Shown here: positions 1 to 64,000 of the stretch, in pieces
Layout: each line of letters opens with the position of its first letter
Numbering within the stretch: the stretch's first letter is position 1
Assembly (NCBI GenBank): GCA_949358305.1
Contig: OX442314.1
Coordinates: 12,214,001-12,278,000 of the forward strand
Source: Strigamia acuminata
Lineage: Eukaryota
DNA length: 64,000 nt
Direction: 5' to 3'
The notes under the pieces: generated by a model
The model's input: the letters and a program-made list of their open reading frames with translations, nothing else
Told to the model about the DNA's origin: nothing
Database searches by the model: none
Position numbers and translations under genes: made by a program

Positions 1-369
1 GTCTTAAATTTTGGATAATAGAAGAAATAGATCTTGTATTATTTAAATTTTGCGAATTAAATTTTTTGGATTAATTTCCAAAGAATTTTAATCGTGAATC
101 GGGGAAATACACTTTGCGGCCCAACACCTCGCAGCAGACGGATTTGTGAAATGCGTATCGCAGTTATCGTGATTATGTTCACGTCCGACATGAACGTATT
201 ATTTTAATGACGTGCTGTGATTGGTTGAGATCTATTAATGTCGGTTCGTTTCCTCAACGCACTTTTCTCAAAATGATGTTTCTGAGGTTTTATATGTTAC
301 TTTTTTTCTTACAAAGGGGGACTACGTTTAATGTGTAATTTTTGTTACATCTCCATTAATGGAGTCACA

Positions 370-1210
370 CTGAGCGCGATGCGACGCGAATCGCATCGCC
401 ACCACGTGACAAGCGATTGCATCGCCATCGCTAGGCGAATCGACCATCTATTTGGCTATTTGGCTATTTCGCCACATCTGGTGATGAGAAATGAAAAGTG
501 CTGACGTCACGATGATATTTGGAACACACTATTGTGATCTAAAATGGAGGATGATGAGTAATTGGCTATCAGCATCGTATCTTAAAATTCAAAGCAAAAA
601 AGATTATAGATGATGGTGGGTTCATCTAATACTGCAGGGCCGAAACAGAATTTGACAGAGGGGCGCCGCGAAATATTTCAATATTCCAATAACTGATGAG
701 ATCGCACCAAGAAGACTCGATTGAACGCACCCAGACGTCATCCAAAAGTTACGAGACTTGCGTAGAAGCATACGACACATTACATGAATTTTTTTTGGGT
801 TGACGCGAAAAAATTTTAAAACATTAAGTGCGCCGTGAACAGAAAAAGGTTGGGAATCATTGGATTTGGATATTCTACACTTTATTGCCAGTAATGCAAC
901 AAGATGATGTCGATCTATACCAAAAGTAATATTAAAACTTTGTGTGGTAAACAATTTGGCAACATTTTCCCCTCCTTTTGTTCATAGTTTGTATCTTGTA
1001 GTCACTTTTCAAACACCTCTTGTTCTATTGCCATTCATTCCAACAATGTTTTCATTCCAGCACATGTGTTTATTTTTTTTTTTAAAAAAAAAAACAGAAA
1101 AAAATAAATCAAATCTGTGACTTTGCTCTCAGCCAATCAGGTGAGATTTGGTCTCACCGAATTATTGGCTACGAGCAAAATCGCAGACCAAAATAGTACT
1201 GGTTGCATGT
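370..1210 (+). mobile_element. Probable decayed PIF/Harbinger-derived non-autonomous element
   Basis: ~608-650 translates to R*WWVHLILQGRNR, resembling the RRWWVHPI N-terminal motif of Harbinger transposases. Palindromic segment at ~1114-1187. Boundaries approximate. Confidence 0.4.
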
Positions 1211-1339
1211 ACTATCAAAACTATCAAACTATCATCAGACATGTAATGAAAATGTCTTCATTCTCTCCTCCTTATCATGAAACAAATTAAAAAAGAGCCA
1301 GCAAGACAACACCCAATATCTGTATGACTCTGCATTTCT

Positions 1340-1540
1340 GCAATTAGTCAAAGTAAAAAATTCAACTAGAAATGAAAAGTGTTTTGTTCCTAAATTTAAC
1401 AAATTTAAATAATGATTTCTTTCTATTTTAGCACAGGACTCCATGTGGCGATTAAAAAGCAATGAAAAATAAATATATCGGTAAGGTATATGTTTTATAT
1501 TTATTTAATGAAGAATATAAGATTTCATTTTGGTTGTTAA
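1340..1540 (-). promoter_or_regulatory. Orphan upstream/5'UTR block of the family (remnant of a further copy)
   Basis: Carries the CAGGACT...GATTAAAAA...GTAAGGTA...GAATATAAGATTTCATTT motifs found upstream of the paralogs, but no recognisable coding exons follow. Confidence 0.5.
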
Positions 1541-2799
1541 CACCAGTCGCAATTCTGGCGTGCATGTTTGGGATGGATGCATGCAGCATCCAGCATTCAA
1601 TAGGATGCTAATCCCCTTAATCATGTAGTGTATAAATGTAACCTTGTACAGGTCGAACCTCGCTGTTACGAACAGGTTGTGGGAGCAATGAATGATTCGT
1701 ACTAGCGAGAGTTCTTACAACGAGTATTTCGTTAGAATGAATTAGTTTGTTATAACAAGAAATTTCGGAAACATGAACCCTCTTTATTATTCCCATTGGG
1801 TGAGTATAATAGTTTGTTGTTCACCCGGAATACAACTTGATGAAGGATAAAATGTGACGAATAAATAATCACCGTTACATAAGCTTACATGATTGATATG
1901 GAACGTATTTTAATTGCTTTGTAATGGAATACAGTAACTTTACTTAAGAAATGTCTTCCATATATCATCACCGGTATCATAACAAATTCCCCTTGCTGAC
2001 ATGTGAAACTCTCTTTGAAATTTTCCCACTTCCGGACACTGTATTTGAAGGCAATCGAGATACGGCTCAATCTAGGGATTACAAAAATATTAGTGAAAAC
2101 ACAAAATGTTCAATTTTTAAGTTACATCTCCTCCGTGAGTAAACATTTCGTTTTCACAGACGGAAAGTTTATTGAAAAGTGATTCTTTATCCTGTTAGTC
2201 AGTTGTACAAAAAGGTTATCTATTAGCAAATGTGAAATTTGAAAGTATCTAATACTCACATCGTGGTTGGAATAAGATTGCAATTCCTTTACGAATTTTT
2301 CATGATCAATTTGCTGGAAGTTATTATTCTGCGTATAAAAAGCAGAGAAACCATAAGACATAAAGAGAATTATTAAAAGCCTGACTTGTACTTACTATGC
2401 TGCGCGCTCTTATATGACAAACTCTGTATATGGAATAAGCAAAGTCACAATCCTGTAAGATTTAAATGAACAAATAAATTATAATTGGAAGGCAGTAACA
2501 ACATTAAGGTGACTAACTTGTAAGATAAGTTGGGTAGTACTAATTTGATGGTGCTCTACAACGTTGTAATTGAAAATTTTTCTCTAACCTGATTGGTTTA
2601 GAAGTAAGCAAGTGAATGACCTTGAAAATGGCCTTTAAGGTCAAATTTGATGACATCATTGGATTCCTCTTACCCAACTTCCTATACGATCGCTTTATCA
2701 AAGTTGGCCGAGATGCAATTGCTCAGGAAATATTTAGAGGGGACCAGACTTTTAGAACACCCTGTATAACCCCCAATTCATTTGAATAAAATTAGTTCT

Positions 2800-3866
2800 C
2801 TCCAATCGTTCTAGCATGTAATAATCGTACTTTCAGCAACATAACAACACTCCCGTTAATATTATTTTTGCTGCTCAGAACATCAATCTCACGTCCAAGT
2901 ACTCTGCTGACCGCATTCAGTGCTGTTAAGCTACTGTTGCCAACCATTCTCCTCCCACTTACTAATATTTTCAATACTATCATTGACTCGTCCACTTAAC
3001 CCATTGCCTGGAAACATTCTGCCATCACCCCTCTTTTCAAAAGTGTTGATAAATTCCTCATCTCAAACTTCCGCCCTATCCTTCTCCTCCTCCTTTATCT
3101 AAACTGGCGGATCGCTGCATCCTTTTGCAAATTTGCCCCACCATTACGAAAAATTCCTCCCTCAAATAATTTGGCTCTCACCCTGGTACCAATGCCCTCC
3201 AAATCATTCTTACACAGTACTTCAAAATCATCCGTTGTTGCAACTTGCGTTGTCACATTCACATTGCCAAAACTGATGTGTCCAAGGCTTTCGACACCCA
3301 TCTCAGTCCCACATCCTCACTTCTTTGGAAAAGCAGTCTATTGGCCTTTCCCCATTGTTGCTCGTTTCGTCTTACCTCTCCAACGGGTCGTTTCATATTG
3401 CCTCTGATCCCTGTGTTCCCCATTATCGGTGGGGTTATCCAGGGCTCCGTGGTTGGCCCTTTACTTTTCAATTCTGTTTCTAATCCTATCCTTTACCTTC
3501 TGCTAACGTCTAACATCCGCTCTTATGTTGACGATAATTTCCTTTCATGTATAACTCATACAAATTCTAGTATTAACCCCTCTGATCTTTTTTCTGCTGA
3601 TCTCTCTATCCTATCTGATTGGTATTCTGCTCATGATATGAGCCTAAACCCTACTAAAACCAAAATCACGACTTTCAAACGGACTCCTCACGCGAGGTTT
3701 TCCCACCCCACTGATTCTATTCCCATCCTTGGACTTACTCTTGGCCCACACTTGACTTTTGTCCCCCATATCTCTTACCTTCTTACTAAATTCCTTTTCC
3801 GCTCCGGGTTTATTGTTAAATACCTTCGTCGTTGTATTATCACTCGTTCCGAAATGTCAAAGTATA
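2800..3866 (+). mobile_element. Decayed non-LTR (LINE) reverse transcriptase fragment
   Basis: Motifs WKHSAITPLFK, NFRPI, DVSKAFDT, GVIQGSVVGPLLF, YVDD, MSLNPTKTK; frameshifted and deleted. Confidence 0.85.
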
Positions 3867-3868
3867 TA

Positions 3869-5962
3869 CAACTCCTTGCCAAAAAAATGGAATAATCAAT
3901 TTTTGACAATGCTTTTTCATTTTATAATTGTAATTTGAAGACGCCCATACAAAATTATGAATCGTGCTTTTAGTATATAAAACTACAATTATTAAGCTAC
4001 CATTTGGTCGAAACAGAACAATAAAGTCACTTCTGGTCGCTATTTTATTCAAATTTAAACACGGACAAAAAAATGGAATATTTTTTTTCCTGTGCCAAAA
4101 AAATAGAATAATCCAATAAAGTAATTGAATTTTGCAAATTAGTATACGCTTTACGTTAGATGACGCCATACGTACATCGCCCACACACATCTAAATATGT
4201 CTCAGCATGTCTGGCCAGTGTGAAGTTCTAATTCATGACAAACATGGGTGGCAAAAAAGACTTGTCACCTGCGACGAGAAAAGTAATTCTAAAGTTCTAT
4301 CAAGACAATAAAACGCAAGCAGAAATCGCCAAGGCTGTTAACTGTAGCCAATCTACAGTGTCAAAAGTTCTCAAACAAGTCAATTCAAATCATGGACTCC
4401 ACAACAACCGTGAAAATTGTGATAGAAAGCGCTCAACAACTGCCAGAGATGATCGAAAACTGTGCACAATTGTGAGGAAAAACCGATTTAAATTGACTTG
4501 ACAATATCATAATATGTGGAAACAGGGAAATATAGCTACTTCCCATTGCACAACTGTCCGTCGACTTCATGAACTGAACTTTAAAAGTTGTGCACCAAAC
4601 GTAAGCCACTGTTAACACAGAAGCAACGACAAAAACGAGTTAAGTGGACGTCGGAGGATTGGGCAAACGTAATTTTCAGTGATGAATCGAAGTTTTGTAT
4701 TTCATATGGTGACTGGGGTGTCACGGTTTGGAGAACAAAGGATGAGGCATATCACCGAACAACTTTAAAGCAATGTGTGAAATTTCAGTGAAGTGTGATG
4801 ATATGGGGTTGTATGTGCACACGAGGTGTTGGGCACATGACAACCATCAAGGGGACTGTTAATTCTGAAGAATATCAAGATCTACTCGAATATTTCCTAA
4901 TTCCATCTATTGAGGACCTTTTCTCCGATGATGATGATGCTGATGTCATTTTTCAGCTAGATTTGGCCTCTGCCCATGCTTCGAAATCAACCAAAGAATA
5001 GTTTGAAACACACAACTTCAATGTACTTTCAGGCTGTCATTAAAGGTCAAGTGCACTGAGTAGGATTTTTTTATTTTCTGAAAGCCCATATTAAAAAACT
5101 AATAATTATCGGGTAAAAGATTAAATTGTTTTAGTAATTATTTTATAATAACAATCCAAAAACGTAGTTAACAAAAAGCAATGCATGATGGTCGCAGACG
5201 TCTTGCCCTGCGTCATCAGTTCGAATCAGACAGTCATGCACACGCGCAGACTGACTGTCGATTCAAAATTCGATTCGTAATTTTTTAAATGATTCAAGAT
5301 TGTTCAAAAATGTTTTTTTTATTTAGCATTGATAGCAACTAGGACAAAATTATATTTTTAAGAATTTAAAATTAATCCTGTCATTGAAAAACAATGGATT
5401 GATTGAGGTCGGACATCTTGGATCCACCCAGATCCAAGAACTGGATCCAGGTCAAATGAACTTTAGAACTGACTACGTCATACTCCCATCACGCATTGCT
5501 GTTTGATTCTTACGTTTTTGGATTATTATTATAAAATAATTACCGCAACAATTTAATTTTTTTTATAATGATTATTGGTTTTTTAGTACGGGCTTTCAGA
5601 AAATGTAAAAATCCCACTCAGTGCACTTGACCTTTAAGGCAAGAGGATACCTGACCAAATATTAAGTTCTTTTCATGTGTATTTGATTATGTTTCAATAA
5701 AAATAATTACTTTATTGGATTATTCTATTTTTTTGGCACAAGAAAAAAAATATTCTATTTTTTTGTCCGTGTTTAAAGTTGAATAAAATAGCAACCAGAA
5801 GTGATTTTATTGTTCTGTTTCGACCAAATGGTCGCTTAATAATTGTAGTTTTATATACTAAAAGCACGATTCATAATTTTGTATGGGCGTCTTCAAATTA
5901 CAATTATAAAATGAAAAGGCATTGTCAAAAATTGATTATTCCATTTTTTTGGCAAGGAGTTG
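3869..5962 (+). mobile_element. Tc1/mariner transposon, decayed, with long (~255 bp) TIRs
   Basis: TIR CAACTCCTTGCCAAAAAAATGGAATAA / reverse complement; TA on the left. Transposase pieces 4235-5030 (HTH, VIFSDESKF, MIWGCM, FQLDLASAH) and C-terminus AVIKARGYLTKY* split by a MITE. The SPDLNPIE segment is missing. Confidence 0.9.
5044..5633. mobile_element. MITE with TTAA TSD (Kolobok-like ends), nested in the Tc1
   Basis: TTAA|AGGTCAAGTGCACTGAGT ... ACTCAGTGCACTTGACCT|TTAA; long imperfect TIRs. Confidence 0.8.
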
Positions 5963-6687
5963 TTATGTTATTTGTATTTTATAAGAAAATGTTTTTTCAA
6001 TTCATAAAATAAAGATTTATGCTGTTTTTTTTTCAATATTCGTTTTTATTTAGTTTATTGCTTGCTTTGTCAGGAAAGCAAACAATTTTCTAATTTTTTT
6101 ATTGGTTGTTTTGTCTGGAAAGCAGTCAAAATGTCAGCCAGTGTTTTGATCTATTTTATGGTATCACTACACAAGTCAAATGGCTCGACCAATGGAAAAT
6201 AGGCTAGAGTATAGTATACTTACTCTTTTAGCACCAACGACAGATTTGACAGCACGCCTACAAGCTTCATACATCCATTGACTCTTAAAATAAATTTTAC
6301 TGTTAGCAATGAGTTAATTATTTAATTTGTGTGTAACTAAGAAATACAACCTGCGCAATATATTTCCGCGAATTGAAGCATTCCTAAAATAAATTACATT
6401 TGTATTTACAGATTTTATAGTTTGAAATAAACGTTTAGTTTACATATACTGCAGCAAATGAGGACGAAACAGTAATAACAATGAAAATGCTCAGCAAGTC
6501 AGCATAATTCTAGAAAGCTGAAATGACAATGGTAAAAAGAAATCATTCATTACATTTGTAAAATTTCTTATGTTTGCACAGGACTTGAAAAACGTACTGG
6601 ATCCATATGGTGATTAAAAAAAGTAATTGAAAATGTAAGGTAGGTTGTTTATTCACTTACTTGTTAGCGTAGAATATAAGATTTTAT

Positions 6688-7515
6688 TTAGTAGTTTAGT
6701 TTTGGTATAACCATTTCCGGACAGTGAACTTGAAGGCAATTGTAGTACGGCACAACCTAGAGATTAAATTTTTTTAATGAAAGCACGAAATGTTCAGTTT
6801 TTAGTTACATCTCCTCCGTGAGTAAACATCTCGGATTTGCAGCTGACAAGTTTCTCGTCAAGTTGATCTACATTCTGTTAGTCAGTTGTACAAAAAGGCT
6901 ATCTAAGAGCAATAGTAAAGTTTAAAAAATCCAATACTCACATTATTGGTGGAAATTGATTTCAACAAGTCTACAAATTTTTCGTGATCAATAAACTGGT
7001 ATTTATTTTGCTGCGTATAAAAAGCAAGTTAATTGTAAGATGTAAACCGAATTATTAAAAGGTTGACTTGGACATACAATTTCGAGCGCTCTGATATGAC
7101 AAATTTCATAAAGGAAATAAGCTAACTCACAATTCTAAAATATTTAAATGAGCAATAAACTAATACGGAGTACCATAATTGATAAACAGTAATAGAACGA
7201 GAAATTTGTAGCCTACATGCATTTTTATTGAGGACTCCTCCTTGAACCATAAGTCTGCATTTTTTATGGAAAAGTTGACTCTTAAAATAAATTTTATTTT
7301 TAATAATAAGTTAATTACGTAATGTGTCATCTTCTACATAAATAAATACAACCTGCTTAATGAACAGCTTTGAATCGAAGCATTTCTAAAATAAATTAAA
7401 TTGTATTTACAGATTTTACAGTTTAGAAGTTTGAAATACAAGTACACATTCAGTTTACATATGCTACAGCAAGTGAGGAGAAAGAAGCAATAACGATGAA
7501 GATGCACAGCATCAT
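6688..7515 (-). pseudogene. 8-Cys secreted family copy B, 3'-truncated
   Basis: MMLCIFIVIASFSSLAVAY|KCFDSKLFIKQ|SQLFHKKCRLMVQGGVLNKN|NCELAYFLYEICHIRALEI|QNKYQFIDHEKFVDLLKSISTNN|NVDQLDEKLVSCKSEMFTHGGD|VVPYYNCLQVHCPEMVIPKLNY*. The last exon runs into the upstream region of copy A and loses Cys8. The intron-3 donor is GC (GT in paralog D). Confidence 0.75.
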
Positions 7516-8622
7516 TCCAGAAAGCTGAAATGATAGAATGGTATAAATTGTACAAATGTAATGAATGATTTCTTATGTTTGTACAGGACCTCAAACGTAC
7601 TGGATCCATATGGCGATTAAAAGTGTAAGGTACCGGTAGGTGGTAGGTTGTTTAATCATTCACTTGTTAGTTGAGAATATAAGATTTATTTTAATAGTTT
7701 TGGCATAATGATTTACTTGAATTACATGAATAATTAATACAGTTAATGTAAGATATAAACATTGGGTTTCAATAATTAAATATTCAAATCCTGTATGAGA
7801 GAAATGGCATAATATGAAAATATTATTTTAAAACATTTTCATGAAAACCTGCTTATGGAACAATTTCAGAATTAAATTTTTCAGTTTGCCCCATAAAACA
7901 CGATTGTTTTCCAATTTCTAAAATTAGGCTTGCAAAAAAATGTTTAATACAAAGCCAGAATCGTCTACATATTGCCCCCTTCCGATAAAAAAAGGTGTTT
8001 TTGTTGATCCTGCCTCTCAAAAAGGTTTTTTTTTGTATTATGGAAGCCAAAAATTGTTGGGGCAGCAAAAAGTGAAAAAAAATTTTTTTTGTAAATTTGG
8101 GACCCGAAAAAGGCTGCAAGAATGTCCTCGGACTTTAAATTCGCCATTAAGGTCCCGAAGTCACACTGCGCCAAGTGGCCTCAAGTGATATGAACACTTT
8201 ACTGGGAAAAACGTTAGAAAAAATCTCAGAATGCAAAAGAAAATTACTGCTACCAGGCGGCTTTACGACGCACATCATCATGGAGTTTGTTGTAGACAAT
8301 GATGACAACTTGGTCTGCGGCCAGGAACGACTAATACTACAACAGAATAGCTCAGGTTTTTAACTCAGCGTGCCTCAATTGGGGACACAAAGCGAAACAA
8401 ATCATGAAATAAAAACTAACAAGCAAACAGATGATAAATTCAAAATTCCAAACCTGGACTCGTATCCCTTTGGCGTTCATCCCGAATGAGCATTTGCACA
8501 CAATAAAATGTTAGAAATAAATAATTACCATTACATAAACTTATGTAATTTATTTTTTTATTTGTTTGTAGTGGTAAAAATACAGGCGTTTTTATTTAGA
8601 ACTTAATCCTGTATTGTATTCA

Positions 8623-9470
8623 TTAATCGTAATAATACCTCGCCCTAACACCTTCGCAAATTCCTTTTCGTGAGAGGTCATAATCTCTTCGAACATTAAC
8701 AATTTCCGGACACTGAATTTGTAAGCAATCGAAGTATTGCGTATCCTAGAGATTAAAAAAGTTATAGTAAAAGCACAAAATTGTTCAATTTTTAAGTTAC
8801 ATCTCCTCCGTGAGTAAATACATCGTTTGCACAGACTGAAAGTTTTTTTGTAAGTGATTCTTTATTCTGTTAGTCAGTTGAAGAAAAAGGTCATCTGTGA
8901 GCAATTTTTCTAAATTTAAAAACTTTCAATACTCACTTCATTGATGGAATAGGATTTAAGTAAATTTACAAATTTTGCGTGATCAATTAGCTGGGATTTA
9001 CTGTGCTGCGTGTAAAAAGCAAATCAATCGTCAGATGTAAACAAAATTATTAAAAGTTTGACTTTCTACATACTATGGCGAGCGCTCTGTTATGACAAAT
9101 TCCATAAATGAAATAAGCGAACTCACAATCCTAAAATATTTGAATGAATAACAAAGTAGTAATTGCAAAGTAAGTACGTACTTACATAATTATTGTTGAC
9201 CACAAGTTTAACTTCTTGTTTGCATTCGTTATGGATCCATTGAGCCTTAAAAAAAATTTTATTTTTAACTTTATTACGTAATGTGTCATCTTCTAAATAA
9301 ATAAATAAAACCTGTTTAATGTATATCTTCGAATCGAAGCAATCCTAAAATAAATTACATTGTATTTACAGATTTTATAGTTTGAAAGTTTGAAATAAAC
9401 GTTTAGGGTTTACATATGCTGCAGCAAATGAAGACGAAACAGTAATAACGATGAAAATGCTCAGCATCAT
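8623..9470 (-). CDS. 8-Cys secreted family copy C (intact, 154 aa)
   Basis: Exons 9470-9414, 9344-9312, 9245-9186, 9130-9074, 9005-8937, 8866-8801, 8745-8623; all GT-AG, phase 0, introns 55-70 nt. MMLSIFIVITVSSSFAAAY|DCFDSKIYIKQ|AQWIHNECKQEVKLVVNNNY|DCEFAYFIYGICHNRALAI|HSKSQLIDHAKFVNLLKSYSINE|NKESLTKKLSVCANDVFTHGGD|DTQYFDCLQIQCPEIVNVRRDYDLSRKGICEGVRARYYYD*. Confidence 0.88.
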
Positions 9471-10302
9471 TCTAGAAAGCTGAAATGACAATGGTTAAAA
9501 GAAATCATTCATTACATTTGTAAAATTTCTTATGTTTGCACAGGAATTGAAACGTACTGGATCCATATGGTGATTAAAAAAAGTAATTGAAAATGTAAGG
9601 TAGGTTGTTTAATCACGTACTTGTTAGCGTAGAATATAAGATTTTATTTAGTAGTTTTGGCATAATGATTTGCTCGAATTACATGAATAATTAATACTGT
9701 TAATGTAAGATATAAACATTGGGTTTCAATAATTAAATATTTAAATCCTGTATGAGTAAAATGGCAGAATTTTAAAATATTATTTTACAACATTTTGGTG
9801 AAAACCTGTTTATGTAACACTTTCAGAATTAAATTTTCCAGGCTGTCCCATGAAACACGATTGTTTTCCAATTCTTAAAGATCGGGCTTACGAAAAAATG
9901 TTTAAATACAAAGTTGTAGAGCATCATTTATTTCATCTAAAAATTAAAGGGCTACTTTTATAGTGGAACCGTTAGTTGTGAGCAGTATCTACATTTTTCC
10001 TCAAGTGAGCCAAAAATTAAAAAGTGCTGGAAAGGTGCTCGGTCGATAGGAAATGATGTAAAAAAAAAACCGATCTTTGTGGTCGGAATGTGCATATCTG
10101 GTATCGATAGTTTTTATGACAAAAAAAGTTGTCTGGAAACTCTGCTAACTATTCGTAATAATTAGGGTCCGGATAAATGCATAAATGCATAGGAATTATT
10201 TTTATTCAGTAAAAAGCCAAAATTGGCTATTAATGCATATTTTCATAAAATGAGAAAATAAATGCATAAATCACCATTTTTCGGGAAAAAAACGGCGATC
10301 TG

Positions 10303-11977
10303 CAGTGTTGTATCTCGTTCATCAAATCGCAAACTAGTTCAAGTTCGCATTCATCACCGTGTGAACTAGTTCACATTCGCATTCAGTTCACTTTTTTTCA
10401 AAGTGAACTAAGTTCTAGTTCGCGAACTTGAACGCTTGAACCAATAGTTCAGTTCACTTTTCAAATTTTTTTTTTAAATTGACATTATTTTTTTTACAAT
10501 TGTATATTTGAATAAGAGATTTATTTAATGTAAAAAAATGTACAAACACTCATTGAAAGTATCAAGTTTTTGAAATTTCGAACACAAAATCTGGATAATT
10601 GTTGGAAATCACCCGACACAACAATACAACAAGTTGTCAGGGTTAAAAATTACGAGTGGTTTTATAAAATTCAAATACCGTAGTTAAATATTAAAACACT
10701 CAGCCCTGATTGGCTGTCACATGAAAGGTCTAGTAGACGTATCATCAAACATTTTGTGAATTTGAAATTCAAAAATTTTTAATTGAATTGATCCAATTCA
10801 ATTGAAATTGACTGATTTGAACAGAAAAACCCCCTAGAAACTTCCCTGCAACATGCTGCGATCCGGGTTATTATCAAACTTATTACTAATAAATAAGCCT
10901 GAAACCGCAGGTGAATGCTTAAAAAGACTTATATCGCGGCCACAAATTATCTAGGGTTAATTTCATGGAAAATAAAGGGACAGTTTTTACGATAAAAATC
11001 ACACAAATCTTTTATTACAGTTAAATACAATGACTAGTGAAAATATGAGAATAAGAAGCGACAAGTCGCGAAATAATGAGCGGGAAAATACAATAGAAAG
11101 TCTCGTAACGATTGTTACGAGACGAAAGCGTCAGAAATGGCGCTTTACAACTTGGAGTTGTTACGAAGGCGAAATTCCTTCGTTAATCGACTCACGAACG
11201 ATGGTCCTGGCGACGATGGTTCTCGTGGGTCCTTCTGTGGCTCGTGCAACGGCTCGGCGGCGGTGGTTGACGGCTACAGGCGTCCGGTCCAGGTACGATG
11301 GCGATGGTTGCCGTTCACGCGGCAACGATGGCGATGGTTCACTTGGATTGGGAACTTCTTCACTTCGATAGCTGAAATTAGCGTTGGCTAATTTAAGCTG
11401 GATTGCTTGTCTTGTACGGGTTGCACAAGAAAAGCTGGTGAAACTAAGTCCAATCACGGTCCTCTGTCAATACGTATTGTCGGAGCAAATATCGCAGTGA
11501 TGTTGAGGTTTGTGATGTTGAATTTAGAGTCCCGATTGAAGCTAGGGCGCGAGCCGGCACGCTTCAATATTGCGCAGATAATCTGCGCAATTAGCTAAAA
11601 CTGGTGCAACAGGGGATTATTACACTATATTGCACCATAACGGTTAATAACCGTTTTCACCCCCGGACAACCTGAGGTGATATGTGCCTAGAGAGGATTT
11701 CTCCCCTCGGTCACATGATCTGACTTGGCGTGTGCCACAGTCAAATTAATTAGAAGACAATTAATTTTATCTTCTAAGTTGGTGAAATATATTGATATCA
11801 CCACAAACACAACTTAACAAGGCAAACGTTCACTTCGTTCACGTTCACTTCAAAAAGAGAACTAAGTTTGTTTTTTCCGTTCACTTGTAAAAGTGAACTA
11901 GTTCGCGTTCTTAGTTCGCGAACTAACGAACTTAGTTTGCGAACGCGAACTAATAGTTCGCGTTTGATACAACACTG
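10303..11977. mobile_element. hAT-like non-autonomous element
   Basis: TIR CAGTGTTGTATC/GATACAACACTG; 8-bp TSD GCGATCTG/GCGATTTG; GTTCRC subterminal repeats. Empty site seen in paralogous blocks at ~42555 and ~48753. Confidence 0.8.
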
Positions 11978-12604
11978 GCGATTTGTGTCTTTTTTTTTAA
12001 TGATACGTAACTTGTATGGATGAATTTTTGCCTTTTTTTTAAGACACGTATCACGTACTTATGCTTGTGTTCGGAAAAATGAGGACTTCGCCAAAAACAT
12101 ACACCAGGGGAAGTCACTAAATTAGTGTCTAGAAAAAGTTTTAAGAAATTATCAAATAAAAAAATAAAAAAAACAGAAAAAGATTAATTGTAATTGCTAA
12201 TTACAATTCATTTACATCAAGAATACTTTGAAAGGGCATGAAGTTCTTATTTAACACCTGATTTCACTCGAATAAATTTTTTTATTTTGCATATTTTATG
12301 CGCATAAAACAAATTTTATTTTGCATAAATATCTGAGGTCTAGTAATAATAATATGTGGTGATCTCGTTTTATTTTCATGTTTTGTTTAAATAAATATCA
12401 CCACTAAAAAACATAATTGTGCAATACATGTTAGGTTTAATCGTTATAAGTTATTATTAGTTTTACGTTTGAAACAAGTTTGTTTATCTGATGCAATTAA
12501 CAGTTATTGTTTCAATAGTGCATGATGCAAAGATGTATTCTTATTTCATTTATTGTCTGATGAAATAGCGCATTGTTATTTGCTAAGAACCTGTTACTTA
12601 AGAG

Positions 12605-13300
12605 TAGGGTTTCTCAAAAACCGGACATTTTGAAAAACCGGTGTTTCGGTTTTCAATATTCAAAAAACCGGTAAACCGGTATTTTTCGGTAATGAAATAA
12701 AATAAAATAGCTCCAATGTTTAATAGCTTTATTTTAATTTTTCTTTTTAAAAAGTAAAATTAAATAAATACAGTTTTTTTTCTGAGGATTTTTTCTCATT
12801 TTGGATACAATTTTTAATATATTTCGTGGTCTGATTTAAGAAAAAATATTTTCTGGTTAATGTGTCTGCTTAAACTAGTTAATGAGACAGAATTCAGGGT
12901 CAAGTTAATAACACACTACTTCAATTGGGTTTGTAATTTTGACACCATTTTTAAAACATACAGGCAACTATTAATAATTTTGAGAATGTTTTTTTAGATA
13001 TGGTAATAACAACAATAATAATAAATAATAATGGGAACCTCAGTGAATCAAACCACTCAAGCACTTGTCTATTGGACCGAATTTTTACTCAAAAAACTAT
13101 AAAAAAAACAATTATAATAATTAATGGAAGATATAAATAGTTAAAAACTGACCATTTCCTTCCCTAAAATAAAATATTTCGGCAGTATTAACCATACTTT
13201 TCTTCCAATAAAAACTGGTACCGAATACCGAACTAAAGACGGTATTCGGTATTCGGTATTTCTTTAAAAAATACCGGTTTTTGACGGTAGAGAAACCCTA
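12605..13300. mobile_element. hAT-like MITE
   Basis: TIR TAGGGTTTCTC/GAGAAACCCTA; 8-bp TSD CTTAAGAG; ACCGGT subterminal repeats. Confidence 0.85.
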
Positions 13301-13477
13301 CTTAAGAGTTACACAGTTACATTGTTATGTATTCGCTTCTCACTTGCTTGCATATATGTCGAACAGTAAAGACATGTTACTTTTGTGTTCCATAAAACGT
13401 GTGTTCTCACTTCGATTCGGACTCTCGAAATACAACAATACAGCCGTTTTTATTTATCTATAACACAATTTTATTCA

Positions 13478-15097
13478 TCAGTCGTATTGATAGCCCCTCA
13501 CTCCAATACCTTGACAAATTCCCTTTACAGAAAAATCGGATTCTCTTCGAACATTAACCATTTCCGGACAGTGAACTTGAAGGCACAACCTAGAGATTAA
13601 ATTTTTTTTTATGAAAGCACAAAATGTTCAGTTTTTAGTTACATCTCCTCCGTGAGTAAACATCTCGGATTTGCAGCTGACAAGTTTCTCGTCAAGTTGA
13701 TCTACATTCTGTACAAAAAGGCCATCTAAAAGCAATAGTAAAGTTTAAAAAATCCAATACTCACATTATTGGTGGAAATTGATTTCATCAAGTCTAAAAA
13801 ATTTTCGTGATCAATAAACTGGTATTTATTGTGCTGCGTATAAAAAGCAAGTTAATTGTAAGATGTAAACCGAATTATTATAAGCTTGACTTGGACATAC
13901 AATTTCGAGCGCTCTGATATGACAAACTTTGGTAAAACTTCATAAAGGAAATAAGCTAACGGACAATCCTGAAATATTTAAACGAGCAATAAACTAATAC
14001 GGAGTACCATAATTGATAAACAGTAATAGAACGAGAAATTTGTAGCCTACATACATATGGGCATAAATTAAAATCCCACTAAAGTGGCTTGGATTTCCAC
14101 TAAAAAAAAACTAAATCTTACACTGACTGGTTTTTCCACTATCGGTAATTTTTTGTCCCACTAATTTAACTAAGCCAAAAAAAACTATTTTTTCCACTAA
14201 AAATATTTATTTAAACCCAACTTATTTTTCCACTAAAAAAACTTATTACATCCACTTTTTCCTCTATTATGAAATGAAGGCCCGGCATCTCGACGGGGAG
14301 TCCGAGGTCTTGTTGGGACTGGGTCCCGACATGGGACTAGGACTGGGGCCTTGGCGGGGACTCGGTTGCGAGGGGCATCGAGGTCTTGTTGGGACTGGGC
14401 GGGGACTCGTTTGCAAGGGGCATTGAGGTCTTGTTGGGCCCCGACACGTGACTAAGACTGGGGCTTTGGCAGGGACTCGCTTGCGGGAGCGGATGACTGT
14501 TGGGGGGCTCGTAGACCATGCGGGGGGGATGGTTGGTCATCCTCTTTGCCCGCTGAGACGGACTTAAGGTGCAAAACGTTCGCAAAACGTTCGCAAAACT
14601 ATCTTACCAAAGTAGTAATAGTAGTGGTAAAATCAGTTTTTTCTTGCCAATTTAATTTTAGTGGAAAAAAATAGTTTTTTCGCCTTAGCTAAATTAGTGG
14701 GACAAAAAATTACCGATAGTGGAAAAATCAGTCAGTGTGAGATTTAGTTTCTTTTTAGTGGAAATCCAAGGAACTTTAGTGGGGTTTTAAATGGGACCCC
14801 ATACATATTTATTGAGGACTCCTTCTTGAACCATAAGTCTGCATTTTTGATGGAAAAGTTGACTCTTAAAATAAATTTTAATTACTTTTAACAATAAGTT
14901 AATTACGTAATATGTCATCTTCTAAATAAATAAATACAACCTGCTTAATGAACAGCTTTGAATCGAAGCATTCCTAAAATAAATTACATTATATTTACAG
15001 ATTTTACAGTTTAGAGGTTTGAAATACACATTCAGTTTACATATGCTACAGCAAGTGAGGAGAAAGAAGCAATAACGATGAAAATGGACAGCATCAT
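13478..15097 (-). pseudogene. 8-Cys secreted family copy D (close paralog of B)
   Basis: 14-bp deletion in exon 7 (TGCC microhomology), ~11-bp insertion in exon 4, MITE at the exon-3 donor, Gypsy inserted upstream. The 3' coordinate is approximate. Confidence 0.8.
14059..14799. mobile_element. Mutator-like foldback MITE
   Basis: Long imperfect TIRs with CCACTA repeats; 9-bp TSD CATACATAT; GC-rich repetitive core. Confidence 0.8.
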
Positions 15098-15241
15098 TCC
15101 AGAAAGCTGAAATGATAGAATGGTATAAATTGTACACATATAATGAATGATTTCGTATGTTTGTAGTTGTACAGTACCTCAAACGTACTGGATCCATATG
15201 GCGGTTAAAAGTGTAAGGTAGGTTGTTTAATCATTCACTTG

Positions 15242-16062
15242 TGTGGTGACCCAGTTGGATAAGTGTCCCCCCAGGGCGGATACTTGTCCTATGAGTCACT
15301 ATGATTAAAGAGTCGTTCCCCCCCGAGTTGGCTCCACCTCCCCATGGCAGGTGTGTGCCCCGAGGGGGAGGAAGCGGCTGGTGGTCAGCCCCCATTGGTT
15401 GATCGCCGGCCCTTCACCCCACTGCATAAAAGGCTGTGTTTCCCGCCTAAAGACAGAACTTACACAAACGACACCAAGAACACAGCAACTACCTCACCGT
15501 CAGGCCAACTTCAACTACAAGTTAGGATTGATCGAGGATCGCTGAGTAAAGTGCAAACTGTAACTCTCACGAAGTCACTTGCGAGCTATTCCTGCGAAAG
15601 CACGAGAATAGCCCTTGTGAAATCACCCAGAATAATCGCCCAGACGATTATTCGCCGAAGTAAGTGTCCGAGTGCTTTGTAGGGAACCCCAAAGTTCCTA
15701 GACGAGGCCTCTGCGACGCTAAACCAAAACCTAGACAACAGGCACGGATAGAAGACTCGAAAGAGCATTCCACCGCGTCCGTGAAGACGAATCCGTGACG
15801 AATTAACGACAACTCGAGACGCCGCCTTTGTTCCGCCGACCACGCGGAATCGACGACGCCATCTTGAGAAATCCTTTGTTCGACGCTGACCACGTCGACT
15901 CTAGAATTATTACTGAGTGTATTTTAAAGGCATAAAGCCTGGTGAATAAATTACCTGTTTATTTACATACATTTAGTATTCATTTGGGTATTTGCATAAT
16001 TGATCACAGGTAAAGTATTACACGTTAGCGCTATTTAAACCTATACAGAGTAGGACGCGACA
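15242..16062 (+). repeat. Gypsy 5' LTR
   Basis: Direct repeat of 27292-28112; one mismatch noticed by eye (15915 G vs 27965 C). Confidence 0.95.
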
Positions 16063-16156
16063 CGTGGGGGCCTGTCCGGGATTTAGAAATAAATCTCAAA
16101 TCTGAACTTGTGATCTCTCAATAAGATAACCCAAACCGTAGAATTACCGAAAGAAA

Positions 16157-19100
16157 ATGTCAGACAAAGATGAGCAATCCACGTCTGACACCGAGCAGAG
16201 AATGCCCGAGAAGGGAAAAAGGACCTCCGACTACCACCTAAGGTCGGATGGTCCCGTCCCTGAAATGTCCGCAAAGGCGAAAGCCCGAGCGAATAAAAGG
16301 AGAGCGAAGGCGCAGAAAGAGGAGCAAGCTGCATCGCTCGCGGCCCTAGACGGGCCAGAGCGAGAGCGGGTTCCCTTGAATATGCAACCCTTCGAAGATA
16401 CCGATCCGGAAGCCATAGAAAATCGAGAAGAAATTCGCGAGGTATCACCAGGACGAGTATCGATATTGATGACCGAGGAGACGGATGAAGCTCCGAAAAG
16501 AACGGTCACGATCGGCACAGACCCATCGCCACCAACGGCTCAGACGTCCGTAAAACAAACCCCACGGAAAAACGACGGCGGGACCCCGATAACCCCCCGA
16601 GTTACGGCGAGTCCTGCAGTTGTTTCCTTCGAAGTATCTCACCTAATTCGGTTGACGCAGCAAGCTGCCCAGCTAAAAGCGATGATAGACATTCCAGTAG
16701 GAACGTCAGTCTGGGAATCGATTACCCTACTCACTGACGCTATCTGTGCGGCACAAGCCCCGACGCCGGTCGCAAGACCAGCAGCGGAGACGCCCATGCC
16801 CCAGGTAACGCCCAGTGACACCGGAGGTTTCGCGCCAGACCCCAACCGAACACTTCACGAATCCAGAGAGAAGGCCCGCGAGGAAGCCAGACAAGAAGCG
16901 ACTAGTCGCCAACGAAGGCTGAGCGCAGAGCGGCGAGAACTCTGGAAGGAAGAGGAAGAAAGGGAGCAACGCGAGAGAAGAACCACCGAGAGAACAGAGA
17001 AACTGGTCCAAAAAATGAGGGAAGAACGAGAAGCTAAAATTCGAAAAGAATGGAACGCAACAGTAGAAGGGCGACATCGAGAAGCTCAAGAGTACGAGGA
17101 CCAATTTCAAGCGCTAATAGCTCAAAGAAAAACAGAAAAACTACAAATGTTGCGAAAAGAGGCCATTCTACAACATCAGAAATGGGAAGAACAACATCGC
17201 GAGAGGTTGAGAGAAGAGGAAGCCAGAAAAGGAAAAGAACAGTTTCTGAAAGAGAAAGAAGAGTGGGATCGAGTCAGATGGACCGAAGAGTACAAAGCGA
17301 AGAAACAAGCTATAATAGATGAGCAAAAAAGATGGGAAGCCGAAAACTGGGAGAAGGAGACAGAAAAGTTCCAGAAAGAGTACGCACAAGACGTCTCGGA
17401 CAGGAAGAAAAATGAAGAAAACCTGAAACGGAAACCAGAACCCCCCAGCGGCTCTGATACCGACACAGGAGAAGGTGCAACAAAGCCGGCAAAAACGGCG
17501 AAAAGGGGGAAATCTCAAAAGAGAGACGAGTCGGTCCCAAAAACAAAGGGCCGTCACCCCTCAAAAAGATCCGAGACGGGAGCAGCCATCGACGCGTTAC
17601 TCGAAAAGAAAAACGCAAATAAAAATCGGGAACGCCCCGAAAGCGAGGAAAACAGATGGCATTCTTTTTACGAGAACAACGACGGAGGGGAGCCGCCGCC
17701 ATCCGGAGGCTCGAAACAGAAGAAGGCTGGCGGAGAGACCCCACCGAGAGGGCCGAGGTTTCACCCCCAAGGAGATCCCTCCGAGCCCTCCGATTCGTCG
17801 GACGACGACCATCCGAGTCGACCGTCTACAGGGAGGAGTCAAGAAGACAGCGATGGGCACCGGTCGAACCGGCCGAATGCTTCAGACCGCTCCTCCCGGA
17901 GCTCCAACCCTCGTTCGGAGGAAGGGAACTTTCAGGACTCATCTGGCCGACATTACACGATGTCTGAGCTAGGCCGAGCCCTGCTGAACTCTTTCAGAAG
18001 AGAAGGAATAGATCTAGGCCATCCAGGCGACGAACATAATCGCGCCGGAGAGAGGGTTAAGCGCAAATATGGCGTACGAAACGAACCAAGCAGCGAAGCC
18101 ACGGGTAACATCCGTTGGCAACACTACATACAAACACGATTCGACGGTTCGTGGAAGGCCGGAGACCGCTTCCTAGACGAAGTAATGCGTATCAAGAAAG
18201 CGACAAAAGCCACCGTCGCCGACATGCTAACCCACGGTCTAGTGGAGCTAACCACGGGGTCAGCTCGAGAATGGTATCAGGGACTGAAAAACCCAACCTG
18301 GGACGATTTTCTCGTCCGTTTCGATCTCCGATACGGCGAGACTCCAGACGAGATCAGTAACAAATTACGTGGTCTACGGCAAGCCCCAGGAGAAACATTA
18401 GCCGACTACGACGCCCGAGCGAAACTCCTGTTTGCAAGAGCGCCGTACGAAATAAACCCCGCTGGTTTTACGATGATCTTTTACGGAGGATTATCGGCCC
18501 ACTCGCAAAGAATTCTGCTAGACATGCGTGCACCTCGCACTGGCGATTACCAAGATGTCAGTAACTATCTTCTAACAAACACGTTAGAAATAGAACAGCG
18601 GTATTACGCCACTCTGCCCCCGGAGGAAGCTGACGCACACGAGAAACGGTTGCAGACGAGTGCCGAACGTCACAAGACCTCAGAAAAATTAATGAGGCCA
18701 AGTGAATATTTGAGCGGCATAATGAGTCTCACCGAAGCATCCTTCGGACGAATGCTGACGCCTAAAGCAGGCAGTATTCTTCCAGCCAACCCGATAGCTG
18801 CCCCAAAGAAAGCACCGGCAGCAACGGCGATGCAGGTGACCTCGACGGACTCCACCCAGATGGAGAAAGTCGAAGAGACAACACCTCTCGCCACGGCTAA
18901 AGAAGAGGAGCCAGCATCAAGCGACGAGGAAGCCCTAAATGAGCACCTCGAAAACTTGTCGACGGGATGCGACGATCAAGGTCCCTATTTGCACCATGCA
19001 CACCGGGCCTTAGCAATCGCACAATTCAGAGCACACGTGCAGGCAACAAAAGCGAGAGGGGCATTGGGAGGAAAAAGACGATTCCCGACGCCCTTCGTCC

Positions 19101-19297
19101 CGAAAAAACCGGGATTCACTCCCACAGGGGATAAAAGTAACATCAAATGTTACAGCTGCGGAGAATACGGTCACTACTCCGACAAATGCGAAAAAACCGT
19201 CAAAGAAAAAGGCATCATGCAAACCTTGATGAAAATGATGATGGAGTTAAATACTAATCTAGCAAAAAACTCCCAAGCGCAGGCGTCGCCGAAATAA
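16157..19297 (+). CDS. gag: Gypsy Gag (1046 aa)
   Basis: Long E/K/R coiled-coil, retrotransposon gag core (AREWY...TWDDFLVRF...LRQAPGETLADY), zinc knuckle CYSCGEYGHYSDKC. Confidence 0.92.
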   Translation: MSDKDEQSTSDTEQRMPEKGKRTSDYHLRSDGPVPEMSAKAKARANKRRAKAQKEEQAASLAALDGPERERVPLNMQPFEDTDPEAIENREEIREVSPGRVSILMTEETDEAPKRTVTIGTDPSPPTAQTSVKQTPRKNDGGTPITPRVTASPAVVSFEVSHLIRLTQQAAQLKAMIDIPVGTSVWESITLLTDAICAAQAPTPVARPAAETPMPQVTPSDTGGFAPDPNRTLHESREKAREEARQEATSRQRRLSAERRELWKEEEEREQRERRTTERTEKLVQKMREEREAKIRKEWNATVEGRHREAQEYEDQFQALIAQRKTEKLQMLRKEAILQHQKWEEQHRERLREEEARKGKEQFLKEKEEWDRVRWTEEYKAKKQAIIDEQKRWEAENWEKETEKFQKEYAQDVSDRKKNEENLKRKPEPPSGSDTDTGEGATKPAKTAKRGKSQKRDESVPKTKGRHPSKRSETGAAIDALLEKKNANKNRERPESEENRWHSFYENNDGGEPPPSGGSKQKKAGGETPPRGPRFHPQGDPSEPSDSSDDDHPSRPSTGRSQEDSDGHRSNRPNASDRSSRSSNPRSEEGNFQDSSGRHYTMSELGRALLNSFRREGIDLGHPGDEHNRAGERVKRKYGVRNEPSSEATGNIRWQHYIQTRFDGSWKAGDRFLDEVMRIKKATKATVADMLTHGLVELTTGSAREWYQGLKNPTWDDFLVRFDLRYGETPDEISNKLRGLRQAPGETLADYDARAKLLFARAPYEINPAGFTMIFYGGLSAHSQRILLDMRAPRTGDYQDVSNYLLTNTLEIEQRYYATLPPEEADAHEKRLQTSAERHKTSEKLMRPSEYLSGIMSLTEASFGRMLTPKAGSILPANPIAAPKKAPAATAMQVTSTDSTQMEKVEETTPLATAKEEEPASSDEEALNEHLENLSTGCDDQGPYLHHAHRALAIAQFRAHVQATKARGALGGKRRFPTPFVPKKPGFTPTGDKSNIKCYSCGEYGHYSDKCEKTVKEKGIMQTLMKMMMELNTNLAKNSQAQASPK

Positions 19298-22200
19298 ATT
19301 CAGCTTCGTCTGCGCCAGCCGCGGAAATTAAAAAGAAGAAATATCACACTGGACCCGCAGGTCATGCCTTGGCAGAAGCACAGATCAAAGATCGCATGCA
19401 GACCATTCCGAAGAAGGAAGAAACAGTGACGCTGACAAGTATGCAAGTGAGAACGAAGCCGGAGGTCGACATAGATTGGACGGACCTCCCGTTCAATCTG
19501 GAGGTTGAGCCCCAAACATTACGCGTTTTTCACTGCAATGTCACGAAAACACATTGCGAAACTCTGTGTATGCTGCCAGTGGAGATCGAAAACCAAAAAT
19601 TGTTCGGTCTGCTGGATTCAGGAGCAGATCGTTCATTCATATCCGAAGATATAGTAAAGGACTTGGATATTGAAAAAAAGGTGGCACAAGTGAACGCGAA
19701 CGTAGAATTGCTCACCGCCAACGGCTACGTCAAGCCGAGGGGCGTAGTTCGCATCATGATCGACTGGAAAGGGGGGAACCTGTCCCACCCCTTCATAGTC
19801 TTGCCATCCCACGACAAAGTATTCCTCTTAGGGATGGATATCATGGCAAAACTGAAAATTCAGCCAAACCCGATAACCCGTTCATGGAACTGGATAAGTC
19901 CCGAGGGAGAACGGCCAGTCCCCGTAGTTCCCCAAAAATTACTGGACGAAGCCAAGGACAAAGAGGAATACGGAAGAGGATTGCGAAAATTCGTCCAAGA
20001 TTACGATTTCGCAGCCTTCACTCTGGAATTACAGAGGAGTAACGTCGTGGACACACTGGTCGAGGAGGCAGCACTGCGTGTTGACGAGGCATCGCTACTA
20101 AGGCGAGTGCTTCGAAAACATGAAAGAATTCTGACCAAGACACCTGGTCGAACGACGGAAGCAACCCACGAAATAGTCTTAACCACAGACAAGCCGATTC
20201 GAGTGCCTTACAAGGGGATGAACCCCCAGAAAAGAGACATTGTGACGCAGATGTGCCAAGACATGCTCGACAAGGGCATAGTAACTCAAGCGCTGGGCGA
20301 ATACGCGATGCGGATCGTCCTGGTAATGCGTCCAGGCTCGGAACCTCGACTATGCATTGATTATCGCCCCCTGAATGCGATAACAGTTATAGACCCGATT
20401 CAGATGCCGTCTATAGACTCGATCCTCCGGGAACTGAGCCCGTTCAAGTGGGTAACCACGATGGATCTGTCAAAGGGGTATTGGCAAGTGGAGCTAAAAC
20501 CCGAAGACAAACTAAAAACGGCTTTCTACTCCCCGATAGGAAGATTAATGTTCAACGTGATGCCGTTCGGGCTTGTAAACGCCCCGAGCACGTTCCAGAA
20601 ATTGATCGAAAGCGTGTTGGGAGATATGCTTCACGACTTCGTGTGGGCGTATCTCGACGACATAATAATAACGTCGGACACATTCGAAGAGCATATAGAC
20701 CACATCGACAGAGTGGTCTCTCGCCTAGCCAAGGCGGGACTCCACATCCATCCAGGGAAGAGCAAGTTTTGCAGAAAAGAGCTTGCCTTCCTAGGATATC
20801 GAATAGGAGTCGAGGGAATCGCGATTGACCCCGAAAAGGTCAAAGCAATAAACGGATTCCCCGCCCCCGAAGATATAAAAGGTGTCCAAAGATTCATGGG
20901 CATGGTCAATTTCTTCGGCCGACTACTCTCTGGTCTGGCTGAGGTGGCCGCGCCTATAACGGATCTCTTACGAACGGATAAAGAGTTTGAGTGGACGGTC
21001 CAGTGCGAGGCCGCATTTAGCACTATCAAGCAAATGCTGGCTGACGTCGAAAAGATGCCATTGCCGGACCTAAACCGACCGTTCGTGTTGCACACCGACG
21101 CGAGTAAAATCGGACTGGGTGCAGCCCTTCTGCAGACCCACGTGTACAACGGAATCTCGCAAGAAGTACCCTGTATGTTTATAAGCAGGAAAATACAGGG
21201 CGCGGAGAAAAATTACACGGCAACGGAACTAGAATGCCTAGCCGTAATTTGGGCAGTTCGAAAATTTCGCGACTATCTGGAGTACACGAACTTCGAGGTT
21301 CAGACAGATCACCAGGCACTAAGCTGGTTGATGAAGCTCAAGGAACCTTCCGGCCGACTCGCAAGATGGCAACTGGAGTTAATGGCGTGCGATATAACAA
21401 TTACGTACCGCCCCGGGAAGTACAATCATGTGGCCGACGCCCTCTCAAGAGCCCCAGCCTCTGACCCCCAGGGACCAGACGACGACGGCGAGGACGACAC
21501 CCACCTCTTGTACTGCCCAACTCCACGCAGAATATGGCGCTTACGAAAAGCAAACGAACTGCCGGTGATGGAGCCCGAAGATAGAACGTTTTGTGGTTTT
21601 TGGACTCGAACGTACCAGCCAGCTGGGACGAGCGATTCAACGTCCGCAATTCAACCTCCGCCCCCCGGAGAAACCCACAAAACACTACTACGCGCCTTCA
21701 CAGCAAAAATTGAAGAAAAAACGCAATATGCTCCACCCACGAGACGTGAGTTCGTCGAACACCAGGCAGCAGACACAAAATGTCAAATTATAACGCAATA
21801 TTTGCTGAACGGCGAATTTCCGGAAGGGATGACAAACCCACACCGCCGGAAACAGTTCGTCAAAGAAGCAACAAGCTACCTCATAGATGATGAACTCCTG
21901 GTAAAATACCACCCGACATTTCAAGATGACCTCAGTGGAGCGGGAAACTCGGTGAAAGTGGTCGTACCGGCATCACTGCACAACCGACTGTTGTGGCTGA
22001 TGCACGGACACCCACTCGCCAGCCATTCCGGCATAGCGAGAACCCTTTATCGAGTAAAGCAACTTTTCTTCTGGCCGGGCGCGCGGCAAAAGATAACGAA
22101 ATTTATCCGACACTGCCCCCGGTGCCAAGCATGCAGACCGCGAGATAAAGTAGCCAGAAACGCCATGTCTCTCGGACCCTACGCACCGTTTGACTGCTTA

Positions 22201-23400
22201 AGCATAGACTTGATGGGCCCCAAGCCCACAACGGGAAACAAGAACATGTATATTCTCGTAATTATGGACGTGGCCACCCGATGGCCGGAGCTGTACGCCC
22301 TCGCGAAGCCCTCGGCTGAAAACATAGTCGAGTGCCTTTACGACGTGGCAATGCGATTTGGGTTTCCCAGAAAACTCATTTCGGATAACGGCCCCCAATT
22401 CCGATCAAGAATATATAAGGACTTCTGTAGGAAATTTAAAATGGATGCATCGAACACCTCCACATATAATCCTCAGACAAACCCAGTCGAGAGATTAAAT
22501 AAAGATATAAAATATGCGCTGACAGTATTCACCGACATTCACAATCGATGGGACGAATACCTGCGAGAAATCGCTTTCAGCATTCGCTCAACCGTGTCAC
22601 GAACACGCGAATTCTCACCGGCGTACCTCAACTTCGCCCGCGAATTAAGGATGCCATGGGACCCACGCGTTGCCGAAGCTGTTAACGTATTAGACCCGTC
22701 GAGCCCACATGAGTACGTGTGCCGGTTGGAACAGACTATATCCGACACGTACCAGCATATGATGGCGCATATTTTCAACATGAGAGAGAGAATCGCAGAT
22801 AAAGAAGGCGATCTCGCTTTCGCGAACTTTAAAGTGAATGATCTAGTGTGGAAGGAGGCACACACGTTGTCCAATGCAGCGAGGGGCATCGCCGCCGGTT
22901 TAGCCGACAAGAGGGACGGTCCCTACGTAATTGTGGCCGAACACGGAGGCAACGCATACCAACTACGCCGCCTAGAGGACAACAAAAATTTTCAGTCGAT
23001 ACATGGCCGAGATTTAAGGCCATATCTGCCAGAATTTCCACAGGAAATTTGGCTGGAAGGTCAGACACACAGCGGCCAAGGGGGCACCGTGGTCGACACG
23101 TTCCAAAAAACAAATGAAGCTGAAAATATAGCGGAGAACGAGGATGAATTCTTCGACGCCGAATCCCCAGCCGACGAGGCTCCAGCTCAGCCGGAGCAAG
23201 CAATTTCGGAGAGGGAGGAAGCAGAAGAATGTACTTCTGAAATGGAAAATAAAAAAATTAATAATGAGAAAAATGCCAACACATCGGAGATGAACGAGCA
23301 AGTAGAGTCACGATCTACGAGCACGTCGAAAATCAACCTTCGACCACGACGAAGCAATAATCCGTTCATTCGGGACGGCAAAGTCGTGGGGAAGAACTAA
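19264..23400 (+). CDS. pol: Gypsy Pol (PR-RT-RH-IN), probably reached by -1 frameshift
   Basis: LLDSGA protease; RLCIDYRPLN, MPFGL, YLDD; RNase H TDAS/TDH; HHCC and DDE integrase. Frame is open from the slippery site at 19264. Confidence 0.95.
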   Translation, partial: KKLPSAGVAEINSASSAPAAEIKKKKYHTGPAGHALAEAQIKDRMQTIPKKEETVTLTSMQVRTKPEVDIDWTDLPFNLEVEPQTLRVFHCNVTKTHCETLCMLPVEIENQKLFGLLDSGADRSFISEDIVKDLDIEKKVAQVNANVELLTANGYVKPRGVVRIMIDWKGGNLSHPFIVLPSHDKVFLLGMDIMAKLKIQPNPITRSWNWISPEGERPVPVVPQKLLDEAKDKEEYGRGLRKFVQDYDFAAFTLELQRSNVVDTLVEEAALRVDEASLLRRVLRKHERILTKTPGRTTEATHEIVLTTDKPIRVPYKGMNPQKRDIVTQMCQDMLDKGIVTQALGEYAMRIVLVMRPGSEPRLCIDYRPLNAITVIDPIQMPSIDSILRELSPFKWVTTMDLSKGYWQVELKPEDKLKTAFYSPIGRLMFNVMPFGLVNAPSTFQKLIESVLGDMLHDFVWAYLDDIIITSDTFEEHIDHIDRVVSRLAKAGLHIHPGKSKFCRKELAFLGYRIGVEGIAIDPEKVKAINGFPAPEDIKGVQRFMGMVNFFGRLLSGLAEVAAPITDLLRTDKEFEWTVQCEAAFSTIKQMLADVEKMPLPDLNRPFVLHTDASKIGLGAALLQTHVYNGISQEVPCMFISRKIQGAEKNYTATELECLAVIWAVRKFRDYLEYTNFEVQTDHQALSWLMKLKEPSGRLARWQLELMACDITITYRPGKYNHVADALSRAPASDPQGPDDDGEDDTHLLYCPTPRRIWRLRKANELPVMEPEDRTFCGFWTRTYQPAGTSDSTSAIQPPPPGETHKTLLRAFTAKIEEKTQYAPPTRREFVEHQAADTKCQIITQYLLNGEFPEGMTNPHRRKQFVKEATSYLIDDELLVKYHPTFQDDLSGAGNSVKVVVPASLHNRLLWLMHGHPLASHSGIARTLYRVKQLFFWPGARQKITKFIRHCPRCQACRPRDKVARNAMSLGPYAPFDCLSIDLMGPKPTTGNKNMYILVIMDVATRWPELYALAKPSAENIVECLYDVAMRFGFPRKLISDNGPQFRSRIYKDFCRKFKMDASNTSTYNPQTNPVERLNKDIKYALTVFTDIHNRWDEYLREIAFSIRSTVSRTREFSPAYLNFARELRMPWDPRVAEAVNVLDPSSPHEYVCRLEQTISDTYQHMMAHIFNMRERIADKEGDLAFANFKVNDLVWKEAHTLSNAARGIAAGLADKRDGPYVIVAEHGGNAYQLRRLEDNKNFQSIHGRDLRPYLPEFPQEIWLEGQTHSGQGGTVVDTFQKTNEAENIAENEDEFFDAESPADEAPAQPEQAISEREEAEECTSEMENKKINNEKNANTSEMNEQVESRSTSTSKINLRPRRSNNPFIRDGKVVGKN

Positions 23401-23780
23401 AAATAAAAGAAAATGTGATAACATGGAGCGGAGGCCTTGTAAAATAAAAAGATTTACTTACGAGAGCTGCTGCACATGTTGAAACGCGAAAATTTGGCTA
23501 AGTCCAAACTTCGCAACGAATTGTCGCAGTCACCACTAACAGACGAGAAGTTATGACGTATCGGGCGACCACGTGACAATGAAACCACGCGGTCGACCCC
23601 GTAGCGTCATTGCCAGCACGGCGGATCTCGCAAAATACGAGACGCGTTCGAGACCCACAATTCTCAGCGTCGATAGGCCCAGTTTCCGACTGTTTTTAAC
23701 ACGACGAGACGTGTTTTTGCTTCTCCCCCAAAGAGAAAGACAAAGACCTCTCAAACAAAACTTCATTTTCCTAAATTGAA

Positions 23781-26700
23781 ATGGCCGATCGACGCAACCC
23801 ACGATTAGAGCCGAGCGCATCGTCGAGAGACGAGAGCGACGGCCTAATCGTAAATGCAGAAGACGATGAGAATTGGGACGAACAACCGCCGTTGCAGGTA
23901 AATTAGTGTGATTTCCCCAGAGAAATCACATAATTCTTTGAATCTGTTGCATCCAACCCAGATTGGAGCGTGACTTGTGACTGATATATTTCTTTCTGTT
24001 TTATTATTGATTTAAGGCTGGCTAAAAACCCGAGAGTGGACCCAGATTCACCTCGGAGTCAAGGCCGCCAAAAAACTAGAACAAAGGAAGTGTTCGCGGA
24101 ATGGCGTCGTGGCAAACCAAAACCAAAACTAAAGGTTTTCTTTCTTTTAAAATTAAACATCGTAATAAATTAAAATACGATTAGAGTTAAAATAAAAAGT
24201 TTAACGTAATATTAAGAATTTAACGATCGGTTTTGCCTGCGACCCCTTCCTAAAAAGCGGATCACCTGAGTTCAAAGGTAGTGTTGGATCAGCGCTACGA
24301 CGGCGGAGATCATCGCAGAACTGCGAAACAAGAAAATAAGACCGACGGCCGCAACAAAAGAAAGGAGTTGCTGCCACCGTCGATCTTGAGCATATTTCTG
24401 ATCCCCATCGTTAAACTGGGATTTATTATATTAATCTTGTGATCTAAAATTATTCAGGTCGACCCGCTAGAATCGTGGGACGCCCTGCCTTCGACGGTGT
24501 CAACCGCCAACAACATCTTTCGCGGAGCCCTGCCGATTTACCTGCGGCAGGCCTATCCTGCAGAGACCAGCGCCTGGAAAATCCGATTGATGTACTCCAG
24601 GACCCTCGAGGAAAAATTCGAGCGATCGAAAACGCTGGTCGAGTGCATGACGAAGGAGATGAGGGAGCGAGTGGGGCCGCGGATCCCACCCGATGCGGAT
24701 CCGCCGAGCCCCGTTTACTCCGGGTACCTGGAAGAGGCTTACCCAGGCACGGTGGCCGAGCTGCACACCTCCCACAGGTGGAGCGAGGCCCCGACCTTGG
24801 CAGCCCGCCAGAAAATAGTGGACGACGAGATCGAACGCTTAAAGCGCACCGAGACTCACGGAGTAACCCGAGTTCTCGAGAGAAACGGTTTCTCCCCCGA
24901 AGAAATCCGTAGATGGCTTCGCGACATCGAAGAAGACCATTTGACACCCAGATGGATACCACCGGCGAATTTTACGGCCACGCAGTCGGAGATGTGGCAG
25001 TTATACCACGCTGGTATCCTGGGAAGTCGCCGCCATCACAGAAGATCGAAGCGTCCGGCGGAGTCCGCTCCACGCGGACCCGCACGAAGAAGACAGGCCG
25101 TCTCCCCAACAGAGGCCGGCCCGTCAACGAGTCGCGACTACCGCAGCCGCTCGAGCAGCTCCAGTTCCCGAACTCGAGTTGTCGTGCGCTCGGAGTGTCG
25201 CCGAGTAGTAACGCTCGAGCCTGCCTCGCCAGACGACGCGCGGGCTGAGCGAACGGTCGAATCTTCCGCCCACTGGGCTGCGAGGACCGAGACACACCAA
25301 GATCGAGGAAAGAAAAGATCCTCGTTGTTTATGGCGATTACCACACAGTCGTCAGATCAATCCTCGTCGCGACGAACCGTCTCAACACACCAGAGACCTG
25401 ATTCCCCGACGGACGTCCCCCAGAGGACGGTCCAACGAAGATCCGTCGCAGCCAACACCAGGAGGAATCGGAAGCGTAAAGTACGACAGAAGACGCGTGC
25501 GCGGTCTCTGATCGCGAAAGGATTGGAGAAAGAGCGAGAGATGGCCGCCGCAAAAAGGTCCGAACCCCGAAGTCTCGGATCCGCGGCTGGGCCGTCCAGG
25601 CTCCAGGCAGAGATTGATTTGGGAGAATTGACGGAAGAACAAATATCCCAAGAAGAGTCGGACAAGGATGGACCGGTCACGAAACAAGATCTGGCCATGG
25701 CATTGAAGAACGCCTTCCGAGGATACGCGGCCAACCGGCCGTCGGGCTCAACACCGGCTGTGCCCACCGCGCTTGTGCCCCCACAGGTGCAATCGCGATG
25801 GCCGCCACTCCTCGAGGGTACAAACCCAGCAGTGACCACGTGGACCCCTCCCCGGATGATTCCGGTGGGAGATCCAACTCCCAAACGGGTCAGATACGAC
25901 GACCTACCAGGGATGGGCCGTCCACCGTCACCCCCGACGCCACGAGTGTACCATCCTCATCGCAACGCCGAGTGGTACGCGCAGCGGGAGATGGACGCCA
26001 GATGCCGGCGTGAAGCGGCCTATCCCCCACTCAGCGAGTTACAAGAATATCTGGCCGAATACGAGAACCCCGCGATTGCCGAGTTGGCCATACGACAGGC
26101 CGACGCCGCCCAAACTCACCACATCAACTGGGCGATCGAACAGATGCGGACGTTGTCACAACAATTCAGTGACAATCCGGACCGCGCTCACCCCTGCCAT
26201 CGGAGCAGTTTGAATTTGGCTGTGACGAACGTACTGGCCCAGCTGCTATCCCTGGGCGTCTTCTTGGACAGTCGGCAAGCTATGGCGGCCTGGACAATCG
26301 TCGACCGTGAGGGAGTTCACCTTCCTCGGGCGTTGTACCAGGTATGGGCCGGATGGACTCCTGAGCCCGCCTCGCTGCGCTTCGACCTGGCCAGAAATAC
26401 GGAAAACCCAGGCCTACAGTTTTCAAAGATGCGTTCGTTAGCATTCCGCTACCGGAACCCCGGAGTCCACCCTTCCTTGTTGCGAACAATTCGGGAGGTT
26501 CCGGAGATACCGGGAACGGCGGCGAGCCTTCCACAGGCCATCGAGACCGCCCCCCCAGAGGCGGCGGTCCAACCATACATACCGACCCCAAAGCCGGTAT
26601 TCCCGAAGGAGAAGCGACATGCGAATCGACCCATATTGATTCCGAAGCGTTCCAAGCGAGGACCCCGAACTCCTCCGCTGCCCTCTCCTTCACCACCAGC

Positions 26701-27244
26701 GGCAGGGCTGGCCGCTCTCTCTGCAGAGCCGGCTACGCCACCGTTGGAGAGCCCAATGGAGATTCCGCTCCCACCATCGCCTCCGCCGCCCCCAGCAGCG
26801 CAGCTTTATTTGAGGCTGGGAGTGGAATACCCCTTCCTTCAGATGTCGGAGTTCACGCGACAACGCATCATTGACTCCGACGATCACGGCGAATCAATCC
26901 TCAAATGGCTAAACAGAGAAGCCCGATCCACCATGGACGCCGTCTTCCATCGCCGTATCCTACGGGCCCACAGGAAACCCGGATCGAGCGCCGAGTCGCG
27001 AAGGATCCGACTCGTCCCCGATCGATTCCCCGCGTCTACCCGGATTTGGATCCATGAGCGTACGGGGTTGGTTGGCGAGCCAGCCGGCAGTCACCCGCAG
27101 TACTTCATCAACGAGCGACAAAATCCTGCGGATCTGACAACCTCTCTGCCCCCGGATTTACCACCGCCGCCACCGGCAGTGCCACCCGTGATCCTCCGCC
27201 CATGCAGAGGAGTGCTGCCGGCTCTTCGCAGAGGAGAGCGATGA
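23781..27244 (+). CDS. Gypsy ORF3, unknown function, probably spliced (23781-23897 + 24458-27244; 967 aa)
   Basis: 928-codon open frame before the PPT, starting at a TTATTCAG acceptor; upstream ATG mini-exon ends CAG|GTAAAT in matching phase 0. Confidence 0.7.
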
Positions 27245-27291
27245 GAAAATTGAGATCGCTCCGATCCGAGATCGAAGCTGGAGGAGGGACG

Positions 27292-28112
27292 TGTGGTGAC
27301 CCAGTTGGATAAGTGTCCCCCCAGGGCGGATACTTGTCCTATGAGTCACTATGATTAAAGAGTCGTTCCCCCCCGAGTTGGCTCCACCTCCCCATGGCAG
27401 GTGTGTGCCCCGAGGGGGAGGAAGCGGCTGGTGGTCAGCCCCCATTGGTTGATCGCCGGCCCTTCACCCCACTGCATAAAAGGCTGTGTTTCCCGCCTAA
27501 AGACAGAACTTACACAAACGACACCAAGAACACAGCAACTACCTCACCGTCAGGCCAACTTCAACTACAAGTTAGGATTGATCGAGGATCGCTGAGTAAA
27601 GTGCAAACTGTAACTCTCACGAAGTCACTTGCGAGCTATTCCTGCGAAAGCACGAGAATAGCCCTTGTGAAATCACCCAGAATAATCGCCCAGACGATTA
27701 TTCGCCGAAGTAAGTGTCCGAGTGCTTTGTAGGGAACCCCAAAGTTCCTAGACGAGGCCTCTGCGACGCTAAACCAAAACCTAGACAACAGGCACGGATA
27801 GAAGACTCGAAAGAGCATTCCACCGCGTCCGTGAAGACGAATCCGTGACGAATTAACGACAACTCGAGACGCCGCCTTTGTTCCGCCGACCACGCGGAAT
27901 CGACGACGCCATCTTGAGAAATCCTTTGTTCGACGCTGACCACGTCGACTCTAGAATTATTACTCAGTGTATTTTAAAGGCATAAAGCCTGGTGAATAAA
28001 TTACCTGTTTATTTACATACATTTAGTATTCATTTGGGTATTTGCATAATTGATCACAGGTAAAGTATTACACGTTAGCGCTATTTAAACCTATACAGAG
28101 TAGGACGCGACA
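27292..28112 (+). repeat. Gypsy 3' LTR
   Basis: Direct repeat of the 5' LTR. Confidence 0.95.
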
Positions 28113-29083
28113 CTTGTTAGCGGAGAATATAAGATTTTATTTAATTGTTTTGGCATAATGATTTGCTCGAATTACATGAATAATTAATACTGTTAATGTA
28201 AGATATAAACATTGGGTTTCAATAATTAAATATTCAAATCCTGTATGAGAGAAATGGCATAATATGAAATAATTATTTTAAAACATTTTCGTGAAAGCCT
28301 GCTTATGGAACAATTTCAGAATTAATTTTTTCAGTTTGCCCCATAAAACACGATTGTTTTCCAATTTCTAAAAATCAGGCTTACAAAAAAATATTTACCG
28401 GTAATACAAAGCCAGGGTCGTCTATATATTGCCCCCTCCACCTAAAAAAAGGTCTTTTTGTTTATCCTGCCCCCAAAAAAGATTTTTTTTGGATTATGGA
28501 AGCCAAAAATTGTTGGGGCAGCAAAAAGTAAAGAAATTTTTTTTTTGTATATTTGGCTGCAAGAATGTCCTCGGACTTTAAATTCGCCATTAAGGTCCCG
28601 AAGTAACACTGCGCCAAGTGGCTTCAAGTGGTATGAACACTTTACTGGGCAAAATGTTAGAAAATATCTCAGAATGCAAAAGAAAATTACTGCTACCAGG
28701 CGGCTTTACGACGCACATCATCATGGAGTTTGTTGTAGACAATGATGAGAACTTGCTCTGCGGCCAGGAACGACTAATACTACAACAGAATAGCTAAGGT
28801 TTTTAACTCATCGTGCCTCAATTGGGGACACAAAGCGAAACAAATCATGAAATAAAAACTAACAAGCAAACAGATGATAAATTCTAAATTCCAAAGCTGG
28901 ACTCGTATCCCTTTGGGTGAGTATTATGATTTGGCGTTCATCCCGAATGAGTATTTGCACACAATAAAATGTTAGAAATAAATAATTACCATTACATAAA
29001 CTTATGTAATTTAATTTTTTATTTGTTTGTAGTGGTAAAAATACAGGCGTTTTTATTTAGAACTTAATGCTGTATTGTATTCA

Positions 29084-29931
29084 TTAGTCGTAAACATACT
29101 TGATGGCTCTCGCCCCTACACCTTCGCAAATTCCTTTTTTTGAGAGGTCATAATCTCTTCGAACATTAACAATTTCCGGACACTGAATTTGTAAGCAATC
29201 GAAGTATTGCGTATCCTAGAGATTAAAAAAGTTATAGTGAAAGCACAAAATTGTTCAATTTTTAAGTTACATCTCCTAGGTGAGTAAATACATCGTTTGC
29301 ACAGACTGAAAGTTTTTTTGTAAGTGTATCTTTATTCTGTTAGTCAGTTGAAGAAAAAGGTTATCTATGAGCAATTTTTGAAATTTAAAAACTTTCAATA
29401 CTCACTTCATTGATGGAATAGGATTTAAGTAACTTTACAAATTTTGCGTGATCAATTAGCTGGGATTTACTGTGCTGCGTGTAAAAAAGAAATCAATCGT
29501 CAGATGTAAACAAAATTATTAAAAGTTTGTCTTTCTACATACTATGGCGAGCGCTCTGTTATGACAAATTCCATAAATGAAATAAGCGAAATCACAATCC
29601 TAAAATATTTGAATGAATAACAAAGTAGTAATTGCAAACTAAGTACGTACTTACATAATTATCCTGGACCACAATTTTAACTTCGTTTTTGCATTCTGTA
29701 TGGATCCATTGAGCCTTAAAAAAAAAATTTATTTTTAACTTTGCTACGTAATGTGTCATCTTCTAAATAAATAAATAAAACCTGTTTAATGTATATCTTC
29801 GAATCGAAGCAATCCTAAAATACATTAAATTGTATTTACAGATGTTACAGTTTAGAAATACACATTCAGCTTACATATGCTGCAGCAAATGAGGAGAAAG
29901 CAGCACTGACGATGAAAATGAACAGCAGCAT
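29084..29931 (-). CDS. 8-Cys secreted family copy E (intact)
   Basis: MLLFIFIVSAAFSSFAAAY|DCFDSKIYIKQ|AQWIHTECKNEVKIVVQDNY|DCDFAYFIYGICHNRALAI|HSKSQLIDHAKFVKLLKSYSINE|NKDTLTKKLSVCANDVFTHLGD|DTQYFDCLQIQCPEIVNVRRDYDLSKKGICEGVGARAIKYVYD*. Confidence 0.88.
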
Positions 29932-30646
29932 GTTGGAAGGCTGAAATGACATTGGTTAAAATTGTAAAATGTAAAGATTAATTTCTTACTATTTTTGGAC
30001 AGGACTTCAAACAAAATGTATGCAGTCGTGATTAAAAAAGTAATTATAAATATATACGGTAGGTATCTGCTCTTTATTTATTTAGTGGAGAGTATAAGAT
30101 TTCATTTAGTTGTTTTGGCATAATGGTATACTTGAATTACATAGTCTCCTCTGTATTGTTAATGTTGTTAATGTAAGATATAAAATATTGTGTTTCATTT
30201 ATTAAATATTTAAATCCTGTATGAGAGAAATGGCAAAATAATATTAAAATAATATTAAAATAATATTTTAAAACACTCTCAGAATTAAATAGAACCGATT
30301 GTCCCACAAAACCCAAAATACACGTTGTTTCTCGAGTCGTGGTATAAACAGTTAAACACCACTTATACCGAGACATAAACACTCCTCAGGGAGAAAAACC
30401 CTAGAATGTAGCGCCTTCTAGCGAAAGAAAACAAAATAGAAAACGAATTAACTGCCACGAAGTGACAACAACAAGTGTTTATCAGTCGAGGTTAGGGGTA
30501 CGAGTACGACATACGGGTGGAATCCCATATACCCTCTAAGATTCCACTAGGGAATCTCGCGAAATCTCTGGAATCTGGAATCTCAGGATTTGGCTATAAT
30601 CTTGCGAGATTTTACGAATTCTCGTGAGATTTTGCGAGATTTTATG

Positions 30647-30725
30647 AGATTGGAATCTGTGGGAATCTGTGGGAATCTGTGGGAATCTGTGGGAATCTGT
30701 GGGAATCTGTGGGAATCAGGAATCC
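30647..30725. repeat. (GGGAATCTGT)n minisatellite within a small repetitive element
   Basis: About 6-7 tandem 10-mers. Confidence 0.85.
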
Positions 30726-30940
30726 CGTATGCATCCCGCATGCATCTATATCGTTATCAGTAGATGATGATGACATCTTGCTCTGTGACCAGGAATGACT
30801 AATGCTTCTAACAAAATTGTTAATACAAGGTGGGCAGTTTTCGCTCATCATGCCTTAATTAGGAACAAACAAAGCGAAACAAATTAAACTAACAAGCAAA
30901 CAGATGTTTTTATCAAAATTCTAAACCTGTAACATGTAAG

Positions 30941-31668
30941 CGAGGGGCGCGACAATCAGAATCTGCTTGCCAGAGATTCGAATCTTCTTTGGGATTCGAA
31001 AGATTCGGATGGGATTCGGAAAGATTCGGAAAGATTCGGGGGATTCGGCTGGGATTCGGGGGGATTCGGATAGATTCGGGGGATTCGGGGGGATTCGAAT
31101 GAGATTCGGGGAGATTCGGATGGGATTCGGTGGGATTCGGCGGGATTCGGTGGGATTCGGATGGGATTCAGAAAGATTCATAGGATTTTTTTCAAATAAA
31201 TTTAGTGAAGTGGGAATGTTTTTTCATTTTAATTTTAACTCTTAGTGAAATGTGGTAAAATACGAGGTAAAATAGCACGCAATCAAATGTAATCACAATT
31301 GCGAACAATGATGAATTCCGGGCTCGATTCCGGGATTAATTTGAAGTTCGCGCTAAATCATAAATGCGCATGCGCAGATACCGCGCAGCGAGGTGCGCAG
31401 GTATAATTTCTTCCGATGATGATTTTACGGACAATTTCAAGGACAATTTCAAGGAAGTTTCTTGTAAAAATATTATTACATTTTTTAATCTTAAATTTTG
31501 TTTTTATTTTTCTCGATTTGTATACAACTTAAAGATTCGAGATTCGAAGATTCGGTGGGATTCGGAAAGATTCGGGTGGGATTCGGAAAGATTCGGGTGG
31601 GATTCGGAAAGATTCGGGCGGGATTCGGAAGCCATTGTCAGAGATTCGGTTGAATGTCGCCCCCCTCG
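30941..31668. mobile_element. MITE with 8-bp TSD and GATTCGG repeats
   Basis: TIR CGAGGGGCGCGACA/TGTCGCCCCCCTCG; TSD CATGTAAG. Confidence 0.8.
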
Positions 31669-32050
31669 CATGTAAGTCGTAGTGAATTTCAAACTGTTGA
31701 AGCTTTAGTCATTCCTGGGATGATGAAAAAATTTAACTCGCGGAGGCGCTGTCGTCATTCGTTTCTTTATTCATTCTGATGGTCTTGGACATTTTGACTT
31801 GAATCTGCGAATTTTGATAACATGAACGATCTATTTCCTTTGGGTGAGTATTATAATATGTCGGACATCCCGACATATTTTGTACATTTTAACAGAATTT
31901 AATTGACACTTGAAGAAATATAAAATGTCACAAACAAATAATTGCCATTACATAAGCTTATGCAATTTATTTTGATTGCATTTTCTAATGGATACAATAG
32001 AGCCGTTTTTATTTACAACATAATATTTTATTCATCAGTTATAACTTGGA

Positions 32051-32930
32051 TTAATTCATAATAGCCCTCACTCCAAGACCGATACAAAGGCCCTTTGCAG
32101 AGAAATTGTATTCGAAGCGAACATTTATCATTTCCGGACACAACTTTTCAAGACAATCGTAGTATAGTTCAGGCTAGAGATTTAAAAAAATATTAGTGAC
32201 AGCACAAAATGTTAAATTTTTCAGCTACATCTCCTTCGTGAATGAATATCTCTTTTTTGCAGGGGGCAAGTCTATTTGTAAGTGATTCTGCATTCTGTTA
32301 GTCATTTGTACAAAAACGTTATCCATGAGAAATTGTGAAATTTATAAAAAATACAATACTCACTGGATTGGTGGAATGGGATTTCATTAACGCTACCATT
32401 TTTGCGTGATCAATTTGCTGGTATTTACTTTCCTGCGTATAATAAGCAAATCAGGCGTAAGATATAAACCGAATCATTAAAAGCTTGACTTGGACATACT
32501 ATGCCGAGCAGTCTGTTATGACAAATTTCATAAACAAAATAAGCTAACTCACAATCCTGAAATATTTAAATTAACATTAATATAATAATTGAAAAGCAGT
32601 AGCAAACATGAAATATGTTCTAATGACATACAAGTACTTACAAAATCATTAGTGACTACTTTCTTAACCGCTTGTTTGCATTCTGGATGGATCAATTTAC
32701 TCTTAAATAAAATTTTGCTTTCAATAATAAGTTAATTATATAATGTGTTTATGCGTAATTAAAGAAATACAACCTGTCTAATCCAGTGGCGCGAATCGAA
32801 GCATTCCTAAAATAAATTACATTAAATTTACAGATTTTACAGTTTAGTAGTTTGAAATACACATTCAGTTTACATATGCCATTGTAAATGTCGACGAAAC
32901 AGCAATAACTATGAAAATGTGCAGCATCAT
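32051..32930 (-). CDS. 8-Cys secreted family copy F (intact)
   Basis: MMLHIFIVIAVSSTFTMAY|ECFDSRHWIRQ|SKLIHPECKQAVKKVVTNDF|DCELAYFVYEICHNRLLGI|ESKYQQIDHAKMVALMKSHSTNP|NAESLTNRLAPCKKEIFIHEGD|PELYYDCLEKLCPEMINVRFEYNFSAKGLCIGLGVRAIMN*. Confidence 0.88.
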
Positions 32931-33871
32931 TTAAGAAAGCTGAAATGACAGAATGGTATAAATGTTACAAATTGATAGAAAGAATTATTTTGTTTACAGG
33001 ACTTAAAACCAACTGGATCCAGTGGTGATTAAAAAAGTAATTAAGAATGTAAGGTAGGTAGAATATAAGATTTCATTAGTAGTTTTGGCATAATGGTACA
33101 TTGTAATTGTATAATTTTGTGACCGAGTAATACGCAATTTAACATTAGATGGCGCTATTTAGTAAAAAGCGCGCATTTCAAATACCTTTAAAGGAGTTAT
33201 AATTTAATTCTTACAAGTTAGTATGATATAATAAATACATTTTATTTATTAAGGTAAAAGTGTAATATTTGTAAGAATATTGATTTTATCGAATCAATAT
33301 AAAGCTGGAAATACTTACCTGCTAAGAGTACGTAACTTGGGCTCTTTTGGACCTAGTCTTCTGCCAGGTCCGGACTCGCTAATCTCTAAGGAGACCTGCG
33401 AATCCAGGGTTTCTGGTAGAGTGATCCAAAAATATAGACCCAAATACCAGAAATGCATTCCAATGTACAGACATTGTAATCGATTGCCTAGGGAACAGCC
33501 AAAATTTCAAAATCGTGTGCTTTCCAGACAAAATAACCGATAAACAGAACAAACATGAGTTTTGCATTTTTATGTGCATAGATAGAGCTTTAATTTAATA
33601 AAAGGAATTAACATTTTTTAATAAAAATAATCAAAATTATATCAACTTAAATGGTCATAGCAATCACAAAAAAAAAATTAAAAAAAAAATTACTTTTTCT
33701 AGTGGTAGTAATACAGTCTGGAGTTTGGAGTAATGAGGTTCCGCCAATGGAAGTAGGGGCCCCTTTTGAGTCGAACAAGAGTATATTACTGTGTCTAATT
33801 TATACAGACCATCTTTTAATCGATTTATAACGGGATACAATATAGTCTTTATTGACTTAATATTTTATTCA

Positions 33872-34695
33872 TTAACAAATTCCTTTCCGTGAATTGAAGA
33901 AATCAGCCCGTGCTTGTTCCATCTCTGGACACTGTTTTTGAAGGCAATCGAAATACGGCTTAAGCTAGAGATTGAAAAAAATATTAGTGAAAACACATAC
34001 AATGTCCAATGTTTTAAGTTACATCTCCGTTAAGAGTACATATTTCTTTTTCACACGGGGCAAGTTTATTGGCAAGTGTATCTTTTTTCTGTCGATTAAT
34101 AAAGTTATCTATCATCAGCAATTGAAATTTTTTAAAATTAAATACTCACGTCATCAGTTGAAAAGGATTTCAATAACTCTACATATTTTGCGTGATCAAT
34201 TCGCTGGAATTTAGTGTTCTGCGTATAAAAAGCAATAAAATGATAACATAAATAAACCTAATCACTAAAAGCTTGACTACAGTATGCCTTACTATGCCGT
34301 ATGCTCTAAAATGACAAGTGCAATAAACAAAGTGAGCAAAGTCACAATCCTGAAAGATATCAATGAACAAGAATGACTTAACACGAAATACAAGCCTGTA
34401 ACATACTTACAAAATGTGGTACGTAGGTCAAATTTTTCACACGTTGTTGGCAATCTGCATGGGCCGGTTGAGCCTGAAAATAATTTTTTTTTGTTACAAA
34501 TTTGAATTATTTTTTGCGCTATTGCTTAAGTGAGAAATACAACCGCTGCAATATACTTCTGCGGGTCGAAGCAATCCTAAAATAAATTAAATTGTATTTA
34601 CACATTTTTCAGTTTGAAAGTTTGTAAAAACAGTTTACATTTGCAACAGCAAATGGAGATGCAACTGCAATAATTACGGAAATGTATAGCAACAT
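33872..34695 (-). CDS. Secreted family copy G (intact, 10 Cys)
   Basis: MLLYISVIIAVASPFAVAN|DCFDPQKYIAA|AQPAHADCQQRVKNLTYVPHF|DCDFAHFVYCTCHFRAYGI|NTKFQRIDHAKYVELLKSFSTDD|KKDTLANKLAPCEKEICTLNGD|LKPYFDCLQKQCPEMEQARADFFNSRKGIC*. Confidence 0.86.
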
Positions 34696-35304
34696 ATTGA
34701 AAGGTTAAATGACACAATGATATGAAAAAGTTTTACAAATTTCAAGCTGATGATGGTGATTGTCTCAATGCATAACTTATGTAAGTAATATTCTTTTAGA
34801 TTAGTGTATATGATGAACGTAATAAGAGTGCCAATCAAAAGTTGCCACTTTGTATAATGGGTGTGGCTTATTAAAAAATTTAGAAAAATTGTAACATGCA
34901 GAAATTGAAAAATGACATTGCAATTTCAGTCAAAGTGAAAAATCATCTTCAAAAAATTTTTTTTTTTTTTTAATGTAGGAGTTTTATAAATTAAACAAAT
35001 TTAAATAATTATTCCTTTTTATTTTTGTACAGGATTCCAAACATCCTGGATGTAGCGATTAAAAAACAATGACAATCTACAGATAAGGTATTTATTTGTT
35101 CTTTGTTCATTTAATTACTTAATATTGTAGAATATAAGATTTCATTTTAATCGTTTTGGCAGAATGGTACACTTGAATTACGTACATAATTTATTGAATA
35201 GTTAATGCTGGTAATGTAAGATTTAAAAATATATATTGGGTTTCATCAATTAAAGCTTATACGAGAGAAATTGCAAAAGTTGAAAATTTTACTTGGGTTA
35301 ATCA

Positions 35305-38300
35305 TGTTGGGGTTCTTGAGGCTTACGGAGGCGCCAATGTGCCTGGCTAAAGTTGGTTAATTGGGGATTAAAAATTTGACGACCCGGACTTCCACTTGAA
35401 ACAATGGACATGGGGGTATGACGACTATTTCTGGGTATTGGAGGAACCAATCATGTTACAGTGCATTGAACTTCTTGACCTTATTTCATTTCACTTAAAA
35501 GCTGTAACTCAAAGAATAAAACTCACTTGCTGTTTAACCATTTCAAAGACTTGACTCCAGATTTATTCCAACAAGTGGTAGCAGAGGCTAAGTTGGTTTC
35601 AACCTTTGAAAACTAAAGACGCTACAGCCAAGTCAGAAAAACGACTTTGCAAACATTTCACAACGAGACGATTTCACGACGACAATCAACCTTGAAATAC
35701 ACGCAAACGATTTTTCATCAAGATGACGACGAGCCACAACAAAATACAGCATCATATTGTATTGTTGGACGACAACAACTATATGCTGTGGTCGACGAAA
35801 ATTATATCAATCCTCGAGGGGAGGCAACTGTGGGAAACGGCAATCGAGCCAGACGAACCGCCACGAGGAGTAGCAGACACAGATGACTTTGAGAAGGTAG
35901 AGAAAGCGTGGAAGACGTGGCGGACGGCCAACAACGAGGCACGCGAAATCATAATCGGGACGCTGGCGGACAAGCAGGTGCTGAGATACCGGAATGACAA
36001 AAACGCAAAACTGCTCTGGAAAAAGATAGAGACAAACAACGCCAGCAGCACAGACGAATTAAAATACACATGCATCACGGCGATGGCGCAGTTCAAAATG
36101 GACAAGACGGAATCAGTTGACGACTACTTCAATCGCCTCTAAGCGCTGGTGAGTGAAAGTGAACAACTTGGCAACACCGTGGCTGCCGCGCAGACGAAAT
36201 TTCACGCGCTGGCTGGGTTACGAAAAGAATTCGAAGCAACCACAGAAGCGCTGCGAGCAAACAAGACATCAACACTTGCCGACGCACGCAGCATGTTGAA
36301 GCAACGCGAGACGGCAAATCGGAACGACGGAGCCAAGCACGCGGACGCGGCGTACAAGACGAGCGACAGGCCACGTTACGGAAATCGGACGACGGACACC
36401 CGACGGTGCTTCAACTGCAACAAGCCCGGCCACATGGCGAGCGAATGCCGCGGCGCCATATTCTGCTTTAATTGTGAGGGATCCGGGCACAAAGCGGCCG
36501 ACTGTAAGAAACCAAAACGAGAGAGAAAAAACAAAAAATATGAGAAACGAGGAAAGAAACCACATTCGACCGAGGAGCAGAGCAACCTGTGCGCATTCGA
36601 ACTAGACGACGACGAGACGAACGAGACGGCGGACGAGGAGGCACGTATTGGCGACGAGCACGCGCTAACATGGGTGCTCGACTCAGGAGCTACGAGTCAC
36701 ATGACGAAATCTAGACACGTATTCGAGACGTATCGGGCGCACCACAGCTTCATAAAAATCGCGGACGAAGACACAAGAATGGAAGCGATCGGAATTGGAA
36801 GCGTACGCATAACGACGGAAGCAAGCGCAAGGATGATAGTGCTACACAACGTGTTACACGTACCAACAATCGTGATGAGTTTGATGTCAGTGGCAAAAAT
36901 TGTGCAAAATGAAAAGGATGTGCTATTCAAGAAAAAAGGAGCCACAATAATTGAAGAAGGACAAACACTGATGGAAGCACGCAAGGAAGGTAATAACTTT
37001 TTTATCACATCACGTATTATTCATGGGGAAAGGGCGCAAATTGCAAGAGAAACGAACGACATATGGCACCAACGACTCGGGCATCTGGGGCAACAATCAA
37101 TGCAATTAATGAAGAATGAAGAATTAGCTGGGGGCCTAGATTTTAAAAATTCGAGCACAACTATTTGCGAGCCATGCATTAAGGGGAAACTGACCCGAAA
37201 ACCACACAAGACGATCGCCGAGCGCCAATCCAAAGCAATTATGGACTTATGGCACGTGGATTTGATGGGGCCACTGAACCCAAAGTCGCTAGGGGGGTCA
37301 AGATACATACTGACCATCGTGGATGACTGGAGCAGACGAACTATGGTGCGCATATTGGGGGCGAAAAGTGACACTGAATACGAACTGAAAAACACAATTA
37401 CACGATACGAGACGCAAACTGAAAGGCGATTAAAAACGATTCGAAGTGACAACGGGGGGGAATTTGTGTCAAACAGATTAACACAATGGTTTGAGGAACG
37501 AGGCACAAACCACCAACTCACGACCCCATTTGCACCCCAAAGCAACGGCGTGGCGGAGCGCCATAACCGCACCATTCTTGAGATGATGAGAACAATGTTG
37601 TGCGACGCGAAACTGCCATTGAGATTTTGGGCCGAGTGCGCATGCGCTGCGGCTCACATCCGAAATTCGTGTTATTCAAGAGTACACGGGCGAACAGCAA
37701 TGGAAGTGTGGGAAAATCGGAAACCCACAGTAACATTCCTAAAACGATTTGGGTGCACAGTTTTTATATTAACCAAGAGCGTGGGGAGAAATAAACTTGA
37801 CGCAAAGGCGGAAAAGGCAATTTTTGTTGGGTATTCGCAGAGACGAAAAGCGTATCGGGTTTATAACGTCAGAACGGGAAGGGTGAGCGAAGAGAGGAAT
37901 CTAAAATTTATTGAACACGAATTGGGGGCGCCATTGCTGACCGAGACACCGACCAGCGACGAAATTGAAGGAATCCCCGAAATTGAAATTTTGGATTTGA
38001 GATGCACTACCCCACGCAAAAGGAATGCAGACGACGCACCAACCGAGACACACAACGAGCACGAGGGGCGGGAAGCACATGAACGAGCCATCGACGTAGA
38101 CATCGAAATTAACGCCGAAATAACTGCCGAAAACTTGGAATCAAATGAGGACATTGAAGACGTAATCGAATCGCGACCCGACCCAACGAGACGAACACCG
38201 AGAGGTACGGCGGCCGAGTGCAGACTACGAGAAGAAGAGAAACGTCGTATTCGCGAAGATGAATTACAACAACGAGGGGTCAGACGGTCAGAACGAATTA

Positions 38301-40200
38301 AAACAACACACAGAGCTTACAGATGCGAGGAGACCCACCCACCCAAAAATTATGAAGAAGCAATGAACTCAACCAACCGTGACAAATGGAAAGAAGCCAT
38401 AGATGATGAAATCAAATCGATGAAAAAGCACAGGGTTTGGGTCATCACAAAATTGCCACCGGGCAAGAAGCCCGTTAAGTCAAAGTGGATTTTTAAAATT
38501 AAAATCAACCCAAGCACTGGGGAGAAAAGATTTAAAGCGCGACTGGTTGCAGCGGGTTACTCACAACAATGGGGCAGCGATTACGACGAGACATTCGCAC
38601 CTGTCATGCGAATCGAAACAATGCGAATGATAGTAAATGAGGCGGCCAAGAGGGGAATCAGCCTAAATATGTATGACGTCAAATGCGCATATCTACACGG
38701 GGAATTAGAGGAGGAAATTTATATGGTACAGCCGGATGGGGCGAGCGACGGAACTAATCGAGTATGCAGGCTGCTCAAGAGCATCTATGGATTAAAACAG
38801 TCCGGTAGATGCTGGTATGAAAAGTTGGACCAGGTACTGACCGACGTCAAATTTGAGAAGACTCCCGACGACCCATGCCTGTACATCGCACGAAAAGATG
38901 AAGAGTTCCTGTTTTTGGGCGTGTACGTCGATGACGCGATAGTGACTGCATCATCTAGTGAATTCGAGCGTGGAGTGATCGACAAAATCCGCGATAGCAT
39001 CGAATTAATACCCATGGGGAGGCTAACCTCAATTCTCGGGATCCAGGTGGAGCAAAACAACAGCGGAATACAATTACATCAATCAACTTATATCGAGGAA
39101 ACGTTAATGATGTACGGGATGGAGGATTGCAACATGAAAACCACGCCACTGGACCCGAATCAAAAACTAGATGAGTACAACGACAGCGCAAGAATAGAAT
39201 CAAAACAATACCAGGAGCTGATTGGGAAATTAATGTACCTAGCAACCAACACGCGACCGGACATCAGCTTCGCCATGAGTGCGTTGTCGCAGTACAACAT
39301 GGATCCGAGGCAGATACACTACGGCGCACTCAAACGAATATTAAAATACCTAAAAGGGACGATTGACTACAAATTAAAATATACGCGCGAGAAACGAAAT
39401 TTACACGCCTTTACGGATGCAAGCTGGGATCGAACAGCTGACTCCAAATCGTTCTCAGGCTACGTAACCAGAGATGGGACGGCATTAATTAACTGGAAAT
39501 GTAATAAACAAAAACTGGTGGCCATGTCCAGCACCGAGAGCGAGCTACACGCACTATCTGAGGGAATTAGAGAGCTCGCATGGACAAAGGATTTGGCGGA
39601 AAATTTCGGACACCTCAAAGAAGGGGATCAATGTGTGGTATACTGCGACAGCTTAAATGCTACGCAACTGCTGCAGCGGGGACCGCAAAAATCCCGCACT
39701 AAGCATTTCAACCGAAGGCTGCACCACATCAAAGATGAAATTACACATAATGGAATCAAAGTGCAACACATCCCAGGTAGTGACATGTTGGCCGACTTCC
39801 TCACCAAACCACTGCCTGGACCAGGACTGCTTGCTAACCTCACCAAATTAGGAATTGCTGAGGAGAAAATTAAAGGAGACAAATAATTACGAACTAACAT
39901 TGCAGGACATTGACTTTCCGTGAGGGGAATTTGTTGGGGTTCTTGAGGCTTACGGAGGCGCCAATGTGCCTGGCTAAAGTTGGTTAATTGGGGATTAAAA
40001 ATTTGACGACCCGGACTTCCACTTGAAACAATGGATATGGGGGTATGACGACTATTTCTGGGTATTGGAGGAACCAATCATGTTACAGTGCATTGAACTT
40101 CTTGACCTTATTTCATTTCACTTAAAAGCTGTAACTCAAAGAATAAAACTCACTTGCTGTTTAACCATTTCAAAGACTTGACTCCAGATTTATTCCAACA
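35305..40200 (+). mobile_element. Full-length Copia/Ty1 LTR retrotransposon
   Basis: 269-bp TG..CA LTRs (35305-35573, 39932-40200; one mismatch noticed); 5-bp TSD AATCA; PBS TGGTAGCAGAG (initiator tRNA-Met); PPT GAGGGGAA. Confidence 0.97.
35723..39886 (+). CDS. Copia Gag-Pol polyprotein with one in-frame TAA at 36140-36142
   Basis: Two ORFs in the same frame; two CCHC knuckles, WVLDSGATSHM, GAG-pre-integrase, SDNGGEF, RT (YVDD), RNase H (MLADFLTKPL). Confidence 0.93.
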
Positions 40201-40918
40201 AATCAAACACCCACAAACCACGTAACAGTCTGCACTATTAGAATTAAAAACATTACGCTCAGTGCATTTGACTTTCAAATGTTAAAGGTTTTCTCTAAAA
40301 TTAAGTATAAAATGCTGAGCCAAATGTTTGGAAATTTACTTTGTTTTCCAGTGTAAGCAGTAAGCATCTGCAGTGAACGTATTATAATATTTTTCATGAA
40401 TATTAACATTAAAAACCGACATGTTGTGCATTTGTAGTGACTGAAGTTTTTTGTTTGATTTTGATCATTTTTTCTTTTTTTGTTGTTGTTTAAAATCCTT
40501 TTTAATTTTTTCACATTTTTAAATCGAGGGTGTAAAAATAAGAGGACGAATGGTTTTTAGTGTCCCTTTAGCAAGAAAAATGAGTACAGTATTTGATCAG
40601 AAAAACCCGAGGAAAAACCAGTCCAAAACAAAATTGTAGCGCCTTCTGGTGCAAGAAAACAAATACAAAACGAAAAAACTGCCACCATACACCATGTCAT
40701 AGAGTTTGTTCACCCGATCCATGGCGGATTTTGGACTTATGAATCGTCTTTATCCTTTCCGTTAGATGAGTATAATTATAATTGACCATTCATCTTGAAT
40801 GAATATTCGCAGAGAATTTAATTTAATGGAAGAATATAGATTATTAATGACCGTTGCCTAAGCTTAGGTAGTTTTAATTGCTACTGTTATGGATACATTA
40901 CAGTCGCTGTTAAATTAT

Positions 40919-41748
40919 TTAATAATTTTTGTTTTTGCAAATTCGCTTTATATGCTTTTTATAGTCAGATTGAATTTTTTTCACTTCTGGACACCTATTT
41001 TGAAGGCAAGTGAAGTATGGGTTCAGCTAGAGATTTAAAAAAATGTAAGTAAAAACACAATGTAATGTTCCATTTTTAAGTTACATCTCCTTTGTGGCCA
41101 TATCGAACTTTTGCACAGATGGCAAGTTTACTGTCGAGGTCTATTTTATCCTGTTGGTTGTGAAAAAACATTTTCTATGAGAAATTGTGAAATTAAAAAA
41201 TAATCGAATACTCACATCATGGGTGGAAAATGCTTTTATGTAATCAACGAATTTTGTGTGATCGAGTCGCTGGAATTTATTGTTCTGAAAACAAAAAGCA
41301 AATCAATCGTAAGAAATAAAGCGAATTATTAAAAGCTTGACTTGGACATACAAAGCCGTTTCTTCTATTCATGCAAATTCCATAAAGGAATTTAGCTAAG
41401 TCACAATCCTGAAACATTTAAATGAACGAGCAGTAACACAACTAGAAATATGATCTTACAACATGTAGGTACTTACATTTTTGTCTTTGTTCATAAGTTT
41501 AACATCAAGTCTGCACTCGTCATGGGTCTGTTGCATCTGAAAAATAATTTTTTTAACAATAAGTTAATTGTGTGATTAAATAAATACAACCGACGAAATA
41601 AATCTCCGCGAATCGAAGCAATCCTAAAATAAATTACATTTGTATTTACAGATTTTATAGTTTGAAAGTTTGAAATAAACGTTTAGTTTACATATGCTGC
41701 AGCAAATGAGGACGAAACAGTAATAACGATGAAAATGCACAGCCACAT
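40919..41748 (-). CDS. 8-Cys secreted family copy H (intact)
   Basis: MWLCIFIVITVSSSFAAAY|DCFDSRRFISS|MQQTHDECRLDVKLMNKDKN|DCDLAKFLYGICMNRRNGF|NNKFQRLDHTKFVDYIKAFSTHD|DKIDLDSKLAICAKVRYGHKGD|LNPYFTCLQNRCPEVKKIQSDYKKHIKRICKNKNY*. Confidence 0.88.
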
Positions 41749-43019
41749 TCTGGAAAGCTGAAATTACAATGGTTAAAAGAAATCATTCATTTCATTTGTA
41801 AAATTTCTTATGTTTGCACAGGGCTTGAAACGTACTGGATCCATATGGTGATTAAAAAAAGTAATTGAAAATGTAAGGTAAGGTGGAATATAAGATTTTA
41901 TTTAGTAGTTTTGGCGTAATGATTTGCTCGAATTACATAGGTTCTTTTGAATAATTAATACTGTTAATGTAAGATATAAACATTGGGTTTCAATAATTAA
42001 ATATTTAAATCCTGTATGAGTAAAATGGCAGAATTTGAAAATATTATTTTACAACATTTTGGTGAAAACCTGTTTATGGAACACTTTCAGAATTAAATTT
42101 TTCATGCTGTTCCATAAAACACGATTGTTTTCCAATTCCTAAAGATCGGGCTTACAAAAAAATGTTTAAATACAAAGTTATAGAGCATCATTTATTTCAT
42201 CTAAAAATTATTGGGCTACTTTTATAGTTGAACCGTTAGTTGTGAGCAGTATCTACATTTTTCCTCAAGTGAGCTAAAAATTAAAAAGTGCTGGAAAGGT
42301 GCTCGGTCGATAGGAAATGATGTAAAAAAAACCGATCTTTATGGTCGGAATGTGCATATCTGGTATCGATAGATTTTATGACAAAAAAGTCGTCCGGAAA
42401 CTCTGCTAACTATACGTAATAATTAGAGCCCGGATAAATGCATAAATCCATATGAATTATTTTTATTCACTAAAAAGCCAAAATTGGCTATAAATGCAGA
42501 TTTTCAGAAAATGAGAAAATAAATGCATAAATCGCCATTTTTCGGGGAAAAAACGGCGATTTGTGTCTTTTTTTTAATGCTACGTAACTTGTGTGGATGA
42601 ATTTTTGCCTTTTTTGTAAGACACGTATCATGTGCATATGCTTGTGTTCGGAAAACTGAGGACTTCGCCAAAAACAGACACCAGGGAAGTCACTAAATTA
42701 GTGTCTACCTGACAGAATTGTGTCAGACAATTGTTGAATCCTTCACATTAATAAACCAACAGTTTCTGATGCAGATTATCATTTTATTCTTTGCCGTAGT
42801 GTACAACTTGGTATCACAAACACCGATTTAGTCAATTTACATTTTTGATACTGAATTGAGCTTGTTTACATTTTATCGTTCGTTCGTTTTCTTATACTGT
42901 ATATTTTGCATGTTATTATTATAGATTCGATATTGTTTGGTACAATGAGAAAGAAACATACATAATTTCCATTATTAAATCAAAAGCGATTTTGGTGATT
43001 TGCTCAATCTAACAACAAT

Positions 43020-43620
43020 GTCACAACCTTCACCAGCGAAGAATTCAAGGGATTCAAGGGATTTATCCAGCGGAATGGTTTGTTACACCTGTTCTCGCCA
43101 GTCCACTCTCAGTCCAATGGACGAGCGGAGAGAGTAGTACAGACCTTCAAAGGAAAACTGGTCAAGATGGAATAGTCAATATCCAGGAGCAATTGGATAC
43201 GTTCTTATTTTACCAGCACAGTACACCGGGAACGGATGGAAAGTCTCCAGCTACGCTGATGTTGCAAGGGCATTTAAGATCTATCTGGAAACACTGAAGC
43301 CAACTGAGGGGTGGGAGCGGCTCAAGAAGACCAGCAGCCATCTGAGAGGATATTAGCCCCGGGACAGGAAGTGTGGGCTCGTTCATACAGGAAGGGAGAC
43401 CCGACATGGATTCCGGCAATAGTGAAGACTAGGAAGGGGGATGTCGTGTATGAGACCCAGCGTATGAATATCCAAGAGGTTAACGACTGCCACAATAATC
43501 AGTTGAGACCGCGCCATCCACAAGCTGGGGAGCAGGTGATTGCACCCTGGGAAGCTCAAGACACAATCACACTTAATGTATCGTGGAATCCGATGCCTGA
43601 AGAACCCAGGCCAAGGAAGT
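43020..43620 (+). mobile_element. Decayed Gypsy integrase fragment
   Basis: Translates HSQSNGRAERVVQTFK, HSTP..GKSPATL and GQEVWARSY..WIPAIV with frameshifts. Confidence 0.75.
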
Positions 43621-44393
43621 CGGGAAGATCGCACGCATTGATCGTAACGAGGACGGAACCAGTTCTCATTATGGAACCAGTTTGCGTTGCGGGACCGGTA
43701 AACACAGGGTCGTTCCTAGGAAATATCTATGGTGAGGCAAGCATTATTAATGCCGCCCCCCCCAAAAAAAACCAGCATTGGATTATATCCGAAAATATTT
43801 TCTTTAAAAAAAAAAAAAAAAAAAAATTAAAAAAAAATTTTGGGCCAAAATTGCCGCCCCTGTCAGTGTGCTGCCCTGAGGCGGCTGCCTCTTTGCCTCA
43901 TAGGTCGGCACGGCCCTGGGTAAACACAGGAGTAAATGTGATTTTACCAGAAGTGCAACCGACTCCAGGTCCAAGCGGCTTGGCAAGGACCGGAGTGCAG
44001 AAGACCCCCCTGGTGGTCCGAAGGACAGCGCAGGACAGGATTGCACCGGTCAGAAGGATGCTTGCGCCGCCCCCATTTGACGAGGGCTCAATTTGACTTG
44101 TTCCATCAAAGGAGATTCCAACCAACAACCAATGAAGTCATGCCCCTCCAGCGGTACAACCGGCAGACCAGCGGACGCGACCAGACACAAGATCCACCGA
44201 TTCGGAGGAAGATTATGACGACGAGGAAGAAGTTGTTCAGGATCAGAAAGATCCGGATTATCAAATGGTTTAGAATATATAGATAGGAACCTACGGAATT
44301 GGGCGGATTGAGGACCGCGCTAGCAAGTCAAGCCCAAGTCATTTTAAGTTTAAGTTTAATGTTTATTTCGGATTTTGAAATTGTAAGTGAATG

Positions 44394-45093
44394 TAGGGTT
44401 TTGTTACCGGGAAACCGGGGTACCGATTTCCCGGGAAACCGGAGGGAAAATTCAGGTACCTGGAACCGGGAAATTTAAAAAAAACCGGTTCCGACCAAAA
44501 TTTCGAATATTTACATAACGTGATTGGAACATTACATTTTTTAATGTTAAAACGTTAAGAAATTTAACGTTTCAATGACGAACTTTGTCTGTTCATCTTG
44601 TCCTCGCCCTCGCCGCACTCTTCCTCGCCAACGCAGCACTCGTATTCGCCTTTTTATTTGCCCTTTGCCCCTTGTCTTCGATTTAATTTCAAATTTCAAT
44701 TAGATTTGTCTTCAACTTTAGAATATTTGTTGTGTTTGCAATATTCGTTTTTTTCATCACACCAAATACGAATAATGCAAAAAATATTGCAGTACAAGAT
44801 TAGATCAGATGACGAAAAATGTCTAAAAATGGCCGTTTTTGTCGAAAATGGCCAAATAATGCAAAAATTATACAGTCCAAAATTTGTTCTGTATTATTTT
44901 TGCATTATTTGTATTAGTACTGTACTGTTTTCTCATTTTTTTAAATTGAAAAATGGCTTAAAAAAAACAGCTATTTTTAATCATTTTTGTCACTGAGCTG
45001 TTTTAGTACCGGGAGTACCGGTTTCCCGGGAATACCGACCATATTGGTACCGGGAACCGGGAACCGAATAAAGGCGGGAAAACAAAAGAGTCT
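44394..45093. mobile_element. MITE-like element with ACCGGG subterminal repeats
   Basis: TAGGG start and clustered ACCGG(G) motifs at both ends; TSD not resolved. Confidence 0.5.
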
Positions 45094-45420
45094 ACCGTAT
45101 ACCCCCGTGTATAAGCCGACCTCCCCATTCTGAGGCACCATTTTGCTAATAAGTGGTGTATAAGCCAAGTACGTCAAAATGTTGTGAAATTTAGTCAATA
45201 ATTGATGAAAATTGACTATAATTTAGTCGAAAATTGATGAAATTGACTGATTGTTTGATGGTTGGTCTTATATGCAATACAAAATGTGATGAACGTAGCA
45301 CGTACGTTACATATTTTTTTTGAATACACAGTGCGTATGACTCACGTATAAGCCGACCCCCCAATTAGAGGCCCGAATATTGGAATAAATCGGGTGGCTT
45401 ATACACGGGGATATACAGTA
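45094..45420. mobile_element. Tc1/mariner-type MITE
   Basis: TA-CCGTATACCCCCGTGTATAAGCC ... GGCTTATACACGGGGATATACAG-TA. Confidence 0.75.
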
Positions 45421-45424
45421 CTTC

Positions 45425-46790
45425 TGTTAGAGAAGTAGATGGAAGATTTTAGGCCCAAGCCCCTGACTGTTTCATTTGTGTACCAGGGCAATACACAAAA
45501 CATATAAATGTCGTGCTCAAGGTTGCCTTAGAGGTAGGCACATTCAACGTCGAGCTGCGTATCCTTCCATCTGAGCAAGATAACCAACAGGCAGAAAAAG
45601 AAGCGAATCAGGACGAATTTCACTACAGGACTAAAAACCTCGTCGGGATTCCGGCAGACAATGGGCGTTGAGCCCATCGCCTGCCGGAATCCTTGGGCAA
45701 CGATAACGAGTAACTTTCCTGGTGAAGTCCGTTTTAAGTCGAAAAATCCATTTACATCCGAGAATTGTCTTGTCGGGAGGCTTCGGAACTTCTTTATAAA
45801 CGTCCCGTTTGACGAAAGTCGACAATTCCTCGTTTATGGCTTCGGTCCATTTCGAAGCTTCCGGTGTTTTGATAGCTTCGGCATATGTTGCCGGCTCCCG
45901 GATGGTGAGGTGGACTCGAGGAGATTGCCGAAATTCCGGTAAAGTGTGTTCGAGGTTACCGAAGAAGAAAACACTTTCGTCGTATGGAATCCGGTGAGCG
46001 AAACAATGTGCTGCGATATCCGTCTTTGACCTTAAGCGGACACCCTGTTCCGGATAATAATAAACGTCCACTTTGACTTTGCCAGGCGTTTGGTCCTTCC
46101 TTAAATGCTCTTGCCTCCTCCATCCGCTGAAGGGCAAAGTGCCTCCAACGAATCTCTAGGGGCAATGAAGAGCTCTTAATGCAGCCAACGACGGCGATGC
46201 CAAAGATGGAGTGTAGGGTAAAGCAGCTGCCTCGTCAAGAAGATCTTCCTCATGATCCGAGTCATATAGACACAACAAGGCAGGAAATGACATCAAACGA
46301 CGGGGACGCGAGTGAGACGATGGACGACGTGGTGAGGATGTAAGTGAATGAGGTGGTGAATGTCCAGGGGGTATATGTATCCCTCCCTCGACAATGGATG
46401 TTGGAGCTGACGCAAATGATGTCTTCTCTACCGATGACACGTTGCCAGGGTCATCGTCATCGGCATCACTATCTGACGAAGATGCCTCATCGGAACTCAA
46501 GTGTCGACGAGGCCAAGGACGAGAAAGAGTCGTATCGTTGAAAGTGACAAGCACCGGTGTTCGCACAGATTCCTCCATTGATAGGGAAATCAATTTAGCA
46601 TGAGGTGAACGCTTAAAATTCTGTCGTTCATCAATTTGGACGTGAATCGACTCTGTAACGGTATTCGTGACGGGATTCCAAACGAAATATCCACGAGTTC
46701 CGGTGGCATAACCAACGAGATAGTCTTCCCAGGCGCGAGGATCTATCTTATTGCGTCCAGGTGCAGTGAAGTGCACCCAACATTTTGATC
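45425..46790 (-). mobile_element. Truncated Copia element carrying a methyl-CpG-binding domain
   Basis: Integrase C-terminal SH3-like segment (YLVGYATGTRGYFVWNP), acidic linker, MBD-like GWRRQEHLRK..KVDVYYYPEQGVRLRSKTDI, RT N-terminus (EPATYAEA..KW..EEL..LGCKWIFRLK). One in-frame TAG at 46156. LTR-like end TAACA at 45425. Confidence 0.85.
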
Positions 46791-46915
46791 CAATCTTACG
46801 GAAATGTCTTAAAGAAAGAAGAATATAGATTATTAATGACCATTGCCTAAGCTTAGGTAGTTTTAATTGTTATTGTTATGGATACATTACAGTCACTGTT
46901 AAATTATTTAATAAT

Positions 46916-47739
46916 TTATTTTTTGCAAATTTGCTTTATATGCTTTTTATAGTCAGATTGAATTTTTTTCACTTCTGGACACCTATTTTGAAGGCAATCA
47001 AAGTATGGGTTCAGCTAGAGATTTAAAAAATGTAAGTAAAAACACAATGTAATGTTCCATTTTTAAGTTACATCTCCTTTGTAGGCATATCTTAAGGGCG
47101 CACAGATAGCAAGTTTACTGTCGAGTTCTATTTTATTCTGTTGGTTGTGAAAAAACATTTTCTATGAGAAATTGTAAAATTAAAAAATTATCGAATACTC
47201 ACATCATGGGTGGAAAATGTTTTCATGTAATCAACGAATTTTGTGTGATCGAGTCGCTGGTATTTATTGTTCTGAAAACAAAAAGCAAATCAATCATAAG
47301 AAATAAAGCGAATTATTAAAAGCTTGACTTGGACATACAAAGCCGCTTCTTTTATTCATGCAAACTCCATAAAGGAAATAAGATAAGTCACAATCCTGAA
47401 ACATTGAAATGAACGACCAGTAACACAACTAGAAATATGATCTTACAACATGTAGTTACTTACATTTTTGCCGTAGGTCATAGTTTTAACAGTACGTCTG
47501 CAATTTTCATGGGTCTGTTGCATCTGAAAAATAATTTTTACTTTTAAGAATAAGTTAATTGTGTGATTAAATAAATACAACCGACGAAATAAATCTCTGC
47601 GAATCGAAGCAATCCTAAAATAAATGACATTTGTATTTACAGATTTTATAGTTTGAAAGTTTGAAATAAACGTTTGGTTTACATATGCTGCAACAAATGA
47701 GGACGAAACAGTAATAACGATGAAAATGCAAAGCATCAT
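46916..47739 (-). CDS. 8-Cys secreted family copy I (intact)
   Basis: MMLCIFIVITVSSSFVAAY|DCFDSQRFISS|MQQTHENCRRTVKTMTYGKN|DCDLSYFLYGVCMNKRSGF|NNKYQRLDHTKFVDYMKTFSTHD|NKIELDSKLAICAPLRYAYKGD|LNPYFDCLQNRCPEVKKIQSDYKKHIKQICKK*. Confidence 0.88.
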
Positions 47740-48436
47740 TCTAGAAAGCTGAAATGACAATGGTAAAAAGAAATCATTCATTACATTTGTAAAATTTCTT
47801 ATGTTTGCACAGGACTTGAAACGTACTGGATCCATATGGTGATTAAAAAAAGTAATTGAAAATGTAAGGTAAGTTGTTTATTCACTTACTTGTTAGCGTA
47901 GAATATAAGATTTTATTTAGTAATTTTGGCATAATGATTTGCTCGAATTACATGAATAATTAATACTGTTAATGTAAGATATAAACATTGGGTTTCAATA
48001 ATTAAATATTTAAATCCTGTATGAGTAGAATGGCAGAATTTTAAAATATTATTTTACAACATTTTGGTGAAAACCTGTTTATGGAACACTTTCAGAATTA
48101 AATTTTCCAGGCTGTCCCATAAAACACGATTGTTTTCCAATTCCTAAAGATCGGGCTTACGAAAAAATGTTTAAATACAAAGTTGTAGAGCATCATTTAT
48201 TTTATCTAAAAATTATTGGGCTACTTTTATAGTGGAACCGTTAGTTGTGAGCAGTATTACATTTTTCCTCAAGTGAGCCAAAAATTAAAAAGTGCTGGAA
48301 AGGTGCTCGATCGATAGGAAATGATGTAAAAAAATGTGCATATCTGGTATCAATAGGTTTTATGACAAAAAAGTCGTCTGGAAACTCTGCTAACTATTCG
48401 TAATAATTAGGGCTCTGATAAATGTATAAATGCCTA

Positions 48437-48644
48437 TACTCAAAACTACCACAACGTTGATCTATTTCACTCGTGTAGGGACACAAAAAAGTAGCTCATA
48501 ACACCAGAATTGTACTCGAACTGCAGACATTGTAATCGATTATCAACATTATCAAAGGTGATGTTTTGACACACGTAGTTGAACACAGTACACAGTTAGG
48601 CATAAACATGCTGAAATAGATCAACGTTGTGGTGGTTTTGAGTA
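48437..48644. mobile_element. MITE with TA TSD
   Basis: TIR TACTCAAAACTACCACAACGTTGATCTATTTCA / reverse complement; absent from paralogous blocks at ~10190 and ~42450. Confidence 0.85.
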
Positions 48645-48916
48645 TAGAAATTATTTTTATTCAATAAAAAGCCAAAATTGGCTATACTGTAAATGCAAAT
48701 TTTCAGAAAATGAGAAAATAAATGTATAAATCACCATTTTTTGGGGAAAAAACGGCGATTTGTGTCTTTTTTTAATGATACGTAACTTGTATGAATGAAT
48801 TTTTGCCTTTTTTTAAAGACACTTATCGTGTACGTATGCTTGTGTTTGGAAAACTTTGGACTCCGCCAAAAACATACACCAGGGGAAGTCACTAAATTAG
48901 TGTCTGGAAAAAGTTT

Positions 48917-51900
48917 TTTCGAGACTTCGAAATAATCCAGCTGCGATTGCAGCACGCGCAAATAACAATTCGAGGTATAAAATGGAAAAACTAATTTAAT
49001 CGATGATAGAAATTCTAATGAGAAGGAAACGCGTGGTATTGCGAGTCCTTGTACAAAAAAAGATGATGGTCGACCCAAAAAACGGGGTCGACTTCCGGTC
49101 AGCAAGGACCGGTCACTCAATTTACATACTAGAGGGCTCTTTTAACAGCCCTCGATAATAATAGCAAATTTCAATAATTCAAACACTTGTAACAAATTCA
49201 ATACTCAATAAATTCAAAGTAAACAAACATTTCGACTAATTTAAACTAACATAAAAATTAAAATCAACATTTAAAAACATTTAAATCAACAGATTTTACA
49301 CTGCCGGGGGAACATGACAAAAATTACGACAAACAATCTCACTCCGACACTTCCAACGAACAAAGTCTTTGTACTGGTCTTCTCAAAATCTTTCCGCCGG
49401 GTAGCAATAGTTTGCACGAACGAATTTTTCCGTCTCTTCCGACGAATGTCTCGAAAACTTTTGCCGTCTTCCAAGTTAAACGAGGTTGCCCTTGTTCCTG
49501 GATAAGGACTAAATCTTCGACTTGAATCTCTCTGGAGGCACGTACGTGTCGAAATTCCCTCAATTCGACCAAATATTCATGCGACCATCGTCGCCACAGC
49601 AAATTTATAAGTCTTTGTCGTAGCTTCCATCGTTTTACAAGTTCTGGCCTCTTCGAATTATTGACTTGACATTCTGAACTGTAGATATCCGGCAAACTGG
49701 TAATTCTTGTTCCGATTAAAAAGTGTGATGGGGTCAGTGGTTCTCGTTCTTCCGGATTGTCCGTCACGTAGGTTATTGGACGTGAATTGATTACTGCCTC
49801 AACCTCAGTTAGTACGGTGGTGAGCTCCTCGAAACATAATGACGATCGACCGAGAACCTTCTTGAGACTGAGTTTGACGGTTTTGACGAGGCGCTCCCAG
49901 AAGCCACCCCACCAAGGCGCCAATTCAACAATAAACTTCCATTGGATCTTGTGTTGTGACAAAAATCCTTGTAATTGTTCGCCCGAAAATTCGTTGATAA
50001 AAAGAGCCAAATCCTTTTCTGCCCTCTTGAATGTCTTGGCATTGTCCGAGTATACGATGCTCGGGATTCCTCTTCGCGAAATTAAACGTTTGAATGCCAT
50101 AATAAATTTTTCCGTGGTCAGATCGGACACCAATTCGAGGTGGACTGCTCGTACTACCGCACATGTAAATAGGGCGATATAGGCTTTCTCTCCATTTCGG
50201 GTGTAAAGCGGTCCTGCAAAATCCACTCCGATTATTTGAAATGGCGCTGCTCGATTGATGCGATCCGCTGGAAGGAGTCCTATTGCTTGCGTCATTAGCT
50301 TTGCATTTATTCGTCGACAGGTTATGCACTTCGCGACGAACGTCTTGACCAATTTTCTGGCGCGCTGGGCCCAATACCTCGACCTAAACTCTGCCAAGGT
50401 GTCGCCGAGTCCTCCGTGTAGTGCTCGCTTGTGGCAATCTTGAATTATCAGTCTTGTTAACGGCGAACTTGCATCCAGGATGATTGGAATAATGAAGTCT
50501 TTGGCTCCTGCATGATGTCGTATACGCGAATTAATTCGTAGCAATCCATTTTCGTCAACAGCTATTGACATTTCTGACAACGGGGAGTTTTTGTTCAGTT
50601 TTACTTCATTCTGCAAGTTGTGCATTTCTTCCGCAAATTTTGAACGTTGCATAAAGCCAAACCAATAATTTTCTGCTTCTTCCACTTCTCTTGCTTTTAT
50701 CGGACCAACAAATGATTGTCGCTTCCTAGCATTGCGTACGAAACGTAGAATCCAAGCGGTTATTCGAATCCCTCGGTTCCAACTGCCAAACTTCTCAACG
50801 TCAAAAATCGGGTCCATTTTCTTTTGAGACCGAGTCAAATTGATTTGAATTTCGACTTCTTCGAATTCTTCGACATTGTCATCCGAATTTTCCAATCCCT
50901 GTGGCCAGTGAGCTTCGGATTTTTTCAACCATTCAGGTCCGTTCCACCATTCGAAGTCGTTGATTAATTTTTCAGCTTCCATGCCCCTCGTTAGTTTATC
51001 CGCAGGATTGACCTTCCCCGGGCAGTGTCGCCAGCGAGCGACGTCTGTATTGGCGCGGATCTCCCGGACGCGATTTGCAACGAATGGATTCGATTTCTTC
51101 TGCTGCTCACGAATCCAGAAATAGGTGATTGAAGAATCCGTCCAGTAGAAAACTCGCTGAACACCCAAAACTTGAATTTTTGTGGCGATTCGCGACAACA
51201 ACAAGGCGCTCATTAGTTCGAGCTTCGGCAGCGTAAGTGACTTTAAGGGGGCAACACGCGATTTTGACAGGCAAAGCGAGACGTCGACTGTGTGTCCATT
51301 CTTGGTTCGGACGTAGAGCACTACGCCGTAAGCCTTCGGGCTCGCGTCACAGAAAAAATGAAGTTCTTGCTGCGATTTGTCGTCTAAGTTCAGGCTGTAG
51401 GGACGCCCGACAGAAATCTTTCGTAACAACACGATTTGTTCAAACCAATGGGCCCATTGTTTCGCAACGTCGGGGGGCAGGGCATTATCCCATCCAATAT
51501 TTCGTGCCCACAGCTCCTGGAACATCAGTTTTCCGATGATGGCAAAGGGTGAAGCGAAGCCCAAAGGGTCGTAAATTTTTGCAACTGACTGTACTATTTT
51601 TCTTTTCGATCCCTCGCCAGCAACAATCTTTTCTTCTGCCCATTCGCCAATTTCTAACTGCAATGTGTCTGCAACGTAGTCCCAGACCAAACCCAGCACG
51701 GTGGTTTGGTGTTTGTCGGAGTCCATTAATTTGGAATCTTCGGGGATTTCTTTGGCGAAAATTTCACGTAAACGTTGGGAGTTCGAGTGCCATTTGCGGA
51801 GCGGCATGTGGGCTTTCATCATCAGTTCTCGCGCCTCGTGGAAAATCGTTAACACTCGTTCTTCGGTGCGCATGGAGTCGAGTAAATCGTCAACATAAAA

Positions 51901-54900
51901 TTTTTCTTTGATTTGTTCAACGGTGTCGGGGTATTGTGTCTTCATCTCCTCCAGATGTAACTGAATCGAGTCATTCAGCAAGTAGGGGCTCGAAGAAACT
52001 CCAAAGACCACTCGAATTTGGCGCATAACTCGAGGGGTGAGGAAATCAAGTCCATTCCAATTTTCAGGTACCCACAAGAAACTCACGTAATTTCGGTCCT
52101 GGAGTCGTAACAGCAACTGTAGAAATGCCTTCTCGATGTCGGATAAATACGCGATCAACTCTCTTCTGAACAACACCAATAGCTTTAAAATTTCGGGCAG
52201 CAAATTCGGACCACTGTCCAAGCAGTCGTTTAACGACAATTCGTTTTTTCCCTTCGACGATGCATCAAAAACGATTCGAATTTTCGTGGTCGCGCGCTCT
52301 TCTCGTACGACCGCTCGATGAGGCATAAAATAGGAGTGTTCCGGGTCGTGTTCCGTAACTTCTTCAATTATTCCGTCCCTTAGCTGTTCGTCAAAAATCT
52401 TCTTATAGGACTGATAGAAGCCCGGATTTCGTTTAAATTTTCGCACAAGGTTCCAGAATCTCCGCTTTGCCACTTCATAATTATTGTTCAATTGGCTCGG
52501 ATCCACCAGCCATGGCAGTGGAACAACGTATCTGCCGTCTTCACGTGTCACCTGCTCGCGGAATCGAATGGCACACGAATTGCGGTCAGTCGACGATTCG
52601 TCTTCAGTTTCATGTCGAATCCCGATCGCTTCCAGCTCCCAAAATTTTTTCAAGCCGTCGTCCAGTCGTTCTTCGAGGCGCACGTTAAAAACTCGGGTGA
52701 CCATGGTCGAAAGAGAGACCACATTTGCAGAGGAGCCCATCAAAGTCCATCCGAATATTGTTTCAACCGCGAGTAAATCGTCCTCGACCTTTTGAATCCG
52801 CCTTGTCAGTATCTTCGCGATACAGTCCGCACCTATCAAACAAAAAATATCGAAATTAGTATATTTGTTAAATTCAACATTTATATCGTCGCGTTCTAGG
52901 GCGGCTCGCAAGCCAGCCTGCAACTCCGTTTTAATTGGCTTGGTTATCCAAGCTGTCTCGATCGCCACGATATCAATCGATCGAGTTGTGTCGTCAACAT
53001 GACACAATTTCAAGTCAAATCGACCTCTGACTACATCTTGCGGCGTTTGATTGCCAAAAGTGTGAACTGTCAAACGTTCTGTGCTTTTCTTTTCCAACTT
53101 CAAGTCTTTGGCGAGACTCGACAACACAAACGTGCTCTGACTCCCCGGATCGATTAGACATTGTATGATGGCTTCACGAGATTGAAACTTTGCTCGCACA
53201 AAAATCGTCGCCAACGTTGCAACAGGAGGAGGAGTTAACACGGGCAATTCGACGTTCGTTGACACGTGGGTGATTACTCTGTCGGGGTCTGAGTTCGATG
53301 CTCCGCTACAAACCAAGTAATTGTGATTTTTTTGGCAAAGTTTACAAGTAACACGGTAGGAACACGTTTTTGACGTGTGCCCTTTCTTCATGCACTTAAA
53401 ACATCGTCCATTTTTCATAACATATTCCCTTCTTTCAGCTAATGTGGTGGCACAACCGTCCCGTTCATGACTCTTGCTGCAAAACATGCAGTTCGAAATA
53501 GTCGTGTTTAAAATACGTGCAGACGGCGTACGATCGTTATTCTTGCGGAACGTCCTTTCTGGATCCGATTTTTCGACTTTTTCTTTTTTCTCTCCCTCTT
53601 TGGTACGGTGAAGGTCTTGGAAGTTCTCGATTTTGTTGTGATGGACCAACTCAGCACGAATCATGTTGAGAAGATCTTTAGCTTGGTACTTCCCATCCGG
53701 ATGCTGTCTGGAGAACTCCAGCGAAATCTGTTTGGGCACCAAACCCATGATGAGGGGACAAGCAGTCGCGTCGATTGCTTCGGTGTTCATCTTAGCAGCG
53801 TGCAAACCTCGGACATGAGACTCACAACGATCGTAGAGCTTCTGAAGTGGTACAGGATCCAAAATGTCGCTCACCGGCTTCATTTTCATCAACGCTCTCA
53901 TGTGAGCACTGAGAATCACGTCTGTGCGGCCATAACGCTCCACCAGCAACCCTTTTGCAATTGGATAATTTTCGTCGACGGGTGGCAGTCCCTTTAGAAC
54001 GAGCGCCGCTTCGCCATCCAGGTAGGATTTCAAATATACCAGTTTGGATTTGTTGGTAATACTTGTTTTGGAGTCAATACTAATTTCGAAATTACCCCAA
54101 AAGTCATCCCATTCAAGTGGATCGCCTCGGAACTTGATGGCTTCATACTTTGGTAACTTCATGGTCGCCTCGTGAGGAACGTTTGCTGCCCCGTGGTAGT
54201 TATTGGTGATCGGCGTGGCTGGGGGAGTAGCCGGTGGTGCGCTAATTTTTCTCAACGCCTCGTCGATTTCGACCTCACAGTCGATCGCCTTTCCGTTGTA
54301 ATTGTCTTCACATTGGGTTATTTCGGCGTCTATTTCATCCTCGTCGGTCAGCGTTGCCAGTATTCTCGCGTCGAGCACCTTCAATTCAGAAATTTTGGTT
54401 TTAAGATGTACTTTGATTTTTTTCAGATCGAGTTCGTTTAATGGTATTGTTGCGAGAATTGTCTTCGCCTTCGTGATTGTATTCGTAGCCATTCGTCTTG
54501 CCACGCTACGTTGCATTTTTACAACGCCAATTTCTTCAGCCATTTTGTATTTTCTCGAGTTCTACTTGCGGTTTTATGGATTTCAGTTCTAACGGTTCCT
54601 GGAGTTTATTTCCCGGGTTTCGGCACCAATTTCGAGACTTCGAAATAATCCAGCTGCGATTGCAGCACGCGCAAATAACAATTCGAGGTATAAAATGGAA
54701 AAACTAATTTAATCGATGATAGAAATTCTAATGAGAAGGAAACGCGTGGTATTGCGAGTCCTTGTACAAAAAAAGATGATGGTCGACCCAAAAAACGGGG
54801 TCGACTTCCGGTCAGCAAGGACCGGTCACTCAATTTACATACTAGAGGGCTCTTTTAACAGCCCTCGATAATAATAGCAAATTTCAATAATTCAAACACT

Positions 54901-55013
54901 TGTAACAAATTCAATACTCAATAAATTCAAAGTAAACAAACATTTCGACTAATTTAAACTAACATAAAAATTAAAATCAACATTTAAAAACATTTAAATC
55001 AACAGATTTTACA
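48917..55013 (-). mobile_element. Full-length BEL/Pao LTR retrotransposon
   Basis: 384-bp LTRs (54630-55013, 48917-49300), apparently identical; TSD AGTTT; PBS TGGTGCCGAAACCCGGGA (tRNA-Phe); empty site in the paralogous block at ~12137. Confidence 0.96.
49339..54543 (-). CDS. BEL/Pao Gag-Pol (1734 aa, intact)
   Basis: DUF1759-type gag, three Cys/His knuckles, LIDPGSQ protease, RT FYVDD, FCDAS RNase H, GVDFAGP/SDNA integrase. Confidence 0.95.
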   Translation of the reverse strand: MAEEIGVVKMQRSVARRMATNTITKAKTILATIPLNELDLKKIKVHLKTKISELKVLDARILATLTDEDEIDAEITQCEDNYNGKAIDCEVEIDEALRKISAPPATPPATPITNNYHGAANVPHEATMKLPKYEAIKFRGDPLEWDDFWGNFEISIDSKTSITNKSKLVYLKSYLDGEAALVLKGLPPVDENYPIAKGLLVERYGRTDVILSAHMRALMKMKPVSDILDPVPLQKLYDRCESHVRGLHAAKMNTEAIDATACPLIMGLVPKQISLEFSRQHPDGKYQAKDLLNMIRAELVHHNKIENFQDLHRTKEGEKKEKVEKSDPERTFRKNNDRTPSARILNTTISNCMFCSKSHERDGCATTLAERREYVMKNGRCFKCMKKGHTSKTCSYRVTCKLCQKNHNYLVCSGASNSDPDRVITHVSTNVELPVLTPPPVATLATIFVRAKFQSREAIIQCLIDPGSQSTFVLSSLAKDLKLEKKSTERLTVHTFGNQTPQDVVRGRFDLKLCHVDDTTRSIDIVAIETAWITKPIKTELQAGLRAALERDDINVEFNKYTNFDIFCLIGADCIAKILTRRIQKVEDDLLAVETIFGWTLMGSSANVVSLSTMVTRVFNVRLEERLDDGLKKFWELEAIGIRHETEDESSTDRNSCAIRFREQVTREDGRYVVPLPWLVDPSQLNNNYEVAKRRFWNLVRKFKRNPGFYQSYKKIFDEQLRDGIIEEVTEHDPEHSYFMPHRAVVREERATTKIRIVFDASSKGKNELSLNDCLDSGPNLLPEILKLLVLFRRELIAYLSDIEKAFLQLLLRLQDRNYVSFLWVPENWNGLDFLTPRVMRQIRVVFGVSSSPYLLNDSIQLHLEEMKTQYPDTVEQIKEKFYVDDLLDSMRTEERVLTIFHEARELMMKAHMPLRKWHSNSQRLREIFAKEIPEDSKLMDSDKHQTTVLGLVWDYVADTLQLEIGEWAEEKIVAGEGSKRKIVQSVAKIYDPLGFASPFAIIGKLMFQELWARNIGWDNALPPDVAKQWAHWFEQIVLLRKISVGRPYSLNLDDKSQQELHFFCDASPKAYGVVLYVRTKNGHTVDVSLCLSKSRVAPLKSLTLPKLELMSALLLSRIATKIQVLGVQRVFYWTDSSITYFWIREQQKKSNPFVANRVREIRANTDVARWRHCPGKVNPADKLTRGMEAEKLINDFEWWNGPEWLKKSEAHWPQGLENSDDNVEEFEEVEIQINLTRSQKKMDPIFDVEKFGSWNRGIRITAWILRFVRNARKRQSFVGPIKAREVEEAENYWFGFMQRSKFAEEMHNLQNEVKLNKNSPLSEMSIAVDENGLLRINSRIRHHAGAKDFIIPIILDASSPLTRLIIQDCHKRALHGGLGDTLAEFRSRYWAQRARKLVKTFVAKCITCRRINAKLMTQAIGLLPADRINRAAPFQIIGVDFAGPLYTRNGEKAYIALFTCAVVRAVHLELVSDLTTEKFIMAFKRLISRRGIPSIVYSDNAKTFKRAEKDLALFINEFSGEQLQGFLSQHKIQWKFIVELAPWWGGFWERLVKTVKLSLKKVLGRSSLCFEELTTVLTEVEAVINSRPITYVTDNPEEREPLTPSHFLIGTRITSLPDIYSSECQVNNSKRPELVKRWKLRQRLINLLWRRWSHEYLVELREFRHVRASREIQVEDLVLIQEQGQPRLTWKTAKVFETFVGRDGKIRSCKLLLPGGKILRRPVQRLCSLEVSE

Positions 55014-56187
55014 AGTTTTAAGAAATAATCAAATAAAAAAATAAAAAAAATAAAAAAAAATTAATTGTAATTACTAATTACAATTCATTTACATTAAGAA
55101 CACTTTGAAAGGGCATGAAGTTCTTATTTAACACCTGATTTCACTCAAATAAATTTTTTTATTTTGCATATTTTATGCCCATAAAACAAATTTTATTTTG
55201 CATAAAAATCCGAAGTCTAGTAATAATAATAATAATGGTCAAATCAAGAATGGTCTCAAACAAATTTGGCGAAAACTTGCGGCAATCCGGGTTTACTATT
55301 TAATATTCGAGGGAATAACTAAATAAATCACTGTTGAGATGCCTTGTAGGACTTCTACTCAGCGGCCAGTTATGTCTAGGGGAATGATATAACACAAAAT
55401 ATACAAAGAATAATTGTTTTAATTGTTCCGAATGAAATACAAAATAATGATGTAATGGCAAAACGTCGTCTTAAATACACACTCACGGTTATCCGGCTCC
55501 AAGATGGCGTCGCATGAGCACAGCTCAATGCCAATATCTCCTCAAACACACAGCTTGGATTTCCGTGTTGTTGATTAAAATCCTTTTTATTATATTCACA
55601 TTTTTAAATCGAGGATGTAAAAATAAGAGGACGAATGGTTTTTACTGTTCCTGTAGCAGGAAAAATGAGTACAGTATTTGATAAAAAATTTCCATAAAAC
55701 AAAAATTGAAAATAATTTTATAAACTAGATTGCAGAATAATGATACCAATCGATACAATAAAAGTTGCTGCCCTTTTTGATAGTTGTGTGTTGATCAGAA
55801 AAACCAGTCCAAAAACCTCAGAATTGTAGCGCCTTCTGGTGCATAAAAACCTTGATGAAAACAAATAAAAACGAAAAAACTGCCACGAGACGGCTTAAGG
55901 ATACACAACTTCACAGAGCTTGTTCCATAGCGGATACTGGGCTCATGGACACAATATTATTATTAAATTATTGTGTCCAGCTGGACTTATAGGTATCTGC
56001 GAATTGTGAATCATGAATCGTCTTTATCCTTCCCGTTAGATGAGTATAATAATTGACTATTCACCTTGAATGAATATTCGCAGAGAATTTAATCTAATGG
56101 AAGAATAGATTATTAATGACCTTTGCCTTAGCTTAGGTAGTTTTAATTGCTATTGTTGTGGATACAATACAGTCGTTGTTAAATGAC

Positions 56188-57038
56188 TTAATAATCTATT
56201 TTTTTGCAAACTCGCTTTATATGCTTTCTATAGTCATCTTGAATATCTTTCACTTCTGGACACCTATTTTGAAGGCAATCGAAGTATGGGTTTAGCTAGA
56301 GATTTAAAAAATGTAAGTAAAAACACACAATGTAATGTTCCATTTTTAAGTTACATCTCCTTTGTAGTCATATCTAACTTTTGCACAGATAGCAAGGTAC
56401 GTTATTGTCGAGTGTTGATTTACTCTGTCGGTTAAGAAAAATTTTTCGAGGGGAAATTGTGAAATTATAAAATAATCGAATACTCACATCATGGTGGGAA
56501 AAGTATATTATGTGCGCAACGAATTTTGTGTGATCGAGTCGCTGGACTATATTGTTCTGAATATAAACATCACATCAATCCTAAGACATAAAACAAATTA
56601 TTAAAAGCTTGACTTGGACATACAAAGCCGCTTTTTCTATTCATGCAAACTCCATACATGAAATAAGATAAGTCACAATCCTGAAACATTTAAATGAACG
56701 AGCAGTAACACAACTAGAAATATGATCTTACAACATGTAGTTACTTACTTTTTCGCCGTAGGTCATAGTTTTAACAGTACGTCTGCAATCTTCATGGGTC
56801 TGTTGCATCTGAAAAACAAATTTTACTTTTAACAATAAGTTAATTACATAAAATGTTATTGTGTGATTAAAGAAATACAACCGACGCAATAAATTTCCGC
56901 GAATTGAAGCAATACTAAAATAAATTACATAGTATTTATAGATTTTACAGTTTAAAGGTTTTAAATGAACATTCAATTTACATAAGATTCAGCAAATGAG
57001 GCCGAAACAGCAATAACTAAGAAAATCCACAGTATCAT
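56188..57038 (-). pseudogene. 8-Cys secreted family copy J
   Basis: All 7 exons are present (exon 1 MILWIFLVIAVSASFAESY). A net +4 bp insertion in exon 6 (~56396-56402) shifts the frame to a TAG. Confidence 0.8.
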
Positions 57039-57681
57039 TCTAGGAGGCTGAAATGTAAGAATTATATAAATTTTTACAAACATAAAGAATGATTTTTTGC
57101 TATTTTTATATACAGGACTTCAAACGTAGTGTGGATCCAGTGGTGATTTAAAAAAAAAGTAATTAGAAATGTCAGGTATGGATCTATTCTTTATTTATTT
57201 AGTGTAGAATATAAGATTTCATTTAGTTGTTTTAGCACAATGGCACACTTGAATTACATAATTTCTTGCGTATAGTTAATGCGGTTAATGTAAGATATGA
57301 ACCTCGAATTTCAATAATTCCTGTAAATCCTGTATGAAAGCTTATTTTTTATGTTTTTGTTGCTTTTTGAGTGTTATTTGAGAGATGGAAAAGGATGCAC
57401 ATGGGTTGAGTGGTTACAACTAACTAACTTTATTGCTACAGAGAAGGTCAAGATAATACAAACTTGGGTGGCCAGTAAAAAGGTCACTCCAGGAATATCC
57501 AAGCGCCAAAGGCATGTGGATGATTTTTCATCCACATTGACCTGTGCTTTGCCAGGACATATTTCCGGTTTTTTTGTTGTCATTCTTAGCTTTTGTTCTG
57601 TAATGCTTGTGGCACACGGAGCGTTTTGCGGCGCGAATCGCGTCGCCAAGCGATTTGGACCTGAATCCAAAATGGCGTCAA

Positions 57682-57780
57682 GTCGCACCTGATTGGTTGC
57701 GATCAAAATCGCCGACCAAAAAGTACTTGGTGCATGTACTTTTTGGTCGGCGATTTTGATCGCAAGCAATCAGGTGCGAC
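57682..57780. repeat. Near-perfect ~100-bp palindrome in a non-autonomous element
   Basis: GTCGCACCTGATTGGTTGCGATCAAAATCGCCGACCAAAAAGTAC..GTACTTTTTGGTCGGCGATTTTGATCGCAAGCAATCAGGTGCGAC; related sequence at ~1130-1210. Confidence 0.8.
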
Positions 57781-58329
57781 CTGCATGGTGTCCGAATGCA
57801 TTTGATGGTAAGCATGCTATTTCTCTAGTGTGCAAGTTTGCCACTAGAGTGCATTGTATCTTCTCTCAATTCACTTCTCACTTCTTCTCCATGCGTTTCC
57901 AAGCTGCCAATTGCAGAATAATAATATCAGTAGACGATTTTAACGCAATAAATGTGGCTGGTTTCTTGGTGGTTGTGTGCTGATCAGAAAAACCCGTTCA
58001 AAATCCCCAGAATTGTAGCGCCTTCTGGTGCATGAAAACAAATACAAAACGAAAAACTACCACGAGACGGCTTAACGATACGCAACGCCGTAAAGTTTGT
58101 TTACCCGATCCATGGCGAATTCTGGACTTATAGACATCTGCGAATTGTGAATCATGAATCGTCTTTATCCTTCCCGTTAGATGTGTATAATAATTGACCA
58201 TTCATCTTGAATGAATATTCGCAGAGAATTTAATTTAATGGAATCTATTCTTCCATTAATGACTATTGCCTAAGCTTACGTAGTTTTAATTGCTATTGTT
58301 ATGGATACAATACAGTCTTTGTTAAATTA

Positions 58330-59414
58330 CTAACGCTTGCAAATTCGCTTTATATGCTTTTTATAGTCAGCTTGAATATCTTTCACTTCTGGACACCTAT
58401 TTTGAAGGCAATCGAAGTATGGGTTCAGCTAGAGATTAAAAAAATTTAAGTAAAAAGACATAATGTAATGTTCAATTTTTAAGTTACATCTCCTTTGGTG
58501 TCAAATCTTACGGTATCACAGATGGAAAGTTTATCCTCGAGTGTTGCTTTAGCCTGTCGGTTGTGAAAAAAAATTTTATATGAGAAATTGTGAAATTAAA
58601 GAATAATTGAATACTCACATCATCGGTGGCAAAAAATTTTATGTACGCAACGAATTTTGTGTGATCGAGTCGCTGGAATTGATTGTTCTGAATATAAAAA
58701 GCAAATCACTCGTAAGACATAAAGTGAATTATTAAAAGCTTGACTTGGACATACAAAGCCACTTTTTCTATTCATGCAAACTCCATACATGAAATAAGAG
58801 AAGTCACAATCCTAAATGAATGAGCAGTAACACAACTAGAAATATGATCCTACATCATGTAGATACTACTTACTCTGCCTTTGCTCATTTTGGTCATATA
58901 TTTAACAGCATGTCTGCAATCTGCATGGTTCTGTTGCATCTGAAAAATAAATTTTACTTTTAACAATAAGTTTATTTCATATACTACGTTTACATGCATC
59001 GAATAATTCGAGTTGGGTTTACATGCTGAAAATAATTCGGGGTTATTTTCATTTTTCGACCAATGGGAAAGTGCCAGAAGCAATGCGAGTTCACTCGAAT
59101 TAAACAACCTTCTGCGAGGGATTATTCACTACTCGAATAATCCGAATAATCCTGTTTACATGCCAGTTGTGCACACGGAATATTTTGTCTCACTCGAAAT
59201 ATTCCATGCGTGTAAACATAGTAATAATATGTTATTGTGTGATTAAAGAAATACAACCAATGCAATAAATTCCCGTGAATTGAAGCAAACCTAAAATAAA
59301 TTACATAGTATATACAGGTTTTACAGTTTAAAAGTTTAAAATTAACATTCAGTTTACATAAGATTCAGCAAATGAGGCCGAAACAGCAATAACTAAGAAG
59401 ATCCACAGCATCAT
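58330..59414 (-). CDS. 8-Cys secreted family copy K (intact; MITE in intron 2)
   Basis: MMLWIFLVIAVSASFAESY|VCFNSREFIAL|MQQNHADCRHAVKYMTKMSKGR|DCDFSYFMYGVCMNRKSGF|NNQFQRLDHTKFVAYIKFFATDD|AKATLEDKLSICDTVRFDTKGD|LNPYFDCLQNRCPEVKDIQADYKKHIKRICKR*. Confidence 0.86.
58983..59223. mobile_element. MITE in intron 2 of copy K
   Basis: TIR TACTACGTTTACATGCAT.. / ..ATGCGTGTAAACATAGTA. Confidence 0.75.
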
Positions 59415-61336
59415 TGTAGGAGGCTGAAATGTGAGAATTGTATAAATGTTTGCAAATATAAAGAATGATTTTTTGCTATTTTTATATACAGGATTTCAAA
59501 CGTAGTGTGGATTCAGTGGTGATTAAAAAAAAGAAATTAAAAGTGTAAGGTATGTATTTATTCTTTATTTATTTAGGGTAGAATATAAGATTTCATTTAG
59601 TTGTTTTAGCACAATGGGACACTTGAATTACATAATTTCTTGCGTATAGTTAATGCGGTTAATGTAAGATAAGCTATAAACATCGAATTTCAATAATTAA
59701 ATATTTAAATCCTGTATGTAAGGAATGGTATAGTTTGAACTTATTATTTTACAGCATTTAATGAAAGCTTATTTTTTAATTTTTTTAATTTTAATTTTAC
59801 AGAGATTGGCCCGCAAAACATAATTTTTTTCCAATTTTTAAATTACTAAAATTACAAAACATATTGATTAAAACGAAGTTGTTGAGCACCAGGCCAGGAG
59901 TGACTGATGCATCTAACAGTATTAACCATGCAGGATGGCTACCATCTTGCATCGAAAATAACACCATGGTGTTGTATTTGAATTATGCTAGAAATGGCAA
60001 TTTCGTAAAGATTGAGCAAAAATTTTGAATATAACACCACTTCAGCTACGAAACGCTGGACGCAACAAACAATCTCCAAAACACACAAGAGACACAATGG
60101 TTTAGTTTGGTAAGCTTTATTGTTTTCTAGGGATATGATTCAGGTGTCCCACAGTGTATTTCCCAATGTAATAGCTGCATGGCCACCGTTCCTGATTCGA
60201 AGACGTGGCACGGCGGCCATTGGCCGCATGACAAGCATTGTCAGAGTTTCAGTGAATAGAGAGGTTCTGCCAGGCGTTAAGCATAGTACTCATGAGCACT
60301 TTCCTATGGCGGAAATCAGTCTGCCCACAGAAATTTGCCAACAGAAAATATTGGTACTCACACTTTTTATTCCTGTCTTGGAATGTCTGTGAGATGACCT
60401 CTATCCCACAGAAAAATTACATTTCTGGCAGGTCAATACAGCGAAAAGCCAACCTTCGTTTCCAAGCACAGAAACTTCTGTTGGCAAACAAAATAATGAC
60501 CGATCGTAATCGGTCTTTAGTATTTGTGACCGGTTGTATTTTTCTTAATCGGTTGCGTTTTTTTTAACCGGTTACAAAAATGGCAGCGCTTATTTCTGGC
60601 GACAGCATGGATCGAAGCATGGATCCAATTTATCCAAGAAAGAAAAATACACGTTAAGTAATGACAAAATCACAACAATATCTTGAATAAACTCATCTTC
60701 GCTAGAATCCTTATCTTCCATTATTACGTTCTGTTGTACGATTACGTTCTGTTGTACGATTACGTTCTGTTGCACGAGCTGCGAATGAAATCTGGCATCC
60801 ATTTTAGTCAAAAGTTGCCGACAGGTGGCGCTAATGTTTGCCATTTATTCCTTTCTGTTGCATAGGCTGTGAGTATTGTAAAAAGTCTGGTGTGACAGAC
60901 TTGTACGTACATATTCTGCCACTAGGTGATTCTGTCATGTCTATACACACAAAAGTCTGTGGGCATACAGTTCTGTGGGCAAATGATCTTATGAGTCCTA
61001 AGCTGTAGACAGGAACGGCTGACGCCTGGAAAGCGGAAACGTCATCACTTTTTGTGCTGACGTCATGGGGCGAAGCTAAGTTTTACGTTGCGCGCGTGGT
61101 CATTGTCGTTTGCAACGTGTAATGGCGGGTTCAGACGTTCTTGGAGAACGTGTAATTAATTTGTCATTCATTTTGAAGGAATATTCACAGAGTATTTAAT
61201 TGCCATTTGAAGAAATATAAAATGTGACGAATAAATAATGACCATAACACAAGCTTCCGAAATTTATGTAGAATTATATTTTAAATGGTTTGTAAGGGAT
61301 ACAACACAGTCGTTTTTATTTCCGAATAATAATATT

Positions 61337-62192
61337 TTATTCATTCTTTCTACACACTTGCAATACCGCATCCATGTAGTCAGCTCGAGTAGCTTCGAAC
61401 TCTGGACACTTATCTTCAAGGCAATCGAAGTACGGGTGCATCTAGAGATTTAAAAAATATTAGCATACAAACATATAATACAACGTTCAATTTTTAAATT
61501 ACATCTCCTTCGCTAATGTATACTTCGTTTGCACAGATGGCAAGTTTCTTTTCGAGTGAATGCTTATTCTGTTAGTCAGTTGTACAAAAAGATTATCTTT
61601 GAGCAATTGTAAAATTTAAAAAAATAATACAATACTCACAGATTTAGTGGCATGTAATTTTAAGAACTCTACATATTTTTTATGATCGAGTTGCTGGTAT
61701 CTGTCGTACTGCATGTAAAAAGCAAAGCATAAGCACACAAATATACAAACCGAATTATTAAAAGCTTATCATACTGTGCCGCGCCTTCTGTTGAAACAAA
61801 CTCCATACATGAAATAGGCGAAGTCGCAATCCTGAAACGTTGATATACGAACAAGCAGTAGAACAACAAGAAATATGTTCTTACAACATATAGGTATACT
61901 TACATCTTTGATATTTGCTATACTGTTAACAAAACGTTTGCATTCGTCATGGAATGGTCGAACCTTAAAATAAATTTTACTTTTAACGATAAGTTAATTA
62001 CAAAATGTGTTATTGTGTAAGTAAAGAAATACAACCGTCGAAACATATTTTTGCGGATCGAAGCATTCCTAAAATAAATTACATTGTAATTACAGATTTT
62101 GCAGTTTAAAAGTTTGAAATAAACGTTCAGTTTACATATGCTGCTGCAAATGAGGACGAAACAGCAATAACTAAGAAAATCCACAGCATCAT
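61337..62192 (-). CDS. 8-Cys secreted family copy L (intact)
   Basis: MMLWIFLVIAVSSSFAAAY|ECFDPQKYVST|VRPFHDECKRFVNSIANIKD|DCDFAYFMYGVCFNRRRGT|YDRYQQLDHKKYVEFLKLHATKS|NKHSLEKKLAICANEVYISEGD|MHPYFDCLEDKCPEFEATRADYMDAVLQVCRKNE*. Confidence 0.88.
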
Positions 62193-62985
62193 TCTAGAAG
62201 GCCGAAATGTAAGAACTGTGTAAATTTTTACAAACATAAAGAATGATTTTTTGCTATTTTTATATACAGGATTTCAAACGTAGTGTGGATTCAGTGGTGA
62301 TTAAAAAAAAGTAATTAATAAAAAGTGTAAGGTAGGTACCAGTATCTATTCTTCATTTATTTAGTGTAGAATATAAGATTTCATTTAGTTGTTTTGGCAC
62401 AATGGTATACTTGAATTACATAGTTTCTTGGATATAGTTAATGCGGTTAATGTAAGATATAAACATCGAAATTCAATAATCAAATATTTATATCCTGTAT
62501 GAAAGTAATGGCATAATTTGAACTTATTATTTTACAACATTTAATGAAAGCTTATTTATTTATTTATTTATTTTAATTTTACAAATATTGGCCCACAAAA
62601 CACGATTTTTTCCCTATTTTTAAATTACTAAACTTATTGATTAAATACAAAGTTGTTGAGCACCATTTATATAATCTTAAAAGTATTTAGTTAGTCAATG
62701 AAACAGAAAGTGTTTTGAAAGTGTTCTCGGATGCAATGTTGTGACTGCTTGGCCACCCTTGGTGACCTACGTCACTCCACACACCGCCTAGTGGCCCCCA
62801 AGCCGTACCCCTCACGGAGTGGACTGGCCTAGCTGGGGAGGAGGGAGCTGAGTGGTATGGTGAGTTCAGCAACGTGGTGGCAATTACTTCCTTCGATGAA
62901 TGAGCGTTGACGAAGTGGCGGACTGGGAACTGCCAAGGCACACTTTGGTTCTGCGCACTAATCGTGCGCCGTGAGCTCAATTAGG

Positions 62986-63758
62986 GGAGTTCAATCATTA
63001 CGTCGCCCACGTTTCGTCGCCAATCATTTCGTCGCCTAAATTGGCGCCGAAATGATCATGTTTTCTGTTTCTTTTGTGTTGTGGTATCAGTTGGTTGTCA
63101 GGTTATTTCGTCGCCCACGTTTCGTCGCCATTCATTTCGTCGCCGATCGTTTCGTCGCCGATCGTTTCGTCGCCGATCGTTTCGTCGCCGATCGTTTCGT
63201 TGCCGATCGTTTCGTTGCCGGTCGTTTCGCCAATCGTTTCATCTCGATCATGGAGGCTTTTATTTCGCTTTGTGCGTAAAGTCTGTAGAACGTTACGGGT
63301 GTACTTTAGAATTGGGCCCACTTCAGAATGGGCCCAAAATTTGGTTACTCACCAAATAAACCCTCCTAAGTCCCAAAATGACATGATGGTACTGTTAGGT
63401 TAGGTTAGGATAGGTTAGGTTAAGTTAGGGCAAGGATAGGCTAGGCCAGGTTAAGTTAGGCTCTATTTGGTGAGTAACCAAATTTTAGGCCCATTCTGAA
63501 GTGGGCCCATTTCTAAAGTACATACACCCGTAACGTTCTACAGACGTTACGAACAAAGCTGTGACGTTCTACAAACGTTACGCATGATCGAGATGAATGA
63601 CGATAGCCGACGAAACGATCGGCGACGAAACGATCGGCGACGAAATGACTGGCTACGTAACGAACGGTGACGAAATAACCCAAACATATCGCTAATTAAA
63701 AAAAGCGTTTTTGGCCCATCAGGCTACGAAACGAACGGCGACAAAATGACCCGACCTC
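62986..63758. mobile_element. Foldback (Mutator-like) element with TTTCGTCGCCGATCG repeats and a central TTAGG-rich spacer
   Basis: Inverted arms ~63284-63357 and ~63465-63548; flanked by duplicated CAATTAGG. Confidence 0.7.
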
Positions 63759-64000
63759 CAATTAGGTGCATAAGTGTGGCAATCTTGCACCTGCAGGCCT
63801 GGCCCACTTCGAACAGTAAAGCTGCGCAAACAACTTAGTTTGTTGCACCAAACGGTTAATTAACGGTTTCACCCCAGCCAAATTGGGGTGAAATATGCTA
63901 GGGAAGTTCTCCTCCCCTAATTATGTAACTTGGTTTGGCATGTGCCAAACCAAACTAAAATAAAAATATACGATTTCTTACATGGTGACTTTTATTTATT

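What the first reader, a model, noticed from the sequence alone, without database searches (positions are those of the whole stretch)
1940..62192. Hidden tandem array of 12 micro-exon genes for a secreted 8-cysteine protein family
Seen: a ~850-bp unit recurs 12 times on the minus strand and splices (GT-AG, 55-70 nt introns in copy C) into a 19-aa hydrophobic leader plus ~125-138 aa. The scaffold C-X16-C-X13-C-X9-C-X41-C-X16-C-X4-CP-X16-C is conserved (small indels in G and K), as are CF[DN], [IL]DHxK and GD. Eight copies are intact. None appears as an ORF in the track. Inference: size, leader-only first exon, phase-0 introns and the 'C..(K/R).G....lD..Kf' and 'YFDCL' segments recall the helical odorant-binding-protein fold. 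However, the classic C2-X3-C3 and C5-X8-C6 spacings are absent, so this may be an undescribed carrier, gland-secretion, venom or effector family.
Basis: partly seen in the sequence, partly recalled or inferred. Interest (0 to 1): 0.9.

Follow-up and report, generated by a model that had tools for sequence, protein, structure and literature searches.

The report
Centipede odorant-binding-like gene array
Twelve neighbouring small-exon genes (eight intact), likely from a soil centipede, encode predicted secreted eight-cysteine proteins whose closest relatives were already catalogued in 2018 as odorant-binding-like, so this is a fast-diverging new batch of a known but untested family that likely carries small oily molecules.

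Summary
In detail: 12 minus-strand copies of a seven-exon gene, 8 intact, 48 of 48 introns GT-AG and phase 0, and the stated cysteine scaffold. It is not an undescribed family. An exon-7 profile found two Strigamia maritima proteins, 38-51% identical over the mature chain. They are letter for letter SmarOBPl2_3 and SmarOBPl2_4 among the 21 centipede OBP-like proteins of PMC5952958. Six cysteines map by spacing onto the mite OBP frame (C1-C6, C2-C3, C4-C5), not the insect one; C3 and C8 are extra. Neither homolog hits Pfam PBP_GOBP, and the fold tests were inconclusive (pLDDT 45 and 58). New here are the full gene models and diversifying selection (M1a/M2a 2dlnL 20.2; 0 of 80 null simulations reached it), concentrated in exons 2-3. 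Best reading: secreted carriers of small hydrophobic ligands, evolving by birth and death; tissue unknown, gland secretion slightly favoured over antennae. Splicing and expression are untested. The scan has noted similar OBP-like arrays in three other genomes. Verdict: new members of a known kind.

The parts
1940..6507 (-). Copy A, broken: exons 1-3 at 6507-6224, 3.7-kb insertion in intron 3, exons 4-7 at 2452-1940; exon 1 has no in-frame start
6688..7515 (-). Copy B, broken: exon 7 cut short after the CP motif where it runs into the upstream module of copy A; GC donor at intron 3; 7 cysteines
8623..9470 (-). Copy C, intact, 154 aa; exons 9470-9414, 9344-9312, 9245-9186, 9130-9074, 9005-8937, 8866-8801, 8745-8623
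13478..15097 (-). Copy D, broken: frameshifts in exons 4 and 7, about 0.8-kb insertion in intron 3, Gypsy element in its upstream module
29084..29931 (-). Copy E, intact, 157 aa; 87% identical to C
32051..32930 (-). Copy F, intact, 154 aa
33872..34695 (-). Copy G, intact, 145 aa, 10 cysteines; closest to S. maritima T1ILH9 (53% whole chain)
40919..41748 (-). Copy H, intact, 149 aa, basic (pI about 9.3)
46916..47739 (-). Copy I, intact, 146 aa; 80% identical to H
56188..57038 (-). Copy J, broken: frameshift in exon 6
58330..59414 (-). Copy K, intact, 148 aa; 318-nt intron 2, two extra codons in exon 3
61337..62192 (-). Copy L, intact, 148 aa
9471..9930 (-). Conserved non-coding upstream module (shown for copy C; the proximal 300 bp or so align in all 8 intact copies); likely promoter or 5' UTR
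   Evidence: function inferred

Best explanation
The array holds twelve copies of a seven-exon gene whose predicted products are homologs of the OBP-like proteins catalogued in the centipede Strigamia maritima, and they likely work as secreted carriers of small hydrophobic molecules. Shown: the gene copies, a 19-residue hydrophobic leader on its own exon, the eight-cysteine scaffold, the homology, four decayed copies and diversifying selection in exons 2-3. Inferred: (1) the leader routes the protein to secretion; (2) six cysteines pair as in mite OBPs (here C1-C7, C2-C4, C5-C6) around a helical cavity; (3) the two extra cysteines, C3 and C8, pair and pin an added C-terminal helix near the loop after helix 1, where the mite structure is open, and so may act as a lid; (4) fast change in helix 1 and that loop retunes what each copy binds; (5) the array grows by tandem duplication and loses copies to frameshifts and insertions. 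The site of action is not shown. I put an exocrine or reproductive secretion at about 45% and sensillum lymph at about 35%.
For: Homology: an exon-7 profile gave 4 hits among 1.84 billion proteins, two of them S. maritima. The 8-copy mature profile scores those two at E 2.7e-24 and 6.2e-32, 38-51% identity; the other two hits get no such support. Both are in the OBP-like FASTA of PMC5952958. Cysteine frame: gaps C1-C2-C4-C5-C6-C7 are 16/23/41/16/4, against 19/26/42/20/8 in Varroa OBP1 (computed from the bridge positions in PMC8222343). SmarOBPl2_5 has 16/18/41/16 (counted by eye). The S. maritima homolog P0004 has 17,17,9,41,16,4. ESM Atlas feature neighbours are PBP/GOBP clusters for both homologs (0.81 and 0.77; leads only). 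Both models are all-helical. A leader-only first exon with a phase-0 intron and clustering are usual for insect OBP genes (PMC2722677 passages). Selection: M1a vs M2a 2dlnL 20.2, p 4e-5; M8a vs M8 19.4; similar with F61 frequencies; 0 of 80 null simulations reach the observed value; exons 2-3 alone give 28.1, and 24.4 without the indel zone. For a gland role: GOBP-type proteins occur in the defensive leg secretion of the centipede Lithobius (PMC11170834); median pairwise dN/dS is 0.77, high compared with antennal OBPs as I recall them.
Against: Neither homolog hits Pfam PF01395 at E up to 10, and no OBP appears in PDB sequence searches. The Atlas scores are under 0.9, a level that shuffled proteins reach about a third of the time for 0.8. 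The Atlas structure search listed no OBP. The 2018 OBP-like label is itself a similarity-based assignment, and its authors do not exclude convergence. The C6-C7 gap is 4, not 8. Disulfide pairing, the lid helix and ligand binding are all inference. Mite OBPs bound test ligands only moderately. The selection test uses paralogs, my own codon-model script and naive empirical Bayes. Exon 1 shows signs of exchange between copies (C-I leader dN 0.047 against mature 0.52), and the exon blocks were chosen after seeing the site posteriors.
Confidence: 0.7

Rival explanations
1. Same family and fold, but a true olfactory or gustatory role: the proteins fill the lymph of antennal sensilla and carry soil odours or pheromones to receptors, the array widening the ligand range.
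For: PMC5952958 proposes this role for OBP-like proteins and cites expression in chelicerate chemosensory appendages. Clustered expansion is typical of insect OBPs.
Against: No expression data exist here. Spider OBP-like genes are broadly expressed (PMC5381604 passage). High dN/dS and the basic pI of H, I and K are unlike most antennal OBPs as I recall them.
Confidence: 0.3
2. A venom component: an OBP-fold protein recruited into the forcipular venom, diversifying against prey targets.
For: It is secreted, cysteine-rich, tandem and positively selected, and protein change outruns intron change in 26 of 28 pairs. GOBPs are reported in several insect venoms (PMC11170834). The sequences of the S. 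maritima venom peptides GEOTX01 and CHILOTX01 were not visible to me, so identity with them is not excluded.
Against: The family list for centipede venoms in PMC6878950 names no OBP family, and 'odorant' does not occur in its text or in the held supplement. GEOTX01 is listed as one contig rather than a family. Short introns are constrained by splice signals, so they are a poor neutral yardstick.
Confidence: 0.08
3. An independent centipede family of helical, disulfide-rich secreted proteins (for example glue or cuticle proteins) that was swept into the OBP-like list by weak iterative similarity and has another fold.
For: No Pfam or PDB sequence match to OBPs. The only relatives found are in S. 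maritima. Geophilomorphs release a sticky proteinaceous secretion (PMC6023451 passage).
Against: Three cysteine gaps equal those of SmarOBPl2_5 (by eye), the founding S. maritima OBP-like protein of PMC5381604. The 41-residue gap recurs in a Lithobius GOBP (by eye). The two Atlas feature searches both rank PBP/GOBP first.
Confidence: 0.1
4. A decaying duplicated region whose copies are no longer expressed.
For: 4 of 12 copies are broken, the region is rich in retroelements, and overall dN/dS is near 0.8.
Against: All 8 scaffold cysteines, the open frames and the splice sites are kept in 8 copies at 37-87% identity (range from the 7 copies other than L). About a quarter of codons sit at omega 0.07.
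Confidence: 0.03

Closest known systems
Strigamia maritima OBP-like proteins (21 sequences, supplement of PMC5952958), above all SmarOBPl2_3 = SMAR001808 = T1ILH9 and SmarOBPl2_4 = SMAR003207 = C-terminus of T1IQ96
   Same: Direct homologs: 38-51% mature identity, same leader, same cysteine scaffold and CP motif. In the tree both fall in the C/E/F/G half of the array (97/97 support). By eye four more of the 21 (2_1, 2_2, 2_6, 3_12) belong to the same subfamily.
   Different: The published models look incomplete: a 13-residue gap in T1ILH9, a fusion in T1IQ96, truncations in others. The window gives eight full models, at most 53% identical to the two tested, and so probably comes from another species. 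In the passages I read the paper does not describe the eight-cysteine subfamily, its gene structure or selection.
Chelicerate OBPs: Varroa VdesOBP1 (PDB 7NZA, PMC8222343) and Tetranychus TurtOBP1-4 (PMC8269058)
   Same: Secreted, helical, with a six-cysteine frame of similar spacing, an N-terminal cysteine and a late cysteine that would close the chain ends.
   Different: Two extra cysteines, every gap 1-4 residues shorter, a predicted added C-terminal helix; no direct sequence hit; chelicerates hold only 1-4 copies.
Classic and minus-C insect OBPs (Pfam PF01395)
   Same: Size, leader-only first exon with phase-0 intron, tandem clusters; two of the inferred bridges correspond to insect C1-C3 and C4-C6 (correspondence from PMC8269058).
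   Different: No C2-X3-C3 or C5-X8-C6, and no Pfam hit for the two homologs.
GOBP-type proteins in the telopodal defensive secretion of Lithobius forficatus (PMC11170834)
   Same: Centipede, secreted, OBP-type, 41-residue gap between two core cysteines (by eye).
   Different: Not shown to be orthologs; four family motifs were absent from the held supplements.

Membership tests
Myriapod/chelicerate OBP-like | Sequence homology to catalogued members | tested here: met
   E 2.7e-24 and 6.2e-32 for the mature profile against two proteins listed as SmarOBPl2_3 and 2_4
Myriapod/chelicerate OBP-like | N-terminal signal peptide, no membrane helix | tested here: met
   8 of 8 have a hydrophobic core (9-residue KD mean 2.8-3.4), at most 1 charge in residues 1-19, and a mature 19-residue maximum under 0.75; hydropathy only, SignalP not available
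Myriapod/chelicerate OBP-like | Mature length about 120-140 aa | tested here: met
   126-138 aa
Myriapod/chelicerate OBP-like | Six-cysteine frame of the mite type | tested here: met
   Gaps 16/23/41/16/4 against 19/26/42/20/8 in VdesOBP1; mapping by spacing, with two extra cysteines
Myriapod/chelicerate OBP-like | Disulfide pairing C1-C6, C2-C3, C4-C5 | not testable with these tools
   Needs mass spectrometry or a confident structure
Myriapod/chelicerate OBP-like | Five-helix OBP-related fold with a cavity | tested here: inconclusive
   Models of a homolog at pLDDT 45 and 58 are all-helical but too poor to compare
Myriapod/chelicerate OBP-like | Binding of small hydrophobic ligands | not testable with these tools
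   Bench assay needed
Classic insect OBP (PF01395) | C2-X3-C3 and C5-X8-C6 spacing | tested here: not met
   No X3 or X8 gap in any of the 8 intact copies
Classic insect OBP (PF01395) | Pfam PBP_GOBP match | tested here: not met
   No hit for the two S. maritima homologs or for 8 exon stretches; the window's full spliced proteins were not scanned
Classic insect OBP (PF01395) | First intron in phase 0 at the signal-peptide boundary | tested here: met
   8 of 8; feature from PMC2722677
Plus-C insect OBP | Classic six cysteines plus extra cysteines and a proline after C6 | tested here: not met
   A CP motif is present, but the classic core spacing is absent; the proline criterion is recalled
Centipede venom families (GEOTX01, CHILOTX01, SLPTX) | Presence in the venom proteome, homology to venom sequences | tested here: inconclusive
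   The held supplements list families and contigs but no matching sequences, and both were cut when stored
Schistosome-type micro-exon genes | Most coding exons very short (about 6-36 nt, recalled) and symmetrical | tested here: not met
   Exons are symmetrical, but only 1 of 7 is 36 nt or shorter

The most novel reading that the evidence does not exclude
A soil-centipede subfamily of OBP-like proteins has gained a fourth disulfide and a C-terminal lid helix and left the antenna for the defensive sternal-gland secretion. There it binds and holds the aromatic cyanogenic compounds reported in geophilomorph glue, with the cavity mouth diversifying under positive selection. That would be a chemosensory-type fold turned into a chemical-defence carrier, and a third disulfide architecture beside those of mites and insects.
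Probability: 0.15. Interest if true: 0.65.

Novelty: new member of a known kind. Interest (0 to 1): 0.36.

Why it matters
PMC5952958 flagged the unusually large OBP-like repertoire of S. maritima as needing further study, but its models for this subfamily look fragmentary. This array supplies eight complete gene models, a predicted disulfide scheme and a short list of fast-evolving positions (alignment columns 30, 36, 41, 44, 47, 50, 98, 142). That makes two open questions testable: whether myriapod OBP-like proteins share the mite or the insect fold, and whether they serve smell or secretion. It also shows a kind of gene family that ORF scans and automatic annotation miss. It is not a new kind of system.

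Full report
Observation. The window (40% GC) holds AT-rich stretches with a repeated unit, separated by retroelements. Projecting the exon boundaries of copy C onto the other units gave seven coding exons per copy. A nucleotide profile of each exon finds exactly 12 matches, all on the minus strand. Eight copies splice into open frames of 145-157 aa; 48 of 48 introns are GT..AG and every exon is a multiple of three, so all introns are phase 0. The cysteine gaps are 16,13,9,41,16,4,17 in 6 of 8 copies, with a longer second gap in G and K. Four copies are broken (A, B, D, J). Residues 1-19 are hydrophobic and nearly uncharged in 8 of 8, and the mature chains have no long hydrophobic stretch. The proximal upstream region is conserved across the intact copies, and each has an AATAAA or ATTAAA within 200 nt of the stop (common in AT-rich DNA, so weak). 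Splicing itself is a prediction; the reads available cannot test it.

What it is. A profile of ten exon-7 translations searched against 1.84 billion representative proteins returned 4 hits. Two are Strigamia maritima proteins, T1ILH9 and the C-terminal part of the fused model T1IQ96. With the full 8-copy profile they score E 2.9e-32 and 3e-41, and 2.7e-24 and 6.2e-32 without the leader; mature identity is 38-51% and 41-48%. The other two hits were dropped as repeat-driven. T1ILH9 and the T1IQ96 tail are letter for letter SmarOBPl2_3 (SMAR001808) and SmarOBPl2_4 (SMAR003207) in the OBP-like FASTA of PMC5952958, which reports 21 OBP-like genes in S. maritima, 19 of them new. By eye, four more of the 21 share the subfamily's motifs; I could not align those. 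The family was thus catalogued in 2018. The host is likely a geophilomorph centipede: the only homologs found are from S. maritima, and the window carries a remnant of an MBD-bearing Copia element (Pfam MBD E 1.2e-6 next to SH3_retrovirus E 1.8e-21), a family reported from Strigamia and Stegodyphus spiders (PMC6673714). The modest identities suggest another species, or genes missing from the old annotation.

Is it an OBP? It is not a classic insect OBP: there is no X3 or X8 gap, and the two homologs hit no PBP_GOBP model. It fits the non-insect frame. Varroa OBP1 has bridges 21/141, 41/68 and 111/132 (PMC8222343), that is gaps 19/26/42/20/8; leaving out C3 and C8, ours are 16/23/41/16/4. SmarOBPl2_5 (SMAR010094, one of the first S. 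maritima OBP-like proteins) has 16/18/41/16 by my count. ESM Atlas features rank PBP/GOBP clusters first for both homologs, at 0.81 and 0.77, which the tool calls leads only. AlphaFold models of the T1IQ96 stretch are all-helical with a helix after the CP motif, but confidence is low (pLDDT 45 and 58), so the fold test is inconclusive. The last cysteine of that stretch comes from a mis-joined exon of the public model, so the models cannot speak to C8. Membership of the OBP-like group rests on homology to listed members and on cysteine spacing. That the group is homologous to insect OBPs is the published view, with convergence not excluded.

Evolution of the array. The tree has two halves, (C,E,F,G) and (H,I,K,L), with both S. 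maritima proteins in the first (97/97; the four broken copies were left out). The halves follow position in the array, as local tandem duplication would give. Pairwise dN/dS has median 0.77, above 1 in 4 of 28 pairs, and dN exceeds intron divergence in 26 of 28. A codon site model on 127 mature codons favours a class at omega about 3 (27% of sites; 2dlnL 20.2, p 4e-5). The result holds with F61 frequencies (21.2), with M8a/M8 (19.4) and without the indel zone (15.5), and none of 80 simulations under the null reached the observed 19.6 (maximum 6.9). By block, exons 2-3 give 28.1, exons 4-5 give 2.0 and exons 6-7 give 0. The block trees are broadly alike, which argues against recombination inside the mature region as the cause. 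Caveats: paralogs only, my own implementation, naive empirical Bayes, blocks chosen after seeing the posteriors, and evidence of exchange in exon 1.

How it likely works. Shown: gene structure, leader, scaffold, homology, selection pattern. Inferred: secretion; pairing C1-C7, C2-C4 and C5-C6 by analogy with mite OBPs; C3-C8 as a fourth bridge. In Varroa OBP1 the cavity is wide open because a loop replaces the insect helix 2. Here C3 follows the equivalent loop and C8 ends an added helix, so that helix could close the gap, and 6 of the 8 sites with posterior above 0.9 lie in helix 1 and that loop. I read this as a set of carriers with diverging cavity mouths. Where they act is unknown. GOBP-type proteins occur in the defensive secretion of Lithobius (PMC11170834), and some geophilomorphs release sticky cyanogenic secretions with aromatic compounds (PMC6023451). 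Together with the high dN/dS this tips me slightly to a secretion over the antenna. Venom has no positive support, but the relevant S. maritima venom sequences were not in the supplements I could see.

Novelty. These are new members of a known kind. Searches for centipede OBP-like studies found no description of this eight-cysteine subfamily's structure, gene architecture, expression or selection; most subscription papers are outside that library. Earlier notes of this scan describe similar OBP-like arrays in three other genomes; they are unchecked, and I had found the 2018 supplement before seeing the closest one.

What I saw of each paper. PMC5952958: passages, section 17, supplement parts 1, 3 and 4 of 153. 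PMC11170834: passages, section 7, supplement search rows. PMC6878950: passages, supplement part 45 and search rows (file cut when stored). PMC5381604, PMC8222343, PMC8269058, PMC6673714, PMC6023451, PMC2722677: passages only. All other papers: search listings only. Statements on typical antennal OBP dN/dS and pI, the Plus-C proline and micro-exon sizes are recalled and come from no call.

Noticed in passing
window 15242-28112 (+): Recent full-length Gypsy-type LTR element (826-bp LTR match 99.8% identical, TG..CA ends, 4-bp target duplication) in the upstream module of copy D. Besides gag (1051 aa) and pol (1380 aa) it carries a third 933-aa ORF at 24443-27244 with no Pfam hit.
   Followed up: partly
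window 35305-40200 (+): Recent Copia element with a 1247-aa pol frame, LTRs 99.6% identical and an apparent 5-bp target duplication, just upstream of copy G.
   Followed up: partly
window 48917-55013 (-): Bel-Pao element with an open 1740-aa frame and 384-bp LTRs 100% identical; about 40% identical to arachnid and fish elements in the region searched.
   Followed up: partly
window 45634-46869 (-): Remnant of an MBD-bearing Copia element directly downstream of copy I, of the kind described in PMC6673714.
   Followed up: partly
window 3868-5963: 266-bp inverted repeats (96.6%) flanking about 2.1 kb, next to a reverse-transcriptase fragment at 3170-3895, inside intron 3 of copy A; likely a non-autonomous DNA transposon nested in a LINE remnant.
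   Followed up: no
window 1391-1538 and 34972-35294: Copies of the conserved upstream module: an orphan below copy A with no exons after it, and the module of copy G separated from its start by about 270 extra bases.
   Followed up: partly
exon 1 and upstream regions of C, H, I: Leader and upstream DNA of C are far closer to H and I than its mature exons are (leader dN 0.047 against 0.52 for C-I), suggesting gene conversion or a recombinant origin.
   Followed up: partly
P0004 (T1IQ96): The public S. maritima model fuses Sushi/Ig, SET-MYND and OBP-like genes, with pieces of further OBP-like copies at its end, which hints at a similar tandem array in that genome.
   Followed up: partly
window 62990-63200 and 30920-31630: Short simple tandem repeats giving spurious repetitive ORFs.
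   Followed up: no
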